From IMG/VR virus record IMGVR_UViG_3300037501_000255: a stretch of DNA of 64,000 nucleotides. One strand, 5' to 3'. Shown in pieces: positions 1 through 64,000 of the stretch. This DNA comes from a virus (Duplodnaviria > Caudoviricetes). Below the pieces are notes generated by a model, which did not search any database, had not been told where the DNA came from, and saw only the letters and a list, made by a program, of their open reading frames with translations. How positions within the stretch are numbered: position 1 is the first letter of the stretch; the number at the start of each line of letters is the position of its first letter. A program made the position numbers and the translations under genes.

Positions 1-3000
1 ACTGATAGTTAAGATCTAGACTCTGCCCCGCTACTACAGATGGTTGACGATCACGCAAGGAGAATCTAACATTATCCATTCTAGCCATTGCATTACCGGT
101 ACCCTCATAAGAGTTGCCTAGCGTAATATTTGCAAGAGTATCTTTAATATCTATATTTGTAGTCATGAAGTTTGAGTCAATTACGCCACTTGATCCGTAA
201 GTGACTCCGATACCGTAGTTGAGGCCGGGCGAACCCCAGGTGATGACACCGCCCTCTACCCCGTCTACCCATAGACGCATACGATCCTTATTATCCTGAT
301 TATTTACATTGTACGTAGCCATTACGCGGTGCCACGTATTTCTAGCCCAACCTATAGGATAGGATATAAGGCTGGTTGATACCGATGAGCGTATTTCGAA
401 ATTAAGGTACCCGTACCCATCCTTGTATATAGATATACGATCGCCAAGAGCATCTATTGGTGTGTATGCTACACTGACCAACGTATTCTGGGTTGGAAGC
501 GCCTGTTTGAGCGTGATCGTTTTGCCGTCCAAGCCTAGTTTACTGTCTTGAGCATAATCTACGCCTGAACCGGTGTCGGTTACAAGACGAATGCTGTTAA
601 TGCTTCGGGCACGATTAATCAACTTGATGGTGTTCCTGGTGATTGAAGTCACCTGTACGGACTGCATGGATGTAATATCCACATAGTATCGTGTGTTTTC
701 CATATCATCATATACGTCAATTGCTGGGCTTATCCAGAATTCTATTGTGCCAGCATCCTGACGTATTATACCATCATCATTAGAGAATATTACAGGCTTT
801 TCACCAGTCAGAACAATGCAGTCTCCAAATGATGCATTGACACTGCGACTATTGGTTAAATATTTTCGATTATATGTCTTATATGTATCAGATGAATTCA
901 ATTGGTTATCATCGAATTGTAATAGAAGTAGCGTTTGAGGTGTTGGGGCGGCCGGTGTGGGCTCCAGATAATATCTTGTTATCGACTTCTCATCGGCAGG
1001 GGGCTCCTCGCCCGCGCGCACGTCCATAAGCATTTCATTTAACATGTGCACTTCATCTATAGTGCCGTTAAGTGCATTATTACCATTTATATCTGTACCT
1101 ATACACAGCTTTCCTTTAGAATCCAACTCTATTGTTAGTGGAGTAGGGTATTCTATCAAATAGAATGTTGGCTCAAGATTGAATGGCAGACCGCCGCTAC
1201 CAAAAATGAGCAGGCGGAAGTTTCCGTTATAGTAACTCAGTATTTGAGCATAGTCTCCATTATTTTCTGAGCGTGTAAGCGATACATCTTCAACGATCTC
1301 CACAGCGCCCAGGGATTCGTACCCATCAAAACCATTAAATGTAAACGCTATAGTGCTGATGGATGTGAAGTAATTTGTTGTTACAAAATTTCCATATCCA
1401 GTAAATGTTACAGTTTCAGCTAATGGTCCAAAACCAAAAACAGTGCCCGTAATTACCGCCTGATTAATGGAGCTGAAGTTTATGTTGTTTGTGCCATGTA
1501 GAGTCAAGCGCAGACGTTTTCCGGCTACAGTATTAGATGGCTGCGGTACAGAGGCGAATGTGCCTGTAATTGTCGTCCCCGATTGGACAAAGTATCCATC
1601 AGTTATATAACCATCAGAATTATCTTCTATAGAAATGCGATCAAATATATATTTGTATATATCAACGTTCAAAAGCGACTGTGGCGGAATAAAGTTTGTT
1701 TTTAATCGATTATCTGATGTATATTTATATATCTTATCTCTGATGCGACCACGCGTCAATCCCAATGTATTGACGAAAACACGATCACCTACCGATACGC
1801 CTGAATTAATTTTGAGAATATTGGAGCCTGCTGTACGAGATACTGTGTATTGCGGATTGGTCGCGCCTAGGCCACGTAACTCTATTGGCTCACCGCCCGC
1901 AGACTGTGTATATACAGCGAATGGCTCGAGATCAATATCCGCTGTCACTGAGAGAGAGAGCTGATTTGCTGTCCAATTCACATTAGATAATGAAAGTGTA
2001 AGTGGAGAGGCTAGAGTTACCTGCGTCTGACTCAATATACTGGTGATTGTGTGTGGGCTCGCCGCGCCATCGCTGGTCGGGTCTAGAATGACAAGCTGAT
2101 CTCCGATATTAATACCGTTCGTGATAAACGCTGCCGAAGAAGACGTAAATATGTTTGACGCTGCGACAGTTACGCCGTCGGCGCCGCCAATTGTATTTTG
2201 CGTGGCAGAGCTTAATATTTCTTCTGTCGCATTTGTACGATAGAGATCAGTGCCTAGGATTGGTGCAGGTTTACCACCGAACTTCCAATTGTTTGCTACT
2301 TCTTGACCATCAATAAATAGATGCATCTCGTCAATGCTATCTGCCGAATTAAATCTCCAAGAGAGTGCAACCTGATGATCTTCTCCTGCTAGCCAACTCT
2401 GAATATTCGCAGAAATGGCATATGCTCGTGGGCGGGCCGGTCGTGTGCGCCCATTTTTATCAAAAACTCTGCCGACAATATAACCTGAACCATCTTTAAA
2501 TAGAGAAATTCTATTATGAGTGGTACTTAGGCCTGTATCAAAAATGTAGTGTATGTTGTCAGATGAAAGGTCTATACCGTCAGACAATAGATATCCGTCT
2601 ACACCATCATATCCGTCGATAGTTGTGGAGAATTTTATATAGTTATCTGTAGTATAGAAAGCGTCAGACACCTCATTGATAAATAGGTTGCTGTCATATC
2701 CATCAGTTATATTGTAGAATTGGCCTGTTGTTGTGATTTCTGTAGTAAAGTCTACACCGTCACTCGCCCAAGCCTGCCAGCGCATCTTCCAACGATTTTC
2801 TATATCATCATACCATATAAAATATCCCTTATCAGTACTTATATTATATGGCCTTCCAATTGGACTATTGGGGTATGGGTCAAAACGTGATACTGTAAAC
2901 GGCATTCCTAATGGATTGAATGCTGTTTCACCTATAAAGATGTCTCCTAATGACAGCGAGTAGCCGTCATTAAGACCATAATTGTAGAACCAATTCATCC

Positions 3001-6000
3001 CATCATATCCGTCGTAGCCGTCGCCTATCGCATAACCATCTTGTGTTATATGGAAGGTGAGTGAGGCGTCGTTGTCTAGACCCCGCCAGTCTGGCGCCAG
3101 AGTTGTAATAAATGTGCCTTCACGGTGTGAGACGTATGCTTCTGCCGGGTATTCTATCAAATCCCCATCGGCTATATGCGCACCGATATTGCGGCCTGCA
3201 GGACGGTATTCTACACTCCCGCCAGTGCGCGGTGGGGCGAGGTATAGGTTGTCACGATCGGCAGTCCATTCGTTGAAATCCAGCTCGCGTATAACCGGGT
3301 CAACCTTAGTAATGCTTGATACCATCTTTGTGATAGCAGCGTTCGTCGGGCCCGTTAGGAATGCCTGAAGGGCGCCGATTACGGCACTGCGATACATCTC
3401 TCGGTCAAAGCTAAGATCGAATGTGGTGAGTTCCGGAATTTGTGTGAGGCTACCAAAGTTAGCCAATAGCGCTTGGCGTAATGCACCATAACGATATGTG
3501 ACGTAGTACTCGTCACCATATGACAGGGTGTCACTTATGCTAAAATCTAGTTCATTATCTCCATATTCATAGCTAACAATTAAACTGTCATAGACATAAT
3601 CATAGTTAAAGAATAGATTTCCAACATCGTAATCTATTAACAATGCATCCCCCGCCGTGAGTGTTGCCACAAGCGGATTTCGCATTGTAATCGTGTTGCC
3701 ACTAAATGTGTCGACTGACGGGTCATAGTAATTTACCAGCTGATGTGCCGGGAGTGTCTGTAATTCGTTTATAGAATAAATACCATTGATGCTACGTATG
3801 TCAAAATTAGTTGCTGCCGTATATCCATCAGAAAAATCAATATCGAATAGTGACCATTGTACTGATTTATCACTATCGGTAAATGGAAGATCTACTACAA
3901 CTGTGTTGGTGGACAGGACTGCTGTGATTTGTCTATCGAAATCATCTGGAAATCTAATGTAGTGATACCCGTCCGCATGCGAGTTGGAGAATGCGGCGTC
4001 CAGAGCCACAAATGTTGTCGATCCAACAGTTCTCTGCCCCTCAACTCCATGCTGTTTCAGACCCAGTATGCTCAACTTATTTGTATTATTTGATAGGAAT
4101 CTTTCTCCAGCTGGAAGAAGCGAGTTAACATCTACATAATCTGATGTATTTGAAAAATTTGCAATGTCATATATTGATTCTGTTACGTTGGTTAGTTTGT
4201 ATGAGACGCTATTGACACCAGATATCCGTGGGCGCTGCGTGTAGTGGCGCGCGTGGGCGTAGTTAATCTCTCCAAATAGTTCATTATCGACATCTGTACG
4301 TAGATATACTGAGCCAGATTCATAATCTATTAAATAGTATCCATCTGAACTTAGCTTTAGCAAGTTTGCTGATAATGTTTGAAGTGCACCATCGTAGAAA
4401 AATTCAGATTGGAATATATCTGTGTTTGTAAAAGAGACTGATGAGTTTACCGGCGAACCTATGTACTTTCCAGTGGCAGAGACAATTTTTGAATTTTTGA
4501 GTTCGAACTTAACTATTTTACTAGTTAATGAAGTCGATACGACTTCGGATACAATTAGATTCTCACCAACAACCCTCTCAAAATCAGCAAATTCATTCTC
4601 GACTGTTTGAATTCTAGGCAGTTGTGAGCCGGATATCTGAATCATATAATCATTGAATCTATTAATCAGATATCTCTCACCAGTAGTTTCGTTGTATACA
4701 CGAAACGCATTTGTTATTGGATAATGCTTTGTGATGATCTTATTTGCAGATAGTAGTCTGTTTTCTACCAGCTCATCTATAACTTCCTTATGTACTAGAG
4801 CTAGATAATCTGTGCCCTCGGCTAGGACAAACTCGTAGTCGAATGTAATTTTTGTATTAGTCAGTCCAATTAGATTTCGCAGTGAAATCGCAGCTAGTTC
4901 ATCGGTATCGGGCTCGAATGTATAGTCTATTCCGCTAATGAAATATTTTCGATACGTATAATTTGCTACCGGCGGCACTCCGCCTGTACCATTATTTGTT
5001 GTAGCGCCATATACGAAGACCTGACCGGTTTCGTAATTAATGCTGTATTCGCCAGGAGCTGATGGGAGGCGAGCCTGATCATAAGCTATTTCTTTATTGA
5101 ACGCTGGGTGAGTTGTGGTGTAAGGAATGCCCGATGGTGGATTTGGATCTAGAAATACCACTCCAGCACTGGTTGCGACCACATCTGAGCTGGTTACAAT
5201 TGGGGCATAATTTAGGAAAAATGTATTCTGAAGAGCTCCTATCGGTTCACGCACTACGCTATTTAATTGTGTAACTGAAACTGTATCTGAATTAACATTA
5301 ACGCCATTATGTATGTATGAATATGATACGACCAGCGTGTCTGTGGGCTGTGGTTCTGGAAAATATCCATCTAGTATTGCTGCTTCAGATAACTTAAATT
5401 GTCTATTTGACAATGTTTGTAGCGACGTGGCATATTGAGTATCATATCTATTGTTCAATACTGAGTACTTATATCTAGGAATATCATATATGTACTCATT
5501 GAAATTAGAATCAATGAGTTTTATAGCATGTATTTGCGCTATATTTGACTTTGATAGTGTTATTATAGTATTTTCGAATGAGTTTGATACAGTTTCAGTG
5601 TTGGAAACGTTTTCCTCTTCAATATATACTGACCTAAGTGAGATCGGATCTGGCGGAAAGGACGATATGACGGGGTTCGCCTTGTAATAATCATCGCCAA
5701 GGAGATTTTGGGCAACACTGGGATCGAATAGTATTGATTTTGTAACCTCTGTGCCCTCGGGAGTTGTTGCTACGCGCAAGACCTCGAAAGCACCTTCGTT
5801 ATTGAGGCGATCTGTCGCCGAATAGCCGCGTTTTTTGATTTCATTGTCTACTTGAACAGATAGGTAGTTTGCATTTCCAGTTTCAAAAATATCGTGGCGT
5901 GCTAGCGACAGCTGTTCGGCCATATTTGCAATATGGTTTCTTACCGGAGTGGGCGATTCGACATCATAAACATCGGGCATATCATCTAGCATTTGCGTGC

Positions 6001-6331
6001 GGAGAGCATTCTCATCCTCAATGCCGATAAAAATGTATTTATTACTATCACCATCTTCCTGTAGTATGTCATTATTTATACTTGTGAATGGCTGAGATGG
6101 CGTGGACTTAAATACTGCAGAATACAATACTAATGGAAATTGCGGAGAAGTGTTTACTGTCAAAACATCGCCAGATACCTCCACTGACTTAACCGTGAGG
6201 GCCGGGATGTTGGCAATATTGGATTCAATCGCAACATTTGCGATGCCTATGGCGCTACTGAGATCATCTGAAAACTGTGCCTGTATTTGTGTAGATGATC
6301 TGTTTAAAAATCTGCGTATTCTAAGGGTCAT
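1..6331 (-). CDS. Very large baseplate wedge-like virion protein with C-terminal LamG/concanavalin-like domains (3' partial, at least 2110 aa)
   Basis: Not in the ORF track, probably because it has no stop inside the window. ATG at 6331 directly follows the TAATAA stops of the upstream gene (MTLRIRRFLNRSSTQIQAQFSDDL...). Hand translation was in frame and stop-free at every region checked (e.g. 2-300, 602-890, 3362-3400, 5770-6331), but not every codon was checked. Contains a wedge-like segment FDREMYRSAVIGALQAFLTGPTNAAITKMVSSIT and LamG-like segments (HQVALSWRFNSADSIDEMHLFIDGQEV; DRMRLWVDGVEGG...ARMDNVRFS). Lies after the baseplate J-like gene. Confidence 0.8.
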   Translation of the reverse strand, partial: MTLRIRRFLNRSSTQIQAQFSDDLSSAIGIANVAIESNIANIPALTVKSVEVSGDVLTVNTSPQFPLVLYSAVFKSTPSQPFTSINNDILQEDGDSNKYIFIGIEDENALRTQMLDDMPDVYDVESPTPVRNHIANMAEQLSLARHDIFETGNANYLSVQVDNEIKKRGYSATDRLNNEGAFEVLRVATTPEGTEVTKSILFDPSVAQNLLGDDYYKANPVISSFPPDPISLRSVYIEEENVSNTETVSNSFENTIITLSKSNIAQIHAIKLIDSNFNEYIYDIPRYKYSVLNNRYDTQYATSLQTLSNRQFKLSEAAILDGYFPEPQPTDTLVVSYSYIHNGVNVNSDTVSVTQLNSVVREPIGALQNTFFLNYAPIVTSSDVVATSAGVVFLDPNPPSGIPYTTTHPAFNKEIAYDQARLPSAPGEYSINYETGQVFVYGATTNNGTGGVPPVANYTYRKYFISGIDYTFEPDTDELAAISLRNLIGLTNTKITFDYEFVLAEGTDYLALVHKEVIDELVENRLLSANKIITKHYPITNAFRVYNETTGERYLINRFNDYMIQISGSQLPRIQTVENEFADFERVVGENLIVSEVVSTSLTSKIVKFELKNSKIVSATGKYIGSPVNSSVSFTNTDIFQSEFFYDGALQTLSANLLKLSSDGYYLIDYESGSVYLRTDVDNELFGEINYAHARHYTQRPRISGVNSVSYKLTNVTESIYDIANFSNTSDYVDVNSLLPAGERFLSNNTNKLSILGLKQHGVEGQRTVGSTTFVALDAAFSNSHADGYHYIRFPDDFDRQITAVLSTNTVVVDLPFTDSDKSVQWSLFDIDFSDGYTAATNFDIRSINGIYSINELQTLPAHQLVNYYDPSVDTFSGNTITMRNPLVATLTAGDALLIDYDVGNLFFNYDYVYDSLIVSYEYGDNELDFSISDTLSYGDEYYVTYRYGALRQALLANFGSLTQIPELTTFDLSFDREMYRSAVIGALQAFLTGPTNAAITKMVSSITKVDPVIRELDFNEWTADRDNLYLAPPRTGGSVEYRPAGRNIGAHIADGDLIEYPAEAYVSHREGTFITTLAPDWRGLDNDASLTFHITQDGYAIGDGYDGYDGMNWFYNYGLNDGYSLSLGDIFIGETAFNPLGMPFTVSRFDPYPNSPIGRPYNISTDKGYFIWYDDIENRWKMRWQAWASDGVDFTTEITTTGQFYNITDGYDSNLFINEVSDAFYTTDNYIKFSTTIDGYDGVDGYLLSDGIDLSSDNIHYIFDTGLSTTHNRISLFKDGSGYIVGRVFDKNGRTRPARPRAYAISANIQSWLAGEDHQVALSWRFNSADSIDEMHLFIDGQEVANNWKFGGKPAPILGTDLYRTNATEEILSSATQNTIGGADGVTVAASNIFTSSSAAFITNGINIGDQLVILDPTSDGAASPHTITSILSQTQVTLASPLTLSLSNVNWTANQLSLSVTADIDLEPFAVYTQSAGGEPIELRGLGATNPQYTVSRTAGSNILKINSGVSVGDRVFVNTLGLTRGRIRDKIYKYTSDNRLKTNFIPPQSLLNVDIYKYIFDRISIEDNSDGYITDGYFVQSGTTITGTFASVPQPSNTVAGKRLRLTLHGTNNINFSSINQAVITGTVFGFGPLAETVTFTGYGNFVTTNYFTSISTIAFTFNGFDGYESLGAVEIVEDVSLTRSENNGDYAQILSYYNGNFRLLIFGSGGLPFNLEPTFYLIEYPTPLTIELDSKGKLCIGTDINGNNALNGTIDEVHMLNEMLMDVRAGEEPPADEKSITRYYLEPTPAAPTPQTLLLLQFDDNQLNSSDTYKTYNRKYLTNSRSVNASFGDCIVLTGEKPVIFSNDDGIIRQDAGTIEFWISPAIDVYDDMENTRYYVDITSMQSVQVTSITRNTIKLINRARSINSIRLVTDTGSGVDYAQDSKLGLDGKTITLKQALPTQNTLVSVAYTPIDALGDRISIYKDGYGYLNFEIRSSVSTSLISYPIGWARNTWHRVMATYNVNNQDNKDRMRLWVDGVEGGVITWGSPGLNYGIGVTYGSSGVIDSNFMTTNIDIKDTLANITLGNSYEGTGNAMARMDNVRFSLRDRQPSVVAGQSLDLNYQ

Positions 6332-6334
6332 TTA

Positions 6335-9300
6335 TTACCTACTATCTTCAACTATAGATACTTCGCCCGGTACTATATATTGATTCCTATCCGCCGATAT
6401 ACTTTTCACTACACCTGTCTTACCTGATAAGTTAAATTTTGTAATCACTACCCTGTCCACTCCTGCAACCTGATATGCGGCACTAATGAGATCGGAGGCA
6501 TCAAGCGTAGTATTTAGACCAGTTGCTGTTGTAAATACTGTTAACGTCTGCTCGACGGACTGGAGAATACTGGATGTGTTTGCCACAGCGTTGCTAGCAA
6601 CCACAATCTTCATACCTATGTCCACCACAAGTGCAGATGCCTGCTTTACTAGCACATCTGCGGTTACAGGTCTTACCTTTTCAATGGCAAAAGTAGAGTC
6701 AGTAATAAGTTTATTGTAATTGTACTTTAATGTTATTCTCTCGCCTTCTTTTGGGGCTGTATAGGTGTACGTAGTGAGGTACCCAGTACCCGAGATGGGC
6801 TGATTCATTCCAGTTATTGTAATGTTGCCTGAAACAATACCGGAGGTATTTGTAAACCCGCTAGCTACGGCAATTGATGATACGTACGCGTACTTATATT
6901 TAGATACATACACGCCTGAGGCGCCGGCCACAAGGCTTTCCGAGTTGTTTGTATCACAGTAGTAGTAGACAACGCGTAGCTTTTGGCCTGTGGTAAATGA
7001 GTTATCTAGGTTGCTCTGCGTCTCCGACAAAGATATTTGCGTACGCGATAACAGGCTATTTACGAAACCTGTACCGTCAGAATATCTATTATCTAACAGC
7101 TCATAATTTAATGTATCGAATGAGAAATCTACGCTGCTCACGGTGTCATTTGCGACCGTAACTCTCTCCACCGATTCAAGTCTTGCAACAAATCCGCTCG
7201 CTGGAATATTTGACAATCCAAGTGAGTTTAATATACTTGATTGTAGATCTAGCGCTAAACCATTCTGCGTGACAGTTACAATGTCCTCAACCTTTTGCAA
7301 GGTATGTCCTATAATTGTTAGCCTTCCTCGACTTGGTGTGCCTTGTAGATTAATTCGCAGATATGATGGCGCATATCTTAAATTACGCACTATAGTTGAG
7401 CCAGAGTAAAGATTGGTTATAGGCTGTATGCCTGATGTTATGAGCGCTACAGTAAATGCATTTTGATTTCCTGTTGCCGGTAGCGACAGGAGTGATGTTG
7501 TCGGAAGTATAGAGGTTATGTCTGCCACGTAACTTACGTACATGGTCGTGCCTATCGGTAAATCGCTTACATTTGGCAGCTTAACCTGTGTACCTGTGAA
7601 TGTACCAAGATCATATCCGTCTGGAGAAAACCGGTCTGTAACATTATACTTTACCGTGGCGGCGGCGCCAAGTGGCAGAGTCGTGTCTGTAGGTAGCGTA
7701 ATTTCACTACCAGTATAAGAGCCATTGCTTAGCTTTGTATAGAACACCTCTTTATTGACATCATCTACGATGCTTAATATGTTAACAATCGGCGTAGAGA
7801 CTGTTATCTTACCGCCCACATTTGCGGATACCTCTTCCTGTATCGTACTTACATCTATAACTCGCGATACTGGATGAGTGACCGTAACATAGTAACCGTC
7901 AACCGTGGAGTATAGGAGGAGTTCTTCTTCAAGTTCTACTCTGTTTGAGAAGCCCCAATCTATGGAATCCTGCACTGTTCTGAAGTTACTTAATGCGGAT
8001 AGGTCATCAAAATCAATATCTGGATCATATATATTATCCCATAGATAACTTACTTCTATATTGTCAGTTGCTACAGGAAGAGTATTTCCAGCAATCGTAA
8101 TTCTGCCTGTGGTATTAGCCTCGCCTACCGCGCCATCTGGATTAGAATTCGAGACGGTATATCTCTCACCGGTTGTGGCATTGTAGACGCGATCAACCGC
8201 TATTATTGGGACGTGTTGTAGGGTTAGCGTTGCTCGATCCGTAGAGGAGAGTGTAGCTGCTTCATTCTTGAGTGTTATTTGCTGGTGGATATTTGGAAAT
8301 GATTGTACATCACTAAATGTTGTGGCGTCTTGGCCATTAAAGATGCCCTTTATGATCACTTCATCTTCCAATTTTATATTGTTACTTATCCATCGTAATT
8401 TATCAAATCCGAATGGACTGCTACCAAAAGCTCCGGTATCAGCTACGAGCTCGAAATTGCCAACCTCATTGCCGCTCTCATCAATATACTTCTGAATGAA
8501 ATTAGCGCCTGATGAACCGCCACTTACAGAAAGTATCTCTAGAACCGGCTGTAGCGGAAGCGTGCCTGCACGAATCGATTCCCGACGGCGCTGCTGGAAG
8601 TTGAGAGCAGTACTTATACCGCGCTGCCCTAAAATATAGTCATTTTTAGCATCTGTAGGGTCGCCTTTCCCACTAAGGTCTTTGTATATATATGACTCTA
8701 TTGCCTCTTCTGTGGCCTGACCCTGAATATAGAGATCTACTTTGCCGCCCGTGCCGGGGTCTACAACAATCTTCTTGCCGGAAGAGTCCACTGAAACTTG
8801 AGTGCCGTCACGGGTCATGAGGGGATCTCCAGGTTCTACGGCTAAAACATCTACAACTCTGGTATCGGCTCTTAGTGTATTGATGTAACCCAGCGCCGTT
8901 CCTATATTTGAGCCGGCAAAGATGCTGAGTATCCTAGCCCTGAAAGTAGCATCGCTTTCAACATTGGCACCGCCAGAAAATGTCTCAAGATTTGTAACTG
9001 CAGAAATTCCTGGCACACTGGCACTTGTCAGAGAATATTTGCTTATATTGCCGGCAGCACCTGGACTTACTGCCTCAACTGGCACCTCTATAGCATATTC
9101 ATCGGTAATTCCTGCAGTATCCAATTCTAATCGCAGTCTGGAAGCATTTGCCGCATATACTCCCGAATTAGATACGGACATCGTAGCTGCTATCATAGTA
9201 CGGAATCGTACGCCACTGCGTGAGGTGACTGCCGTATTTGCAGGTATAGCGATATCTGAATCTAGTGCTGTAGCCGTGAATACGGCTACTCCGCTTGCAG

Positions 9301-9553
9301 CGGCCCCACCGCCTCGTGTGGCGGAAAAGTTTGATGCCAAACGATCTAGACTGGAGCCCGTCGCGGTCGCGTAGGATTGTAGATTTGCTATGCTGCGCAA
9401 GTCGGCGTATAGGCGCGAAATCTCCTGTGCTGCAGGGTCTACAGCCACATCGCGAAAAACCGTACCTGGCTTTGTGTCTGCATTCGGCTGCAATAGCCTT
9501 ATATTATCCAACATTGAAAGTATAATGCTATCTAAACTTCTGAAATTAGCCAT
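6335..9553 (-). CDS. Baseplate J-like (gp47/T4 gp6-like) wedge protein with large internal insertion, 1072 aa
   Basis: N-terminus DTKPGTVFRD...LDRLASNF...RGGGAAASGVAVF...NLETFSGGANVESDATFRARI and C-terminal VRPVTADVLV...VAGVDRVVI match baseplate J architecture; directly follows the gp25-like gene. Confidence 0.85.
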   Translation of the reverse strand: MANFRSLDSIILSMLDNIRLLQPNADTKPGTVFRDVAVDPAAQEISRLYADLRSIANLQSYATATGSSLDRLASNFSATRGGGAAASGVAVFTATALDSDIAIPANTAVTSRSGVRFRTMIAATMSVSNSGVYAANASRLRLELDTAGITDEYAIEVPVEAVSPGAAGNISKYSLTSASVPGISAVTNLETFSGGANVESDATFRARILSIFAGSNIGTALGYINTLRADTRVVDVLAVEPGDPLMTRDGTQVSVDSSGKKIVVDPGTGGKVDLYIQGQATEEAIESYIYKDLSGKGDPTDAKNDYILGQRGISTALNFQQRRRESIRAGTLPLQPVLEILSVSGGSSGANFIQKYIDESGNEVGNFELVADTGAFGSSPFGFDKLRWISNNIKLEDEVIIKGIFNGQDATTFSDVQSFPNIHQQITLKNEAATLSSTDRATLTLQHVPIIAVDRVYNATTGERYTVSNSNPDGAVGEANTTGRITIAGNTLPVATDNIEVSYLWDNIYDPDIDFDDLSALSNFRTVQDSIDWGFSNRVELEEELLLYSTVDGYYVTVTHPVSRVIDVSTIQEEVSANVGGKITVSTPIVNILSIVDDVNKEVFYTKLSNGSYTGSEITLPTDTTLPLGAAATVKYNVTDRFSPDGYDLGTFTGTQVKLPNVSDLPIGTTMYVSYVADITSILPTTSLLSLPATGNQNAFTVALITSGIQPITNLYSGSTIVRNLRYAPSYLRINLQGTPSRGRLTIIGHTLQKVEDIVTVTQNGLALDLQSSILNSLGLSNIPASGFVARLESVERVTVANDTVSSVDFSFDTLNYELLDNRYSDGTGFVNSLLSRTQISLSETQSNLDNSFTTGQKLRVVYYYCDTNNSESLVAGASGVYVSKYKYAYVSSIAVASGFTNTSGIVSGNITITGMNQPISGTGYLTTYTYTAPKEGERITLKYNYNKLITDSTFAIEKVRPVTADVLVKQASALVVDIGMKIVVASNAVANTSSILQSVEQTLTVFTTATGLNTTLDASDLISAAYQVAGVDRVVITKFNLSGKTGVVKSISADRNQYIVPGEVSIVEDSR

Positions 9554-9561
9554 TTACGTTC

Positions 9562-9993
9562 CTATATCTGTATATCAAAGACTTCACGGATAACGCTTCC
9601 CTTTTTCGTTGTGACATCAATAACAATGTTATATTGCCGTGCATCATAAAGACTTCGCTGTACCTTTACATTCAATATTTGACTTAGCTGCTCATTTGGC
9701 GTTAGGTACTGTCCGTCTTTCAGCTGTAGTGCCTGGAGTTTCATCAAATTCGTCAAACAGAAATTTACAGCATCAGCTACCTCTGTTTCTAGAATATTAA
9801 ATGGCATTGCTTTGCCGATCACTCTGTCCCCCAACGGGCTCCCATACCACGGATTAAGTGCGGAGCTGCCTTGAGAGGTTAGAAGTATCTTTACGATATC
9901 TTGTTTTAGCTTGTCTTCATTGAAGATACGCTGAAGGGCGCCGTCGGAGCCGAAGCTGAAAGAGCCGTTGACTAGTTTAAGATCAAATGACAT
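9562..9993 (-). CDS. Baseplate wedge subunit / sheath initiator, gp25-like, 143 aa
   Basis: KLKQDIVKILLTSQGSSALNPWYGSPL motif, typical size, and position immediately upstream of baseplate J. Confidence 0.85.
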   Translation of the reverse strand: MSFDLKLVNGSFSFGSDGALQRIFNEDKLKQDIVKILLTSQGSSALNPWYGSPLGDRVIGKAMPFNILETEVADAVNFCLTNLMKLQALQLKDGQYLTPNEQLSQILNVKVQRSLYDARQYNIVIDVTTKKGSVIREVFDIQI

Positions 9994-9997
9994 GCAC

Positions 9998-11467
9998 TCA
10001 TTGAGTTTTTGCCTCGGCTGAAGCGAATCCTTCTGCTATATTAAACGCTTCTATAACCTTCTCCTCTAGTGCCTTGAGCGACTCGGCCACCGTTGCGGGA
10101 GTGGTGTTGAAGAGAGCCTCAATAGTGGAGTCGGGCGGGCGGAAAAACTCATCCTCCTTAAGTCGCTTTTGTGCATCTTCGTTGAGCAGCCCCAGCAAAT
10201 ACTTCGTTTCAATGGCAAATAGGCCATAGATTATACATATAACATCAAATATTGATAGTCCGCTAAACTCCCCAGTATAGTACATAAGCTGCTGTTTTAG
10301 CTGCTCAACCCTAGTCAACTTCTCGTCCTTTTCGTGCTGCTTTTCTTGTAATTTTCTATTTAACTCTTCAACTTCATATGTTATTAGGCTGTTTAGCTGT
10401 GCCACTAGCACGTCTGGTACAATATTTGAGGTGCTTACTCCGTGTTCCAATCTACGTATTTCCTCGCGGCGCTTTACCTGCTCGGTTGGCAACATAAAAG
10501 CTATAGCATTCTGGTTGGCGATTTCCGCCTTTATTAAAGCTATTTCTTGATCTAGGGCGTAAATTTTTGTCTCGGCCTTAATTGTGGTACTCTGAGCCGA
10601 GCGCATTTGTGGATTCGATACTGGGGTAGGGACAAATGCAATCTGAGTAGATAGCCCCTGCACCTCTTTGCGCGCCTCTTCGAATTTAGTGGCTAGACTC
10701 TTTAATATTTGCAGTAGCTTTGTAAGTATTGCCAAATCAACGAATGTGAATTGAGCCTCTTTAACACTAACTCCAGATGCTGATATTAAGCTTTGCAGCT
10801 GTGCCTTAAGCTTCTCAACTCCCTCTGTGTTATTTATAGTCTTGACACGCATATAGAATATGTTATCTATTAGCGGCCTTGATAAGCGGGCCTTGCTTCC
10901 CATTGGTATGTAATCTTCGCCATTTATGGTGTGCTGAAACGATGGCGCAAGCCTTCGGGTTAGCGGAAAAACCGGCACGGCAGCATCGACTACTAGTGGA
11001 AATAGCGATGTGCGCTTAGAATTTGATTTTACGCCTGCAGATATATTTTCTGGCTTAAACATAAATTCAGCGAATCTAGCAGGATCTGGCGGCTCCACAA
11101 GCCTGCCATTTCTTTCACGTATCTGTAGAAATACTTCTCGATCCAGCTCCTCACTATTATATAGTGAGTGGAAATAATTTAGAGTTCCATCTTGTGATAT
11201 GTATGTCTTGAATTCCCCGTCTCTGCGATGCTGATGTACAAATGCCGGATCTGTGGCAGCCGGCAACCCGATCATTCTATAGAAGGCATTAAGCTTCGTT
11301 TCGCCTATACCTCCGGGCGAAACCGGAGCTGCTGCGACAAGCTCATTGTATTTTGCAGATACCTGAGAACGATAAATGTCTATAATTGAGTATAGCTGCT
11401 CTGCAAATGTAAGAGCATCAAAGTTAGAGCTTTCATTTTCGACATCGTTCTGTATATGCTCCGCCAT
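9998..11467 (-). CDS. Hypothetical baseplate-region protein, helical/coiled-coil, 489 aa
   Basis: Long ORF abutting both neighbours; coiled-coil-like stretches (EELNRKLQEKQHEKDEKLTRVEQLKQQL); no family recognised. Confidence 0.6.
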   Translation of the reverse strand: MAEHIQNDVENESSNFDALTFAEQLYSIIDIYRSQVSAKYNELVAAAPVSPGGIGETKLNAFYRMIGLPAATDPAFVHQHRRDGEFKTYISQDGTLNYFHSLYNSEELDREVFLQIRERNGRLVEPPDPARFAEFMFKPENISAGVKSNSKRTSLFPLVVDAAVPVFPLTRRLAPSFQHTINGEDYIPMGSKARLSRPLIDNIFYMRVKTINNTEGVEKLKAQLQSLISASGVSVKEAQFTFVDLAILTKLLQILKSLATKFEEARKEVQGLSTQIAFVPTPVSNPQMRSAQSTTIKAETKIYALDQEIALIKAEIANQNAIAFMLPTEQVKRREEIRRLEHGVSTSNIVPDVLVAQLNSLITYEVEELNRKLQEKQHEKDEKLTRVEQLKQQLMYYTGEFSGLSIFDVICIIYGLFAIETKYLLGLLNEDAQKRLKEDEFFRPPDSTIEALFNTTPATVAESLKALEEKVIEAFNIAEGFASAEAKTQ

Positions 11468-13266
11468 TATGGCCTCCTGCGACCGCCAGAAGACTGCACA
11501 TATTGCCTCTCGCGACGGCGACGTGGGTATTGTCCTGCCGGTTCTACAAACTCGACATTTAGAACCTTACTTACAATATTTGTTCCATCAAATATCCCTG
11601 GCGAAATACACTCTTGATTACCAACTAGAAATGACGCTGTAATTTCTGCCGTACCGGAAGATGTTGACGTAAAAGATGCTTTGTATGTCGAGTCTGCTGT
11701 ATCAAACACAACTGGTCCGACTGTGCCCATGGACGCTGTAAACACAACCTGAAAATTTGTATTGGGCAACTGTGCATCTATGAGATTTGCGCCACTACGT
11801 TCGTTAATCCGCAACGACAGCTGTGCGCTGTCGGAGCCGTCGGCAACAACATATACTTTAGATACTTCAAATACACTTGAGGTTTTTGAGGCTCCGATAC
11901 ATACAACATCTTGATAAAATGATGTTAGGTCTGATAGGTATGCTGTTATTGCATCATTGACATCTTGCGTTGCATCATATGTCGGATCAGCTGCTAGCCG
12001 ATCGTGTATGTCATTTAGGGTCTCCTCTAGCGCATCTGGACGAGGGAATCTGCGTCCAACCTTGGTAATTACCGCGTCTAGGGCACGAGCTCCGCCTGAA
12101 CCTCCCGAGTCCTGATTTGCATTATTGCTTGCAGCAAATTGCACTGCCTGCACCTCATCCATGCAGCCTAGGCTGATGAGATTGCTTAGGAGCAATTGTG
12201 TTTCATCTGGGACTATTTCAAAAGAAACAACATCGTCAACTGTTAGACCGCTGGCCTTGAATGTTACCGTTCCTACCGTCACATCTGTAACCGGATACAG
12301 GGTTCCATCTACCAATATGCGTATGGTCGCAGGCTCTCTATTAGCCGCACTGTCTTCCGATGTGGGCTTCAGTTTGGATGAATCTATAATGTATTTTTTT
12401 AAGTCATTGACTTCGGGATGAGATGGTACAGACAATACCGTTGCCTCGGGAATGATGGTAATCGTAAATCCATCCACCGGTTCGAAGCTAATGCCGGCTT
12501 GCGAGGATAGGATTGTACCCGAGCCGGACGGAGGATCTTTGATTATTGGCGGACAGCTATCAGGATTGCAGCAATCGGCCTCTGTGGCGCAGAAGAATTG
12601 TGCGCTGAGGCCCATGAAGAAGTCCAGCATATCAAGGATGAATGTCAGCGGTGCTAGAGCACCGACCTCATTCAAAAATAGCTGTAACAGCTGACAGATG
12701 CGCTGCGCACATCCATCGACGGCTGCGAAGTTGCCACTTGCTACATCTGCGGGTATTTTGTTTCCGCATTCTATAATCTGCTCAATTATTGGGATTAATG
12801 CCGACAGCATTGCCATTATTATGGCAATGACTAGTTTTATGATATCTATTATGAATAGGATGGTTGCCAGTGGAGGAAGTAGTGCTATTACTGGTGGTAT
12901 TATGTTGAGAAATAGCTCTATGATACTTTCTATTACTGGTATTGGGTTAAAGAGCGCGCATATTATATCTAATATGCCGCGAATTAAATCTAGTATGATG
13001 AATATGGGGGCAAATCCCGACATCACGGATCCTATTGGTCCCATAATTGTCGTTAGCAATTCATTTATTGACTTATACGGCTCTCCCGTCGGCTTAATCT
13101 TGCCTCCGCCAGGAAATTGCATCTGCAGCAATTTCTCATTTGTCATTGCCTTCTTATCTGCCGGCTGAAAACCAGTATTAAATGGAGGATAGAAATTTTC
13201 ACCAAATGCTGCCATTACAGCAGCATTGAATGGGTTAATTGGTCCGACTGGAATGCAACCCGGCAT
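11467..13266 (-). CDS. Baseplate-region protein with long hydrophobic helical region, Cys cluster and C-terminal invasin-type Ig (Big_1-like) domain, 599 aa
   Basis: Ile/Leu-rich helices at about aa 70-230; CATEADCCNPDSC; C-terminal VVADGSDSAQLSLRI...FTASMGTVGPV...TYKASFTSTSSGTAEITA resembles Big_1. Confidence 0.6.
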   Translation of the reverse strand: MPGCIPVGPINPFNAAVMAAFGENFYPPFNTGFQPADKKAMTNEKLLQMQFPGGGKIKPTGEPYKSINELLTTIMGPIGSVMSGFAPIFIILDLIRGILDIICALFNPIPVIESIIELFLNIIPPVIALLPPLATILFIIDIIKLVIAIIMAMLSALIPIIEQIIECGNKIPADVASGNFAAVDGCAQRICQLLQLFLNEVGALAPLTFILDMLDFFMGLSAQFFCATEADCCNPDSCPPIIKDPPSGSGTILSSQAGISFEPVDGFTITIIPEATVLSVPSHPEVNDLKKYIIDSSKLKPTSEDSAANREPATIRILVDGTLYPVTDVTVGTVTFKASGLTVDDVVSFEIVPDETQLLLSNLISLGCMDEVQAVQFAASNNANQDSGGSGGARALDAVITKVGRRFPRPDALEETLNDIHDRLAADPTYDATQDVNDAITAYLSDLTSFYQDVVCIGASKTSSVFEVSKVYVVADGSDSAQLSLRINERSGANLIDAQLPNTNFQVVFTASMGTVGPVVFDTADSTYKASFTSTSSGTAEITASFLVGNQECISPGIFDGTNIVSKVLNVEFVEPAGQYPRRRRERQYVQSSGGRRRP

Positions 13267-15206
13267 TACTTAATCTCCATACCAGTAGGCAGCAGAAGTC
13301 TCTGGCCATCTTTGCCATAAAATGCAATGGCTGACCCAGAGAGCAGGGTTTGACCCTCTGCTGTAAGCTTCAGATCGCCACCAGATTTTACCTCAATATC
13401 GGTATCTGGGGCACTTTCCAAATGTATCCCTTCACTATCCAACGTGATCACATGAAATCCTGCAGTTCCGCTATCTGCGCTCTTGACTTTCACGAATATT
13501 TTTACAACCGGGCTATCATTTGGACTATCATTTACCGCAGAATCTCCGCCCACCTGAACATAAACGTTTCCGTCCATCTGCGAAATGACGCTGTGGCTAT
13601 TCCTGTCCATGCCTATTCTTGATATTACAGAGCCGTAAGTGTCTATCACTACAGACTTATTATCTGCGGCGTCTCTTCCGATATTAAGCTCGAGGCTTCC
13701 ATCTAAATTTGCGTGCACACTGCGGCCTCCGGCATTCGCTTCAGAGTCTGTAGTAGAATTTTTCAATTTTGATGTTATAATGTCGCCAAGATGAGCTTCT
13801 GGAACGGTATTTAATATGTCATGATATGCTGTCTTGTATGCAAATCTATTTTTTGATAATATATCTGTCGGGGCATAGGATGGGTCTAGCTCTATGCCAC
13901 CTCCTGCACCGAATCCAAACTGTTGTATATCCACACGATTTTTATCTCTGAATTGACCATTATTTCTCGTGGCTTCAGATGAGGTGTCGTATGAATTTAT
14001 AAATCTGCTTAGTAAAGGTATGTTGCCGGTATTCGACGACGCTGGGATGTTGACTTTGAGCAGGCCTTCGCCATCAATATCTACGGAGAATCTAGAGTGT
14101 GAATACCCGACACCGTCAGTCGCATCCGGGTCGTCAAGCGTATCTAGTCGCGGCGGCACTGCAACCTGCTTAACTTTACGCGAGTTAAGTTCGAAGTGGT
14201 ATTTGATTGACCTACGTAGAAGTGCTAGATTTTCTTCCAACACTTTGCCTGTGTTATCTTGTATTGGAAATAGGATTTTGTTTCTGTTTAGATCTAGTAT
14301 ATTTCCATATATATCTACCGTTGTACCTATAATATTCTCAAATAGAATATTTGGCAGATGCATGCCTAAATTCATAACATCGGTTCTTTGCATATCGCGA
14401 CGTGATGGCTGATTTAGGAAGTCTCGGCTAGAATCAGCGGAGAGCCTTTCAACCTCCTTGCCGTAATCCTCGCTCATATCCTTCAGTGCATATTCGTATA
14501 CCAGTGTACGGTGCTCTGCTAGCGCCGGGTTGCGAAAAGATATTGCCTCAGATGCCGTACTAGACTTTGTCGTTAGCGGTTGGGCCTGCATACTAGGATT
14601 TCTACCTATAGCTGATAATTCGTAATCGTAATCTATAGCAGTTAGCTTGTCGCTGTTCTGTTCTATGGCTCGCGGAGCTGGTCTCAAATCACGGAGTACA
14701 ATGCCGCTAATGTGACGATACGCCTCAGTATTCTCGTATTTATTTCTAAAGTATTCAAGTGCGGTTTTTGTGCGCGCATTATGCTTTACAAAAGTATCCC
14801 CACCAGTTGTGAGTTCCAACCCATATTGGGTGAGTCGAACACGGCTACCTGCCAAACTCTGAAGGACAATATCTCCAGGACTTAGAGTGGGGTACTGCCG
14901 CTCATTGACGGTAATCGAGCTTATATCTGTGGTTCCGCCAAAATCAAGCTGCGAATAAGCTGATAGAGGAACCGTGCCGATCGGAACATGTTGGCTCATA
15001 CCGGCATGCGTCATCATGATGCGCGTTTTCGAGGTTGGCCCCACAAAAATGCCCCATCCATTCGCCGCATATGGGTGCGGAGCATAAGTTGTAAACTTAC
15101 GCGATGTATCCATATCGGTAAATCTATATACGATCTTATTTGTTTTAGGATCGTACGAATCAATAATAGCTGGTCTAGCCTGCAGTTTTGGCAACGGTGA
15201 ATTCAT
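13266..15206 (-). CDS. Baseplate central spike (gp5/gpV-like: N-terminal OB fold, C-terminal beta-helix), 646 aa
   Basis: N-terminal AIIDSYDPKTNKIVYRF...APHPYAANGWGIFVGP is OB-fold-like; C-terminal short beta repeats (ITLDSEGIHLES...IEVKSGGDLKLTAEGQTLLSG); follows the hub gene. Confidence 0.7.
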   Translation of the reverse strand: MNSPLPKLQARPAIIDSYDPKTNKIVYRFTDMDTSRKFTTYAPHPYAANGWGIFVGPTSKTRIMMTHAGMSQHVPIGTVPLSAYSQLDFGGTTDISSITVNERQYPTLSPGDIVLQSLAGSRVRLTQYGLELTTGGDTFVKHNARTKTALEYFRNKYENTEAYRHISGIVLRDLRPAPRAIEQNSDKLTAIDYDYELSAIGRNPSMQAQPLTTKSSTASEAISFRNPALAEHRTLVYEYALKDMSEDYGKEVERLSADSSRDFLNQPSRRDMQRTDVMNLGMHLPNILFENIIGTTVDIYGNILDLNRNKILFPIQDNTGKVLEENLALLRRSIKYHFELNSRKVKQVAVPPRLDTLDDPDATDGVGYSHSRFSVDIDGEGLLKVNIPASSNTGNIPLLSRFINSYDTSSEATRNNGQFRDKNRVDIQQFGFGAGGGIELDPSYAPTDILSKNRFAYKTAYHDILNTVPEAHLGDIITSKLKNSTTDSEANAGGRSVHANLDGSLELNIGRDAADNKSVVIDTYGSVISRIGMDRNSHSVISQMDGNVYVQVGGDSAVNDSPNDSPVVKIFVKVKSADSGTAGFHVITLDSEGIHLESAPDTDIEVKSGGDLKLTAEGQTLLSGSAIAFYGKDGQRLLLPTGMEIK

Positions 15207-18200
15207 TATGCGGTCTTCCCCATATCATCGTTTGGTACACCGAGTGATGCATCGAGCTCCCCGGCCTGCGCGGGAGCGATGTGCTGCCCCTGCGTTTGCT
15301 CGCCAGCAGAGTCGCCAGTCACGCTACGGTCTACAATTATTGCGATATCCAGTGCATTTACTGGCAGGCCGAGAGACTGCCCGCTAGGGTCAATAGAGTC
15401 ACTCATCCATGCACGTTGAGATGGCATACGGCGATATTTGATATCATCATCAGTCAGTTTTCTATCTATCACAACTATTGCGCCGGGATCTGAGCCCTGT
15501 TTAAAATACTTTTCTTCTATTCTTTGAGGCGCTTCTTCGCTCTTATCATTAACTTGAGTGGCATCTATACTCAAAGAATCATTTAGAGGTATTGTTTCTT
15601 CAGGATATATTCCAGTAGTCATGACAGATCGAATTGCTGACATATATGCCTTGATTGTATCCTCCGTCGGCGTTACTACTGGTTTTCCATCTTGCCTGCG
15701 TCCAGTCAGCTTATTGATATCAGCAACCATAAAGCCTCGTATTTCTAATTTAATTGAAGCGCCTCCACTAGAACTTATGGTAGAGTGTGCTTTGATTATG
15801 GCATTTTTGATTTTTGAAGCATTTGTTTTAATGAAGTGCTGCATTGGCCCGTTATCGATATCGGGTGCCGGCGCTTCAGATGTTTTTATTGGGAAGTATA
15901 GTGTTTCTAATACCTTTACCTGTGCAGAGGCCGGAGGCGCACGGTTGACTCGCTGATTTAGTCCGCCGCGCGCGGCGTCAGCCAGGAGCGTTCTGCCTAT
16001 AATATCAAATGGCTGAGGTATATATTGCCCTAGTGGGCGGCCGTATGCTAGCTGCAGCGTCGTCGTAAAACTATTAGATCTTAGATCTATGCTGTGATTT
16101 ACTGATGTGATGTAATATAACATTTCTTTCGCTGCAATATATACAGTTTCTCCTACTTGATAGTGCTCATTCCCAACAATAGTGATAGATCCAGTATGTA
16201 TCTGCCCTCTCTGCTGCATCAATCTCATTACAGCATATGGCGCGAGCTGTGTTTCTGGATTATTTAGATATGGTACCTTATCATCTGCAGCGTGCCTGTA
16301 TCCGAACTGCCTCCATAGATCAAAATCCGATGCGCCCGCCCAGAAGGCCAACGGATTTCCTGTAACTATAGCCTCGCCCTGGCCAAGAAGATTTTCTGAG
16401 CCATACACATTAATGCGTGTGAAATCAGGCGGTTTAATTTCAAAATCCATGGAGAGGATTACATCATCTTCTATGACAAATCTTTTTCCAGAATTTCTAC
16501 CAAAAGTATTTTGCAAGTCATTTATAACCATGTCTTGTATGAATTTTGGTATAAATGAAACTCTATCATTTCCAAAAATGGCGGCCGTATCTGACACCAT
16601 AGAGCTAAAAAATGCTCCTATTAGTGCTCCAGGACCGTTAAAGGTGGCGGCACTGTCAATGCCGCTTTGCTGATCCAACAGCCTTACCGTGGCATTGATG
16701 AGAGTTTGTCGTTTGGAAACCCTGACCGATATTTCATTAGTTAACCTCAATCGTTCAGAGGCTGCATTGCCATTAGCATTTGTGTACTTATTTATTTCAG
16801 ATAGTATTGCCGCGCGCTGCTCGATCGAGTCTGCAAAATACTCTTCTGCCGGATGGCCGGTAAGGCGACGCAGATCGTTGCGCACAGACATAACTTCCGT
16901 GATGATCTCATTCTCATTTAGTGACGTGGGCCACGCCTCGCTGTCTAGGTTTTCAAGAGCTAGATCCGTCTGAGTTCCCTCTGTGAATGCCGCATGCTCC
17001 AAACTGGCTTCGCGTAGAGCTACGTCATCTATTGCATATGTAACCAGCCCCGAACTTCCTGAGGGATACGCACGCGTAATATATTTTAGACCTGCCCCCA
17101 GGGCGCTGCCGTCCGCATAATCATTTAACTTATCTATGCCGCCCAAGAAAGCGACGCGTTCACGTATCTCTAGTTCAATAACAGTGAGTCTGTCTTTGTA
17201 TGTTTGTGCTCTATTTTTTATCAGATTTTCTATGAATGGAGGTACTAAGCTAACTCCATCTGTCTGACCGAGCTGTATTAGACGCAGCATAAGTGATAGC
17301 GGTATTTTGTTATATTCTGGGGGTCTAAAATTTATATTACCTTGGCTATCAGCAAATAATTCAAAGTGCAGTACATTAGCAACTTCTTGCGCTATTTCTA
17401 TCGGATGCTTATATGTGTTTTTGAATGGATCGAATCCCTGGTTGTCCTTTAAGTCCTGAACGAAACTTTGAATAGATAAATCTGTGCTATATCTATCTGA
17501 TACAACAAAGAAATTGTTATCTTTATTGTATTTAACATCTTCTGGTTTCTTGAGTAGAATATATTGTACTCTTTTAGATGCTTGATTGTTTTCATCGTCT
17601 GTTAAGTGTTGAACTACATCATCTCCGAAAATTCTGACATCACCTACATTGCTCATAGTCGAATTTAGTCTTCGCAGAGCCGCTTCCGCTGCGACCTGTT
17701 CGGCTTGCAGCATCTTCAACTGCTCTTGTACTGCAATGCTGCCATCGACTAGCTTAACATTCGCTATCTTACCCTTAATGCCCGCCAATTGTCGCTGTAG
17801 GGCATTAATAGAGCCTACCGCGCGCGACACCTGCCGCTCGAAGGCTGCGGCCTGAGTGGCCCTTTCCCGATCGATGACTTCCGTTATAGCTGGAAGAAAT
17901 CGCCCATTAGTTGGATTTGATTGTTCAAAAATATCGAATAAATGATCGAAGTAGGCGTTTGAACTACCCTCATTTGAAAGCGTGATTGAGCCCGAGTCAA
18001 GTGCAGCACGTATAAATGTATTGTAGTTGTATGGCTTTCCACATATAAGTATGCTGAGTATATCTGCTGCATCTAATTTAGCAAATACATTGTTAAGCAC
18101 TGTGAGTCCATAATCTTGCTCAATTCCAGGCACTGAGGCGAATGTGTCTCCTAGTGGGCGATTGACGTTTATGTTTTGTGTAACAGTTAGAATACCGCGT

Positions 18201-20182
18201 TTCCACCGATACAGTAGTCCATTTACATGACGCAGTGTTTTGGTTCCGGCCTGCGTATTCTGGGATGTGTCTGAGCTGAGTTCTTCTGCAGTCAACACAT
18301 CTTTGCCTAAGAAGGGATAGTCGTGGAATTTAACTACACCAGCCTCTATTCTCTTTATATTTTCAGGCAATAAGCTCGTACTCTCGACTAGACCTGTGGC
18401 AGGTTCGATCTTGATTTCATTTGGCGTCAGCGGATCTTCTAGCGCTCCCTGCAGTTGAGTCAATCCCGGTTGCGTATTTATGCGGGATATCTCCAAAAAA
18501 TGCATATTGTCTTTCGCTCGTATATTAACAGCGTAAAATCCGTCCTCTGCGCGATAGCTGCTACTTACGCCGGAAATGATACCCTGCCATATCTGCGGCC
18601 CTGTACCGCGAAATACGTGCGGATTTCTCATGAGCTTGTATATCCACAGCGGTATATCTGGAGCTAGCCGTATGCGCTCCTGATCTATGAAATCATCACT
18701 GATGCGAGCCTTTGCATCCTCAAGGCCAAGCACTGAGGTGCTGACATTCTGCGCCAGTTGCGCTAGCGTAGTGTCGTAAAGCGGTGTTTCATCACGCGTA
18801 AAAGAGTTGGCGAAAACATGAATAGCATCCATATGCTGAATTATGTGATGCCCCACGAATTCCTGCCTCATCCGATCCAGCACATCGCTATTTAAGTTAT
18901 TGAGCAATTGAAATTCATCTATAGCACGATCTTGTATAACCTTGTATTCTCTCAATAATTCAAATATTTGCTTAACTCTTATTTGCTCTGTTGCTGTAAA
19001 GCGCTGCTCTTCCGGGATGTTTGACTCTTGCGGACCCTGCCCTGAGGCAAACCCCCGACCCGCACGTAGATCGTTTACGAATCTGCGTGCATCGCTAACA
19101 TCATCAGTGCCGTATACGAGATCATTTTCTGTGAATGGCTGATTTAGCGCTATTAGGGTAGCGGATACGTCGGTGTCTGTGCCAAATGGGAAATTAAAAT
19201 TTATCTCACTAACACCGCGCGAGCGGCGAGAGGCATTTAGTTCTACATCTAGCTGCATAGCCTCATTTGCAATTTGCTTTGCTCTCTCTGTAATATATGA
19301 TGGTATTCTTCCATTTTCCAGATATGCTTCTTTAAGAGCGCGATCTATATCATCTTCTGTTATTACTGATAGTCTATACGGGTCTTGTAACGTGATGTCG
19401 CATTTGCCTTCTCCAGTCGAGAGTGTGGTTGTGGTGGTTATGTTGGACATCATCGTGAATTCCATGACTCCGACACCCGGTCCCGTACCCCTCATATCAC
19501 CAGCAAGGGGATCTACTATCCATGTTGTGAATTTATTTTGCTTGGCTTGCTCTGAGGCCTGCATTACTCTAAATAATTGCTGCAACCACGGCTGTGAAGC
19601 CATCATGTCTCTAATCATTTGACTTGATGCTCCAGCTAGTGATGTCTGTGTAGCTCCTAATAAATCTAGGGCTGAGGCATTTGCCAGGCCGATGGATGCT
19701 ATATCAAATATTGCATTAAATAGATTTCCAAGAGCGCCTGATGCGTAGATGAAATCAGGATCTTCGATAATCTTGTCTACGAAAATTAGTGACTCATAAA
19801 ATGCTATGTCTTCGCATTTTTTTCTGAACAACGTCTTAATGGCTCTTATATATAACTGCTCTTTTTCATCAAAATAATCTGGATCAAAGTTCTCTCTTAA
19901 AGTTGAGAACATCCTTTTTTTGATTACTACTGATGGCTGCACATCTTGCGAGAGAATTCGGCGTTTTGATGGAGCTACTACGTCAGAGATGTGGGAGCCA
20001 GCAAAAGATGTCCCGGGGACGCGCATTGTGCCGTCCTCTATAAATGAGTTTTGAAATACCCTTGCGCCCACAGCTTGCAGTACGCGGGTGAGCGTTGATT
20101 GTATCTGCCCGACAAATTCACCAGACCTATCTCCAATGATGTCTGGATAGCGCGACCTTGCAGTGTTAAATAAAATAGCCAA
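15206..20182 (-). CDS. Baseplate hub protein (gp27/gp44-like) with large insertions, 1658 aa
   Basis: GPQIWQGIISGVSSSY, FELFADSQGNINFRPP and GSITIVGNEHYQVGETVYI...YYITSVNHSID...FTTTLQLAYGR are hub-type signatures; lies between tube initiator and spike. Confidence 0.75.
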   Translation of the reverse strand: MAILFNTARSRYPDIIGDRSGEFVGQIQSTLTRVLQAVGARVFQNSFIEDGTMRVPGTSFAGSHISDVVAPSKRRILSQDVQPSVVIKKRMFSTLRENFDPDYFDEKEQLYIRAIKTLFRKKCEDIAFYESLIFVDKIIEDPDFIYASGALGNLFNAIFDIASIGLANASALDLLGATQTSLAGASSQMIRDMMASQPWLQQLFRVMQASEQAKQNKFTTWIVDPLAGDMRGTGPGVGVMEFTMMSNITTTTTLSTGEGKCDITLQDPYRLSVITEDDIDRALKEAYLENGRIPSYITERAKQIANEAMQLDVELNASRRSRGVSEINFNFPFGTDTDVSATLIALNQPFTENDLVYGTDDVSDARRFVNDLRAGRGFASGQGPQESNIPEEQRFTATEQIRVKQIFELLREYKVIQDRAIDEFQLLNNLNSDVLDRMRQEFVGHHIIQHMDAIHVFANSFTRDETPLYDTTLAQLAQNVSTSVLGLEDAKARISDDFIDQERIRLAPDIPLWIYKLMRNPHVFRGTGPQIWQGIISGVSSSYRAEDGFYAVNIRAKDNMHFLEISRINTQPGLTQLQGALEDPLTPNEIKIEPATGLVESTSLLPENIKRIEAGVVKFHDYPFLGKDVLTAEELSSDTSQNTQAGTKTLRHVNGLLYRWKRGILTVTQNINVNRPLGDTFASVPGIEQDYGLTVLNNVFAKLDAADILSILICGKPYNYNTFIRAALDSGSITLSNEGSSNAYFDHLFDIFEQSNPTNGRFLPAITEVIDRERATQAAAFERQVSRAVGSINALQRQLAGIKGKIANVKLVDGSIAVQEQLKMLQAEQVAAEAALRRLNSTMSNVGDVRIFGDDVVQHLTDDENNQASKRVQYILLKKPEDVKYNKDNNFFVVSDRYSTDLSIQSFVQDLKDNQGFDPFKNTYKHPIEIAQEVANVLHFELFADSQGNINFRPPEYNKIPLSLMLRLIQLGQTDGVSLVPPFIENLIKNRAQTYKDRLTVIELEIRERVAFLGGIDKLNDYADGSALGAGLKYITRAYPSGSSGLVTYAIDDVALREASLEHAAFTEGTQTDLALENLDSEAWPTSLNENEIITEVMSVRNDLRRLTGHPAEEYFADSIEQRAAILSEINKYTNANGNAASERLRLTNEISVRVSKRQTLINATVRLLDQQSGIDSAATFNGPGALIGAFFSSMVSDTAAIFGNDRVSFIPKFIQDMVINDLQNTFGRNSGKRFVIEDDVILSMDFEIKPPDFTRINVYGSENLLGQGEAIVTGNPLAFWAGASDFDLWRQFGYRHAADDKVPYLNNPETQLAPYAVMRLMQQRGQIHTGSITIVGNEHYQVGETVYIAAKEMLYYITSVNHSIDLRSNSFTTTLQLAYGRPLGQYIPQPFDIIGRTLLADAARGGLNQRVNRAPPASAQVKVLETLYFPIKTSEAPAPDIDNGPMQHFIKTNASKIKNAIIKAHSTISSSGGASIKLEIRGFMVADINKLTGRRQDGKPVVTPTEDTIKAYMSAIRSVMTTGIYPEETIPLNDSLSIDATQVNDKSEEAPQRIEEKYFKQGSDPGAIVVIDRKLTDDDIKYRRMPSQRAWMSDSIDPSGQSLGLPVNALDIAIIVDRSVTGDSAGEQTQGQHIAPAQAGELDASLGVPNDDMGKTA

Positions 20183-20191
20183 ATACTACCT

Positions 20192-21160
20192 CTACCTTCG
20201 CAAATCCAACCCCTTAATATTTACACCATCTAGGCTGGCAGCGGCACCGCGCATATTATTGGCATCAAAAATATCCACAGATAAGGACATGTCCGCCCCT
20301 CCACTTCTCTCACCGGCCTGCTGGTTTACTTCCAGTATTGGCAGTGGCTGATCTAGTTCAGTGAAACTGTATGGGTTAGACGGACCCGCCGGTCCTTCTG
20401 GTTGTTTGTGCCATGGCATAAAGTTATGTCGAGATCCTTGACGCGCATATGCTACAAACTCTATGTCGTAATCGAACCACCCCAGCTTCTGCGTTGACTC
20501 AGTCACGTTAAAACTTTTGAAGTATCCACGATACAGAACTCCTTGAAAAAACATATCTATATTGGATGCCAGCGATGCTAGCGTGGGGCGCGGTCGATTA
20601 AGTCCATTAAATAGTTGCGATGTTATTTGTAATACATTTTGTCCAAATAGAAAGCCATTCCCTTCTGCGCTGCCAGAGTTGCCCAGGCCTGTGATGAAGC
20701 TGCCTATGGCTTGATCTAGCTGTACATTTGATAATTGCTCTTCTAGTGCCGCAGCTATACCTTCAAAGGCAAGCTGTTCAGATCTGTATATGGATTGCAG
20801 GATATTGATGCCCTCCATGCCCGCAGAGCCTGTCGTTCCATTTAATATAATTTGATCTAGGTTTTCACCGCCATACTGAACAACGAATCCGCCCTTGGTT
20901 CTCATATTCTGTATGATTTTTGAGCTCATGATTTTAATCTGTTGCGGATTTATATACATCTGTATGTAGCCCAAATGTGGCGTCCTCCAGGTCACCATCT
21001 CTCTGACAACTCTTCCTACGTGAGGACGATCTATGAGATTTAGTACCGAAGCATTAACTTTACCAGATGAGGCGCTGATCGATGCCGCTCGATTCGCAAG
21101 TAGCTCCGGATTTGCCAATGTAGGTTCTGGCGGAAATGGGTCTAATGGTTGAAATGCCAT
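20192..21160 (-). CDS. Tail tube initiator / baseplate-tube linker, 322 aa
   Basis: MYINPQQIKI...RTKGGFVVQYGGENLDQIILNGTTG and YRGYFKSFNVTES...FDYDIEF resemble tube-fold initiators of large myophages; directly downstream of the tape measure gene. Confidence 0.65.
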   Translation of the reverse strand: MAFQPLDPFPPEPTLANPELLANRAASISASSGKVNASVLNLIDRPHVGRVVREMVTWRTPHLGYIQMYINPQQIKIMSSKIIQNMRTKGGFVVQYGGENLDQIILNGTTGSAGMEGINILQSIYRSEQLAFEGIAAALEEQLSNVQLDQAIGSFITGLGNSGSAEGNGFLFGQNVLQITSQLFNGLNRPRPTLASLASNIDMFFQGVLYRGYFKSFNVTESTQKLGWFDYDIEFVAYARQGSRHNFMPWHKQPEGPAGPSNPYSFTELDQPLPILEVNQQAGERSGGADMSLSVDIFDANNMRGAAASLDGVNIKGLDLRR

Positions 21161-21175
21161 ATGTGCTCCGATACT

Positions 21176-23485
21176 TTATGTTGCTACTGACTGCTTTATT
21201 TCTACTCGCAATTCTCTCTTAATTGAAGAAACCACCGCTTTTATACTATCTCCATCTATCTTAAACGATATTGGTATCTCCAACTGTTGAGCCTCAAATT
21301 GCAGCGCCGTGGGCCCCTGCCTGGTGGCTGTGGGCGGCGCTGTTGGCGCGGAGGGCGTCGGCGTTGTTACGGGCGTGTTTGGTGTGGGTACTGCGGGAGT
21401 TTGCAGTGATTCTACCTGCGGTGGAACCGGAGCTTGAGGCACCTGCAATACCGGAGTCTGCACTCCCTGTCCGGCATATCCTGCGGGTGATATGCCCATG
21501 TTGGCATAATCAAGCTGTAGACGGCCTACGTTCAATCCATAAGCGCTCTCCATCTGCCTGACACTTCTAGTTGGCAGCGTATTGTACTGTTCAATCTCTC
21601 TTCCAGTAGCGAATGGTAATTGCTGGCTTTCCCCTACAGTGCGGGTTGAAGCATACAGGAGTTGTGTGTCTCTTGCAACATCTGCTGTTGATGGAAAAAG
21701 CTTTGTGCGCAGCATGCTGCCTTTAGCCGCTCCACCTTCACCAATTATTAATTCTGGGGTAGCTAAAATTTGCTGGGCCGCGGCAAGGTCTGCATCCTCA
21801 GCAGCCATCGCGCCAGGCCGGGTGGTGGATTTGTCTACCACTACTTTGCCAACTGAAGATTTAACCTGATCAAAAATCACTCTTGCCGAATCTCGAATGG
21901 TATTTGCGGCTTGTTGATATGATGAGACCATCTTTCCCAAAGCCTCGGCTTCTTCTGCGCGCATTTTATTGACAAGCTGTTGCTTTACTCCAGTCTCCAT
22001 ATCTATTCTGGCTTGCCCAACTTCCATAAGTTGTTGACGACCTTGCTCTAGCGCTTGCGGGCCCGCAAAGACCTCAGTAGATCGCTCAATTTCCCCGCGT
22101 TGCATGATGCCCAGCATGGTATCTAATTTTCCAGTATCGCTCTGGCCTGTAATTGTTTGAAGCAACTGTCTTTGTAGGAGATATTGCGACTCTTGTCCGG
22201 TATCTAGCGCTTGGCGACGAGTTAGTATCTCGCCCCCTCCCATTTGCTCTAACTGTTCACGAATAGAGGTGAATATTTCGCCAGTTCTCCCTTCAGCAAG
22301 CGCTTGCTCTACTTCTAGACCAGCACCAATTGCTCCCCGGCCCTGACCTACTTGAGATTGCATTCCAAGAAATGCTTTTAGTCCAAAATTCATATCATGC
22401 AAATTGCGCACAGTATCTGTAAATAGCTCTTTGCCAAGCTCCTGCCTGCCTTCCCCTACAGATTTAACGAATGCATTGAAGGTATTTGATAAGCTTTCAA
22501 CTGATGTGCCGTAATATCTAAGCTGTGAGGCTGAACCCATGACTGATTCGGATACGTTCCTCATCGATAGTCCGGTCCCTCTCTGCGCAAGAGATAGAGC
22601 TGCGAACAGTGTGCTTGTATCTGATGCGCTGCGACCTAGTTGACGTATATTCAGCTGTACATACTCACTAATCTTGCCCATTTCAAGGCCTGTAGCTTTT
22701 GATAATCTAATTGCAGCTGTCAGGCCATACATCCGTTCGCCTGTTGCGGTAGTGTCCCCACCCATTTTACCAAACACTTCGCTTACATCTATACCTGCGG
22801 CGGTTAGAGACCCCATAGAGGCACGTGTAGCTTCAACACTCATGCCCAACTGTTGCGCCGAGCGCGCAGAGTTGGTTAAAGCCTCCTCTACTCGGGTAGT
22901 AAATTCTTCGCTACCCAAACCTGCGGTTGCAAATGCGCCTCCAAGATCGACTATACCTGGAGCAATACCCTTCACTTGTGCAGTAATCTGAGATTCTAGT
23001 TTCTCTATCGGCTGAAGCAGCTCATCGACCAGCGGCGCGCCCAACTTAAACACCACCATCTCTGCCAAGTTTACACGATTTGCTGCGAGCAGGCGCTGTA
23101 TTTCGCCATTCATTTTCGTAGCCTCTCCCGAGGCTACGCGATATGCATTTTCAAACTCTTCACCTAAAGCATCTGAATCGATACCTATTTCGCTTAAATC
23201 TATACCAAATGCTGACTGGGCTAATTTTTTAAGCTCATCACCAGCCTTGCCTGCAACGGTTGCTATATTTTTGAAAATAGTATTAGCATCCTCTTCTAAG
23301 TCGCTAAATGCAGATTTCAATTCGCCAACACTATCTTCCATGCCTGGAAATAGATCTACTTTGTCGCCTGCCACATCTCCCAATTTTTTAGCAAGCTCAA
23401 CTATACGAGCCAGTATCTGCTCTACCGCCTGCAGCTTTGCAGGATCTGGTAGGTCTGGGTTTGTTGGATTCGTAGGATCAGCCAT
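21176..23485 (-). CDS. Tape measure protein, 769 aa
   Basis: Ala/Gly/Gln-rich helical sequence directly after the chaperone pair and before the tube initiator (canonical gene order); Pro/Thr-rich segment near the C-terminus. Confidence 0.75.
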   Translation of the reverse strand: MADPTNPTNPDLPDPAKLQAVEQILARIVELAKKLGDVAGDKVDLFPGMEDSVGELKSAFSDLEEDANTIFKNIATVAGKAGDELKKLAQSAFGIDLSEIGIDSDALGEEFENAYRVASGEATKMNGEIQRLLAANRVNLAEMVVFKLGAPLVDELLQPIEKLESQITAQVKGIAPGIVDLGGAFATAGLGSEEFTTRVEEALTNSARSAQQLGMSVEATRASMGSLTAAGIDVSEVFGKMGGDTTATGERMYGLTAAIRLSKATGLEMGKISEYVQLNIRQLGRSASDTSTLFAALSLAQRGTGLSMRNVSESVMGSASQLRYYGTSVESLSNTFNAFVKSVGEGRQELGKELFTDTVRNLHDMNFGLKAFLGMQSQVGQGRGAIGAGLEVEQALAEGRTGEIFTSIREQLEQMGGGEILTRRQALDTGQESQYLLQRQLLQTITGQSDTGKLDTMLGIMQRGEIERSTEVFAGPQALEQGRQQLMEVGQARIDMETGVKQQLVNKMRAEEAEALGKMVSSYQQAANTIRDSARVIFDQVKSSVGKVVVDKSTTRPGAMAAEDADLAAAQQILATPELIIGEGGAAKGSMLRTKLFPSTADVARDTQLLYASTRTVGESQQLPFATGREIEQYNTLPTRSVRQMESAYGLNVGRLQLDYANMGISPAGYAGQGVQTPVLQVPQAPVPPQVESLQTPAVPTPNTPVTTPTPSAPTAPPTATRQGPTALQFEAQQLEIPISFKIDGDSIKAVVSSIKRELRVEIKQSVAT

Positions 23486-23813
23486 CGATCAACTCTTCCT
23501 TGGGTAGTTCCTTACCAAAGTGCCGCGCGAGAACATCAGTAAATACTTCGGGATCACTTTCGGGACGACTCTTCTTGCTTTCGCGTGCTTTCTGAACGCG
23601 CTCGACGCCCTCTGGATTCGAAAATGATGCTAAGTAATCTATGTACTCTATTGTTTTATTAGATGCTTCTTGCATATCCTGCTCTATCATGCAGGCATAC
23701 CATTGTAATTCAAAAATGGGCAGAGAGGCGATCTTGGGATCGCTCACCGGGACTCCCCATGCTTTTGATAGCTCCCATCTGACCCGGTGAGTGGGGTCAG
23801 TGGTCAGCTCTTT
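23478..23813 (-). CDS. Tail assembly chaperone, frameshift-accessed C-terminal segment (lambda gpT-equivalent); fused product about 312 aa
   Basis: The -1 frame is open from the slippery site (KELTTDPTHRVRWELSKAWGVPVSDPKIASLP...) into the track ORF 23478..23747; its stop overlaps the tape measure ATG. Confidence 0.75.
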   Translation of the reverse strand, partial: KELTTDPTHRVRWELSKAWGVPVSDPKIASLPIFELQWYACMIEQDMQEASNKTIEYIDYLASFSNPEGVERVQKARESKKSRPESDPEVFTDVLARHFGKELPKEELIDG

Positions 23814-23819
23814 AAAAAA
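23743..23819 (-). other. Programmed -1 ribosomal frameshift signal: U UUU UUA slippery heptamer plus predicted H-type pseudoknot
   Basis: Heptamer at 23819-23813 is in the reading frame of the chaperone gene. After a 5-nt spacer (AAGAG): stem 1 CUGACC (23807-23802) / GGUCAG (23784-23779) and stem 2 CUCACCG (23791-23785) / CGGUGAG (23749-23743). Confidence 0.8.
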
Positions 23820-24415
23820 CTACGGCTAAACTCCTTCTCAACTTCGCGTTGTACGCTAGCAGAGAATGCCATGAGTGCCGTAACCATAAATGCAGGCCAC
23901 CTCGACAGCTCGGAATACTTCCGCAACATTGGGTCTTTTATTGAATCTTGCCCAGTATAGAATTCCTCAAATGCAATGCCGTTAACAGATATCAGCGATG
24001 CAGCTAAACCCATAACTGAAGCTTGATAAGCCTCGGTGAGGTCTGCTTGTTGTAGCAAATCTAGTATTTTAGCATTATCATTAGATTTTAGAACTTTGAA
24101 TCTAAACGTTAGCCCGCCATACTCAATATCCTTAGTCTGGTCTTGGCTAAGAAACATAAGCTTTTCAAATGCTATTTTCTTTTCTACCTCTTTTTTGAGG
24201 AGCGGGTCTTCCGGTAGAGAGGGTTCCTCTGGGGCGGAGGTTGAGGTCGGCGATTGAGCAGCTGCCTGCTCCACATCTGCCATTTGCTTGTCGAAAAGAG
24301 CGTCATCGTCATCCGGAGGGGCGACGGTATACACTTTGGGGGCCGACTGCGCTTCTGCCTGCTCTGAACCTGGGGCGTGGGTGAAATTTGACATGGACGG
24401 GTGTGTTATCTTCAT
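23804..24415 (-). CDS. Tail assembly chaperone (lambda gpG-equivalent), 203 aa
   Basis: Lies between tube and tape measure genes; acidic Pro-rich N-terminus then a helical domain; ends at the slippery site (...SRSFLKS*). Confidence 0.75.
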   Translation of the reverse strand: MKITHPSMSNFTHAPGSEQAEAQSAPKVYTVAPPDDDDALFDKQMADVEQAAAQSPTSTSAPEEPSLPEDPLLKKEVEKKIAFEKLMFLSQDQTKDIEYGGLTFRFKVLKSNDNAKILDLLQQADLTEAYQASVMGLAASLISVNGIAFEEFYTGQDSIKDPMLRKYSELSRWPAFMVTALMAFSASVQREVEKEFSRSFLKS

Positions 24416-24426
24416 CGCTATACTCC

Positions 24427-24464
24427 AAAAATAAATATGCCCTAGATATATACATCCAGGGCAT
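24427..24464 (-). terminator. Putative intrinsic terminator after the sheath-tube genes
   Basis: mRNA-sense AUGCCCUGGAU-GUAUAU-AUCUAGGGCAU (11-bp stem with one G-U pair) followed by AUUUAUUUUU, 25 nt after the tube stop codon. Confidence 0.6.
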
Positions 24465-24488
24465 ACATTATGAGGCTATGAACCTAGA

Positions 24489-25169
24489 TCAGCCGCCGCC
24501 GAAAATTGGGGCGTCATTGAGCAGCAGACCAAGTGATGCTGCATCAAGCGTACCTCTACGACCTACGTCAGTTGTGGTTTCAATGTTATAAGCCAGATTG
24601 CCAGCTCCAGGACCACCGAGATAACCGCTAAAGAAGTCGTCTCCGGGTAGGGCGGGGGAAGTAGTGCCGTTAGCGAAGTAGGTTACCACATCCTCAGGAA
24701 TAATAGTAGCTTCTTGAGTGATAATGTATTCGCGTACCTGATAGCTGCCAGAAAGTTGTGTAAACCAGCAATTTTTGTACTCATGTATTACCATGCCTGG
24801 CGAGTTAGCGACGGGAGAGAAGTCGGGTGCTTCGCCGGCTTGCGCATACATTGTATCAAAAACCTTGATGGTGAACGGTATACGCTGTGACTTGATATTA
24901 TGGAATGGACGCCCGAATGCCAACGGTAGGCTGAGGCCGTCAAACGTGATACGTGTAACGGTAAGCTCTACTTCTGGTGCGGAATTTGGCACGACTTCCA
25001 GGACGCCATCGAACCCAACTTCGCTGACACGTTGAACAGTACGATTCTGACGGATCGTCATGTTCTGAATAGCGCCGACCTTCTTGTTATCAACCTCTAC
25101 CAGAATCTGGGTAGACAACGAAGTTGAGATGAATGTCTCAAGCCTCGAATTTGTATTTGGGTAAGCCAT
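24489..25169 (-). CDS. Tail tube protein, 226 aa
   Basis: KKVGAIQNMTIRQNRTVQRVSEVG...VELTVTRITFD...HEYKNCWFTQLSGSY matches the myophage tube fold; directly downstream of the sheath with a strong SD (GAGGAGAGGA). Confidence 0.85.
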   Translation of the reverse strand: MAYPNTNSRLETFISTSLSTQILVEVDNKKVGAIQNMTIRQNRTVQRVSEVGFDGVLEVVPNSAPEVELTVTRITFDGLSLPLAFGRPFHNIKSQRIPFTIKVFDTMYAQAGEAPDFSPVANSPGMVIHEYKNCWFTQLSGSYQVREYIITQEATIIPEDVVTYFANGTTSPALPGDDFFSGYLGGPGAGNLAYNIETTTDVGRRGTLDAASLGLLLNDAPIFGGG

Positions 25170-25196
25170 TTATCCTCTCCTCAATCCATTCTTAAA

Positions 25197-27755
25197 TTAG
25201 ATAGTAACAGTAACATCTACGAACACCCAGTTGATTGGCGTGGCCGGCGATATGGTTACGCTGACATCATACTGGCGAGGCTCAATCGGATTTCTCTTAA
25301 CCAGTAGGTTAGAGAATCCGGTGAGCAGACCCTGTGTAACGAGCCCTTCGAGAGTATTCTTAACTGCCGAAGTTATCGATGGTATCGTAGTAGGTCCTGA
25401 TACCGTACCTATGAATGGGGTCACTGCATTGCGAAGTGCGCGGGCTGTGGCGTCACGGATGTGGACGATTGAAATCTCTTCCTCTTCCGGGGCACCAGAC
25501 TGCGTTGTCGTGAGGCCGTGCAGAATCTTACCTCCACCCGCGACAGGCTGAACTACGCAGACGCCCGCATCCGCAAGTTCATCGAGTGTCACCTGACGAT
25601 ACTGGCGATCGCGCAGGATATTGAAGCCTGCCAGAGTTTTGAATGTGACCGGCTGCGCAAAATCAGTCTGCGCAGCTAGGTGACCACCCAAGCATGCAGC
25701 CAGGTAGAAGCCGGGCAGCGTGGTGTTGCTACCATTTATGCTGCGAACAATCTGGTCTGGCGCCATATAGGTAACGCGGTAGGTATTACCAAAAGCCTCA
25801 GTAACCGAGTAGTTGGCTAGGTCTTCGATGTTGCCATCAAGCACCTCTTCCACATCATCACCCTGTATACCTTCTAGCAGACCAATATCTTCTACGGCAG
25901 CATCTTCACGGCCAATTAAATTATCCGGGGTAAGGCCGCTAGTGGCGCCGATTATGAGATTGCGCTCACGAGCATTTACGACGTTAGACATAACCTCGCA
26001 GTGCACTCGGGCGGCCTGGAAGATGTTTGAAATTGTGGCTGACGGAACTGGGACGAGCATCTGCAACTCAACAGTCTCGAGGGCTTCAAGAGCAGAGGTC
26101 CAGTTAGAATCAAAGAAATCTGCGTCCTTTTGATCTACGTAGGTGATACGGAGACCTTTGCCTGCCGTCATATAGTTAAGTACAATGTCATCTGTGAGAC
26201 ACAGGTACGTGCCCTTGTCTGCATTGTCAATTACGCGCCATTCAACATCAGAGAATTCGACGCCGGCAGTGTGCGTGCCAGAGGTGCGCTGAGCGGTAAC
26301 TGTGCTATTGTCGCCATAGCCGTCGCCTACGCTGAGAATATTGTAGGTTGCTGCCAGGGCTGCTGGGGTGATAATCTGAATTTGCTTCAGGGTATCATCT
26401 TCGCCAGCATCAAGGAAATCTACCGAGAAGAATGCAGTATCTGACTGGAACGTGATCGCAGTTGCAGATGTCGTGATCACATAACCGTCGGTGCCGGAAT
26501 CCTCGACTTCGGCAGCTTCAATCATCGTATAGGACTGCGAGAATGGGCCCTGTACGAAGTTTGCATAAGCATTTGCAATTGTGTTATATGATGGATTGTA
26601 AAAGGCCTCTTTTGAAAGCAGAAGTTGCTCTTCGGTGCCATCTGAAGAGACTACGAAGATGTGTACTTCAGTATCTCCATCTGGCTTAGCGCCGAGCGGG
26701 AGTGGGAAGATGCAATCTGTGCTTGCAGTGTTACCTGTAGCGCCCTCAACGTCGACCGTGAGAGGATTGTCCGCTGCTAGCAACTGAGCGCTGGTACGAC
26801 GAGGTACTGGCGGCTTCGCCTGCAATGCAATTAGGCGTGGGGCGCCGTTCTCGAATGCCATCTGGGAGGCTAGTGACAGTGAGTTGGCAACCGACGGATC
26901 GCCGTGTTTTGCGAAGAGGGCTGGGCCATTATCGAAAATTTCGGGATCATTTAGATCTTGCTCTGCAATGTAACGGGCTACGAGATTGTCATTCTTAGCC
27001 AAGACGCCCGAGCCAACCTCAACGGAGAAGCGATCGCCAACATCGAAAGGCACAGCGCCTTCGGAGATGGAGAAGCTCAATAAGCCATTGCTGTAGACTG
27101 CGCCATCAGACTTCCAACGTATTGGATTTCCGTTTGAATCTTTGATGACTCCACTAACAGAACCTGACAATGAAAAGGTGGCCTTGCCTGAAATAACCGC
27201 CCCATATCCATCACGTACTACCGCTATGCAGCGGAGAGTCCAGGTTTCGGCCGGAGCAGCGGTCTCCACCAGGGAGGCAGCCGTCAGATTTGGTTGACCA
27301 TTACCCGCATTTGTGGTTGGGGCAGACCAGTACTGAGGTGAAGCAGTCGTGCCACCTTGGTTAACCAAGTAAGCTTGTTGTAGTTGTATACGACCCGTTG
27401 CGATCTCTACACGAGCATCATAGCGAGCATCGAATGGGTCAGTGTCAATCTGCGCTTCAAGAACACGCAGTGGCGAACCATTCTTAAGGAGGGTAACGCG
27501 ATTTGAAACGAGATTGCTCTTTGAGATTTGAAAGTGGCGACCGTCGGGAGCATTTGAACCAGAGAAGTCGGGATTTACGCCGTCGGAGCCCGAGCCCGTA
27601 GCTGATTCGATCAGAGTTTCCTCGGCCTCACCCTCCCCAACTATGCACAAAAGTCTTGCGCCGGTGTTGCCGGCCACGGAACGAGATAGCGTCTTTGTAC
27701 GTACAAAAACCCTCGGCTGGGTGCGCTGTGGAACGCCTGGGACGATATTTGCCAT
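25197..27755 (-). CDS. Tail sheath protein with inserted outer domains, about 852 aa (start moved to ATG 27755)
   Basis: C-terminal sheath core (ALEALETVELQMLVP; LADAGVCVVQ; EISIVHIRD; PRQYDVSVTISPATPINWVFVDVTV). SD AAGGAG lies just upstream of ATG 27755 (MANIVPG). Confidence 0.92.
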   Translation of the reverse strand: MANIVPGVPQRTQPRVFVRTKTLSRSVAGNTGARLLCIVGEGEAEETLIESATGSGSDGVNPDFSGSNAPDGRHFQISKSNLVSNRVTLLKNGSPLRVLEAQIDTDPFDARYDARVEIATGRIQLQQAYLVNQGGTTASPQYWSAPTTNAGNGQPNLTAASLVETAAPAETWTLRCIAVVRDGYGAVISGKATFSLSGSVSGVIKDSNGNPIRWKSDGAVYSNGLLSFSISEGAVPFDVGDRFSVEVGSGVLAKNDNLVARYIAEQDLNDPEIFDNGPALFAKHGDPSVANSLSLASQMAFENGAPRLIALQAKPPVPRRTSAQLLAADNPLTVDVEGATGNTASTDCIFPLPLGAKPDGDTEVHIFVVSSDGTEEQLLLSKEAFYNPSYNTIANAYANFVQGPFSQSYTMIEAAEVEDSGTDGYVITTSATAITFQSDTAFFSVDFLDAGEDDTLKQIQIITPAALAATYNILSVGDGYGDNSTVTAQRTSGTHTAGVEFSDVEWRVIDNADKGTYLCLTDDIVLNYMTAGKGLRITYVDQKDADFFDSNWTSALEALETVELQMLVPVPSATISNIFQAARVHCEVMSNVVNARERNLIIGATSGLTPDNLIGREDAAVEDIGLLEGIQGDDVEEVLDGNIEDLANYSVTEAFGNTYRVTYMAPDQIVRSINGSNTTLPGFYLAACLGGHLAAQTDFAQPVTFKTLAGFNILRDRQYRQVTLDELADAGVCVVQPVAGGGKILHGLTTTQSGAPEEEEISIVHIRDATARALRNAVTPFIGTVSGPTTIPSITSAVKNTLEGLVTQGLLTGFSNLLVKRNPIEPRQYDVSVTISPATPINWVFVDVTVTI

Positions 27756-27839
27756 GAACAATCTCCTTAAGAACTGCCTAGATTATTATCTATATTCAGA
27801 AGCATATTAATTAGTAGAGAGCACAACTGTCTGTATATA

Positions 27840-28616
27840 CTATGTTATGCTAATATCTCCGCCTAGTGCGACGGCGGGGATGTCTTCGGATGAGGCATCT
27901 ACTTCGAAGCACAAGTGTATTCTATCTACAAGTGTTGTGATGGGTATTTCTCTTCTCCATTCTGAATATGTATTAACCGTTATGCTGGTGGAGAAAATTG
28001 GATCTGCTTCGCCGATATTCTCTTCGGACTGACCGGAGCTGCTGACGTTTTTTATGAATAGCCCACTCTGTCGAAGCATGGTCCTGTATGTATTTTGCAG
28101 CCCAACCAATATAAGATCTCCAATTGATAGAACATCTTCCTGGGAGCGTCCCAGAACTTTGATCTCAAATGACTGTTCCCAGGCACCGGCAAAAATGACG
28201 GCTGCAGGAGCATTTATGATAGATTGATTTCCATACCCATCCGTCACTTTTTGTGATGAGTAGGCTATTGTCTGCTCATTCTGATTGAATGATATGGGCG
28301 CATATGAGGTTGAGGCCGGGCGCACAGTTATTGCAGGCAAAAATGATATGTCCTGTCGGTGAGTGCTACCTATATATAGCCGGGTAGTTTTTTCGTTGAT
28401 ACGACCATCATCAGCAGATAGTCCCAGATTATTCGGCGTTTTTGGGAAACCGAATTTGTCAGTCACATATCTATATTCCCGATCTCGCTTAAACATCTCT
28501 CTAAGGATGTCGATAAGCAGGTTTCTGCCTGCCATCATAGCGGTATTGCGAACAATATTGTCCAGCTGATATATATCAGAGAAGACTATGTACCCGCTAC
28601 CTATACTCATACTCAC
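27840..28616 (-). CDS. Tail terminator / tail completion protein, 258 aa
   Basis: Immediately upstream of the sheath; FLPAITVRP...WEQSFEIKVLGRSQEDVLSIGDLI...ITVNTYSEWRREI resembles completion proteins of large myophages. Confidence 0.6.
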   Translation of the reverse strand: MSMSIGSGYIVFSDIYQLDNIVRNTAMMAGRNLLIDILREMFKRDREYRYVTDKFGFPKTPNNLGLSADDGRINEKTTRLYIGSTHRQDISFLPAITVRPASTSYAPISFNQNEQTIAYSSQKVTDGYGNQSIINAPAAVIFAGAWEQSFEIKVLGRSQEDVLSIGDLILVGLQNTYRTMLRQSGLFIKNVSSSGQSEENIGEADPIFSTSITVNTYSEWRREIPITTLVDRIHLCFEVDASSEDIPAVALGGDISIT

Positions 28617-29107
28617 ACATCCTGCGATGTCTGTCCTTCTATAACATCAAATAACTTGAACTGCGCCGGCTTATTGTCTAAAATTGCTTTTGAAATATAC
28701 TTGCCTGGTCTTAACTGCGCCATCCATATGCCTGCGCGATTTGTAGTTGTTTCCTTGATTACTTTTTTATCCGCATTCATTATTTTAACGGATACACCAT
28801 GTAGGGGCTTTCCATCCTCAGAAAGTATCTTGCCCTGCACCATAGCTCCTTTTTGGGCCGGCGACGTATCGGGCGGTAGGGCTATCTGCGGTTGAGTGGG
28901 CGGCTGTAACGGTGCGGGAGCGTGAGGCTCAGGGGCGCGTGTGGGGATTTGATGCTGAGCAGAGATGGCCTTCGAGAGCCCCGAGAAAACCTCGGCATTG
29001 ACTTTTGCCTGCAGTAGTTTTATATTAGTGTCCATTACTGCAAGTTGCGCCTGCATCTTTGTTATCATTTCATACATTTCTTCTATCATTTGTATCGGTT
29101 CTTTCAT
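28613..29107 (-). CDS. Coiled-coil + Pro-rich linker + carboxypeptidase-regulatory/CnaB-like beta domain protein, about 164 aa
   Basis: The track start at 29266 overlaps the upstream gene by about 150 nt; ATG 29107 (MKEPIQM) has an AGGA SD. C-terminal VQGKILSEDGKPLHGVSVKI...TTTNRAGIWMAQLRPGKY is a transthyretin-like beta-sandwich pattern. Confidence 0.6.
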   Translation of the reverse strand: MKEPIQMIEEMYEMITKMQAQLAVMDTNIKLLQAKVNAEVFSGLSKAISAQHQIPTRAPEPHAPAPLQPPTQPQIALPPDTSPAQKGAMVQGKILSEDGKPLHGVSVKIMNADKKVIKETTTNRAGIWMAQLRPGKYISKAILDNKPAQFKLFDVIEGQTSQDV

Positions 29108-29117
29108 AATGCTGTTC

Positions 29118-32100
29118 CTATGATGGTATTCCTGTTCCTGCGTGAATATTGTTGGCTGTAGTTGGACTGTCAGCGAGCACGCCTGCAACGGCAAGCACCC
29201 CGGATGAGGCGGTCCCTGACGTATTCCCCCATGCAAGTAGGTTGGTGCTGCCACCGGTAATCGCAAAGGGGCCGCCCGTTGCCGTCCATTGCAAGGCGCT
29301 GTTGAATGCTAGTAGACTTTGATTTGCAGCAGCAGCGAATACCGTCAATGACGATGGGAGGATAAATTGTGATGTAATATTCCCGATTATGACCAGTCTA
29401 CCTAGATCATTTGCCGCAGTAGATGCTGCAAATGATATTGTATCAAACCTATTATTTGATATATTTACTTGTGACATTAGTTTTGGGAACGAAACAGTTC
29501 CCAGTCTGTTGCCTGAAATACTACTTAAGTTGAATGATCCTGTGCTGCTAAATGCTGAGAAGTCGACATCATCCAGTTTGTTGCCTGTCATGACCAATTC
29601 TGTCAGATCGCCATTGGCTGTAGATGAGGTAAATGATACATCTCGTCCTACATTACCGCTAATTGCCAGTCTCGCCATCCCTCTTGTGCCAGAATTAAAT
29701 GCTATCGTACTTGCCGTATTGTTTCCATTTATTACAACATCCTGTATGGAATATATGACGGCGGCACCCCAAGCTTGCATGTCAATACCAACATTTTCCA
29801 TTGTATTGTTATTTATACTTATATTTGCTAATGTTTCGCCATTTATAGAGAATGCATCAGATATCAAATTATTATAAATATGCAAATAGCTTATATTTGT
29901 GCCACTATTGACAGTGCCAAGCGCTAACTCACCAAGCACATTAGAGCTGATGTCTAAGTTTGTAAATGTTTTACTAGCTATTGATGAACCTCCTCGCGCC
30001 ACAACCTGCGCTGCGCTATTTCCTCTTATGTTCAGACCCGTTACATCCGCACATTCGCCTATATCTGAAAACATCCAGATATATCCATCCACTGTATTCT
30101 CTATAATTGAGAGGTTTGCAATGCTATATGATGATGATCCCCCGATCTGCAGCCTAAATATCGGAATATCTCCGGTTTTATTGCGTGCTATTATTACATT
30201 GTTAAGCGCGCGAGTCTCTGCATCAAAACCGCTATTTTGAATTTTTAGGTTTCCGGTAATTATATTATCTGTAATATTGCAACCATCGATGCCATTTGAA
30301 GATAATGCTACTGCGTTAAATAGTGCAAGGTCTTGCTGAACGTCGTTGTGTGTTACTGTAAGGCCCGAGCTTCCCGTGATCGGGTATACGCTTAAGTTTG
30401 CTACATTATTGCCCTTAATTCTGGTGTTTAGGATTGTCCCGCTAAGTAATATGTCGAGGCCGTACGTCTGATTGTCCGAAATTAGGCAGTAGCTAGCGCC
30501 CGACGTGAATGACATGCCAACATCAGAATTCCCGGCAATGATGCAGCGATCCATACTCCCGGAGGTGGAGAGCGTCTTTTGTGAGAACTTATTTCCTATT
30601 ACAGAAGTGTCGTTAATTGTCGTCGCCGCTGATAGCGAAACATCTGAGCCGAAATAGTTGTTCTCTATTATATTATTCCCAGTTGCAGATGAATATACAA
30701 CATAGGTGCCTGCACCGGCCGAGGAGGCGCTTAATATGTTGTTTGATATAATAGACCGCTGCCATACAGCTGAACTTGAATTTGTTGCGCTAACAATCTT
30801 ATTGTTAGATAATATTGAGTTGTATATATTGTTTCCAGTATTGAAGTACAGTGTTTCAATAACATTGCCATCGATAACACAATCCGTCAGTGTTGTTGAA
30901 ACGTCAAATCTGAGCGCTGTCTGAATAATGTTGTCAGCTATTGAGCATAGAGACATCGGCATTTGTATTCTTAAGCTTGATCTCACATAATTACCAGATA
31001 TTCTGATACGAGTTAGCGATGATGCTGCTGAGAACATTAAATCTGTACTTGTATCTAAATATGAGTTATTTGAAAATACGCTATTAGCTCCTAATCTTAT
31101 TATAGTATTTGAATTTATTCCTGTTTCAAATACGTTATCTGTTATTATGAGCGGGCCCTTGTCAGCCGAGAATGTCATGGCCGTCTGCCCCTCAAATGAG
31201 TTGCCGGTTATAAATATAGGCTCCGTACCCCCACCATCCTCGCTAAAGTCAATGCCGCAGCCATTAGTGGCGGTGCCTGTAAAAATATTCCCTGTAATAG
31301 TAATTCTTCCGGCTTTTTGATCTATAAGCAATTTTCTAACAAAATAGTTGTTTGCAATAGTAATGACAGATTCTCTATTTGATGCACTAGAATTTACGTA
31401 TACATTAAACCCTATCGCAGCGTCTACGAATGTGTTTCCGGAAATTTCTCTCGCTAGCCGAGCGGCGCCAGCAGGTGTTGCGTCAAATTGTGCAGAAGAG
31501 AGGCCGGTGTTGCCACATACCATACCGCTGGTACCGGTGATACCTAAATTCAAGCCGGTCATTGAGCCGCGATTGTTTAGAAATTTTGTCAGAGAAGCGT
31601 TTATGATTGTGTTGTTTGAAAAATTACAGTCGTCAAACACGCAATTATCTACATTTAATAGGTGTTCCGTGGAATTGCAGTGAAAAAGTTTCGCTGTTCC
31701 GCTAAGCACTACGCTGTAAAATGTGCTATTTGATATGGTTGCGTCAGTTTCCGGAGCGACTGGCGAGCCTGCAGTTATTATATTACCTGATGATGCTACA
31801 ACATTCGTGAAGGAGCTAGCGGTGATGTTTATGTTGCCAAGTAAAATGAGCGTTTTAGCTACTCCGTCCCCATAGAAATTACACCCGGTAATACTCAAAG
31901 CACCCGCTTTAGACCATAGCTGTCCGAAATTGCCGCTTGGCCGGAAGGATGTATTTGCGATCGAGCTGCTGGGTGTGCTTGCGTCATTGCATGTGAGAGA
32001 TAGCGATGAAGAACGTATATCACATCCCATCATTTTGACAATATTAATGTAAGATGAGATCGATGATGTGCTGCTAAAGATACATGAGTCAAATATCACA

Positions 32101-35100
32101 GTGCCTATTGATGTTAGCGAGAATGCACCGTCAAATGTCACATTTCGAAACGTGATGACCGAGTTCGATGCCGGATTTCCAACAACAGTTCCAGATATGC
32201 GCACTGAGTCTAGTATAACAGAGTTGCATGTATTATTGATTTGCAGAGATGCAATATGCGCCCGGCTCCTATTTGGCGTAGTATTGGATTCTATTCTTAT
32301 ATCTGAATTTACTTCAATATTACCTACCGAACCCGAGATCAGCAGTGAGTAGTCCTTGCTTCCGGCTGAAATTGTAATTGGATAGGTTGTGTCGTTTGAT
32401 ACTACCCTGAGGTTTAGGTTGTCGTCAAACGGCGTGCTGTTTATATGTTGCTCGGCAGCCTCATACGATGCAAATGTGCCAATTCTCCTGTTTGTAGTAT
32501 CTAATATAAAGTCTAACTTATAATCAATTTCATTGATAAAATATCTTACATCAATTAAAGATAGTGGGTTTGGCCCGGAGCCTGTATGCGTGACTATTGC
32601 CAGAGGCGCTATTCTGCCAGCATATCCGTCTATCACTTCTGCAAATGATAATTTGCCATCATATATAGTGTTGCCAATCTCTAGATATTGCAGCGTTCCT
32701 AGATGCGTTGCATAAACGCAGTATGATGCAGCTGCTTGCGGAAAGAATATTGGTTGCGTTGGGATGTCTGAACGTACGCCGTTCACATACGCAGTGCCGC
32801 CACGGAACAGCACCCCGTATACGTTGCTGCCCAGACCTGTAATGCTCTCGGCATCTGTGTAGTTAATTGTTATGGCATCAAATCCCGACACCACGCCATC
32901 TGCCCGCAGCTCTCTTAGCGGCAACTCTGAATACGCCTGCACTACATCTTCGCGCAGTTCATCTAACCCGGTCGTACCAAACAATCGCCGATCAGTGATT
33001 GATTTGAGAGTAATTGTCCCATCAAACCACACCGAGCATAGCTCTAGCACCTCCTCTTCTAGAGAGTGCGGGTATACGTTAAGAGATATAGTGCCTGTGC
33101 CTACAATTGGGCTTTGAATTGCTATAGTTGCTGTAGCTGCGTACGATGCATCGCGCAGCGTGATTGAGCCAGAAAAATCATTAGGCACAATGTTCGCAGC
33201 ATTGCTACCGAATGCCAATGCTCTACCACCAGCTACTGCCGCAACCGTGAGTGCGTCTGTGCCTGCAGCAAAGTTATCTGAAATGTCAATTATGCGGACG
33301 CTGTTGGTAACATTTGTAACCTGTGCGTAATCCGCCCTGAGTACATATCCGGCTCTGCCCCGCACATCATAATACATTTCAACAAGTGTGTGGCTAGTAT
33401 AATTTTGAATATCATCCAGAGGCACCGCATCATGTAGCACCTCTATACTAACTCCATTTTCTGTAGTTATGCCGGCATTCTTATGAATCGTCACGCTAGA
33501 TGCGTTGACGCCGGTGATGAAATATGTGCCTAGCTCAGAAGTGTTTGTATGTGTTTTAAGGTGCAGGAGGTGCCCAACCTTCACCCCCAATGCTAGGGGG
33601 TTTTCTCCATTTGGAAATGTAAATACCTGCCCCATCACATTTGCAGTGGTGGTCAGGATAGATGCAACGTCGTATAACCTCTCGCCATTCACATAGAATG
33701 AAGCCGACTGTGTTGGGTATATTTTAATGTCGTCGACTGCAGCGCCGTAGCCGTCCAAACCAAGTACGTATAGGGTGTTTGGCGCGGAGAGGCTTGAGTC
33801 AATTTTCAAATAGTAATCGTCCGACCCTGCCCAGTTGTGCGAAAGAAGCAGCTCTTCGCCGACCTTATATGCTGCAACGGGGAATGCATTTCCATCTGTA
33901 CGATTTTGCAGTACATGATTTAATCTTTCAACTAATGAATCTATCGTCGGTGGAGACATGACCGTAAAATTACGGTCATAGTGAAGATTGTCTATCGTAA
34001 TCGTCCGACTTAATCCAGGTCCTACACCCAATTCTATTCCGAGGACGTGTGTTGGATCTATAAATCTAGTATTTAACCCCAGCGATAGTACCTTTGCTGC
34101 ATTTGAACGGGATACCTGTATACTATCAACCCTTATATCGGATTGATGTATGGTGGGGGCCATATTGCCCTTCAGTGTTGATGTGGAGCTGGGTGTAAAG
34201 ATCGCTGCATCAGCATACCCGTCATACGGGATATGCTCAGCCAGTGATATCTGGTTTGACGTAAGCGCCGGCCTTGAGCCTATGGCAGCTCTAGGCCCTA
34301 TTCCTTCAATAGTAAATACCCCAATAGCAGCAGACGGCGCAAAGAACCTCACCACATCTCCTGGTGAGATGCCGAATGCATTGACTGAATAACCATCGAA
34401 TTGCACAGTTCGTCTATCTGACAATATATATGACTGAACTGTGCTCCCGTATGTAGGTGGAAGCAGTTGTCTGTTTACACCATGCCCATTCCGTTCATTG
34501 GCAAAATTTGAAAATCCATTGGCATGCAAATCATCGCGGTGGGCGACGAAAAAAGTTTCCTCTAAGGTTTCAAGCTCACCGATTGCACCCTGCAAATCCG
34601 TGCTTGAGATTCTACTCAGCCCCGATGTGTCTAGAGAGATTGCCGACGCAGGGTGAGCTCCTATTTTGTTGGTACTAGTGTGATCAAACAGCATGTCCTT
34701 GAGGGCAAAAATCGCTTGACTTACACTCACCACATTCAGCGGCGAAATGTTGGGGGGCGGAGTGGTTGGATATGCAGTCTCTAGCAGAATCTGGTATCCG
34801 TCATGCTTAAATCCTGCACCTGAAATATGTGTTAAGAAATTTGCAAGTATTAAGTTTACATTGTTCTGTAGCGCTGCTATGTCTATATCATTCGATGCTA
34901 TTAGATTATATAGGTTCTGCGTAGAGTATACCAGATCTAGCTTCGACTCTTCTATGGCTGCCGTTGGCGCCACCATAGAATTTGTAATTGGCAGTGCGAT
35001 CAGACCAGCTGCAACAAGCGCTGCAGACTTAAAGGTGCCATCCGGATTTAGCACAGCATCTAGGCGATCTTTAAGAGAGCGTTCTGTTCCTTGGACATCA

Positions 35101-35234
35101 GTACCCAGCGTTGCCTCAATAGCAAATATGGCCTCGCGTATTGCATTTATAGCCTCACTACCTATTTCGGTAATGTTATTTGTTACTCCAGGCAACTCAG
35201 CAGCAGTGTCGAGCTTTGATGGAAATGATGACAT
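29118..35234 (-). CDS. Giant tail spike/fibre with C-terminal right-handed beta-helix (pectin-lyase-like) repeats, 2038 aa
   Basis: The last ~1000 aa consist of I-x-x-N-x-(F/I) parallel beta-helix repeats; the N-terminal ~1000 aa are paralogous to 35245..39954. Confidence 0.75.
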   Translation of the reverse strand: MSSFPSKLDTAAELPGVTNNITEIGSEAINAIREAIFAIEATLGTDVQGTERSLKDRLDAVLNPDGTFKSAALVAAGLIALPITNSMVAPTAAIEESKLDLVYSTQNLYNLIASNDIDIAALQNNVNLILANFLTHISGAGFKHDGYQILLETAYPTTPPPNISPLNVVSVSQAIFALKDMLFDHTSTNKIGAHPASAISLDTSGLSRISSTDLQGAIGELETLEETFFVAHRDDLHANGFSNFANERNGHGVNRQLLPPTYGSTVQSYILSDRRTVQFDGYSVNAFGISPGDVVRFFAPSAAIGVFTIEGIGPRAAIGSRPALTSNQISLAEHIPYDGYADAAIFTPSSTSTLKGNMAPTIHQSDIRVDSIQVSRSNAAKVLSLGLNTRFIDPTHVLGIELGVGPGLSRTITIDNLHYDRNFTVMSPPTIDSLVERLNHVLQNRTDGNAFPVAAYKVGEELLLSHNWAGSDDYYLKIDSSLSAPNTLYVLGLDGYGAAVDDIKIYPTQSASFYVNGERLYDVASILTTTANVMGQVFTFPNGENPLALGVKVGHLLHLKTHTNTSELGTYFITGVNASSVTIHKNAGITTENGVSIEVLHDAVPLDDIQNYTSHTLVEMYYDVRGRAGYVLRADYAQVTNVTNSVRIIDISDNFAAGTDALTVAAVAGGRALAFGSNAANIVPNDFSGSITLRDASYAATATIAIQSPIVGTGTISLNVYPHSLEEEVLELCSVWFDGTITLKSITDRRLFGTTGLDELREDVVQAYSELPLRELRADGVVSGFDAITINYTDAESITGLGSNVYGVLFRGGTAYVNGVRSDIPTQPIFFPQAAASYCVYATHLGTLQYLEIGNTIYDGKLSFAEVIDGYAGRIAPLAIVTHTGSGPNPLSLIDVRYFINEIDYKLDFILDTTNRRIGTFASYEAAEQHINSTPFDDNLNLRVVSNDTTYPITISAGSKDYSLLISGSVGNIEVNSDIRIESNTTPNRSRAHIASLQINNTCNSVILDSVRISGTVVGNPASNSVITFRNVTFDGAFSLTSIGTVIFDSCIFSSTSSISSYINIVKMMGCDIRSSSLSLTCNDASTPSSSIANTSFRPSGNFGQLWSKAGALSITGCNFYGDGVAKTLILLGNINITASSFTNVVASSGNIITAGSPVAPETDATISNSTFYSVVLSGTAKLFHCNSTEHLLNVDNCVFDDCNFSNNTIINASLTKFLNNRGSMTGLNLGITGTSGMVCGNTGLSSAQFDATPAGAARLAREISGNTFVDAAIGFNVYVNSSASNRESVITIANNYFVRKLLIDQKAGRITITGNIFTGTATNGCGIDFSEDGGGTEPIFITGNSFEGQTAMTFSADKGPLIITDNVFETGINSNTIIRLGANSVFSNNSYLDTSTDLMFSAASSLTRIRISGNYVRSSLRIQMPMSLCSIADNIIQTALRFDVSTTLTDCVIDGNVIETLYFNTGNNIYNSILSNNKIVSATNSSSAVWQRSIISNNILSASSAGAGTYVVYSSATGNNIIENNYFGSDVSLSAATTINDTSVIGNKFSQKTLSTSGSMDRCIIAGNSDVGMSFTSGASYCLISDNQTYGLDILLSGTILNTRIKGNNVANLSVYPITGSSGLTVTHNDVQQDLALFNAVALSSNGIDGCNITDNIITGNLKIQNSGFDAETRALNNVIIARNKTGDIPIFRLQIGGSSSYSIANLSIIENTVDGYIWMFSDIGECADVTGLNIRGNSAAQVVARGGSSIASKTFTNLDISSNVLGELALGTVNSGTNISYLHIYNNLISDAFSINGETLANISINNNTMENVGIDMQAWGAAVIYSIQDVVINGNNTASTIAFNSGTRGMARLAISGNVGRDVSFTSSTANGDLTELVMTGNKLDDVDFSAFSSTGSFNLSSISGNRLGTVSFPKLMSQVNISNNRFDTISFAASTAANDLGRLVIIGNITSQFILPSSLTVFAAAANQSLLAFNSALQWTATGGPFAITGGSTNLLAWGNTSGTASSGVLAVAGVLADSPTTANNIHAGTGIPS

Positions 35235-35244
35235 TTATAACACC

Positions 35245-38200
35245 TTAACAATATACTAGAATACCTATATTTCCTACCTGATTAGACGCGGCCGTGGACG
35301 ATATTGTTACAAAATATTCGCGATTAGGGGATACGTATGGGTTTTCAGTAGGAGGGGTGTAAGCCGTTGCTGTAATTTGGAGTGCGCCTGTGCCGACGTT
35401 TGACACGGCGCCTGATAGTGCTATGGCCGGCGTTCCTACACCTATGTCGCGCGCCCAGAGCTGTGCGGTTAACGAAGCGTTGACTGAGCAATTAGCATAA
35501 ATCGTGCATGATACTATAGTAGATCCTATCTGTAGATTATTAAGCGGCACGGCTAAACCCGAAGTGGTGCCTGAAGAGGTGAGGTAGCGCCCGCCTGTAT
35601 TTAGTGCCCACGCACTTGTTGCAAAGGCCCCAGAGCTAGTATTGTATGAAAGCCCGTCTAATGCAGAGTACATTTGAAGAAATTCTGCATTTTTGTTATT
35701 GATTATATATACATCTTTAGTAGAATTTGATAATATTTTTCTGGCGCCGGGCGCCGCTGTATTTCCTACTATATTGCCATTCACAGATATATTTGTGAGT
35801 AGCGAGCCGCTAATATTTATTGAGGCAGTGGTTGGTGATGATGCTGAGGCGTTTATTAAATTATTGTGTATGTGTGTAGAGTGTTTTTCATTAAGTATAA
35901 CATTGCCTGTTGATATGAGATTTGAGTTAAATGTATTTCCGTATATGTTAGTACGCGTACCCGTAGAGCTATGAGGTTCGAGATACATAAGATTTATACA
36001 TGGTGATCTTGGAGATATAATGTTTCCAGCAAATACAATATTGCCATCCCCCGACACTCTTATGCCGTTTTGAGGAGCGTATGTGTCAATAATGTTATCT
36101 GCTATTAGTGCAGTGTCCTGAGAAGTGCTAGAATAGTATAGCGATAGTGAATCAGGTGTGGCCGTGGATGTTGAACTTAGAACTATATAGTTATCTGTTA
36201 TGATATCCTTAGCTGCTACCGACAGTATACTCCATGCTCCTGCCGATATATAGTTTGAGCTTATTATAGCATTAAATGATTCTATTGAATGGTAGTCGCT
36301 TAATTCTACGTAGTTATTTTGAAATATAACGTCGTAATCACCCCCAATGGAAAGTGCAACATAATTATTGATGATGTTCGTATCTGCTAGAATCATATTG
36401 CCAGATATTGATGCCGGTCCGAGCGCCTTTAGCACATAACCGTCATGTTCCCATATAATATTATTTGAGAGTATAAGGCTAGAATCGACACCATTATAGT
36501 TGATAAGGTATCCGGATGATGACGGCGGCACAGAGCAATTTGTGAATATATTTCCAGATACGGTTATTGCTGGCGTATCGAGTATAAAAGAGTATTGCAA
36601 ATCTATAGTGTCTGCTGCAGATGTTATGTCATAGAATGTATTACCTATAATTGTGCAGGAATCTAACTTACTGCCTGCTCGCAGACATGCGCCCAGGCCG
36701 CCTGCATAATTACTCGCGAATGAGTTATTGTGCACTGCAATATATGTGTGTAGACTATTGATTCCGCTCGGTGCCAAATCAATTGCCCTGTCATAAATAG
36801 ACTTGAATGTATTTGACTCAACAACAAGTCCGTTGGTTTTATTTGCAAGTATTCCATTTGAACAATTTTCGAAAACACAATCAGAGATATGTGTATTTTC
36901 GATATTCATTGAAGTTGACGCAAATGATATACCAGTATAAAGGTTATTGAAGCGGACGTTTGTTATTGCCAGATCTGCTGATATCGCAGCGCCGGCGACC
37001 TTAATTCCTATTCTATTTGCATTTGCCCATGACCCAATTGTGCCGAGTCTAATTAATTGGCAGTCTCTTATTACATTTCTATTATAACCATGCTGAAGAG
37101 CTATAATTGATGCATTGCTGTTATTTGGCAATGATAGGGTAATATTTGATATGGTGTTGTACCCATCCTGAATCGAGATACACGGGTCTGTTGCGCCAGT
37201 AAAAACTATACTTGCATAATTATTTCCAATGATTGAAGAGTTGGAGCCAGTAATGATAACGCTGTCCAGGCTTGCAGATGAATTAATTTGCAATGTACAA
37301 TTTGAACCTAAAATAATTTGCCCTGTGACCGACAGTACCCCACCTACATTTAGCGTTGCGCCATCCTGCAGGGTAATTGACGTTGCTGCGGTGTTGCCTT
37401 TTATATTGACAATACTCCTCTGTCCAACCGATAGAGTTGTAAAAGTTGCATCACCTAAAAATTCCAGCAGTTTATCCGCGGCCGTTACAAGCGCGTCTGT
37501 AGCAGCATAATCCGAGGTTATGATAAGCTTCTGTGGCAAGGCCATAGCTGGATATGAGGCGTACAGCTGTGATGCCTGAATTGAGGCAAATGAAGCAGTC
37601 GTGGTTGCGCTCAATGTGGGAACATACTTGAATGGCAAACTATTTATGAAAAATCTAGCATCACTTACTGTAGATATATTTCCAGATAGTGTTGTGAATT
37701 GAGCGATAGCAATTCTCTTTCCTGAATTGACTATGTCGCTTAGAGAATATCCTGGATACGAATCATTAAATATCTCCAGTTTAGCATTCTCATTTATTGT
37801 AAGATTCCATGTTCCATCAGAAGCGATCTTATTAAAGACATCTATAGTTACTTCTGCAAAGTCTACTAGTTTACCGGCCACAAGCGCCCTGCCACCCGCA
37901 ATCGTCAGCTCCGTTGCTGAAATATCCGTGGTTGATAGCCCACGAATAACTCCGCCAACCAATATGTCTGCGCCATATGCCGTTGCAAATTCATGAATTG
38001 CAGCTGTTGATAGCTGCTCGGCACCCACGGTACCTCTCGGTGTTTTGTCGATTGGTATTGATACTACTAGGCCGCCATCAAAATATGTACTTGCCAGCTT
38101 CATTTGCGTATCATCTATTTCATTTGAATAAAACGCAATAGAGCTTGTTATGGCTATTAGTGACGCCGATGTTACCAGGCATGTTATGTAATTAATCCCG

Positions 38201-39954
38201 TCTGCGGCATATACTTTCACCAGACCAATAAAACCTGACGGGAACGTTGTGGCGGCGCCGACGGCAGCGTTTACCGTAAGCTGCAAAGAGTTGGTGGAGC
38301 CCGTTGTCAGCTGTAGGAGTCCTGTACCTGACGGAAAATTGTCACTGACTTCCAGAATATCTATGCCAGATATTGGGGCAAGGGTAACAACATAGCGATC
38401 TACCACAGACAATTGTAAATGTGAGTCTATGATGACATCTACTGACCGTGGATTGCTGCTCGCTCCAAGGTGGGCGGTGTCTCTGTAGATAATGCAGTCA
38501 AATGTTCCCGCAGCAACTGTAGTTGCTAGATTGATTTGAGTAGATGGCGGCGGCCCTACTGCCGATATGCTATAGGTTCCTGCTGCGGCGGAGCTTGAGT
38601 GATTAAAAATATGAACCAGGTTGCCGGGCTTGAGGTCAAGTCCTCCGGCTCCAACAAGTGTGTGGAGATTTAGGATGGACGATGGTGCACTGAGCGTAAT
38701 TGTTCCACTGTATACTGTCGCTAGGGCTGTGAATTGATATCCGTCAATATATGCCTGCGTACTTAGTAGATACGGCGCTGTAATATTGTCTATGTCAGTG
38801 AATCCAAATGCATACATTGCTGAATTTATAATTGGAGACTTGACTTTAACTGTACAATCTGGGCGGGCTATATTGTGCTGAATAACAATTTCCCCATCTC
38901 CAGCATCATATGCCTGCAGTGGGAAGTGGTTCGCTGTATTTGCAAAGCTAGCATTAAGGTGTTCTACTAGAGCCTTTACTGGAAATCTATCATTAGTCGT
39001 AGGATATTGCGCCGTGTGCAAACCAGTGACCGACAGTGTTCTTGTGCTTGTACCGATTTGCACTTCGAAATCCAAACTTTGAGCAGAGGGACTTAGAGCT
39101 AACGGATTTAGATTTCGTGTTTTAATCGAGGCCGCATTGATGTGCCCTATCTTGATCTGATCCCGTCCTGCCGTAGGCTGATATCTTGATGTGACAAGTG
39201 CTGCTGCAGAAGACCCCGCCTGTCCGCCATGAGCAGAATATCCGTCACTGATGACTCCATTGCCATGCGCAGAGTCATTATGTATTCTGCGATCTTCTTG
39301 ATATGCGGTATCAATCTGGGATATTGCTCCCTGTACGTCGGTAGCTGTAATTGGACTGTCTACGTCTGGAGCATACGAGATCGCAGATGCGGGATGCTGT
39401 CCTGTAGCTGAGCTGCTTTTATGTACAAGCAGTGCGTTATATATGAATTCTAGCGCCTGCCCTACCGTTGTAATGGATGGGGCGGATTCTAGGCCGCCGG
39501 CTATATCTATATGGTATCCGTCATGGCGCTGCGCTGTGCCACTAACATGGTTTGACAAGGTTACGACCAGCGCATTATACATGGACTGTAAATATGCAAT
39601 ATCTATATCATTTGATGATATTTGATTTTGCAGTGCCTGCGTACCCACATCCAGATCTAGCTTTGACTCGCTAATCGCGGCTGCGGAACCTATCATTGCA
39701 TTGGTGATGGGCAGTGCTATGAGTCCCGCCGCTACCAGCGCAGCGGCTTTAAAAGTACCGTCGGGATTTAGTGTCTGGTCAAGGCGCGTCGTCAGGTCAG
39801 CTGCTGAGCCATGAGGGTTTATTCCCAATGTGCGCTCAATAGCAAATATCGCATCGCGTAGGGCATTAATGTGCTCTGCTGCTAGTTCCGTAGCATTATC
39901 GGCGACTGGAATTAGTTCAGCGTTAGTATCTAGCTGCCCAGGGTATTTGCTCAA
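35245..39954 (-). CDS. Giant tail spike/fibre with C-terminal beta-helix repeats, 1569 aa (paralog of 29118..35234)
   Basis: Shares INA(L/I)R(D/E)AIFAIExTLG...LNPDGTFKxAALVAAGLIALPITNxM...ESKLDL with its neighbour; beta-helix repeats (ITNVRFNNL, ISDCVFENC, VESNTFKSI). Confidence 0.75.
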   Translation of the reverse strand: MSKYPGQLDTNAELIPVADNATELAAEHINALRDAIFAIERTLGINPHGSAADLTTRLDQTLNPDGTFKAAALVAAGLIALPITNAMIGSAAAISESKLDLDVGTQALQNQISSNDIDIAYLQSMYNALVVTLSNHVSGTAQRHDGYHIDIAGGLESAPSITTVGQALEFIYNALLVHKSSSATGQHPASAISYAPDVDSPITATDVQGAISQIDTAYQEDRRIHNDSAHGNGVISDGYSAHGGQAGSSAAALVTSRYQPTAGRDQIKIGHINAASIKTRNLNPLALSPSAQSLDFEVQIGTSTRTLSVTGLHTAQYPTTNDRFPVKALVEHLNASFANTANHFPLQAYDAGDGEIVIQHNIARPDCTVKVKSPIINSAMYAFGFTDIDNITAPYLLSTQAYIDGYQFTALATVYSGTITLSAPSSILNLHTLVGAGGLDLKPGNLVHIFNHSSSAAAGTYSISAVGPPPSTQINLATTVAAGTFDCIIYRDTAHLGASSNPRSVDVIIDSHLQLSVVDRYVVTLAPISGIDILEVSDNFPSGTGLLQLTTGSTNSLQLTVNAAVGAATTFPSGFIGLVKVYAADGINYITCLVTSASLIAITSSIAFYSNEIDDTQMKLASTYFDGGLVVSIPIDKTPRGTVGAEQLSTAAIHEFATAYGADILVGGVIRGLSTTDISATELTIAGGRALVAGKLVDFAEVTIDVFNKIASDGTWNLTINENAKLEIFNDSYPGYSLSDIVNSGKRIAIAQFTTLSGNISTVSDARFFINSLPFKYVPTLSATTTASFASIQASQLYASYPAMALPQKLIITSDYAATDALVTAADKLLEFLGDATFTTLSVGQRSIVNIKGNTAATSITLQDGATLNVGGVLSVTGQIILGSNCTLQINSSASLDSVIITGSNSSIIGNNYASIVFTGATDPCISIQDGYNTISNITLSLPNNSNASIIALQHGYNRNVIRDCQLIRLGTIGSWANANRIGIKVAGAAISADLAITNVRFNNLYTGISFASTSMNIENTHISDCVFENCSNGILANKTNGLVVESNTFKSIYDRAIDLAPSGINSLHTYIAVHNNSFASNYAGGLGACLRAGSKLDSCTIIGNTFYDITSAADTIDLQYSFILDTPAITVSGNIFTNCSVPPSSSGYLINYNGVDSSLILSNNIIWEHDGYVLKALGPASISGNMILADTNIINNYVALSIGGDYDVIFQNNYVELSDYHSIESFNAIISSNYISAGAWSILSVAAKDIITDNYIVLSSTSTATPDSLSLYYSSTSQDTALIADNIIDTYAPQNGIRVSGDGNIVFAGNIISPRSPCINLMYLEPHSSTGTRTNIYGNTFNSNLISTGNVILNEKHSTHIHNNLINASASSPTTASINISGSLLTNISVNGNIVGNTAAPGARKILSNSTKDVYIINNKNAEFLQMYSALDGLSYNTSSGAFATSAWALNTGGRYLTSSGTTSGLAVPLNNLQIGSTIVSCTIYANCSVNASLTAQLWARDIGVGTPAIALSGAVSNVGTGALQITATAYTPPTENPYVSPNREYFVTISSTAASNQVGNIGILVYC

Positions 39955-39969
39955 ATTATCACCTAAAAA

Positions 39970-40998
39970 TCAATTTGTTATGTAGAAAACGGTATCTATG
40001 CCGAAGTGCCACTCATTTAACAAATTATTAGAAGGAGTCGATACACTAAGTCCTAATCCTAGATTTGTGTTGAAAAGTGGCGGGAGAAGGGTGTAATCTA
40101 TGCCTACTCCAAGGCCGGTTTTAAGCAGACTGCCTCCGCCTACATCATCTAAATTAGGAAATAGCTGGGCATTTAGACCGAGGTTGGCATGATCTATATA
40201 TCTACCAAGATTTAGCACCTCAACTCCGATCCCGGGTCGGAAATTTGTGCTTAGCGTAGGCACTCCTAGCTGAGCGCTCATTGAAGCTATTAGTCGTGGA
40301 TGTAATATGTCAAGCAACTGCTTTTCTTTTTTACCTATATCGGCATATTCGAATTTACTGTCTACGATCTCCATCTTGCCGCCCTCAACTTCTTTAAATT
40401 TGGGCTTCCCAGTGTCATCAGTACCATCCGGAACCACTTCGCGCAGCTCGATGCGGCGTATCTGCAGCCGCCCATCTTTCCCGTACAGAACATGTCCCTT
40501 GACAGCAATGTATTGATTGTATGAGAATTGTTCATTATTCTGTGTGAATATATCTGGGTCCACTAGGTGGAATCTGTCTAGCGCATCTGTCCACTTATAC
40601 GATATGACTTGCGGCTGATCTTTTGGGGGGACGCTTCCATCAGGTGTCGGCTGAACGATTACTTCTGTCGTGCCACCGGAAATAGTATTTCTGAGCGATG
40701 CTATTGTCTTGTCCCGGCTCATTAACTTGAGCTCATACGAGTCTATGATGTCCTTCAATTTCCCAGGAAACTCATCAATCTCGTCCTTATATTTTTCATT
40801 TAACTCAGATAGCTCTAGCAGGGATGATCTTGATAGCCCCAGCTGAACATCCATCTCTTGTATTTGGGCATCGCGTGCAGTTAACTCATTTCTAATTCTA
40901 TCTAACTCACGTGTTGTTGTAAATGATAGGACCGCTAAAATAACAACTGCTATTGCCATGATTGCCATGACAATATTTTTTTTCTTACTGTCTTCCAT
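39970..40998 (-). CDS. Membrane-anchored coiled-coil protein with C-terminal amphipathic beta strands (possible spanin-like lysis protein), 342 aa
   Basis: Basic N-terminus plus a single TM segment (IVMAIMAIAVVILAVLSF), then coiled coil, then alternating beta strands (GIGVEVLNL, LGLNAQLF, GLGVGIDYTL, LGLGLSVST, WHFGIDTVFY); directly after a holin-like gene. Function is inference. Confidence 0.45.
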   Translation of the reverse strand: MEDSKKKNIVMAIMAIAVVILAVLSFTTTRELDRIRNELTARDAQIQEMDVQLGLSRSSLLELSELNEKYKDEIDEFPGKLKDIIDSYELKLMSRDKTIASLRNTISGGTTEVIVQPTPDGSVPPKDQPQVISYKWTDALDRFHLVDPDIFTQNNEQFSYNQYIAVKGHVLYGKDGRLQIRRIELREVVPDGTDDTGKPKFKEVEGGKMEIVDSKFEYADIGKKEKQLLDILHPRLIASMSAQLGVPTLSTNFRPGIGVEVLNLGRYIDHANLGLNAQLFPNLDDVGGGSLLKTGLGVGIDYTLLPPLFNTNLGLGLSVSTPSNNLLNEWHFGIDTVFYITN

Positions 40999-41008
40999 AA
41001 TCTTCCTT

Positions 41009-41317
41009 TCAGTCTTTTGTCATATCTTCCGACTGAGCTGACCGGCGAGGGCGACTTACCTGTTCTATGCCGTCAAGGTCTGGGTCGGATAGGCCGGCCT
41101 TGGCAAGGACTTGTTTTTGTGCTACATTTAGACCGCAGTATAATCCGTAAATGCCTAGCATGAGACTTACATACTCTGACCCCGTCATCAGCGCTATTGC
41201 TGTGCCGGCAATGATATTTACAATCATTGGTACCCACATTAACAAGTTCGTCATGATAACCATGATCAGCGCCAGAAAGAACTTGCTGCTGGCCATTTTG
41301 AATTTGATTGTACGCAT
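41009..41317 (-). CDS. Putative holin (2-3 TM segments), 102 aa
   Basis: SSKFFLALIMVIMTNLLMWVPMIVNIIAG and EYVSLMLGIYGLYCGLNVAQK hydrophobic segments with a charged C-terminal tail; SD AGGAG. Confidence 0.5.
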   Translation of the reverse strand: MRTIKFKMASSKFFLALIMVIMTNLLMWVPMIVNIIAGTAIALMTGSEYVSLMLGIYGLYCGLNVAQKQVLAKAGLSDPDLDGIEQVSRPRRSAQSEDMTKD

Positions 41318-41325
41318 AAGGACTC

Positions 41326-41877
41326 CTAGATCAATCTTTGCTTCAATCTGGCCGACACCACATTGCCAGACAGCACAGTACAGCCTAGAATTTCATTGCC
41401 AGCCCACACCACATGCTCGAGGGATGAGTCTGCTAGAGAAGCTCTGATTATATTATCTCCGACTATTAGATCGCAGTCTACATACGTTGAGTTTATTTGT
41501 TCATCTCCTGGGGAGCCCGCGTACCCATCTAATATTTGTCCATGACGTAAATAGGTGGTGCTGCTGAGCGCTCCAAGCAAGTTTTGTGCTTGCTGATCAT
41601 CATCGTACACATCGGATGCTGAGGTGTATTCATCAAGGCTTTTTAGATACTGGTATAGCTCTGTAAGAATTGATAATTCTGAGGCTATTGAGCCATCTAT
41701 ATGATACACCCTGGTTAATAGAGGTTCTGCGCCGGAGGTCCGAGCAGCGCTATTGAAGAAAACTTGTACTTCAAACTTTATCTCTCCGCCATTTGATCCG
41801 GTCACTTTTGTAATCTTATGATAAGCTTCTGGCATATCTATACCAAAATTAGTTGTTGTACCTGCAATTATACCCAT
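41326..41877 (-). CDS. Tail fibre assembly/chaperone-like protein, 183 aa
   Basis: FGIDMPEAYHKI...FFNSAARTSGAEPL...LYQYLKSLDEY pattern is typical of small genes following fibre genes; directly downstream of the 1005-aa fibre. Confidence 0.5.
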   Translation of the reverse strand: MGIIAGTTTNFGIDMPEAYHKITKVTGSNGGEIKFEVQVFFNSAARTSGAEPLLTRVYHIDGSIASELSILTELYQYLKSLDEYTSASDVYDDDQQAQNLLGALSSTTYLRHGQILDGYAGSPGDEQINSTYVDCDLIVGDNIIRASLADSSLEHVVWAGNEILGCTVLSGNVVSARLKQRLI

Positions 41878-41881
41878 ATTT

Positions 41882-44800
41882 TTAACCTCTGGTTCTCAAT
41901 TGTGGAATAGCTTTATATGAAATATAGTCTATGAATAAATCCATGTCGTTTGCGCCGGCGGTATTTGATTCTACCTGCGCAAATACATGCACCTGATCTG
42001 TGTCCATGTATAATGAGGCGCCCGACACGCTGTGTTCCAGCACATCATTTATGTAGAAATTTATGTCTGTGCGTGCGCCGATCGTGAAGTACGTCCGCAT
42101 CTCGATAGATAGTCGTGTCCACTCAGAAGTATCCGCTGTGCCGGTATCGGTGTTGTACCACACGGTACCGTTGTCAGATACCCTTGCGAACCAGTTGCCG
42201 CCGGTACACTCAAACCATACGCCGTGTGTGGGAATAGCATCGCTTACGGTATCTCCGATACCAATCCTAATATCATAATTTGGATCTGCTTGAGAAATTG
42301 GACTCATTTTGATCATTGCATCAAATACTGTAATGGCGGCAGCGAGATTTAAGGCCCCCTGTTGGCTATAGAGTATGGCGTAATTGGTCGCGGACGTGCA
42401 TGGCACATTGAGTTTGACTACTCCAAATGTCTGTTCTGTACATTGGGTTGTATCCAGCGTCACCGTGCTGCCGGTCACGGCTGTGGTCCACGTGCCGAAG
42501 TTATCTGCAATAAAGTCATCCGAAAATTCGACTATCTTATATGTCCCGCCCCACTCTAGACGACCATTTGAGTCTGTTGCTACCAGTGTATCAAGCCATC
42601 TTTCTGGAGGATTTGTATAGGTAGAACTATCCGATATGTATAGTATCTCTGTTGTATTTCTCTTAATTCTAAGTATATCCTCAGATGTGGACGGGGCATT
42701 TGTAATTTCAAGCATCGCTGTTGGATTATTTAGTCCAATTCCAACTAGACCGGTTGAGCTGACTCGCACACGCTCATTATTGCCGCCAGAGGCAAATATG
42801 AGGTTGCTTTCTGCTCTCAGAGCAAGATCGGCGCCGGTACCGGATGATATTGCTCCGCCACCTCCAGTTCCTAAGTAACCCACAGCAGCGGAACTGCCTG
42901 GTTGGCGAAATGTCATGTATGAGGCGGCAGCGACATCCGCCCCCCATATTGCCCATTGTTGACCAATTGTGTTTACCTGTAATTTTGTCTGAGGGGAATC
43001 CGTCCCCATGCCTATATTTCCATTGTGATCTATGACGATGCCGTTATTTGTTATGCCGGTTGCGTAAGAATTAGAGGTGCCGAGATACAGCTTGCTACCG
43101 CTCCCATCTAAACGTGTATATATTCCAGCCTTGGGTTTGGTTGCGTTGTTATTTTGTGTAGACCAGAATATACCTGGTGTAAAGGACGGGTTAGTATAGT
43201 CAGTCTCGATATTAATACCGGCGTTGGCAATATCCTGAGTGAAGTTCGTCTGTGTGGCGCTTTCGTTGGCGTTATACACGTTTAGAGTTGTATTTGGAGT
43301 TGTCGTATTTATACCGACCAGTCCGGCACTATCTATAATAATTCTTGTATTATTGCCTCCTGTTCTAAGGCGCATGGCATTGTCGCCACCAACATTATAT
43401 ATTATGCCGCCACTAACACTGTTGGATGTCAGTCCAAACAGCAGTCCACTTTCATTGGCATCTGGCGTTAATAGTTGTAAATACCCAGCTCCGGCTCTTT
43501 CAAATGTAGCTATTGCGCCGCTATTTGATGATGCCGATGCATCCGAGGCCATAACATGCAACCTGGTATCCGGAGCGGTGGTGCCTATTCCAACAAATTG
43601 GTTGTGATTTATCGACATGACGCTATTCAGCGTGGTGCTGGAGTCTGCTGTTGTTAGGAATTCTAGCGCGGTACCACCAAGTCCGCTTCTTGCTACGGCC
43701 TGAACTCTTGCCCTGACACCGGATGCTCCGGCACTTGCATCGTTGCCGAACCACTCTAAAGCGCCGACAACATCGCCCGCCGTCCACGATACGTCGTCGT
43801 AGTCAAATCTCAGCAGTGCGCCCAGGGTCGTGCCTGCAGCTGCTGATGCCGAGGAGCGCAGGTGGAGCATAGCCGCAGGCTGGCCTGTACCTATTCCTAT
43901 ATGCCCATCCTCGTCAATTCGCATGCGCTCAACCAGCGTCCCCGATGTAGTGGCCGTATAGAATGTCAATTGTCCAGCTTCGGCATCGTACGGATTGCTT
44001 GCTAAACCTGATATCTTGGCAATACGACGATTTGCGGTGGAGGATAAGTAATTACCGAAAGCCACCAGTCCCAGCTCTGCATCAGGTACAGGAGATGATA
44101 GCATCCGCATGTCTATAGACGGCACATTTGCAAGAGTTGTGTCTTGCATTGTAATGTCGCCGTTGTTTATGAATAATTTAGTTGTAGTATTAATAGAGTC
44201 GTACGGTGACGTACCGCCGATGGCGAGGCGACCGGCTACATAACCGTCGCTTCCAGCACCAAAGTTACGAGCTACATACCCATCCTCTCCTACAATAAGA
44301 TCTTTGGATACTAATACTGTGCCTGAATTTCTATTGTAAATGTCATTACCACTGCGCATCCAATTAGCTGCAGTGTCTGAAGCGAGCGCCCCCACATATA
44401 CGTAACCGTCTACAGTGCCCAATGATAGCGAAAGATTGTCCTCGCTAGTCACTATTCCAGCATAGTAGTCGAATATCCAATCCTGTGAGGCTAGTGGCGG
44501 AACCTCTGCAATTCCATCACGAAGGCGGACGCGGAAATCTGCCCCCAAGAATTCGGGTATAAAATACCCGACTCGCTGCCCTGTCGCATAGACTGTGCCT
44601 GTTAGTGGATTTATTCTGCCCGCCAACTCAGCAGGCACCGCGCCAGTAATTGTGGCCTTATAAGCCTTTCCTGCCGATGAGCCATCCAATACGAGCGGTA
44701 TTGTGACCGCTACAGCGATATTTCCAGCGACTGCCGCAGCGCCCGTGGCAGGTATCGTATCCGCAAATATGGTTTGCGCTGCTAGGCTAAGGCTTGATGC

Positions 44801-44899
44801 CTCGGCTTCATTTACAATATCTTTGGCATTTGATGTATGTGCTTTTCCATACAATCTTTTAAACGCTGCCCTGGCTGCCGTATCATTGGTAAATGTCAT
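41882..44899 (-). CDS. Tail fibre protein with repeated (I/V)GIG(T/L)xxP units, 1005 aa
   Basis: Repeats HIGIGTGQP, FVGIGTTAP, LVGINTTTP, NIGMGTDSP and LVGIGLNNP, each preceded by an ERMRI-like unit, characteristic of trimeric fibre shafts; C-terminal beta-sandwich. Confidence 0.75.
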   Translation of the reverse strand: MTFTNDTAARAAFKRLYGKAHTSNAKDIVNEAEASSLSLAAQTIFADTIPATGAAAVAGNIAVAVTIPLVLDGSSAGKAYKATITGAVPAELAGRINPLTGTVYATGQRVGYFIPEFLGADFRVRLRDGIAEVPPLASQDWIFDYYAGIVTSEDNLSLSLGTVDGYVYVGALASDTAANWMRSGNDIYNRNSGTVLVSKDLIVGEDGYVARNFGAGSDGYVAGRLAIGGTSPYDSINTTTKLFINNGDITMQDTTLANVPSIDMRMLSSPVPDAELGLVAFGNYLSSTANRRIAKISGLASNPYDAEAGQLTFYTATTSGTLVERMRIDEDGHIGIGTGQPAAMLHLRSSASAAAGTTLGALLRFDYDDVSWTAGDVVGALEWFGNDASAGASGVRARVQAVARSGLGGTALEFLTTADSSTTLNSVMSINHNQFVGIGTTAPDTRLHVMASDASASSNSGAIATFERAGAGYLQLLTPDANESGLLFGLTSNSVSGGIIYNVGGDNAMRLRTGGNNTRIIIDSAGLVGINTTTPNTTLNVYNANESATQTNFTQDIANAGINIETDYTNPSFTPGIFWSTQNNNATKPKAGIYTRLDGSGSKLYLGTSNSYATGITNNGIVIDHNGNIGMGTDSPQTKLQVNTIGQQWAIWGADVAAASYMTFRQPGSSAAVGYLGTGGGGAISSGTGADLALRAESNLIFASGGNNERVRVSSTGLVGIGLNNPTAMLEITNAPSTSEDILRIKRNTTEILYISDSSTYTNPPERWLDTLVATDSNGRLEWGGTYKIVEFSDDFIADNFGTWTTAVTGSTVTLDTTQCTEQTFGVVKLNVPCTSATNYAILYSQQGALNLAAAITVFDAMIKMSPISQADPNYDIRIGIGDTVSDAIPTHGVWFECTGGNWFARVSDNGTVWYNTDTGTADTSEWTRLSIEMRTYFTIGARTDINFYINDVLEHSVSGASLYMDTDQVHVFAQVESNTAGANDMDLFIDYISYKAIPQLRTRG

Positions 44900-44907
44900 C
44901 TATAACC

Positions 44908-46998
44908 TCATGCCGCCGTAACTGAGATGTTTGAGATATTCGCCGTCCAGCCGGACGGCACCGTTATGCGCAAAATTACCGCGTTGCCACTGGTGGAAGT
45001 TGACTTGCTGCCCAGTGTCATGCCCCACGCAGTATACGCAGTATTTCCATATGTGGCTGCATGACATCCAATAGCATTGTCACTTGTGTAGGCTACCAAC
45101 GCATCTTTAAATTCTATAGAAACTCCATTAGAGGTTGTGTTTGGTGCGAGCAGCTCTACATTTGCGTCTCCTGTGCCGAGAGATAGTCCTGACGCTACGG
45201 TCTTGAAGTTAGCACCTGAGTGTGCTATATTTAGCACAAAATTCTGTGTGGCGGAGGAAAAGTAGAAGTATCTCCAGTACGTCCTGACGCCTAAGGCTAC
45301 GCTGTAGTTGGGGTTACCGGCTGGACCATTTGCTATGATAGAGAAATCTCCGGAGTTTACAACAGCGGAGGCGCTTGGATAGTATAGACTACCGTCATAC
45401 ACTAATAATCCATCACTGTACCCGGGCGTCGCACCGACGATTGATGTGGTTGAGCTCCATAGGCCGGCGCCGCCGACTGTAAAGCCAGTCGTATCCGTGA
45501 GAGACCTATTAGATGGTACGCGGTAGGTTTCGCCGTCAAATACTTCGTTTGTTGCAGATGCTGTGTCTGCAACTGAATTCAGTAATAGAAATGATTGTGT
45601 AGATCCTGTGCTAATTACGGCACCCTGTACGGTGCGCAGGGTTGATGTTCGGGCTGTAATCTGCCCGTTATGCAACTTGGGCGCAGTGATCGTCACCGTC
45701 TTTGCGACATTGAATGTACTTGCTTCGTATGGCGAGCCTGGTAACGCTGGAATAGCGGATGCTGATGCCGAACAATTGATGCTGGAGCTGTGTGTAACGG
45801 CCGATGATGATGAGCTGTATGTATTTCTATAGGCATTTTGTACGGTCACCGCGTAAGAGGCTGTGCCTCCTGTATGGTATTGAACGCCCGACAGATATTT
45901 TGACCCAGTCATAACTAGGCCGGTTAGAGATTCTGATGCATAGGCTGTAGCTGTGACGGCATCATCTATTACCCATTCAAATACATTTGTAGCATATGTG
46001 ATCATGCCTATAATGTGCCGTATCTCTACATAATTGTATCCATTCTGTTCATGTGCAGTGGATACGGTCCACGTGCCGGTGCGGTATTTGAAAATTGAAA
46101 ATGGCGTGCCGTTAGGAAAACTGATGGGTGTCGCCGCACTCAAAGAAAACCCAGTTCCACTTGTTGTGGACGTGCCAGAACCGAATGTCGACAGATCTAC
46201 AGAGTGAATTAGTAAACCATTTACGTGTATTTCCAAAAATCCTTGATCTGCATTTCCAAAGGCGTTGGCCGGATATGATGGTGTCGGTGAGCCGGGGCCG
46301 GCCACTACAGACGCCGCGAGAGTTCCGGTTTTACTACCAAATGTAGAGGCATATATTCCTCGCCTATGTGTGCTGCCATTTGGAAAAGTGCCGTTTACAT
46401 CAAGCGCGCCTTCGCCACTGATGTTGCCTACATTTACATATCCTGCTATTGTGTTTGATGCGCCGAATGACAGATTACCAGCTGCGCCTGCCACAGTGTC
46501 CCACGAGATGTTGCTGAGTGCCGGAGCTGGAGATGGCGCCAATTCTTTCATAACTTCATTAAATCTATCCACCGCTGTTCCAACTGGAGTTGTTGCAGTG
46601 AAATCGGTAAATAAGCCATCTGCATAGCTCCCGTCCTCTGCTGCACCGATCGCATTTGTTGAGGAAATAGGTAGTGTCGTTATAGTTATATACAACTCCC
46701 TAAGCGCATCCTCGACATTGGTTGCTACAAAATATCCATCTAGGTCTGCTATACTTATTTGATAGGCGGATAGCGACATTATGTACGCTACTATGGTATT
46801 TATAAGCGCATCAATATTGTCTAACCTGTCTTTTGTCGTGCCGAACGTGCCGCTAGGATTTGTTCCGAGCTCGTTTTCTATAGCCAAGATGGCATTGCGC
46901 AGACGATTGTGATCGTCTGCCAGTACCGGGCTGATTAAATCAAAAACCAGTGGTAATGTGACTGTGGTATCTATAGAAACTGGGTACTGTGTAGCCAT
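44908..46998 (-). CDS. Virion appendage protein, Ser/Thr/Gly-rich beta domains, 696 aa
   Basis: N-terminus (YPVSIDT...DHNRLRNAILAIENELGTNPSG...KDRLD) resembles the N-terminal module of the two giant beta-helix proteins. Confidence 0.65.
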   Translation of the reverse strand: MATQYPVSIDTTVTLPLVFDLISPVLADDHNRLRNAILAIENELGTNPSGTFGTTKDRLDNIDALINTIVAYIMSLSAYQISIADLDGYFVATNVEDALRELYITITTLPISSTNAIGAAEDGSYADGLFTDFTATTPVGTAVDRFNEVMKELAPSPAPALSNISWDTVAGAAGNLSFGASNTIAGYVNVGNISGEGALDVNGTFPNGSTHRRGIYASTFGSKTGTLAASVVAGPGSPTPSYPANAFGNADQGFLEIHVNGLLIHSVDLSTFGSGTSTTSGTGFSLSAATPISFPNGTPFSIFKYRTGTWTVSTAHEQNGYNYVEIRHIIGMITYATNVFEWVIDDAVTATAYASESLTGLVMTGSKYLSGVQYHTGGTASYAVTVQNAYRNTYSSSSSAVTHSSSINCSASASAIPALPGSPYEASTFNVAKTVTITAPKLHNGQITARTSTLRTVQGAVISTGSTQSFLLLNSVADTASATNEVFDGETYRVPSNRSLTDTTGFTVGGAGLWSSTTSIVGATPGYSDGLLVYDGSLYYPSASAVVNSGDFSIIANGPAGNPNYSVALGVRTYWRYFYFSSATQNFVLNIAHSGANFKTVASGLSLGTGDANVELLAPNTTSNGVSIEFKDALVAYTSDNAIGCHAATYGNTAYTAWGMTLGSKSTSTSGNAVILRITVPSGWTANISNISVTAA

Positions 46999-47038
46999 TC
47001 TAGCCCCTCGATACCACTATTCTTTAATATTGATATGG

Positions 47039-49111
47039 CTATAGTGGCCCGAATGCTAGGAATCGTGACTCGCCGTAAGCGACATTCGCGTGAGTCATAT
47101 CGAATAGTATGTAGTTATTTCCCAGCAGCATCACATAGTCCTCGGCGGCGGCCGAACCGGTCGTATCGACGACGTATACCCCATTCAGCTGACCTCGAAC
47201 TTCAGTGCCCGAATGACTGTAATCTGTACCATTATGAGTTACACTGCTCCATGGACCACGAATCACCATGGGCCACAGCATATATTGCGATGTTCGAGAT
47301 TCTTCGGCTGATTGATTAGTTATCTCTGTCTTGGTTGGACAGCCGAATCGATACATTTGTGGCACCAGTCCACTTGTGGCGTTTGATAGGGTTGTATTAA
47401 CATGATTGTTCATATGTATGGTGTTCGAACGATAGCTAGTAACGCCTACGGGCTGCAGGTCTATTCCAACTCTGGCCCCTGATGGGTAGTTGTGGTTTAT
47501 CTTGGCTAGCGTAATGTTATTGCCACTCTTTGCTATTACCGTGGTTTGTTCGTGGGCAGCAAAGTGACGCGTCACTCCATCTAGACCCACCCGAGTTATA
47601 GGTGATGTTGGTGTGTTGGCTAGATCTGCAATGAATATTTTTTGACCAACTGTTATACCAGAAGCATCAGTAAGAGTTACCGTCTGATTTACCCCTGCAC
47701 CGACCGTCGTGGTCGTGGCTGTGTATGCTCTGCTATAGTAGCTACTTATTAGCCCGGCGTATATGAAGTCATACTGTGATAGTGAGTTTTTCGTTACCAA
47801 AATTATTCTATCAGCCGAACCTATAAACCAGAAGTTTGTTGTTGGGCCTTCGTCAGAAATTTCAGCAAAACAGTTTTGCTTATATCCTATATGGCAATCT
47901 CCGCCGCTAGCATTTTCGGGGGCGGCAAAAATACTGGTCGTTGACCAGGAGTTTGAAGCTACGCTGTAACGACGCACATCTCTACCAGAGCCAGATGCGT
48001 CGGAAATGGTATGGTAGAATATGAATTCGTTGTCGTAATTCCATATACGGGCACCCTGCAGGGCTGCGGTAAATGGTAGGGCCGCTGCTGCAGTCCATAC
48101 TCCACTAGGAGTTCCATCTGGATTTATATTGAGATAGAAAAATTGAGTGGTGGAGTCACCGCGCATGAAATATAGGCGATCAAATGCCAGGCCATTAGCC
48201 GATGTCTTTTTGATGAAGATTAGGCCATTGCTATATGTAGTGGAGGTGCCTACGCTAGGTCCTGCAGTCCATACTCCGGTTGGTATGTCATACACACCGA
48301 AGTTGGAACCATTCTGCCCTTGGAAGAAGTATAGTTTATTTCTGCCATCCCAAGCTGATACACCGCCGGCGCCGGAGCCGCCCCACGATGGATTCGCCAT
48401 GTATGTCCATGAGTCGGCTGTTATATCATAACTGCCAAACTGAAGTCCGCTCGTGTTGCTCTCGAATGTGGCGAATATATATGGTTTTTTATCTACTGTA
48501 CTTACACAGTAAACTGGAGCAAATATACGTAGTGATGATGGCTGCGACGCCAATTGGTAGGCCGTAAAGTTGTTTAGATCATGTCTAAAAAATGCACTAT
48601 TAAAATTTGTGTACACATTGTGTGCGCCATCAAAAGTTGACCTACCCACCGTAATGCCAGGATAATCATAGTTATTTGATGCAGTGTATCCTGGCTGTAC
48701 ATAGAATGTGTATATTGAATTTCCAGGATCTATAAAGCTGCTTTGAGCATCAGTAAAGTACATGTAATTAGCCTTCTGAAAGATGTCTACTGGGCCAATT
48801 ACTCCTGCCTCTCCGTACCCATCAAGCGTTGCGCTATTAAAGCTGGTATATGTCCGAAATGCTATGCTGTTGGCATATCCGTCGCCCAGTGGTGTTTTAC
48901 GTAGGATCCCGCCATTTACATTGGGGGATTCTAGGCCGGCAGTCATGCGCAAGAATATCTGCTCCGTGCCCGACGTGCCAGCCGAGAAGTATACTTTATC
49001 GCGAGCTGAGATCGTTGCGTGCGTAGACCAGCCAGGTGTAGCAAGAATATAGCCATCTATGGTATTGAAGGCATGGTTTGAATTTTGAAATGTTCCTGAA
49101 TAGCTAGTCAT
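47039..49111 (-). CDS. Virion structural protein with inserted Kelch-like beta-propeller, 690 aa
   Basis: Kelch-like blades (GGVSAWDGRNKLYFFQGQ...FGVYDIPTGVWT; RLYFMRGDS; DVRRYSVASNSWS); N- and C-terminal modules paralogous to 49118..51223. Confidence 0.65.
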   Translation of the reverse strand: MTSYSGTFQNSNHAFNTIDGYILATPGWSTHATISARDKVYFSAGTSGTEQIFLRMTAGLESPNVNGGILRKTPLGDGYANSIAFRTYTSFNSATLDGYGEAGVIGPVDIFQKANYMYFTDAQSSFIDPGNSIYTFYVQPGYTASNNYDYPGITVGRSTFDGAHNVYTNFNSAFFRHDLNNFTAYQLASQPSSLRIFAPVYCVSTVDKKPYIFATFESNTSGLQFGSYDITADSWTYMANPSWGGSGAGGVSAWDGRNKLYFFQGQNGSNFGVYDIPTGVWTAGPSVGTSTTYSNGLIFIKKTSANGLAFDRLYFMRGDSTTQFFYLNINPDGTPSGVWTAAAALPFTAALQGARIWNYDNEFIFYHTISDASGSGRDVRRYSVASNSWSTTSIFAAPENASGGDCHIGYKQNCFAEISDEGPTTNFWFIGSADRIILVTKNSLSQYDFIYAGLISSYYSRAYTATTTTVGAGVNQTVTLTDASGITVGQKIFIADLANTPTSPITRVGLDGVTRHFAAHEQTTVIAKSGNNITLAKINHNYPSGARVGIDLQPVGVTSYRSNTIHMNNHVNTTLSNATSGLVPQMYRFGCPTKTEITNQSAEESRTSQYMLWPMVIRGPWSSVTHNGTDYSHSGTEVRGQLNGVYVVDTTGSAAAEDYVMLLGNNYILFDMTHANVAYGESRFLAFGPL

Positions 49112-49117
49112 AATCCC

Positions 49118-51223
49118 TCAAAGTATGGGTCCGACAATAGAGTATCTGGTATCTGACATGCCAATAAGATCGAATAGAAGGTAGTTCTGTCCGCCAATAT
49201 TGATGATATCCTCAGATGTTCCCCTGCCGTTACCGCAGGAGTACATGCCAATTAATTGACCTCTGACTTCCTTGCCGGAAAATCTGTTTCCAGTCCCCTC
49301 AGTAAATACTAAGTATGGCCACAGCGTGAATTCGCCGGTACGATCGTTGACATCTGTCAGTGCAGTATACTCCGCGGTGACGCCAGGTTCATATACATAT
49401 ACCTGCTCTGCTGGATCCCCGGAAGCCAAGTTATTTCCCACTCCTACGCCGGGCGTGTTTACGCAGTTAAGTGCCATCGCATAACGAGTCATGGCAGCTG
49501 TTGCAATAACAGCCTGTATATCGAAACCAATCAGTGAGTTGGTTGGATAGTCGTTCTTTAGCTCGGCCAATGTAATGCTGGTGCCGGGATTTATAGCTGT
49601 AATTTGCGTATGCTCGTTTTTTATTACATTTTGCGTAATATTTTGTATGGTTCCGGTAACTGCAGTCGGCGATCCTCGATCTATATCGCATATGTATATG
49701 CGCTGACCAACAGTAAATTGTGAAGTGCTGGCCACAGGAACAACCTGATTTACCCCGGCCCCTACAGCCGACGTTGTGCGCACCTGAGTGGTATCATCAT
49801 AGAAACTGTCTATTCTACCGATATAGCAATGATGGTATTTTCCTGATAGGCTTTTCGTAACAACAATCAACCTATCTTTGTTTACTATTATCCAATATTT
49901 TTGCTGTTCATTCGCGAAGGCTCGCACTCTGGCCTGATTACAGTAGTGCGTGTGTATGGTAGACGATTCGTTTATGTCTGCCCACATATAATTTACGCCC
50001 GCCAGAGTCCAGGATGCCGTCCCAGCCGGCGTTATATCCTGGTAATAGAATTCGCGACCTGTAGAACCTGCATCAGCTGCGCTGTACAGCAGTCTGCCAT
50101 AACCATCAAATTCCAAACCTGAGCCGCCGGATGGTGTGAGCGGCAGCGATGTCGCCGTTTGCCACGTGGGGGCATAGCCACCTACAGGCAATCCTGTGTC
50201 CTGTAGATCTATAAAATAGAGTTGTGATCCATTTATACCGCGATTTACATACAGTCTGTGATTAGTTATGCCGCCAGCGCCCTTTGGAACAATTGCAGCC
50301 CTGCTACCACGAGTATGTACCGTCGCTGGAAGTGCCGTAATCGAATTCCATGTATCAGTTACAATATCATATACTGCTACATTCGTATTGCCACCATCAT
50401 TAAAGTCCCCGCGTACAACATATACATATCTACCAATCGCTGCAGAACCGCGTTGGTTGTTACCATAACCCCACGGTACGTTTGATAGTTTGGTGCCGGA
50501 TATTAAAGTGCCTTCTTCATCAAATTCGTATTTATAGTATTGCGAGCCCGATGTGGCGCTGTTATAACTCGCAATTACCGCAAATCTATCGCGCTCTCTG
50601 ATATATCCGCTTGCGATAGCTCCTCCGCCATCAAACCCAAACATATAAATATTTTCACCGGTAGATATGTTGTACTTATAGAAGTTACCTTGCGCGAAGT
50701 AGTATATGAAATTCTTACCATCAAATACTGCGTTGCGTACATTAGCTTCTAGTCTACGATCGCGATTATCGCCGCCGGTGACATCGCCCCGCATATCTGT
50801 CCAACGTGAATCTCCAGATACACCGGTACGTAAATTACTCCAACGAATATCTGTGCTATTTTGTCCAACGTTTGCATACAAGCGTGGCCCAAATTTTCCT
50901 ATTTCCCCATACCCATCTACGGCTGGATTTGTGCCGCCAGAGTTAAAGTATTGGTAAGCATAGAAGTTCACATAGTCTGAGTATCCGTCCTCATCTAGAA
51001 TTTGAGGCCATCCCATATTCCACTTTTGCAGGTCTTCTATTCTATGTGCAACTCTGATGTAGTTGAAAGCGTATCCATCTTCTCCCGTAGAGAAGTATAC
51101 TCGATCTGAACTGTCGACTATAGTGGATTGCACTGACCAGCCGGATGCTATCATTGAGCTATCTATAGCATCCCACAGCGTCTGCGGGTGGTAGAATGTG
51201 CCTGATGAGAAGTAATTTGTCAT
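49118..51223 (-). CDS. Virion structural protein with inserted Kelch-like beta-propeller, 701 aa (paralog of 47039..49111)
   Basis: Blades AAIGRYVYVVRGD...VAVYDIVTDTWNSITALP; shared termini GWS...D(K/R)VYFS and EVRGQLxG.Y...ED...G.NY.LFD. Confidence 0.65.
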   Translation of the reverse strand: MTNYFSSGTFYHPQTLWDAIDSSMIASGWSVQSTIVDSSDRVYFSTGEDGYAFNYIRVAHRIEDLQKWNMGWPQILDEDGYSDYVNFYAYQYFNSGGTNPAVDGYGEIGKFGPRLYANVGQNSTDIRWSNLRTGVSGDSRWTDMRGDVTGGDNRDRRLEANVRNAVFDGKNFIYYFAQGNFYKYNISTGENIYMFGFDGGGAIASGYIRERDRFAVIASYNSATSGSQYYKYEFDEEGTLISGTKLSNVPWGYGNNQRGSAAIGRYVYVVRGDFNDGGNTNVAVYDIVTDTWNSITALPATVHTRGSRAAIVPKGAGGITNHRLYVNRGINGSQLYFIDLQDTGLPVGGYAPTWQTATSLPLTPSGGSGLEFDGYGRLLYSAADAGSTGREFYYQDITPAGTASWTLAGVNYMWADINESSTIHTHYCNQARVRAFANEQQKYWIIVNKDRLIVVTKSLSGKYHHCYIGRIDSFYDDTTQVRTTSAVGAGVNQVVPVASTSQFTVGQRIYICDIDRGSPTAVTGTIQNITQNVIKNEHTQITAINPGTSITLAELKNDYPTNSLIGFDIQAVIATAAMTRYAMALNCVNTPGVGVGNNLASGDPAEQVYVYEPGVTAEYTALTDVNDRTGEFTLWPYLVFTEGTGNRFSGKEVRGQLIGMYSCGNGRGTSEDIINIGGQNYLLFDLIGMSDTRYSIVGPIL

Positions 51224-51256
51224 AACTTACCTTTTTTCAATATTATTGATAGTCAA

Positions 51257-51460
51257 CTACGGCACCAGCGTCCCTAGAAGAGGCTCGAGACTACCTATAG
51301 TTACTGCCTGTATTTGCGCTGGAACCTCAGAAACCGCTGCAATACCCTGTACTGCTTCCAACTGGATTGCGGCGGAAGTTTCAAAAGTGGTTGTATACTC
51401 GCCCTCCTGCAATAGATCGCGTTTCTTTTTCAGAGTAGAATTGGTAGTAGCAGTCATCAT
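51257..51460 (-). CDS. Hypothetical protein, 67 aa
   Basis: Fills the gap between two minus-strand genes; SD GAGGGG upstream of the ATG. Confidence 0.5.
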   Translation of the reverse strand: MMTATTNSTLKKKRDLLQEGEYTTTFETSAAIQLEAVQGIAAVSEVPAQIQAVTIGSLEPLLGTLVP

Positions 51461-51468
51461 CCCCTCGT

Positions 51469-52296
51469 TTATGGTTGAATCTTGAGTCCTTCTTCTTGAT
51501 TTTTGATAACTTTAGCGCCAAACAGCGGCCCCATAAATGTCGGCATCGGTGATGGCTGCCCCACAATCTGACTTTGAGTATATTCTTGACGAGTGACAGA
51601 GGAGCCGCTTTGTATGAGGGATTCAAAATCAAAATCTAGACTATACAATTGTTCCGTGTGAAAGATCATCCCCTGGCTGCTGCGAATTAGCGCTTCGAAA
51701 GCAAAGTTCTGGCTATACAATTGCGCAGTATGTAAAATAAGCCCGTCTGCGACAAGTTGGCTGTCGTCTATATTTGTTGTTAGTAGTGCAAATCTGCCGC
51801 CAGGATATGAGCCAAAATGTCCAAGGCTATAGTGTGCCATATTTGATCCTGTGGTATATTGCCACGCCTGCGTGGCCGAAATATGATTGCCATTATCTTC
51901 GGCATATGCAGTGGCAGATATGTTTGTATTGGGATTTGATAGGCGCGTAGCAGAAGATGGCGTGTATGATGTGGCTGTGTTCACTACTCTAACTACCCAT
52001 CCGATATGATCGTCAAAATATCCAATATGCTTAGAGTAACTGTATCCGTCTACAGCTACTCCAGAATTAATTACAGAGCCGCCTTTCCAACTTAGATTAA
52101 GAGAGTTGAAGTTGATATTTAGTGCGCTACCTCCGGCAATATGTATTCCGAAAATGAGATCCGCATCTCTGGCTGCGGCGCCTTCAAAGTCGTATGGTGA
52201 TAGTGGGGTAATAGTGAGCGTGCCGTAGTCCGGGCGTGCGCCGAAGAAAATAAATAGTGGCATGCTATACCCCCAGGTATTGCGTAACTGATACAT
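51469..52296 (-). CDS. Hypothetical virion-associated protein, 275 aa (alternative start ATG 52263, MPLFIFF)
   Basis: Long beta-rich ORF in the structural operon with one DGY; GGGG upstream of the second ATG. Confidence 0.6.
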   Translation of the reverse strand: MYQLRNTWGYSMPLFIFFGARPDYGTLTITPLSPYDFEGAAARDADLIFGIHIAGGSALNINFNSLNLSWKGGSVINSGVAVDGYSYSKHIGYFDDHIGWVVRVVNTATSYTPSSATRLSNPNTNISATAYAEDNGNHISATQAWQYTTGSNMAHYSLGHFGSYPGGRFALLTTNIDDSQLVADGLILHTAQLYSQNFAFEALIRSSQGMIFHTEQLYSLDFDFESLIQSGSSVTRQEYTQSQIVGQPSPMPTFMGPLFGAKVIKNQEEGLKIQP

Positions 52297-52406
52297 TTAT
52301 TTGCGCATCAGTTATGATCATATTATTATATAGCATTATGCCTCTAACTGCAACATTTGTTGTAATAGCATTTGCTTCACTATAACCCAAGAAATTGCAG
52401 CGCCTA

Positions 52407-53777
52407 TCATGCGGCCGTATCTCCTGAAAGGACAAATATATTTGATGCGTACGACACAAGTGTGGCAGCGCCATACTGACCGGCAATTTTAGTATGGCCT
52501 TGCCTATTGTTTATTGTTGTACCTGATGTTGAGAATGTAACTTGTCCAGCTCCCAGCTGGACACATATACAGTTAAATCCTGGCGTTAGGCCGGCAGGGA
52601 CCGCAACTGTTATTGCGGAGGCGTTGCTTAGCGTAACTGTTTTTCCATTATCGGATTGCTGAATAGTATAAGTCGTGCCGGTCTGCGAATTAATTGCCAA
52701 ACTTGCGCCCGACAGCGTTCCTCCATCCATCTGAAGGTATCCATCAATCGTCAGAGTGGTGCCATCCCAACGAAGAGCATCGTCGTATGATACGCTTGAC
52801 GCCCCAGTCCAGAACGTCATACGATTAGCTGTACCGGAACCTGTAATACCTCCGCCAGCAGTCAGATCGTACTCTGTGCCTGCATCATTTTTGAAATACA
52901 GGAGTCCGTCAGTCTTGGCGTAGAGGCGGCCATAGCCGGATGCTGGTGTGTCGGGTGCCGCGATTTCTGCAAGTTCAACATACCCATCGGCACGCATGTT
53001 GCCGGAAATATGTAGGCTGTGTTGTGGGGACGCGGTTCCTATACCAAGTCGGTTATTTGAGTCATCCCAAAAAATATTGGCATTGTCTTGTGCGATGGTC
53101 GCACCTGAACCTACAAATAGTACAGAGCCTGTTGTACCTCCGCTAATACCGCCGCCTATCGATATAGCCCCTCCAGTGGCCTGAAGATCGGTCTCAACAC
53201 CGGCGTCATTTAGTGCGTACAACTTTCCGTCAGTTTTAAAGTATACCTTGCCCAGCCCTGACGATGGCGTAGAGGGTGTGGCAATTTCGGGAAGTTGTGC
53301 AGCGCCTGAAAATGCCCTCGCTCCCGTAGTTAGTATATATTGTGTATGGTCGTCGTCACCAAGGCCTATTAGTGAACCATGATCCGAAGTGCCGCCGCTA
53401 GCCACGCCCCATTTCAAACCAGTTTCTGTAGAAGAGTCTGCAGTTAATACATAGCCATCTGGTCCCACAGCAAATCTAAGCTGCCCATCGTACCCATCAT
53501 GCGTTAATAGGTCACCTTTGGATGTTAGCCCTACGCTATTTAATGTGAAGAATTGCAAATCTATAATCTGCAGCACTTTGCGCACATTAATATCTATGTA
53601 TAATTTGCCTAATGGCGGCCTCAGCTCATTCATTATTGTAGTCTTAGAGACTATATCAGTTAGAGCAAACAGGTCAACCTCTTCTAGTGGAATTAGCGAT
53701 ACTACTCCTAGTATAGTGAGATTCCAGCCACTAATGTTTCTAACTACAAATTTTGGTTCAACAAATGTTAATGGCAT
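52407..53777 (-). CDS. Short tail fibre / head fibre-like protein, 456 aa
   Basis: Fibre modules KGDLLTH...VGPDGYVLTADSSTETGLKW, RLGIGTASP and a duplicated EIAxPxTPxSGxGxxYxKTDGxLY; C-terminal tip domain NSQTGTTYTIQQSDNGKTV...GQYGAATLV. Confidence 0.7.
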   Translation of the reverse strand: MPLTFVEPKFVVRNISGWNLTILGVVSLIPLEEVDLFALTDIVSKTTIMNELRPPLGKLYIDINVRKVLQIIDLQFFTLNSVGLTSKGDLLTHDGYDGQLRFAVGPDGYVLTADSSTETGLKWGVASGGTSDHGSLIGLGDDDHTQYILTTGARAFSGAAQLPEIATPSTPSSGLGKVYFKTDGKLYALNDAGVETDLQATGGAISIGGGISGGTTGSVLFVGSGATIAQDNANIFWDDSNNRLGIGTASPQHSLHISGNMRADGYVELAEIAAPDTPASGYGRLYAKTDGLLYFKNDAGTEYDLTAGGGITGSGTANRMTFWTGASSVSYDDALRWDGTTLTIDGYLQMDGGTLSGASLAINSQTGTTYTIQQSDNGKTVTLSNASAITVAVPAGLTPGFNCICVQLGAGQVTFSTSGTTINNRQGHTKIAGQYGAATLVSYASNIFVLSGDTAA

Positions 53778-53784
53778 ATCTCAC

Positions 53785-55848
53785 CTATAGAATTGCAGAT
53801 GCTGCGACGAGACTGGTGGGGTATGTGTATATCTCATGAGTTTTATCGAGTTTGCGCACTGTAAGAGTTTGCTTTCCATCATCACCAAATAGTATTCTAT
53901 TTCTCTCAACATTTAGTACTTCATATCTAAATTCTTCTATTGGTATCTCACCAGGATCTATTGGAAGATACCTGACAATTATATCTCTCTTTTTTATAGT
54001 TGGTATGGCTGGTGCCCAAATTGTAATTTCATCCGTCTGAGATAGGCCGCGATATTGTATTAGCGGAATATCGTTCCTGTACGGCTGGACGCGCATTGCA
54101 ATTAACCCATTTGGATTTTCGATATTTGGCCTATATAGGCGCTGGTATAGATAGCGATCGTATCCTCCCAGTATTCTGGTGCCATAACACAAAGCACAGC
54201 GTTCGGCGCTATGCTCGCCTCTTATCGAGTATCTGGGGCATTGCTGGCCTGTCGTTTTGGCCCGTAATAGCATGAATGGTTCGCCGGTAGTGGAGAGTAG
54301 GAGTTCTTCTCTGCGCAGGTTGGCGTCGGTCAGGCGCACACCTCCACCGAATCCGTCTTCGCGTCCACCAAAATACGTGCTACACTTATTACCGGTATAT
54401 AAGTTAACTAGCGTAGTAGTATTTGCCTTGTATGTTCCACAAAGCTCATCTTGCGAAGTAAAGTCGATGTTCTCTGTTTCGAATTCCGAATGATCTTCGT
54501 GCAGATTGTCTACCTGCCATGCGCGATAGCCGTCAGGATCCTGCATGGAGGCATATCCATCTGGATCATTTGGATCTGGGGGTAGCCACGGTGAATTCGA
54601 TCCTGCATCCCATGTCGGCACAGCAAACTGGAAGCTAAGATTTATATCTTCTATTCCCTTAAATAGTTCGACTGCAGTTCCGTTTGCATGCGTCTCGAGA
54701 TTTCCCAATGAAAACGCATCTCTCTGAGAAATAGTGAATGATGTTGTGGTTTTGCTTGAGTACGCCACCACCTCATGGCCGAGTTTTAGATACCCAGAAG
54801 TAGGGAAGCCTGCTGTATCCGGTGCAACTGTGAGTGTGAGTTCGTCACTGTTGAAATACCCGTCCAGATGATTGACTGCTACAGCTGCAGGATACTCATA
54901 ATAATCTGGGCCGGGTGTGTTTAGCTGCGTGATTGGCTGATCTTCGGGATAGTACGTGGCGCGAACAGCAAAATAATAGCCGTCGCCTCCGTGTAATCCA
55001 ACTACTGCCACACTTAGCGCATCTGTAATTGCCTTCGGCGTATCGAATAGGCCATCAAGAGTAGTACTCCAATAAACGTTGTAGTACGTTTTGCTTAGTC
55101 CTGTCGGTGTTAATGCCGGTTTCCAATGAGTTTTGATGACCGAGCCTAGTCCCAAATCTTCGGCAAATTGTATGCCCGGTCTGAATGGATCCGCCCATGT
55201 GGGCAGATCAAAGGAGCAGGCTGAGGTGCGCTGGAAAAATACAGTGTTGCCCTCTTCGAATCCTTTAAAAAGCGACACTGCGTATCCAGCAGGGAATGTG
55301 TAACCGTCGTTACATCCAAATGGATTCCAATTTGATATTATGAATGCTGGATTTCCTGAACTGATACCTATCGATGAGTATAGTACAATCTCATCTCCAA
55401 TTTGTACATAGCCATCAGTAAGTGGAAATCCGGCTGTAGATGTGACTTCTAGCGCTGCCGTATTCAGTAGTGTGGAGAATGACGCGACGCTTGTGGGAGG
55501 GGCTGGATAAGCGTATGCTGTGGCATTTATAGCCATGTTGCTGAGTAGAGAAAAATCCTCGGCTACGCCCATCTGCGTCGCGCGGACAGCAAAGTAGTAG
55601 CCGTCGTTGGCTAGTGTGTAGGGTATATCTGCAGTTAACCTATCGATTGCAAATGCGCGTGGCTGGTCAAAAAGCTCGATGGGATCGTCGGACCAGTAAA
55701 TGTTATAGAAAACGAATGGGGCAGCTGGCGATGGTTGTGCCTGCGCCCAGGCAATCGTTGTTTTCTGTAACGCAATATTCTCTACCGCGCTATTAAGGCC
55801 TACTCGGTAAGGGTTTGTCCAGAGCGGTGTGGGTAGGTAACATATCAT
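53785..55848 (-). CDS. Neck / head-closure protein with Cys (zinc-ribbon-like) core and duplicated N-terminal FN3-like accessory domains, 687 aa
   Basis: C-terminal GEPFMLLRAKTTGQQCPR...RCALCYGTRILGGY...IWAPAIPTIKKRDIIVR...YEVLNVER resembles head-closure proteins of large myophages; two ~190-aa repeats containing YN(I/V)YWS and DGYYFAVRAT. Confidence 0.65.
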   Translation of the reverse strand: MICYLPTPLWTNPYRVGLNSAVENIALQKTTIAWAQAQPSPAAPFVFYNIYWSDDPIELFDQPRAFAIDRLTADIPYTLANDGYYFAVRATQMGVAEDFSLLSNMAINATAYAYPAPPTSVASFSTLLNTAALEVTSTAGFPLTDGYVQIGDEIVLYSSIGISSGNPAFIISNWNPFGCNDGYTFPAGYAVSLFKGFEEGNTVFFQRTSACSFDLPTWADPFRPGIQFAEDLGLGSVIKTHWKPALTPTGLSKTYYNVYWSTTLDGLFDTPKAITDALSVAVVGLHGGDGYYFAVRATYYPEDQPITQLNTPGPDYYEYPAAVAVNHLDGYFNSDELTLTVAPDTAGFPTSGYLKLGHEVVAYSSKTTTSFTISQRDAFSLGNLETHANGTAVELFKGIEDINLSFQFAVPTWDAGSNSPWLPPDPNDPDGYASMQDPDGYRAWQVDNLHEDHSEFETENIDFTSQDELCGTYKANTTTLVNLYTGNKCSTYFGGREDGFGGGVRLTDANLRREELLLSTTGEPFMLLRAKTTGQQCPRYSIRGEHSAERCALCYGTRILGGYDRYLYQRLYRPNIENPNGLIAMRVQPYRNDIPLIQYRGLSQTDEITIWAPAIPTIKKRDIIVRYLPIDPGEIPIEEFRYEVLNVERNRILFGDDGKQTLTVRKLDKTHEIYTYPTSLVAASAIL

Positions 55849-56333
55849 CTCTCATCCCTAAGTATTCGCTCTTTCTCCGCGCGTTCCTTACCAATAATAT
55901 CATGAAAGTCTAGTAGCTCTTTCAAATATATGTCTGCTTCTTCTTGATTTTTGTATTCTTTGATAAATCTTATCTGCTCACGAAATGCTTGCAATTCCAA
56001 CGGATTATCCAGATAGTGCTTAAACTTGTAATCTTTCGCCTTATCTACGAAGCCTGTGAGGTACTGCAGTACGTGTACGAGTTCATGCACCAGGTAGTGT
56101 AAATCATCTACTATGTTTCCGTCCTCTAGAAATTTTTTGTTTATGACGATGCTGTCTTTGTTGGCCTTGGCTGAGACTCCGATATCTCCAAATTCGATTT
56201 TAATTTTGTGAATATACTCTGGGTCTATATCAAATTTCTTAAATAGCCGCTCTACCAACTCATGTTCTTTGAGCAGGTTAATGACTTGCTCTACTAGCTC
56301 TTCCTGTTTTTTCTTACTATTGTGAATTGGCAT
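55845..56333 (-). CDS. Zincin-like HEXXH metallopeptidase, about 162 aa (start moved to ATG 56333, MPIHN)
   Basis: YLVHELVHVLQY followed by YLDNPLELQAF, which supplies a candidate third Zn ligand (Glu). Confidence 0.7.
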   Translation of the reverse strand: MPIHNSKKKQEELVEQVINLLKEHELVERLFKKFDIDPEYIHKIKIEFGDIGVSAKANKDSIVINKKFLEDGNIVDDLHYLVHELVHVLQYLTGFVDKAKDYKFKHYLDNPLELQAFREQIRFIKEYKNQEEADIYLKELLDFHDIIGKERAEKERILRDER

Positions 56334-56520
56334 ATTTGAGCTTTTTAACCCTAATCTGTTCTCTGGCTTCCTCAAATGCCGCCATATCATTATCTGATAG
56401 TTGTATATCCGAGCAGTCGCACATTATTTTTATAATCTTTGATACCTTCTTCTTGATTTTCTTAGTGCTGCTTTTGCGCATAGCTTTGAGTTCGTCAATC
56501 TGACTCTGATCCATCGTCAT
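56317..56520 (-). CDS. Small basic hypothetical protein, about 65-67 aa
   Basis: SD AGGAG upstream; bridges the membrane-protein gene and the peptidase gene with short overlaps; Lys-rich, with a CDC motif. Confidence 0.5.
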   Translation of the reverse strand: MTMDQSQIDELKAMRKSSTKKIKKKVSKIIKIMCDCSDIQLSDNDMAAFEEAREQIRVKKLKYANSQ

Positions 56521-56914
56521 CTCCTGAAAAAATTGGCGTTAGATCAGACTTACGAGAACCTAGTTGCTCTATAAGTCGATCCAGTGTTGAAAGTGTATTT
56601 GATGCCAATAAGTTGTAGTCGCGGGCCAAATCACGCATATCTTCTATTCTTTTTTCATTAAGATCTAGTATAGTTGAATTGTATTTATTATTCAACTCGT
56701 TGAGTGATGTGAGATATTTGTCGTGCAGTTTTTTAATATCGCTCACATAGTCAATCGTCGTCGGCTCGGTCTTCTTGGGCCTGCTGCGATTCTTAACATA
56801 CAAGTATATGGCGCTGCCCCAGCCAACTAATGTCGCTGCAGCCAACATACCCATGGGACCGCTGCCCCAAAGTGTTGTTATTACTTGCGAAAAGAAGGCA
56901 AGAAGTACGTCCAC
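56495..56914 (-). CDS. Single-pass membrane protein with coiled-coil tail (holin-like), 139 aa
   Basis: Hydrophobic N-terminus (GPMGMLAAATLVGWGSAIYLYV) followed by basic KNRSRPKK and a heptad-like helical C-terminus. Confidence 0.5.
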   Translation of the reverse strand: MDVLLAFFSQVITTLWGSGPMGMLAAATLVGWGSAIYLYVKNRSRPKKTEPTTIDYVSDIKKLHDKYLTSLNELNNKYNSTILDLNEKRIEDMRDLARDYNLLASNTLSTLDRLIEQLGSRKSDLTPIFSGDDDGSESD

Positions 56915-56921
56915 GTGAACC

Positions 56922-57167
56922 TCATAGTGCTATGCCGAAACCAGAGCGAGTACCACCTCCGGTAAAGGAAATTTCTTTTACCAATCCTAGATGTGTAAAT
57001 TGATAGGTGCCCGCTGTCATCGGTATGAAGTTTGTACCATCAAGACTCATATTATTTGTGCCAACAAATGTGATGATGAGGTTTGTTATCGGGCGCGTAA
57101 ATATGTGCGTCTCGGTACCGGTCGATGAAAAATTCTGAACATTAGTGTTAGCTGTCTCGATGGCCAT
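56922..57167 (-). CDS. Small beta-rich hypothetical protein, 81 aa
   Basis: SD GAGGAG upstream; Thr/Gly-rich beta-type sequence. Confidence 0.6.
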   Translation of the reverse strand: MAIETANTNVQNFSSTGTETHIFTRPITNLIITFVGTNNMSLDGTNFIPMTAGTYQFTHLGLVKEISFTGGGTRSGFGIAL

Positions 57168-57204
57168 GCGGAAGCTCCTCGTCTATGGAATATCAAGACT
57201 GTGC

Positions 57205-58419
57205 TTAAATATTAGTAGCAGTGTCATAGCGGAATTTCCAGCCGCGATGTTGGTTTTGTCGCCCCGAAATGCAGTCGTGTACGCCAGCATATGAAACAGC
57301 GAATTTTTCAACCGCTTCGGGTGCTCCGGCAAGGCGGTGCTCTTCGCCGGTAGCTATATTCGTGGCAATAATGGGGCGGCGGCGCTTTACATTAGGCTTG
57401 CCCCGCTTAACTGCAGAGCGCGCCTCTGGCGCTGATGCCGCGAAACTACGGGCCTCCTCAAACTTGGCTCGTTTTCGCTCCATCCACACAGTTGCACCGC
57501 GATATAGGTAGTCTGCTATAGACATAGCCGCCGTATTACCGCCGTATTCTAGCACTCCGATTCCGTTATTGAACCTGATGGCTTTTCCTCGTTTCCACTT
57601 GCCATTGGTGATATTGGTGTCAAATAGGTCGCGCATTTGCGATAGGAATTCCTCAGTGCCACGGATATTTAGATATACCTGGGGAATTGTTCTATTTTTA
57701 CCCAACACAGTTGTGTATGTGGACCCATCTCCATCGAAATATCCTCGTAAAAAGTGGTGTACGAGCGGGTGCTGTATTAACCATTCCGGCATAGCGAATG
57801 TATGTGCTTTTCTTACGGTGAGGCCGAATCGATGTAGATCATCAAATAGTTTATCTGAAGAAATTTGCAGGTCTGTACGCACTATATTTTCACCCAATTT
57901 ATTGACCTCGCTTAGTGTGTAATCTTTGACTTCAGAATTGTAGTTAAGGGCCCGCGCAAACTTCCGTACTTCCTCCCCATCTGATGCTGCTAAACACAGT
58001 TGTACCTGCTTGTATCTGCCTCCTTTCAATTTTAGGCATCCGTCAGCCGCCAAAAATCCCGCATAGTAAAAACTTAATTCATTATTGTTAGCGAAAAAGT
58101 CCTCGTTGCATAATATCCTAGCGCACCTATTATCCTCTAGTAAGTCCGGCGGTATCCGGTGGCGCAGAGCCTCTTTTGACACACCATAGAACTCACCCAG
58201 CTTCACTAGTGACTTTAGTTCTAAGTATTTTCCTATTAACTCTTCTGATGATATTAATTCGCACTTTGCTCTAGAATCAGACTTCGGTCCGCTGCTAATT
58301 CCATGTTTTTTTAGATGCCAATATACAGTTTGTACATTAATACCTGTAGCTCTAGCTATCTCGACTGCATTTCCGTGCTGTTGTTTGATGGTATTCCAAA
58401 AATTAAAGTCTCGCTTCAT
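57205..58419 (-). mobile_element. Free-standing LAGLIDADG homing endonuclease with N-terminal HTHs and C-terminal NUMOD1-like domain, 404 aa
   Basis: Two LAGLIDADG-type motifs (FYYAGFLAADGCL; HFLRGYFDGDGS), HTH-like AVEIARATGINVQTVYWHLKKHGI, and C-terminal RPIIATNIATGEEH...CISGRQNQHRGWKFRY; own SD AGGAGG; flanking genes are intact. Confidence 0.88.
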
Positions 58420-58483
58420 AAATCCTCCTAGCAGATCTATACAGCAGGACTTATAAAATTTGCCGGTCGCACCATAAACTCAA

Positions 58484-59377
58484 TCAGATTATCTGTTTTT
58501 CTCGTAAATGCTTAAGCCTCAAAACGGCTGGATTTCTTGCAAACAAACTGCCGGCACTCATACCGAGCGGGGCCGGGCGCATGTTGTGCTTCGCCTCTCT
58601 CAGCTTTGCGCGGTAATCCGATAGGTGTGCATTAAACATCGTAGTTATCGTGCTGCTGACTGGGGGCGGCTGTAGCGCTACACCGTTGTCATTTATGGAG
58701 AATTCCCTACCAGATTCTAGTATGGCCTGGCCTGTCCACGCTTGCAGCATAGCCCCCTGCGTAAGTATATCTGCGAACAACGTTCGCGTTAACATATCAT
58801 CAAACGTGTACCCGGTTATTGTCGGGGTAAGGTTGAATTCTGAAAGTGAAGTGCATAGGAATTGGAAGAGATCTTCTGTAGAGAAGACGTCGCACTTAGA
58901 TCCGTCCGGCTTAAATGCTGTGCTACGAAGGCGGGATTTGAGCATCTTCAATAATACGTTTATATTTGCTTTCGCTTGTTCAGAAAACTCTACTAGGGAT
59001 GGCCATGGGTCATCACCGATCTCTATAGTTGGATCTACTACAGTACCGACAGCCTGGATGGCTCCGGCAGAGTTGACTGTAAAATTAAAGGTGGCGCTTA
59101 GGGTATAGCCGTCTACGGAGCCGTACCATACATCAGTCCATACACCGGAGGTGTACCCATCCGGTACGGTAAGCTCGTATCTGTAGCGGCCCGGGCCGAT
59201 CCACTCTACGCCTGTCGAACTTAGGGCTCGGATTGGTGTGCCGGCTGCATCAAATATAGCCAGCGAAGGATTGGTGTCTGCATCTTTCTGTGTACCGGCC
59301 ACATCTGTAAATTGCACATCTAGGCGAAGCTCCTCGCCTACCGGAACAGCGTCGCGGTTGTAGGTATAACGCGCCAT
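58484..59377 (-). CDS. Head-tail adaptor (neck) protein with N-terminal Ig-like accessory domain, 297 aa
   Basis: Core FSTEDLFQFLCTSLSEFNLTP...QAILESGREFSINDNGVALQPP resembles adaptor proteins of large phages; N-terminal beta-sandwich (GPGRYRYELTVPDG...WTDVWYG). Confidence 0.6.
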   Translation of the reverse strand: MARYTYNRDAVPVGEELRLDVQFTDVAGTQKDADTNPSLAIFDAAGTPIRALSSTGVEWIGPGRYRYELTVPDGYTSGVWTDVWYGSVDGYTLSATFNFTVNSAGAIQAVGTVVDPTIEIGDDPWPSLVEFSEQAKANINVLLKMLKSRLRSTAFKPDGSKCDVFSTEDLFQFLCTSLSEFNLTPTITGYTFDDMLTRTLFADILTQGAMLQAWTGQAILESGREFSINDNGVALQPPPVSSTITTMFNAHLSDYRAKLREAKHNMRPAPLGMSAGSLFARNPAVLRLKHLREKQII

Positions 59378-59417
59378 AAAACCTCATGAGATTGGCTATA
59401 TACCTATATCGCAAATA

Positions 59418-59897
59418 TTAGTAGCGTGTCTTTACATCTACATAGCGAGATGGTGGTTGGGCGGGCGCGGATAATTCGGCATTGTCGAGTACTCCGCCCC
59501 CATCTACTTCGAGTTCTGGCTCAGCAAATCCATCTGCATAATCAGTAAATTTTGATAGTGACTGTTCATCCAAAATTCCTGTAAGTTCTTCAATATATTG
59601 TTTCTTTTTTGGATCAATAGCTACACCCACCCTGGAGCGGGAGGGTATGGGGCGATCTGACTCGCGCAGCTTTTGTTGAAATTGATCCGTCTCCTTTTTA
59701 GGAGGATGCGGTGTCTTGAGAAGTTTTTTAGATACAACAGCACGATACAGAGCGCCTATTGACTCTGATTCATGAAGTTGTTCATCAGAAATCATAGGAT
59801 TAAGCTGGCGCGGCAAAACCGTTTGGCCAGCTTTTATCGTTATTCCTATGTCAGATATCAACAAATCATTTTTAGTAAGATTTGTATAATACTGCAT
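59418..59897 (-). CDS. Hypothetical protein, 159 aa
   Basis: ORF in the operon, start overlapping the cold-shock gene stop; N-terminus (NLTKNDLLISDIGITI...GALY) weakly echoes the N-terminus of 52407..53777. Confidence 0.6.
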   Translation of the reverse strand: MQYYTNLTKNDLLISDIGITIKAGQTVLPRQLNPMISDEQLHESESIGALYRAVVSKKLLKTPHPPKKETDQFQQKLRESDRPIPSRSRVGVAIDPKKKQYIEELTGILDEQSLSKFTDYADGFAEPELEVDGGGVLDNAELSAPAQPPSRYVDVKTRY

Positions 59898-60115
59898 TAT
59901 TCTTCTGGTTCTAATTTAACATTGACGGCCATAGGCCCCTTGTGATTCATTCCAACCTCAAAGGATACCCTCTGACCTGGCTCAAGTTTTTTGTAGCCTT
60001 CCATAACTATTTGGGAAAAATGAACAAATATATCTGATCTGAAATCTGATTCCTCAGTCGATATGAATCCGTATCCCTTGTTAAAGAACGCTACCTTTCC
60101 TAATTTCCGTGCCAC
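59897..60115 (-). CDS. csp: Cold-shock domain protein (CspA family), 72 aa
   Basis: RNP1 KGYGFI, RNP2 DIFVHFSQI and C-terminal LEPGQRVSFEV...KGPMAVNV; SD GAGGAG. Confidence 0.93.
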   Translation of the reverse strand: MARKLGKVAFFNKGYGFISTEESDFRSDIFVHFSQIVMEGYKKLEPGQRVSFEVGMNHKGPMAVNVKLEPEE

Positions 60116-60125
60116 TACCTACTCC

Positions 60126-60389
60126 TCATTGCGCCGGCTGAAATGCCTCGGCCGATGCTGATGCTGCCTTAGCCAATGATAGTATTAGCTTCAGCTGTGC
60201 GTCAAACGCACCTGAGAGGCGTAAAAATTCAACCTCTTTCTCCTTGAGTGAGGTGGTGAGCTTTTCACGCTCTTGATTGTTTGATTTAATCGATTGATCG
60301 AGCTCCAGAAGCTGATCTTTGATTGCCTGCTCGGCGGATGATAAATCTGTGCGCTGCAGGAATGCGTTGAGCGTATCTACATCTGACAT
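60126..60389 (-). CDS. Small coiled-coil protein (possible fibre chaperone), 87 aa
   Basis: Heptad-rich helix; directly downstream of a fibre gene; SD AAGGAG. Confidence 0.55.
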   Translation of the reverse strand: MSDVDTLNAFLQRTDLSSAEQAIKDQLLELDQSIKSNNQEREKLTTSLKEKEVEFLRLSGAFDAQLKLILSLAKAASASAEAFQPAQ

Positions 60390-60430
60390 GTCTTACTCCT
60401 TGCTATTTTAGTGGGCCGCTGCCCAACAGA

Positions 60431-60441
60431 ATATATACATC
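60431..60441 (-). promoter_or_regulatory. Candidate late-promoter element GATGTATATAT (identical copy at 24446-24456)
   Basis: Exact 11-mer shared by two distant intergenic regions; related (G/C)TATA(T/G)A cores occur in four other gaps. Function is inferred only. Confidence 0.35.
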
Positions 60442-60488
60442 TGTATTCGTAGCGGCTTCAGTATTTGATTTGGTGCACATATCATATA

Positions 60489-63400
60489 TTATGTAACAGT
60501 CCATGTACCCACCACGGAAACCGCAATCCATTCTGTGGTATTAATTGCCATAAGTTTTATGACGTTTCCAATTGTCGTTGCTTCTGCGGTACCACCGGAG
60601 GCTGATACCGTGCCGGCTATGCGTATTGTGTCCCCGGCAGCTGCTGTAATCTGAATTCCGTCAGCATCTTGCACAATAAAGGTGTACTCCAAACCGGGAA
60701 CGGCATCAGGGAGATTGAAGTTCACCTCTGCTGAGGCCCCCTCATTTGTGTATGCGGTACGAGAGTCGGAGGCTGTAGGACTTACATTTGCAGCAGTCTG
60801 AGCGCTGACTGGCACTTCTAGATATGTGTATTTGGCATGAATGCTGTTGAAACGCCTCGAAGCAGTGCCTACATCACCATGGCCGTCAGTCAGTGGAATT
60901 AGATCATAATCCCCTTGCATTTCTAGATTGCCGCCATCAAGGAATTTCCAAATAGCTGCGCCATTATCCCTAAGCCATAAGGGGTCTTCAGCGACGGTAA
61001 GATTATCAATATCTAGTGTTGCGCCGTGAGAGCCGGCAGAGCGATTAACCCCAACCCTGGCCGTGCCGGCATCAACAAGAAACAAATCTGGCCTGGTACC
61101 TGAGCCCTCGACCCTGAAGTCGACGTTGGCTGCATTATCATTAAAGACAATCTCAGTAGACCCAAACCTATTGATTCCAGAACCATCAGCAATAGTGAAG
61201 ACGGTGGTGCCGTTGTCGCGAGCCAAGAGGATAGGCGCTGCGACGTTTCCGTTGTCTGCAATCAGTGCAGCGGACGTGGTCACCGTAGGCGTGAACTGAA
61301 TAAGGTTGTCTGTCAGGAAGAACAATCCAGCAGTTCTGTTTGTGACACCGGCCGCGACGATGGCGGCTCCGGCGACAGCCATCATGGTTCCGGTAGTTGC
61401 TGTGCTGTACGCCTTTCCGAGCAGACCGATGTTCAGCGTTGAGGAGCCTTGTGCATCGGCAACCATGCCGACGTTGTAACCCGCAGTAGATCCCGAGGAA
61501 CCGGCCCACGCACCGTAGTTACCTGCTCCGAAGTAGTTGTTGATATCGAATACGTTTGCTCCGGTTCCAGTGATGCTGGAAAACGTAGCGAAGCTAATCT
61601 TCGGCCCACTACCAGAACCAGAAGTAGTAATGACCGCGCCGGATTGCGTAGTGGTCGCCGAGTTGAGCGTACTCGTGACACGCAATGCGTTGACGCCATC
61701 AGGCAAAGAACCGGCTTGGATATCAACAAAATGTCCGGGAGAGCTGGTGCCAATACCAACTCGATCAGTCGAAGCGTCGACGAACAGCAGGTTAGCGTTT
61801 GTGTCCCCCTCAACGCGGAAGTCGTAGTTGTTGCCGGGGTCGTTAACGACGAGCTCCGTAGTCGTCAACCGCGCTCGCTCTGCGTTGTTGGTACCAATGA
61901 CAATGGGACTTGCTTCGTTGGTGCCGATGAGAAGCGCTGCGGTTCCAAGACCTGATTGCAAGAGTTCGGCTGAGTTAGCGAGCGCCTGACCAAACCGAGT
62001 ACCTGGGAATGCGGTGCCATAGTTCCGCATCGCCATAACTGACGCGCCGTCAGAGTAGAGGCGAACCTCACCACCGGAAGCACTGTTGGTATTCTCGACG
62101 ATCAGTGAGTACCGGGCTGGGTCGGTCGATCGAACATAGACTTTGGCGGTGGCGCCAATGGTTGACGTACCGATGCCGAGAGCGTCGTTGGTGTCGTCCC
62201 AAAACAGGTTTGAAGGATCTGCTGAGAATGCCCCTGCGTTATTGAACTGAATTGCGCCCGTTGATCCGGCGGCGGCGGATGGAGTAGTTGCGGTTATCAT
62301 CCGAGTGCCATCAGGAAAAACAAATCCTGATCTTGGTATTACATAACCGTCAGATGATATCTTAGCTTGATAGGTATGTCCGTCACTAAATGACAGATAT
62401 CCATCATTGTAGATCTCTATCGCCCAATCCGCCGATATATATCCATCAGTTTCTGATGGAAGCGCTACTAGATGTAGCGAAGTCGGTCCGAAGTATCCAT
62501 CCTTCCATCTATAGGTTGGCGAGCCGAGACTGTACGCGTCATCTTCTAGTGGAATTAAGTCTACATTTATCGCTGTAGGTAGTAGATTAGATAGGTATCT
62601 ATTTGCTCCGCTTGAAACTGCTGAGGTGGCAATCCACGTTGATCCATCGCTATATTCTAATTCTGCGCCGCTCCAACGTATTGCGCCTGCTCCGGCCGAT
62701 ACAGCGGAGGCTGGTGTATAGCTCACTTTTGCAAATCCGGCAAAGTATCCATCTCCTGCTACATCCAATATATAGCTTGGGGAATTAGTGCCAATCCCTA
62801 CTCTGCCCAGCGCATCTACCAAAATTCTACTATTTAGCGATGTAGTCCCTGATGCAACTGTCTTGATATCGAAGGTGGTACCGAAATCTGAGCCGCTCCA
62901 TGAGCTAGCTGCTGCAATCTCAATACTGGCGCCAACATTAAAAGCCGAACTATCGTATCCATAGAAATCATGACGACCCAGTATAGTGCCGGCTGTAACT
63001 TCAGCAGATAGAGACTCTGTGCCTTCAGCTCTGTAGTGTGAAAGGACATGCGTGTCGGATTGTGTATTTGAGTACACTGTCCCGCGATATTCTGTTGGTG
63101 CTGATTCACGCAGCATTTGTGCCGTGCGTGTTAGATGAATATCTTGCCATCTCAGCGTCGCAGAGCCTATATCATAACTGTCCGTACTGGCTGGTAGCAA
63201 CGACGTATTTATACTCGTCGTAGTTAGATTTGAGAGAGCTGTGTTTGCTGCATTACCACTAGAGGCTGCGGTAATACGACCTTTACTGTCTACGGTAATA
63301 TTTGCAAATGTGTACGAGCCTGGGGATACGCTTGTTGTGTCAAGTGCCAGCGTCGCATTACCGCCGGGACCACCATCAACGAGTGTTAGATCGCCAGATG

Positions 63401-64000
63401 CTGGTGTAAGAACCCGTTCTTGTGTTAGCGTAGCATCTGTAGTTAGTGTTAGATAGTGCGCGGTAGCTGGGGCAGGCGATGCACCCGCTATCGCTGAAGT
63501 AATCCTGCCCTGTGCGTCAATGCTTAATTGTGGATTTGTATATGAGCCGGGGGATACTCCAGTAGAGGCAAGTCCTACCGTGACCGCTGCGCCGGGGCCG
63601 CCGTCGGCTATGGTTATCTGACCCGCCGCACCTGTCAATACGCGCTCTTGTGTTAGCGTGCCGTCGGCAACAAGAGTTACGTACTGCGCTGTTGTTGGCG
63701 CTCCACCTCCCCCGCCGCCAGTCTGCGCTGCCCATCTAACTCCTGTGGTTTGAGTAGAGTCCGCAGTGAGTACATATCCGTCAGCGCCAATCCCAATACG
63801 TGTATTGCCGAATGCTGTTCTGACTACTATATCACCTTTAGTTGTAGTTGGAGCTAAAGCATCGAATGCTGTGGCAGCGGAGGTCTGTCCTGTACCACCT
63901 TTTGATATTGGCAGTGTTCCGCTTATATTTCCAAGTGTAAGTGCAGATTCTACGACATCGATATCTATCTCATTATTGCCCGAATCAAGTGTAACTGAAA
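60489..64000 (-). CDS. Long tail fibre protein (5' partial, at least 1169 aa)
   Basis: The track start at 63638 is an internal TTG; I translated the frame by hand and it stays open to the window edge (...TLPISKGGTGQTSAATAFDALAPTTTKGDIVVR...GADGYVLTADST...). Contains repeated VDxxGRIT and VGIGTxSP fibre units and a C-terminal tip domain. Confidence 0.8.
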   Translation of the reverse strand, partial: SVTLDSGNNEIDIDVVESALTLGNISGTLPISKGGTGQTSAATAFDALAPTTTKGDIVVRTAFGNTRIGIGADGYVLTADSTQTTGVRWAAQTGGGGGGAPTTAQYVTLVADGTLTQERVLTGAAGQITIADGGPGAAVTVGLASTGVSPGSYTNPQLSIDAQGRITSAIAGASPAPATAHYLTLTTDATLTQERVLTPASGDLTLVDGGPGGNATLALDTTSVSPGSYTFANITVDSKGRITAASSGNAANTALSNLTTTSINTSLLPASTDSYDIGSATLRWQDIHLTRTAQMLRESAPTEYRGTVYSNTQSDTHVLSHYRAEGTESLSAEVTAGTILGRHDFYGYDSSAFNVGASIEIAAASSWSGSDFGTTFDIKTVASGTTSLNSRILVDALGRVGIGTNSPSYILDVAGDGYFAGFAKVSYTPASAVSAGAGAIRWSGAELEYSDGSTWIATSAVSSGANRYLSNLLPTAINVDLIPLEDDAYSLGSPTYRWKDGYFGPTSLHLVALPSETDGYISADWAIEIYNDGYLSFSDGHTYQAKISSDGYVIPRSGFVFPDGTRMITATTPSAAAGSTGAIQFNNAGAFSADPSNLFWDDTNDALGIGTSTIGATAKVYVRSTDPARYSLIVENTNSASGGEVRLYSDGASVMAMRNYGTAFPGTRFGQALANSAELLQSGLGTAALLIGTNEASPIVIGTNNAERARLTTTELVVNDPGNNYDFRVEGDTNANLLFVDASTDRVGIGTSSPGHFVDIQAGSLPDGVNALRVTSTLNSATTTQSGAVITTSGSGSGPKISFATFSSITGTGANVFDINNYFGAGNYGAWAGSSGSTAGYNVGMVADAQGSSTLNIGLLGKAYSTATTGTMMAVAGAAIVAAGVTNRTAGLFFLTDNLIQFTPTVTTSAALIADNGNVAAPILLARDNGTTVFTIADGSGINRFGSTEIVFNDNAANVDFRVEGSGTRPDLFLVDAGTARVGVNRSAGSHGATLDIDNLTVAEDPLWLRDNGAAIWKFLDGGNLEMQGDYDLIPLTDGHGDVGTASRRFNSIHAKYTYLEVPVSAQTAANVSPTASDSRTAYTNEGASAEVNFNLPDAVPGLEYTFIVQDADGIQITAAAGDTIRIAGTVSASGGTAEATTIGNVIKLMAINTTEWIAVSVVGTWTVT

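Follow-up and report, generated by a model that had tools for sequence, protein, structure and literature searches.

Why does a single tripeptide, Asp-Gly-Tyr (DGY), recur so often in the tail and fibre proteins encoded by this DNA? The window, by which we mean the whole stretch of 64,000 nucleotides that was analysed, comes from an uncultured freshwater giant phage with a genome of ~368 kb, of which 97 kb were annotated. Translation of the window's 32 minus-strand ORFs (20,659 aa) yields 64 in-frame DGY, where within-protein shuffles yield 4.11 ± 1.99 (maximum 12 in 2000 shuffles; z ~30). The excess is ~15-fold over chance, and DGY is the only outlier among all tripeptides. Near-variants are scarce (DGF 4, NGY 1, DGW 0). 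Each of the remaining five orders of D, G and Y is seen 3–8 times, which is background, and a composition bias resembling that of the binding loops of antibodies was rejected on this ground. A preliminary description of this DNA had put the total at ~63 against an expectation of 4–5, with DGF at ~4 and NGY rare; the translated counts agree with these figures, and the excess persists against composition-matched shuffles.

Could the excess be an artefact, produced by composition, by a DNA-level motif or by the repetition of one domain? This reading is already refuted by the shuffles (4.1 ± 2.0 vs 64 observed) and by the frame counts. The coding frame has 64 matches to the nucleotide pattern GAYGGNTAY, the two remaining frames of the sense strand have none and the antisense strand has one; therefore selection acts on the peptide and not on the DNA, and a restriction or methylation site can be set aside because the pattern is confined to the coding frame. 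The 13 codon combinations in use match the free codon variation, and the peptide-level selection, that had been proposed earlier. Over 210 non-redundant sites the flanks are unrelated, as had also been claimed in arguing that no single domain is repeated; hydrophobic residues are slightly favoured at −3 to −1, and so is Gly at +1, where it is the commonest residue. One diverged repeat domain was rejected as the source because the flanks are unrelated and because FN3, LamG-like, sheath and other folds carry the motif, with many independent origins.

Which proteins carry it? All the genes listed in this paragraph are on the minus strand, and the earlier per-gene counts all recur in the translation, the one lower bound ('at least 14', for the ORF at 2..6331) becoming 15. 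That ORF encodes a giant distal baseplate/fibre protein with LamG/ConA-like jelly-roll domains, which is 2195 aa long in the full genome, its C-terminus lying beyond the window edge; its DGY include runs at residues 1098–1122 and 1239–1245. The adjoining 1072-aa baseplate wedge protein (gp6/J-like; 6335..9553) has 2 DGY, both outside the conserved N-terminal wedge domain, where phrog_6 matches residues 5–288. The inner tail block (9562..25169), made up of gp25-like, hub or unknown proteins, a 1658-aa tape-measure-like protein and a 226-aa tube-like protein, has 0 DGY. The motif returns in the 854-aa tail sheath (25197..27761), with 3 DGY (residues 184, 425 and 480) in its variable middle region, and in a 258-aa virion protein (27840..28616) whose single DGY is kept in 22 of 47 homologues. 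Two large fibre or spike proteins follow, one of 2038 aa (29118..35234; 6 DGY) and one of 1569 aa with a weak beta-helix signal (35245..39954; 5 DGY). Beyond these lie proteins of 183, 1005, 696, 690 and 701 aa (41326..51223; 1, 3, 1, 3 and 4 DGY, respectively), for which no Pfam family was found, and proteins of 275 and 456 aa (51469..53777; 1 and 4 DGY). The 687-aa protein at 53785..55848 has 7 DGY and consists of an FN3 array in its N-terminal ~410 aa, a low-confidence linker and a C-terminal Cys-rich domain. Last come a 297-aa protein (58484..59377; 2 DGY) and a fibre protein of at least 1169 aa that continues past the window edge (60489..63998; 6 DGY). PHROGs and Pfam left most of the structural proteins without a name and lent no support to the earlier names 'Kelch', 'neck' (the 687-aa protein), 'adaptor' and 'terminator'; an atlas search with a 161-aa ORF was uninformative.

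The motif is partitioned by compartment. Outer virion proteins of the source phage contain 69 DGY in 17 proteins vs 3.3 expected, and the remaining 59 proteins (17,304 aa) contain 0 vs 2.3 expected. Comparing structural with non-structural genes, a test put forward in the preliminary description, accordingly gave no DGY among the replication and metabolism proteins (~10,000 aa), and the inner tail proteins (~3,400 aa) have none either. No DGY was found in the homologues of the tube (61), of a 322-aa protein (30) or of the tape measure (12).

The pattern extends well beyond the source phage. Many uncultured jumbo phages, which make up a large clade, share it, with DGY enriched 7–17-fold around related sheaths. 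In the complete 442-kb genome of one relative, G001, the tail module has 39 DGY vs 3.5 expected, and the 270-kb non-structural part is normal (DGY 16, with 8.9 expected; DGF 13; NGY 13). Of two cultured phages taken as controls, T4 shows DGY at only ~2–3-fold, and Bacillus phage G shows no enrichment (3 vs 1.8 expected). Megablast against cultured phages gave no match, and at the protein level the only match to them was the C-terminus of the phage G sheath. The core proposal of the preliminary description, a selected short linear signal on exposed virion proteins, has come through the shuffles, the comparison of compartments and the survey of relatives, where the enrichment is common to the clade. 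We read DGY as a selected short linear motif whose sites lie on parts of the virion that are probably exposed to solvent: outer domains of the sheath, the periphery of the baseplate, and FN3 and LamG-like domains of the fibres.

The sites themselves are under purifying selection and are also repeatedly gained. Between proteins at 82–91% identity, 24 of 25 sites are kept, where ~59% would be expected for a tripeptide. Over longer distances DGY sites have been gained, lost and inserted in loops repeatedly: one family has ~37 DGY columns with 5–10 DGY kept per protein, and 12 different columns carry DGY among 49 sheath homologues. At DGY columns the count of residues that match has a bimodal distribution (three, 355; two, 143; one, 413; none, 471). 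The Tyr of DGY, when replaced, becomes F or W in 9–10% of cases, compared with 30–34% for other Tyr, the rest being polar, small or gaps; Tyr, not Phe, is required in DGY.

The commonest two-of-three variants (DSY, DAY and DEY) keep D-x-Y, and this favours the idea that DGY serves as a tag for covalent docking or cross-linking, in which Asp, rendered succinimide-prone by the adjoining Gly, would be joined through an isopeptide bond to a lysine in a partner or in a neighbouring subunit; SpyTag-type D-A-Y strands and capsid chainmail are analogues. Asp-Gly is known to be reactive, SpyTag has its D-A-Y motif, and DGY sites tend to follow a hydrophobic beta-strand. We nevertheless regard a covalent tag as very unlikely: the outer proteins are lysine-poor (2.2% vs 6.0%), no catcher-like partner was found, and no observation requires a covalent bond of this kind.

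More weight falls on the structural setting of the motif. In the aligned segment of the 2..6331 protein half of the DGY are in lineage-specific loop insertions, and in the LamG-like segment, at window positions 2282–3184, 52% of DGY fall in mostly-gap columns vs 7% of all residues. A Foldseek search of the PDB with a DGY-dense segment returned no match; VIA-align of the segment indicated a LamG-like fold, with Z 8–9 to LG domains and also a match to CBM40. When DGY was mapped onto structures, as had been suggested, the outcome was divided. DSSP places DGY sites in loops or at strand ends, and at several of them D-G is in the turn and Y at the strand edge. Two sites of the 687-aa protein, DGY82 and DGY289, are buried at the 'P-x-T-x-Y' tyrosine-corner position of FN3 domains, with the Tyr kept in homologues; since these are two of its seven DGY, part of the signal is structural.

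Could all of it be structural? DGY would then be a self-contained loop motif with no reader or writer, in which a Gly turn, where a beta-strand begins or ends, is held between Asp and the hydroxyl of Tyr, the Greek-key tyrosine corner being included. Such a clamp would lend stability to the exposed loops of extracellular proteins that have to last, and in this lineage it would have spread by selection for rigid or protease-resistant loops together with module shuffling among fibre genes. Apart from the sites just described, a need for the Tyr hydroxyl would equally account for the exclusion of Phe, and the mild 2–3-fold excess in T4 occurs in tail proteins with no known modification. The tyrosine corner of Greek-key beta-sandwich domains, said to have been set out by Hemmingsen et al. 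in 1994, has the consensus L-x-P-G-x-Y, or P-x-T-x-Y in FN3, and resembles DGY in requiring Tyr and not Phe; the two FN3 sites of the 687-aa protein lie exactly there. Unlike the tyrosine corner, most DGY lack a core-facing pattern, and many are in insertions absent from homologues. Across the 210 sites hydrophobicity at +2/+4 is 0.29/0.33 vs a background of 0.33, so that most sites are without the i+2/i+4 hydrophobic alternation of a core-facing Tyr. Motif-free homologues carry polar or small residues or gaps at these positions, and therefore the folds do not need DGY; it is likewise hard to see packing motifs in the tandem runs of DGYDGYDG or in sites that fall within low-confidence linkers. 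Nor does a structural loop account for an enrichment of 13–30-fold in one clade and in outer proteins only, when beta-rich inner tail proteins are without DGY in every homologue and other proteins of the same genome have DGY, DGF and NGY at similar levels. On this balance we consider a purely structural role somewhat unlikely.

The same loops could instead be binding sites. DGY sites lie in loops of LamG/ConA-like and FN3 domains, which are classic ligand-binding scaffolds, many of them in inserted loops, and sugars and metals are typically bound by residues such as Asp and Tyr. Thousands of copies of a non-covalent micro-site, on lectin-like and FN3 loops and on the sheath, might provide weak multivalent adhesion to polysaccharide, to metal (Fe(III), Ca(II)) or to a decoration protein. 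Binding loops, however, are usually biased in composition and not built on one strict ordered tripeptide, and here the other orderings are at background; the sheath and small virion proteins that are no obvious adhesins carry DGY as well, and no partner was identified. We judge a binding role unlikely.

The explanation that we favour, tentatively and at somewhat less than an even chance, is that DGY acts as an acceptor sequon at which an enzyme encoded by the phage glycosylates the virion, the residue modified being probably Tyr. First, a strict motif is over-represented in the outer proteins and not in the others, in the source phage and likewise in G001. Second, a candidate enzyme is linked to it: the gene for a glycosyltransferase of CAZy family GT4, whose members are retaining enzymes with a GT-B fold, comes immediately downstream of the fibre genes richest in DGY, and no terminator-like site was found between them. 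The GT4 is recognised by PF00534 (40.1 bits, cut-off 26.4) as well as PF13692 and PF13439, with relatives scoring up to 152 bits, and in an alignment of 10 sequences neither glutamate of the E-x7-E motif of its C-terminal domain (E265, E273) varies. It is at the same relative position in 9 of 10 large relatives, and a fibre homologue immediately precedes it in 53 of 53 full-flank loci. Across 74 GT4 loci the upstream 10 kb have 704 DGY vs 54 expected and the downstream 10 kb have 13 vs 27, a depletion that rests on homologous, non-independent genes. Neighbouring genes in the source phage comprise two GNAT genes, one nucleotidyltransferase-like gene and one 4,6-dehydratase-like gene.

In the mechanism that we propose, the Asp-Gly turn would present the Tyr hydroxyl in a loop, the phage-encoded cytoplasmic GT4 would act as writer by transferring a sugar to that hydroxyl, the adjoining nucleotide-sugar genes would supply the sugar in the source phage, and the outcome would be a glycan coat over tail and fibres. 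Covalent attachment, Tyr as the acceptor and the GT4 as writer are what we infer from motif and gene order. Extended to the clade, the proposal is that these jumbo phages coat the whole outer tail, baseplate and fibres with glycan by way of the DGY Tyr and a cytoplasmic GT4; this broader form is possible, and we hold it a shade more loosely. GT4 enzymes act mostly on sugars and lipids, and therefore the targets of this one could instead be DNA or the glycans of the host envelope; we know of no glycosyltransferase described with a DGY sequon.

The preliminary description had suggested looking for glycosyltransferase, PIMT-like or kinase genes and asking whether their presence tracks DGY enrichment. 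A glycosyltransferase was indeed found beside the DGY-richest genes; no PIMT (PF01135) was found in five large relatives, of which two are complete, and every control genome was positive, and a protein kinase passes its family cut-off in 2 of 5 relatives only, sporadically. As to tracking, GT4 and DGY enrichment co-occur throughout the clade, and no relative was found with one and without the other; the GT4 being clade-wide, there is no presence/absence covariation. A sulfotransferase (sporadic, in 1 of 5 relatives) and an FAD oxidoreductase near GroES (a generic Rossmann-fold match only) were also rejected as candidates.

How does the proposed sequon compare with known systems? Bacteroidetes use the sequon D-(S/T)-(A/I/L/V/M/T), and the Campylobacter PglB enzyme uses D/E-x-N-x-S/T. 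Like DGY, these are three to five residues long, start with an acidic residue and lie in exposed loops, and their sites come and go while the number is kept. They differ in being served by membrane oligosaccharyltransferases that act outside the cytoplasm on Ser/Thr or Asn, unlike the cytoplasmic GT4 proposed here. The Bacteroidetes pattern D[ST][AILVMT] itself is not enriched (56 vs 71.6 expected). Capsid and tail-tube subunits are reportedly what Freeman et al. found to be modified in mycobacteriophages in 2023. Virion glycosylation in these phages (Freeman et al. 2023, Cell Host Microbe, ref. 80 in PMC12582341) offers a parallel in gene order: phage cytoplasmic glycosyltransferase genes end the structural block, as here, and virion surface proteins are the proposed targets. 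It is not known to involve a tripeptide sequon or a Tyr linkage, and the tube here is without DGY.

Tyr O-glycosylation exists in prokaryotes (PMC2943079). The Gram-positive S-layers of Paenibacillus alvei (SpaA) and Thermoanaerobacter provide the precedent of a stable O-glycosidic bond to Tyr on a surface array (PMC2943079). They have few sites per protein and no reported DGY consensus, and their glycan is moved en bloc from a lipid carrier by an O-OTase in the membrane, where we propose a soluble GT4; no membrane O-oligosaccharyltransferase or lipid-carrier assembly gene was seen in the 97 kb annotated of the ~368-kb genome. Among the matches of the phage GT4 is GT4 B736L of chlorovirus NY-2A (PDB 3oy2; E = 9e-6, at family level only). 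Chloroviruses resemble our proposal in that a virion protein is modified at non-canonical sites by cytoplasmic glycosyltransferases of the virus itself; they are eukaryotic viruses with N-linked glycans on the major capsid protein, unlike the Tyr-linked tail glycans proposed here.

In the literature searched we found no description of a strict tripeptide that is 13–30-fold enriched and confined to exposed virion proteins. If the glycosylation sequon is real, it would be a new acceptor code in which Tyr is presented by an Asp-Gly turn, the first protein-glycosylation sequon for a bacterial virus and the first Tyr-directed sequon anywhere; giant phages would glycan-shield their tails, and DGY would be a compact, portable tag for site-specific protein glycosylation. 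This hypothesis is directly testable without cultivating the phage. If DGY is instead a self-stabilising or binding micro-motif, it would be an unusually clear case of convergent linear-motif gain across unrelated folds, and a practical marker for predicting the virion-exposed proteins of uncultured giant phages.

Avoidance of DGY in cytoplasmic proteins might be expected if the cytoplasmic enzyme were promiscuous, and its lack in those of G001 counts against the sequon; the 270-kb non-structural part of that genome (16 vs 8.9 expected) gives no support to avoidance as a general feature. Hints of cytoplasmic avoidance do appear in the source genome (0 vs 2.3) and downstream of the GT4 (13 vs 27).

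Every long ORF in the window is on the minus strand. Translation of the 32 ORFs (20,659 aa) gave 64 copies of the tripeptide Asp-Gly-Tyr (DGY), a near-exact match to the per-gene counts of the preliminary description. The enrichment it had noted persists against composition-matched controls: 2000 rounds of within-protein residue shuffling yielded 4.11 ± 1.99 DGY (maximum 12), and among all tripeptides DGY is the single clear outlier (z ~30). The motif is strict at its three positions. D-G is followed by Tyr 64 times and next most often by Ser or Thr (16 each), G-Y is preceded by Asp 64 times and next by Ser (7), and each of the five other permutations of the three residues is seen 3-8 times. 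The near-synonyms were as scarce as first described (DGF 4, NGY 1), and DGW does not occur in these ORFs. We also observed that G-Y lacking the preceding Asp is under-represented in the outer proteins of the window, that is, the exposed tail, baseplate and fibre proteins (31 vs 50.5 expected).

DGY is encoded by 13 codon combinations, and GAYGGNTAY matches the window at 64 in-frame positions, at none in the two other sense frames and at one on the opposite strand; the signal thus resides in the peptide, as had been proposed from its varied codons. The flanks had been called unrelated, and across 210 non-redundant sites, drawn from this phage together with its relatives, only two weak preferences were found, for hydrophobic residues at -3 to -1 (0.41-0.45 vs 0.33) and for Gly at +1 (20%).

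The preliminary description had placed the motif in virion appendage and surface proteins, and in the 97-kb record of this phage it is limited to them: 17 proteins (14,675 aa) carry 69 DGY vs 3.3 expected, and the other 59 (17,304 aa) carry none vs 2.3 expected. The DGY-free proteins fall into two groups: those of the inner tail block (window 9562-25169; gp25-like, tube-like, 1658-aa tape-measure-like and others) and, elsewhere in the 97-kb record, all replication and metabolism proteins (TubZ, UvsW, DnaB, RNR, ThyA, DHFR, PhoH and GroES). In the sheath (25197..27761) and the J-like wedge protein (6335..9553), DGY sites fall outside conserved core regions. Lys (2.2% vs 6.0%) and Glu (3.5% vs 6.4%) are strongly depleted in the proteins that bear DGY, and Ser, Thr, Asn and Gly are abundant in them.

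A sheath search of IMG/VR found 57 loci, many on contigs of 300-440 kb; ORFs near related sheaths showed 7-17x DGY enrichment at sheath identity of at least 43%, and weaker enrichment for more distant sheaths. For one complete relative (G001, 441,904 bp), an ORF set was reconstructed for counting alone. Its tail module has 39 DGY vs 3.5 expected (DGF 6, NGY 5); its 270-kb non-structural part looks ordinary, with the three tripeptides at similar levels (DGY 16 vs 8.9 expected, DGF 13, NGY 13). A separate cluster of three unnamed genes, ~40 kb from the tail module (L083 4472-9133; 270.5-275.1 kb), has 13 DGY vs 0.6 expected (DGF 1, NGY 0). Its neighbours are thymidylate kinase, methionine aminopeptidase, PhoH and RNR genes. 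Its products (420, 384 and 753 aa) probably represent additional virion or fibre proteins whose genes lie outside the tail module. The annotated tail and head proteins of T4 contain 6 DGY (~2-3x), and in Bacillus phage G the tail module holds 3 vs 1.8 expected. Strong enrichment is therefore clade-specific and, in members of the clade, specific to the outer virion proteins.

Among orthologues at 82-91% identity, 24 of 25 DGY are retained, vs ~59% for a generic tripeptide. At longer distances individual sites turn over, yet their number is maintained. Every full-length member among 38 homologues of the 687-aa protein (53785..55848, minus strand) has 5-10 DGY, down to 41% identity, where 0.2 is expected; these are spread across ~37 alignment columns, few widely retained and many sporadic, with position 439 kept in 36 of 38. 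Sheath homologues have 0-4 DGY each, across 12 columns. D, G and Y tend to be gained and lost together: residues matching at DGY columns are bimodally distributed (three, 355; two, 143; one, 413; none, 471), and the two-of-three forms are DSY, DAY, DEY, DGS and DGA, almost never NGY or DGF. Where the Tyr is replaced, Phe or Trp accounts for 9-10% of substitutions vs 30-34% for other tyrosines; polar or small residues and gaps make up the rest. Where DGY is dense in the giant baseplate/fibre protein (2..6331, minus strand), 52% of the DGY of that segment lie in columns gapped in most homologues; these columns hold 7% of all residues and 8% of other tyrosines.

The main rival to the glycosylation sequon favoured below is that DGY is a self-stabilising loop motif. 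In the AlphaFold model for the 687-aa protein (pLDDT 81), FN3 domains form an N-terminal array, and DGY 82 and 289 occupy the FN3 'P-x-T-x-Y' tyrosine-corner position, their Tyr retained in homologues; these two are ordinary structural tyrosines. For them the earlier concern that the Tyr is a packing residue was justified. Three further DGY of this protein are placed in loops or at strand edges, and the best-conserved site, 439, is in a low-confidence linker. The model for residues 1050-1350 in the giant protein (pLDDT 82, pTM 0.80) resembles LamG/ConA-like jelly rolls (Z 8-9); all seven of its DGY fall in loops or at strand ends, and for several of them the loop is an insertion modelled at low confidence. 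The tyrosine-corner sites and the mild T4 excess favour the self-stabilising explanation; however, it gives no account of the clade and compartment specificity, and we think it unlikely.

The last two DGY-rich fibre genes are followed downstream by a GT4 glycosyltransferase gene. Its product exceeds the Pfam threshold, and E-x7-E is invariant. In this genome a 161-aa ORF (L058 3901-4386; 65900-66385 of the 97-kb record, just beyond the window) intervenes, starting 11 nt past the last fibre gene and overlapping the GT4 start by 4 nt, and no terminator-like site was found between that fibre gene and GT4. This ORF is missing from the closest relative and from all 53 related loci, and is therefore probably a recent insertion; in an atlas structure search its sole similarity, a weak one, was to DUF559-type endonucleases. 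After GT4 come two GNAT acetyltransferases, a nucleotidyltransferase-like protein and a 4,6-dehydratase-like SDR, accessory genes common to this phage and its closest relative only. The window's phage has one GT4 with nucleotide-sugar genes; other relatives have a tandem GT4-GT4 fusion or a second, adjacent GT4 gene, as at L062 in G001 and L071 in G007, another relative. The fusion at L062 418-2682 spans 754 aa, and its first half gives a 'GT4-conflict' match in Pfam.

GT4 occupies the same relative position in nine of ten large relatives. In a survey of 80 IMG/VR loci (31-79% identity), a fibre homologue lies directly 5' of GT4 in all 53 loci with full flanks, and across 74 loci, which are homologous and not independent, the 10 kb upstream hold 704 DGY vs 54 expected and the 10 kb downstream 13 vs 27. 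In five large relatives PCMT is absent, a sulfotransferase occurs in one and a protein kinase above the family cut-off in two, so that GT4 is the only consistently linked enzyme. Where the preliminary description had looked to an enzyme gene that tracks DGY, GT4 shows co-occurrence and not covariation, because it is universal in the clade.

The strictness of the three residues, the restriction to exposed virion proteins of one clade, purifying selection paired with recurrent gain and loop insertion, the avoidance of Phe and the conserved neighbouring GT4 agree in direction, and DGY is best explained as a motif read by a clade-specific factor. Tentatively, we favour a predicted Tyr-directed glycosylation sequon. 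Tyr O-glycosylation has prokaryotic precedent (PMC2943079), and virion glycosylation by phage enzymes has a mycobacteriophage precedent among the works cited in PMC12582341. DGY could instead be a non-covalent binding micro-site, which seems to us distinctly doubtful, or a covalent docking tag, which we regard as highly improbable.

The DNA comes from a freshwater metagenome. An identical copy of the 687-aa protein is on a 367,953-bp contig; this is therefore a jumbo phage, and the 97-kb record, in which no capsid, portal or terminase gene was found, is a fragment, beyond whose end the window extends by 1147 nt (62854-64000). The 80-97 kb part of that record (L059) encodes a TubZ-like tubulin, UvsW, DnaB, class I RNR, a sigma-70 region-2 protein, PIN-PhoH, RNase HII, Tmk, ThyA, DHFR, an amidase, LysM-SLT, an FAD oxidoreductase and GroES. 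Two LAGLIDADG-type homing-endonuclease ORFs, both DGY-free, were also seen: the first, 404 aa long, has a NUMOD-like C-terminus and lies within the structural block (window 57205-58419, minus strand), and the second is amid the nucleotide-metabolism genes (91860-92972 of the 97-kb record, minus strand).

What the first reader, a model, noticed from the sequence alone, without database searches (positions are those of the whole stretch)
9562..25169. DGY-free block: tube, tape measure, chaperones, tube initiator, hub, spike and gp25 lack the motif entirely
Seen: about 5,000 aa of contiguous genes from gp25 to tube contain roughly two dozen Asp-Gly pairs, none followed by Tyr. In the neck protein, by contrast, 7 of 10 DG pairs are DGY. 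Established: in contractile tails the tube and tape measure are enclosed by the sheath, hub and spike sit in the baseplate centre, and chaperones are not in the virion. Inference: DGY marks externally exposed parts and is unselected or avoided in internal or injected parts. This serves as a built-in negative control for the sequon hypothesis.
Basis: partly seen in the sequence, partly recalled or inferred. Interest (0 to 1): 0.7.

Follow-up and report, generated by a model that had tools for sequence, protein, structure and literature searches.

The report
Inner tail proteins lack DGY tag
In this uncultured giant freshwater phage the three-residue mark Asp-Gly-Tyr studs the outward-facing tail, neck and fibre proteins but stays at background level in the ten adjacent genes for the inner tail (tube, tape measure, hub, spike and partners); related phages show the same split, so the mark belongs to the particle surface and is not a by-product of composition.

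Summary
Observation confirmed. The ten minus-strand genes of 9562-25169 (5,144 aa) hold 24 Asp-Gly-X and no DGY. The other genes of the window hold 64 DGY among 159 (Fisher p 1.6e-5).

The contrast repeats in relatives. Counting each alignment column once across about 35 related contigs and two whole genomes, the inner-tail families have 2 DGY among 117 DG sites. The appendage families have 133 among 364 (p 7.5e-17).

Tyr or beta content does not explain it:
- Low-Tyr appendage genes still show 17/52.
- In a sister clade with a weak tag, the same protein families show 15/169 against 2/62.
- Within the sheath and the gp6-like wedge protein, DGY sits only in inserted domains, never in the core.

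The block is unselected, not avoided. Replication enzymes of the same phages and of the weak-tag relative all show 4-5%.

One block family breaks the rule. The 599-aa post-spike protein carries DGY in the variable C-terminal part of its relatives (6 of 26 sites).

gp25, the tube initiator and the chaperones have too few Asp-Gly pairs to say anything on their own.

The control separates a surface-linked function from composition. It does not show that DGY is a modification site.

This scan had already noted the DGY tag in this genome and in at least 16 others. I found no paper describing it.

The parts
24489..25169 (-). Tail tube protein, 226 aa; 2 DG, 0 DGY. Its family has 9 DG sites and 0 DGY across 44 sequences.
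   Evidence: It lies directly after the sheath gene. A profile of 26 orthologs hits the solved tail tube chain 8q01_A at E 0.019. phrog_985 matches at 6.3e-7. No Pfam match. Counts.
23804..24415 (-). Putative tail assembly chaperone, 203 aa; no DG at all, so uninformative.
   Evidence: phrog_2792 tail assembly chaperone at E 1.6e-3. Position between tube and tape measure. Counts.
23478..23747 (-). Small 89-aa ORF before the tape measure, possibly the second chaperone part. Its single DG forms its last two residues.
   Evidence: Orthologs of 113-131 aa sit in the same slot in relatives. The family has 1 DG site and 0 DGY.
21176..23485 (-). Tape measure protein, 769 aa, Tyr 1.6%; 1 DG, 0 DGY. 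Family: 11 DG sites, 0 DGY.
   Evidence: phrog_4704 tape measure at E 1.6e-4. Conserved position. Counts.
20192..21160 (-). Tube initiator, 322 aa; 1 DG, 0 DGY. Family: 3 DG sites, 0 DGY.
   Evidence: 12 of 24 orthologs match PF23980 Phage_tail_tube_init, best E 3.4e-6. Protein-atlas neighbours are tube-initiator and Dit-like clusters at 0.94-0.95.
15206..20182 (-). Giant baseplate hub protein, 1658 aa, with a gp27/gp44-type hub domain at about residues 1231-1393 and a coiled coil near 650-745; 6 DG, 0 DGY. Family: 57 DG sites, 0 DGY in the strong-tag clade.
   Evidence: The model of residues 860-1460 has low confidence (pLDDT 54, with 65-80 in the beta domain). Foldseek finds Mu gp44, the MuSo2 tail protein, the pyocin R2 hub and T4 gp27 from E 7.6e-6. 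An independent VIA-align search gives Z 8.0-9.2 over 128-145 aligned residues, rmsd 2.8-4.1, to hub chains. No Pfam or PDB sequence hit. Counts.
13266..15206 (-). Central spike, 646 aa; 5 DG, 0 DGY. Family: 22 DG sites, 2 DGY.
   Evidence: Protein-atlas neighbours carry Phage_base_V, Gp5_OB and DUF2345 at 0.92-0.94. Position after the hub. No Pfam hit above cut-off. Counts.
11467..13266 (-). Post-spike protein, 599 aa, with a C-terminal Ig-like domain; 5 DG, 0 DGY here. Its family has 26 DG sites and 6 DGY, all aligned after residue 260.
   Evidence: PF09134 Invasin_D3 at E 6.2e-7, just under the cut-off. Orthologs in G001 (3 of 6), G002 (2 of 5), L060, L061 and L064 carry DGY. The ortholog is 2033 aa in G005.
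9998..11467 (-). Conserved 489-aa protein of unknown role; 2 DG, 0 DGY. Family: 10 DG sites, 0 DGY.
   Evidence: Syntenic orthologs in G001, G002, L058, L060, L063 and L064. No reliable family. Counts.
9562..9993 (-). gp25-like sheath initiator, 143 aa; 2 DG, 0 DGY. Family: 2 DG sites.
   Evidence: PF10934 Sheath_initiator at E 3.7e-5, 24.2 bits against a cut-off of 32.9. phrog_120 and phrog_2669 baseplate proteins.
25197..27761 (-). Tail sheath, 854 aa, upstream flank; 3 DGY among 9 DG, at residues 184, 425 and 480. All DGY sites of the family lie in the inserted region, about 70-505.
   Evidence: Model pLDDT 77.7. Z 29-32 to the phi812 and pyocin R2 sheaths, with about 320 residues aligned, rmsd 3.0-3.4. 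The family's 9 DGY sites map to reference residues 71-503; the 9 core sites have none.
6335..9553 (-). gp6/J-like baseplate wedge protein, 1072 aa, downstream flank; 2 DGY among 5 DG, both in the central insertion.
   Evidence: phrog_6 at E 1.7e-44 on residues 5-288. The family's DGY sites map to residues 552-724 only.
2..6331 (-). Giant baseplate or wedge protein, running off the window (2195 aa in G000); 15 DGY among 29 DG, including the tandem DGYDGYDG.
   Evidence: Orthologs show 43 DGY among 91 DG.
53785..55848 (-).
   Evidence: Only short PHROG matches to virion structural proteins. Its role follows from position only.

Best explanation
DGY is a mark kept by positive selection on the outward-facing accessory domains of the tail, neck, baseplate periphery and fibres of this giant-phage clade. 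The block 9562-25169 encodes the parts that lie inside the sheath or in the baseplate centre: tube, tape measure with its chaperones, tube initiator, hub, spike and sheath initiator. There the mark brings no benefit, so Tyr follows Asp-Gly only as often as in any other protein of the phage (about 2-5%). Shown here: the contrast, its repetition in relatives, its independence from composition and fold, its recurrence at domain level inside single proteins, and the background level of the block. Inferred: that the dividing variable is solvent exposure on the finished particle (from homology to solved contractile tails), and that some partner reads or modifies the motif. That partner could be an enzyme such as the GT4 glycosyltransferase encoded right after the tail genes, a docking protein or a ligand on the host. 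What the partner is remains unknown.
For: Window: 0 of 24 against 64 of 159, p 1.6e-5.

Every one of about 33 strong-tag loci has 0 DGY in the block part it covers, while its appendage genes mostly show 0.2-0.45, with a few low outliers on short contigs.

Counting each alignment column once: 2 of 117 (8 of 143 with the 599-aa family) against 133 of 364, p 7.5e-17. Per family, at the appendage rate: hub 0 of 57 (p 5.5e-12), tape measure 0 of 11 (0.007), 489-aa protein 0 of 10 (0.011), tube 0 of 9 (0.017), spike 2 of 22 (0.004).

Composition control: appendage genes with Tyr at or below 3.5% still show 17 of 52, against the block's 0 of 24, p 7.8e-4.

Fold control: in the weak-tag sister clade the same families show 15 of 169 (appendage) and 2 of 62 (block). 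Appendage families rise 8.9% to 36.5% between clades (p 2.5e-12), while block families do not change (p 0.73).

Domain level: the sheath family has 9 DGY sites in the insert at 71-503 and none in 9 core sites. The gp6-like wedge family has DGY only at 552-724.

Background: reciprocal-best-hit non-structural proteins show 4 of 79 and 3 of 73 in strong-tag genomes, against 3 of 66 and 2 of 47 in G005.

Chemistry is specific: DGF 4, DGW 0, NGY 1, EGY 0 in the window. At shared DGY sites orthologs rarely have Phe or Asn (DGF 1, NGY 1).

The motif is not one shuffled domain: 32 of 64 DGY contexts have no detectable similarity to any other.

Gene identities.
Against: Exposure was not measured. No coordinates were available, so the solvent accessibility of the DGY tyrosines could not be computed, and the core/insert boundary of the sheath is approximate (sheath insert against core, by sites, p 0.07).

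The 599-aa family inside the block carries DGY in relatives (6 of 26 sites), and the spike family has 2 sites. This fits exposure only if those parts protrude at the tail tip, which is inferred.

The small proteins outside the block with few beta-forming residues are also DGY-free (1 of 15), so within the window alone beta content and DGY go together.

The major capsid protein, which is exposed, has no Asp-Gly at all in G001 and G002, so it gives no test.

Tube, tape measure, chaperone and gp25 assignments rest on weak scores plus position.

No modification or binding partner has been shown.
Confidence: 0.7

Rival explanations
1. Active avoidance: DGY is removed by purifying selection from internal or injected proteins, because a modification or binding event at the motif would harm assembly or ejection.
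For: In G000 the non-target pool (block, two endonuclease homologs and 35 replication or metabolism ORFs) has 0 DGY among 98 DG; P = 0.01-0.03 at a background of 3.4-4.6%. The pooled set of 2 of 195 against 24 of 518 in G005 gives p 0.023.
Against: Block families at 2 of 117 do not differ from a background of 3.2-4.6% (P 0.09-0.27). With the 599-aa family the rate is 5.6%. Conserved non-structural orthologs of the strong-tag genomes G001 and G002 show 5.1% and 4.1%, the same as the weak-tag genome G005 at 4.3-4.5%. There is therefore no proteome-wide depletion.
Confidence: 0.1
2. Module turnover rather than exposure: DGY is a property of exchangeable, fast-evolving accessory domains (Ig-like, lectin-like and fibre modules) that spread among appendage genes. 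The block lacks it because its proteins do not take part in that exchange.
For: DGY lies in inserted or variable parts of the sheath, the gp6-like wedge protein and the 599-aa family. Ten small groups of DGY contexts are homologous to each other, as paralogs or internal repeats.
Against: Half of the contexts (32 of 64) share no detectable similarity with any other. The hub and tape measure evolve fast (25-27% identity between clades, many indels) yet have 0 of 57 and 0 of 11 sites. DGY sites turn over within alignable regions: 37 sites in the giant wedge family, only 17 of them shared by two or more sequences. Tandem DGYDGYDG is not a domain.
Confidence: 0.15
3. Composition or chance: the block simply has less Tyr (2.7% against 4.2%), less beta structure and few Asp-Gly pairs, so zero DGY is unremarkable.
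For: The block has lower Tyr and fewer beta-forming residues (0.27 against 0.32). Low-beta genes outside the block also lack DGY (1 of 15).
Against: Tyr-matched appendage genes show 17 of 52 (p 7.8e-4). The all-beta tube family (0 of 9) and the spike family (2 of 22) lack it. The same folds in the sister clade show almost no contrast. The site-level p is 7.5e-17.
Confidence: 0.03

Closest known systems
Three-residue O-glycosylation signal of Bacteroidota, D-(S/T)-(A/I/L/V/M/T), and the N-X-S/T sequon (from my own knowledge; not checked in a paper here)
   Same: A short linear motif, beginning with Asp in the Bacteroidota case, is enriched only in the class of proteins that meets the modifying machinery and stays at background elsewhere. 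That is the kind of partition seen here between outer and inner virion parts.
   Different: In those systems the partition follows export across a membrane, and the modified residue (Ser, Thr or Asn) and the enzyme are known. Here all the proteins are made in the cytoplasm, the partition follows position in the finished particle, the hydroxyl residue is Tyr, and no modification has been shown.
Virion glycosylation of mycobacteriophages by phage-encoded glycosyltransferases (Freeman et al. 2023, PMC10527164, as summarised in PMC12619734)
   Same: The phage carries glycosyltransferase genes near its structural genes and has a surface coat on virion proteins. Here a GT4 gene sits right after the last DGY-rich tail gene in all four genomes compared.
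   Different: There the glycans sit at the C-termini of the capsid and tail tube subunits (PMC12619734). Here the tube has no DGY, the motif is scattered through accessory domains, and the GT4 gene is also present in the weak-tag genome G005, so it does not track the tag.
Inner core of contractile tails as solved for T4, Mu, phi812 and R-type pyocins (tube, tape measure, tube initiator, gp27/gp44 hub, gp5/VgrG spike, gp25 sheath initiator)
   Same: Gene order and folds match: sheath Z 29-32, hub domain E 7.6e-6 and Z 8.0-9.2, and the tube-initiator family.
   Different: The hub is about four times the usual size (1658 aa). Two further conserved proteins (599 and 489 aa) lie between the spike and gp25. 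Most relatives have two tube paralogs separated by homing-endonuclease genes.

Membership tests
Contractile-tail inner core module | Sheath gene of the contractile-sheath fold directly upstream | tested here: met
   Model pLDDT 77.7. Z 31.7 to the phi812 sheath (rmsd 3.3, 320 aligned) and Z 29.2 to the pyocin R2 sheath 3j9q_A (rmsd 3.0, 320 aligned).
Contractile-tail inner core module | Tube protein | tested here: inconclusive
   The ortholog profile hits the tail tube chain 8q01_A at only E 0.019. phrog_985 'virion structural protein' at 6.3e-7. No Pfam match in 26 members. Position and size fit.
Contractile-tail inner core module | Tube initiator (PF23980) | tested here: met
   12 of 24 orthologs match, best E 3.4e-6. 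The window protein itself does not reach E 0.01. Atlas neighbours score 0.95.
Contractile-tail inner core module | Hub with the gp27/gp44 fold | tested here: met
   Foldseek E 7.6e-6 to 1e-4 to 3d37, Mu gp44 (9ki1_G, 1wru) and 3cdd; pyocin R2 hub 6u5h at 5.5e-4; T4 gp27 at 4e-3 to 9e-3. VIA-align wide search Z 8.0-9.2, 128-145 aligned, rmsd 2.8-4.1, for the hub chains among the top 13 rows (11 of 13). The model is of low confidence overall (pLDDT 54).
Contractile-tail inner core module | gp5/VgrG-type spike | tested here: inconclusive
   Only language-model neighbours at 0.92-0.94 that carry Phage_base_V, Gp5_OB and DUF2345. No Pfam or PHROG hit. Not folded.
Contractile-tail inner core module | gp25-like sheath initiator (PF10934) | tested here: inconclusive
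   E 3.7e-5, but 24.2 bits lies under the curated cut-off of 32.9. phrog_120 at 4.7e-8.
Sequon-directed protein modification | Short motif enriched in one class of proteins and at background in the rest | tested here: met
   36.5% against 1.7-5.6% (block) and 4-5% (cytoplasmic orthologs).
Sequon-directed protein modification | A chemical group attached at the motif | not testable with these tools
   The phage is uncultured and no proteomic or structural data were available.
Sequon-directed protein modification | A dedicated enzyme whose presence tracks the motif | tested here: inconclusive
   A GT4 glycosyltransferase (PF00534, 3.6e-10) follows the tail module in G000, G001 and G002, and also in the weak-tag genome G005. 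Only four genomes were compared.
Mycobacteriophage-type virion glycosylation | Glycans at the C-termini of the capsid and tail tube subunits | tested here: not met
   The tube family has 0 DGY in 9 DG sites, and the capsid protein of G001 and G002 has no Asp-Gly. The motif is internal to accessory domains. This tests the motif's location only, not glycans.

The most novel reading that the evidence does not exclude
DGY is the attachment or recognition site of an undescribed tyrosine-directed virion surface system, such as a sugar coat. Because it is kept only where the finished particle faces outwards, its presence or absence can serve as a sequence-only ruler of virion topology in this large clade of uncultured giant phages. 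For example, it predicts that the variable C-terminal part of the post-spike protein protrudes at the tail tip, while the 1658-aa hub is wholly enclosed or ejected.
Probability: 0.3. Interest if true: 0.8.

Novelty: new variant of a known kind. Interest (0 to 1): 0.6.

Why it matters
The DGY tag is a strong signal, and I found no description of it in the papers searched. The open question was whether it reflects chemistry on the particle surface or merely the make-up of fibre proteins.

The inner-tail block answers that as far as sequence can. The same folds and the same phages differ about twenty-fold in DGY use, according to where a protein, or even a domain, sits in the particle. Cytoplasmic proteins define the background.

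This narrows the possible mechanisms to ones that act at or matter for the outer surface. It also shows that non-targets carry no cost, since there is no avoidance.

It gives a practical rule for assigning unknown virion proteins of uncultured giant phages to inner or outer positions. And it sets up a clean experiment: a DGY-rich domain against a block protein as a matched negative control.

Tried and rejected
- DNA-level motif: rejected. There are 13 codon spellings, all 64 nonamers are in frame, and only one lies on the other strand.
- BLAST of the block against deposited phage genomes: no match.
- Pfam and PDB sequence searches for the 1658-aa protein: nothing but coiled-coil noise.
- PF07068 (Gp23) search for the capsid gene in five relatives: nothing, and the control genomes did not ring either. 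The capsid protein was found by PHROG instead. It has no Asp-Gly, so it gives no test of 'exposed means DGY'.
- A two-component binomial mixture over whole genomes, to estimate the background rate: unstable (p_low 0.000 and 0.013 with 22-24% of ORFs in the 'high' class). I replaced it with reciprocal-best-hit orthologs.
- PHROG annotation of DGY-rich ORFs outside the tail module of G001 and G002: mostly no family.
- Using the GT4 gene as a discriminator between strong-tag and weak-tag genomes: it is present in both.
- Literature: 'DGY motif' with 'phage' gave 0 papers, and 'Asp-Gly-Tyr' gave 18 unrelated papers.
Full report
**What is there.** All long genes of the window lie on the minus strand. 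The stretch 9562-25169 holds ten ORFs of 143, 489, 599, 646, 1658, 322, 769, 89, 203 and 226 aa, 5,144 aa in all. They contain 25 Asp-Gly pairs. One of these ends the 89-aa ORF, so 24 have a following residue, and none of those is Tyr. The other 25 genes hold 159 Asp-Gly-X, of which 64 are DGY (40%); Fisher p = 1.6e-5.

**The motif is a protein-level signal.**
- DGY is the most over-represented tripeptide of the window by a wide margin: 64 seen, 4.0 expected from composition, 11 expected from a first-order model.
- The signal is specific. NGY is 1, EGY 0, DGF 4 and DGW 0, all at or below expectation.
- It is spelt in 13 different ways.
- All 64 GAYGGNTAY nonamers of the minus strand are in the coding frame. 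There is one on the plus strand and none in the block in any frame.
- Asp-Gly not followed by Tyr is at the composition expectation in the block (25 against 22) and outside it (95 against 83). DGY is therefore a surplus added to one class of proteins, not a deficit in the other.

**What the block encodes.**
- Upstream gene 25197-27761: a sheath. Model pLDDT 77.7; Z 29-32 to the phi812 and pyocin R2 sheaths with about 320 aligned residues.
- 226-aa protein directly after it: called tube from position, a PHROG match and a weak profile hit to the solved tail tube 8q01_A (E 0.019).
- 203-aa and 89-aa ORFs and the 769-aa protein: fit chaperone and tape measure by position and weak PHROG matches.
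- 322-aa protein: a tube initiator. 12 of 24 orthologs match PF23980, best E 3.4e-6; atlas neighbours score 0.95.
- 1658-aa protein: has no sequence-level family. A model of residues 860-1460 is poor overall (pLDDT 54) but has a better beta domain. Two independent structure searches match that domain to baseplate and tail-tip hubs. Foldseek gives E 7.6e-6 to 1e-4 for Mu gp44, MuSo2 and 3d37, 5.5e-4 for the pyocin R2 hub and 4e-3 to 9e-3 for T4 gp27. VIA-align gives Z 8.0-9.2 over model residues 372-534, which are protein residues 1231-1393.
- 646-aa protein: has gp5/VgrG-like neighbours in the protein atlas at 0.92-0.94.
- 143-aa protein: gp25-like, PF10934 at E 3.7e-5, under the cut-off.
One is a 599-aa protein with an Invasin_D3-like Ig domain (E 6.2e-7). 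The other is a 489-aa protein of unknown role.

**Repetition in relatives.** The sheath brought in 57 related viral contigs, and the gp6-like wedge protein six more. I also read three whole relatives: G001 at 442 kb, G002 at 340 kb and G005 at 395 kb. Synteny from neck to fibres is kept in all of them.

The relatives fall into two groups:
- Short sheath (about 850 aa, as in the window): appendage genes mostly show 20-45% DGY.
- Long sheath (about 1070-1180 aa, including G005): appendage genes show only 6-19%.

In every one of about 33 short-sheath loci, the covered part of the block has no DGY.

Orthologs share inherited sites, so I aligned each family and counted each alignment column once. 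Per family, the probability given is for so few DGY at the appendage rate.

| Family | DG sites | DGY sites | P at the appendage rate |
|---|---|---|---|
| Hub | 57 | 0 | 5.5e-12 |
| Spike | 22 | 2 | 0.004 |
| Tape measure | 11 | 0 | 0.007 |
| 489-aa protein | 10 | 0 | 0.011 |
| Tube | 9 | 0 | 0.017 |
| Tube initiator | 3 | 0 | 0.26 |
| Chaperones | 3 | 0 | 0.26 |
| gp25 | 2 | 0 | 0.4 |
| 599-aa protein | 26 | 6 | 0.11 |
| Block, all families | 143 | 8 | |
| Block without the 599-aa family | 117 | 2 | |
| Appendage families | 364 | 133 | |

Against the appendage families, the block without the 599-aa family gives Fisher p = 7.5e-17. With that family it gives 2.7e-14. gp25, the tube initiator and the chaperones have too few sites to say anything on their own.

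**The exception.** The 599-aa family carries DGY in relatives: G001 3 of 6, G002 2 of 5, and 2-3 each in L060, L061 and L064. All these sites align after residue 260, and the nine DG sites of the conserved N-terminal part have none. Only the N-terminal 200-300 residues are conserved between relatives, and the ortholog is 2033 aa in G005. I read this as a protein anchored at the spike with an exchangeable, protruding C-terminal part. That reading is inference. In the window and its nearest relative that part is an Ig-like module without DGY.

**Is it composition or fold?** The block has less Tyr (2.7% against 4.2%) and fewer beta-forming residues. Three results show this does not account for the contrast.
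- Appendage genes with Tyr at or below 3.5% still show 17 of 52, against the block's 0 of 24 (p 7.8e-4).
- The same protein families can be compared between the two clades. Appendage families rise from 15 of 169 sites (long-sheath clade) to 133 of 364 (p 2.5e-12). Block families stay at 2 of 62 and 8 of 143 (p 0.73). Fold and family are thus held constant while only the outer parts change.
- The split recurs inside single proteins. In the sheath family all nine DGY sites map to reference residues 71-503, the part that has no counterpart in minimal sheaths. The nine DG sites of the N- and C-terminal core (64 occurrences) have none. In the gp6-like wedge family DGY occurs only at 552-724, between the conserved N- and C-terminal parts.

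One caveat remains. Within the window, the small proteins outside the block with few beta-forming residues are also DGY-free (1 of 15).

**Unselected or avoided?** In G000, the tail module is followed by a GT4 glycosyltransferase and then by genes for a TubZ-like tubulin, UvsW and DnaB helicases, ribonucleotide reductase and PhoH. Together they have 0 DGY among 66 DG.

That zero hints at depletion, so I tested it with orthologs. Reciprocal-best-hit non-structural proteins show 4 of 79 (G001) and 3 of 73 (G002), against 3 of 66 and 2 of 47 for their partners in the weak-tag genome G005. The background is thus 4-5% everywhere. The block families (1.7%, or 5.6% with the 599-aa family) do not differ from it (P 0.09-0.27). 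The block is unselected. Avoidance is not supported, though small samples cannot exclude a mild effect.

**What kind of motif.**
- Half of the 64 DGY contexts in the window share no detectable similarity with any other. The rest form ten small groups of paralogs or internal repeats. The tag is therefore not one shuffled domain.
- Sites turn over quickly. The giant wedge family has 37 DGY sites, of which only 17 are shared by two or more sequences.
- At shared sites the commonest variants in orthologs are DSY (16) and DAY (8), while DGF and NGY occur once each.
- Selection therefore acts on the Asp carboxylate and the Tyr hydroxyl with a small residue between them. That points to recognition or chemistry rather than turn geometry.

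**Candidate enzyme.** The GT4 gene right after the last DGY-rich tail gene is syntenic in G000, G001 and G002. It is also present in G005, so in this small sample it does not track the strength of the tag.

**Known work.** I found no paper on a DGY motif in phages. The nearest described systems are sequon-directed glycosylation and the virion glycosylation of mycobacteriophages. In the latter, glycans sit at the C-termini of the capsid and tube subunits (PMC12619734, citing Freeman et al. 2023), a location that does not fit here.

This scan had already flagged the DGY tag in this genome and in at least 16 others. This report adds:
- the site-level negative control;
- the sister-clade comparison;
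- the background rate from cytoplasmic orthologs;
- the 599-aa exception;
- the result that inner proteins are neutral, not depleted.

**Verdict.** The reading that DGY belongs to outward-facing parts is the best-supported explanation (about 0.7). What reads the motif is unknown, and the block cannot decide between a modification site and another surface-linked role.

Noticed in passing
L012:12531-15679 (G001 345518-348669); also L022:12569-16021: Most short-sheath relatives have two tube paralogs, with homing-endonuclease genes (homologs of window 57205-58419) wedged between sheath, tube 1 and tube 2. The window has one tube gene and no endonuclease at that place.
   Followed up: partly
L130:4382-5548 (G000 66382-67548, about 3.5-4.7 kb before the window start): A GT4 glycosyltransferase (PF00534, 3.6e-10) lies two genes after the last DGY-rich tail gene. 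It is syntenic in G001 (fused, 754 aa), in G002 (756 aa) and in the weak-tag genome G005.
   Followed up: partly
window 15206-20182: The hub protein is about four times the usual size. It has a coiled coil near residues 650-745 and a gp27/gp44-type domain only at about 1231-1393. The rest has no recognisable family.
   Followed up: partly
L071:10770-16871 (G005 30770-36871): The ortholog of the 599-aa post-spike protein is 2033 aa in G005. Only the N-terminal part is conserved across the family.
   Followed up: no
L108:12770-13795 (G001) and G002 203147-204172: The major capsid protein (phrog_2522, 3.2e-75) is 97% identical between G001 (44% GC) and G002 (56% GC), while the median protein identity of the two genomes is 66%. 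It contains no Asp-Gly at all and is flanked by a LAGLIDADG endonuclease gene in G001.
   Followed up: partly
L130:8795-10258 (G000 70795-72258): A TubZ/PhuZ-like tubulin gene (PF00091 at 6.3e-13, PF22453 at 8.4e-12) lies in the replication gene cluster next to the tail module.
   Followed up: no
L094:13715-15847 (G001 93715-95847): A 710-aa ORF combines DNA methyltransferase matches with a stretch resembling the anaerobic ribonucleotide reductase large subunit, and carries 2 DGY among 4 DG. It may hold an inserted element.
   Followed up: no
window 23743-23819: The junction of the 203-aa and 89-aa ORFs before the tape measure is the usual place for a chaperone frameshift. I did not test it.
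   Followed up: no
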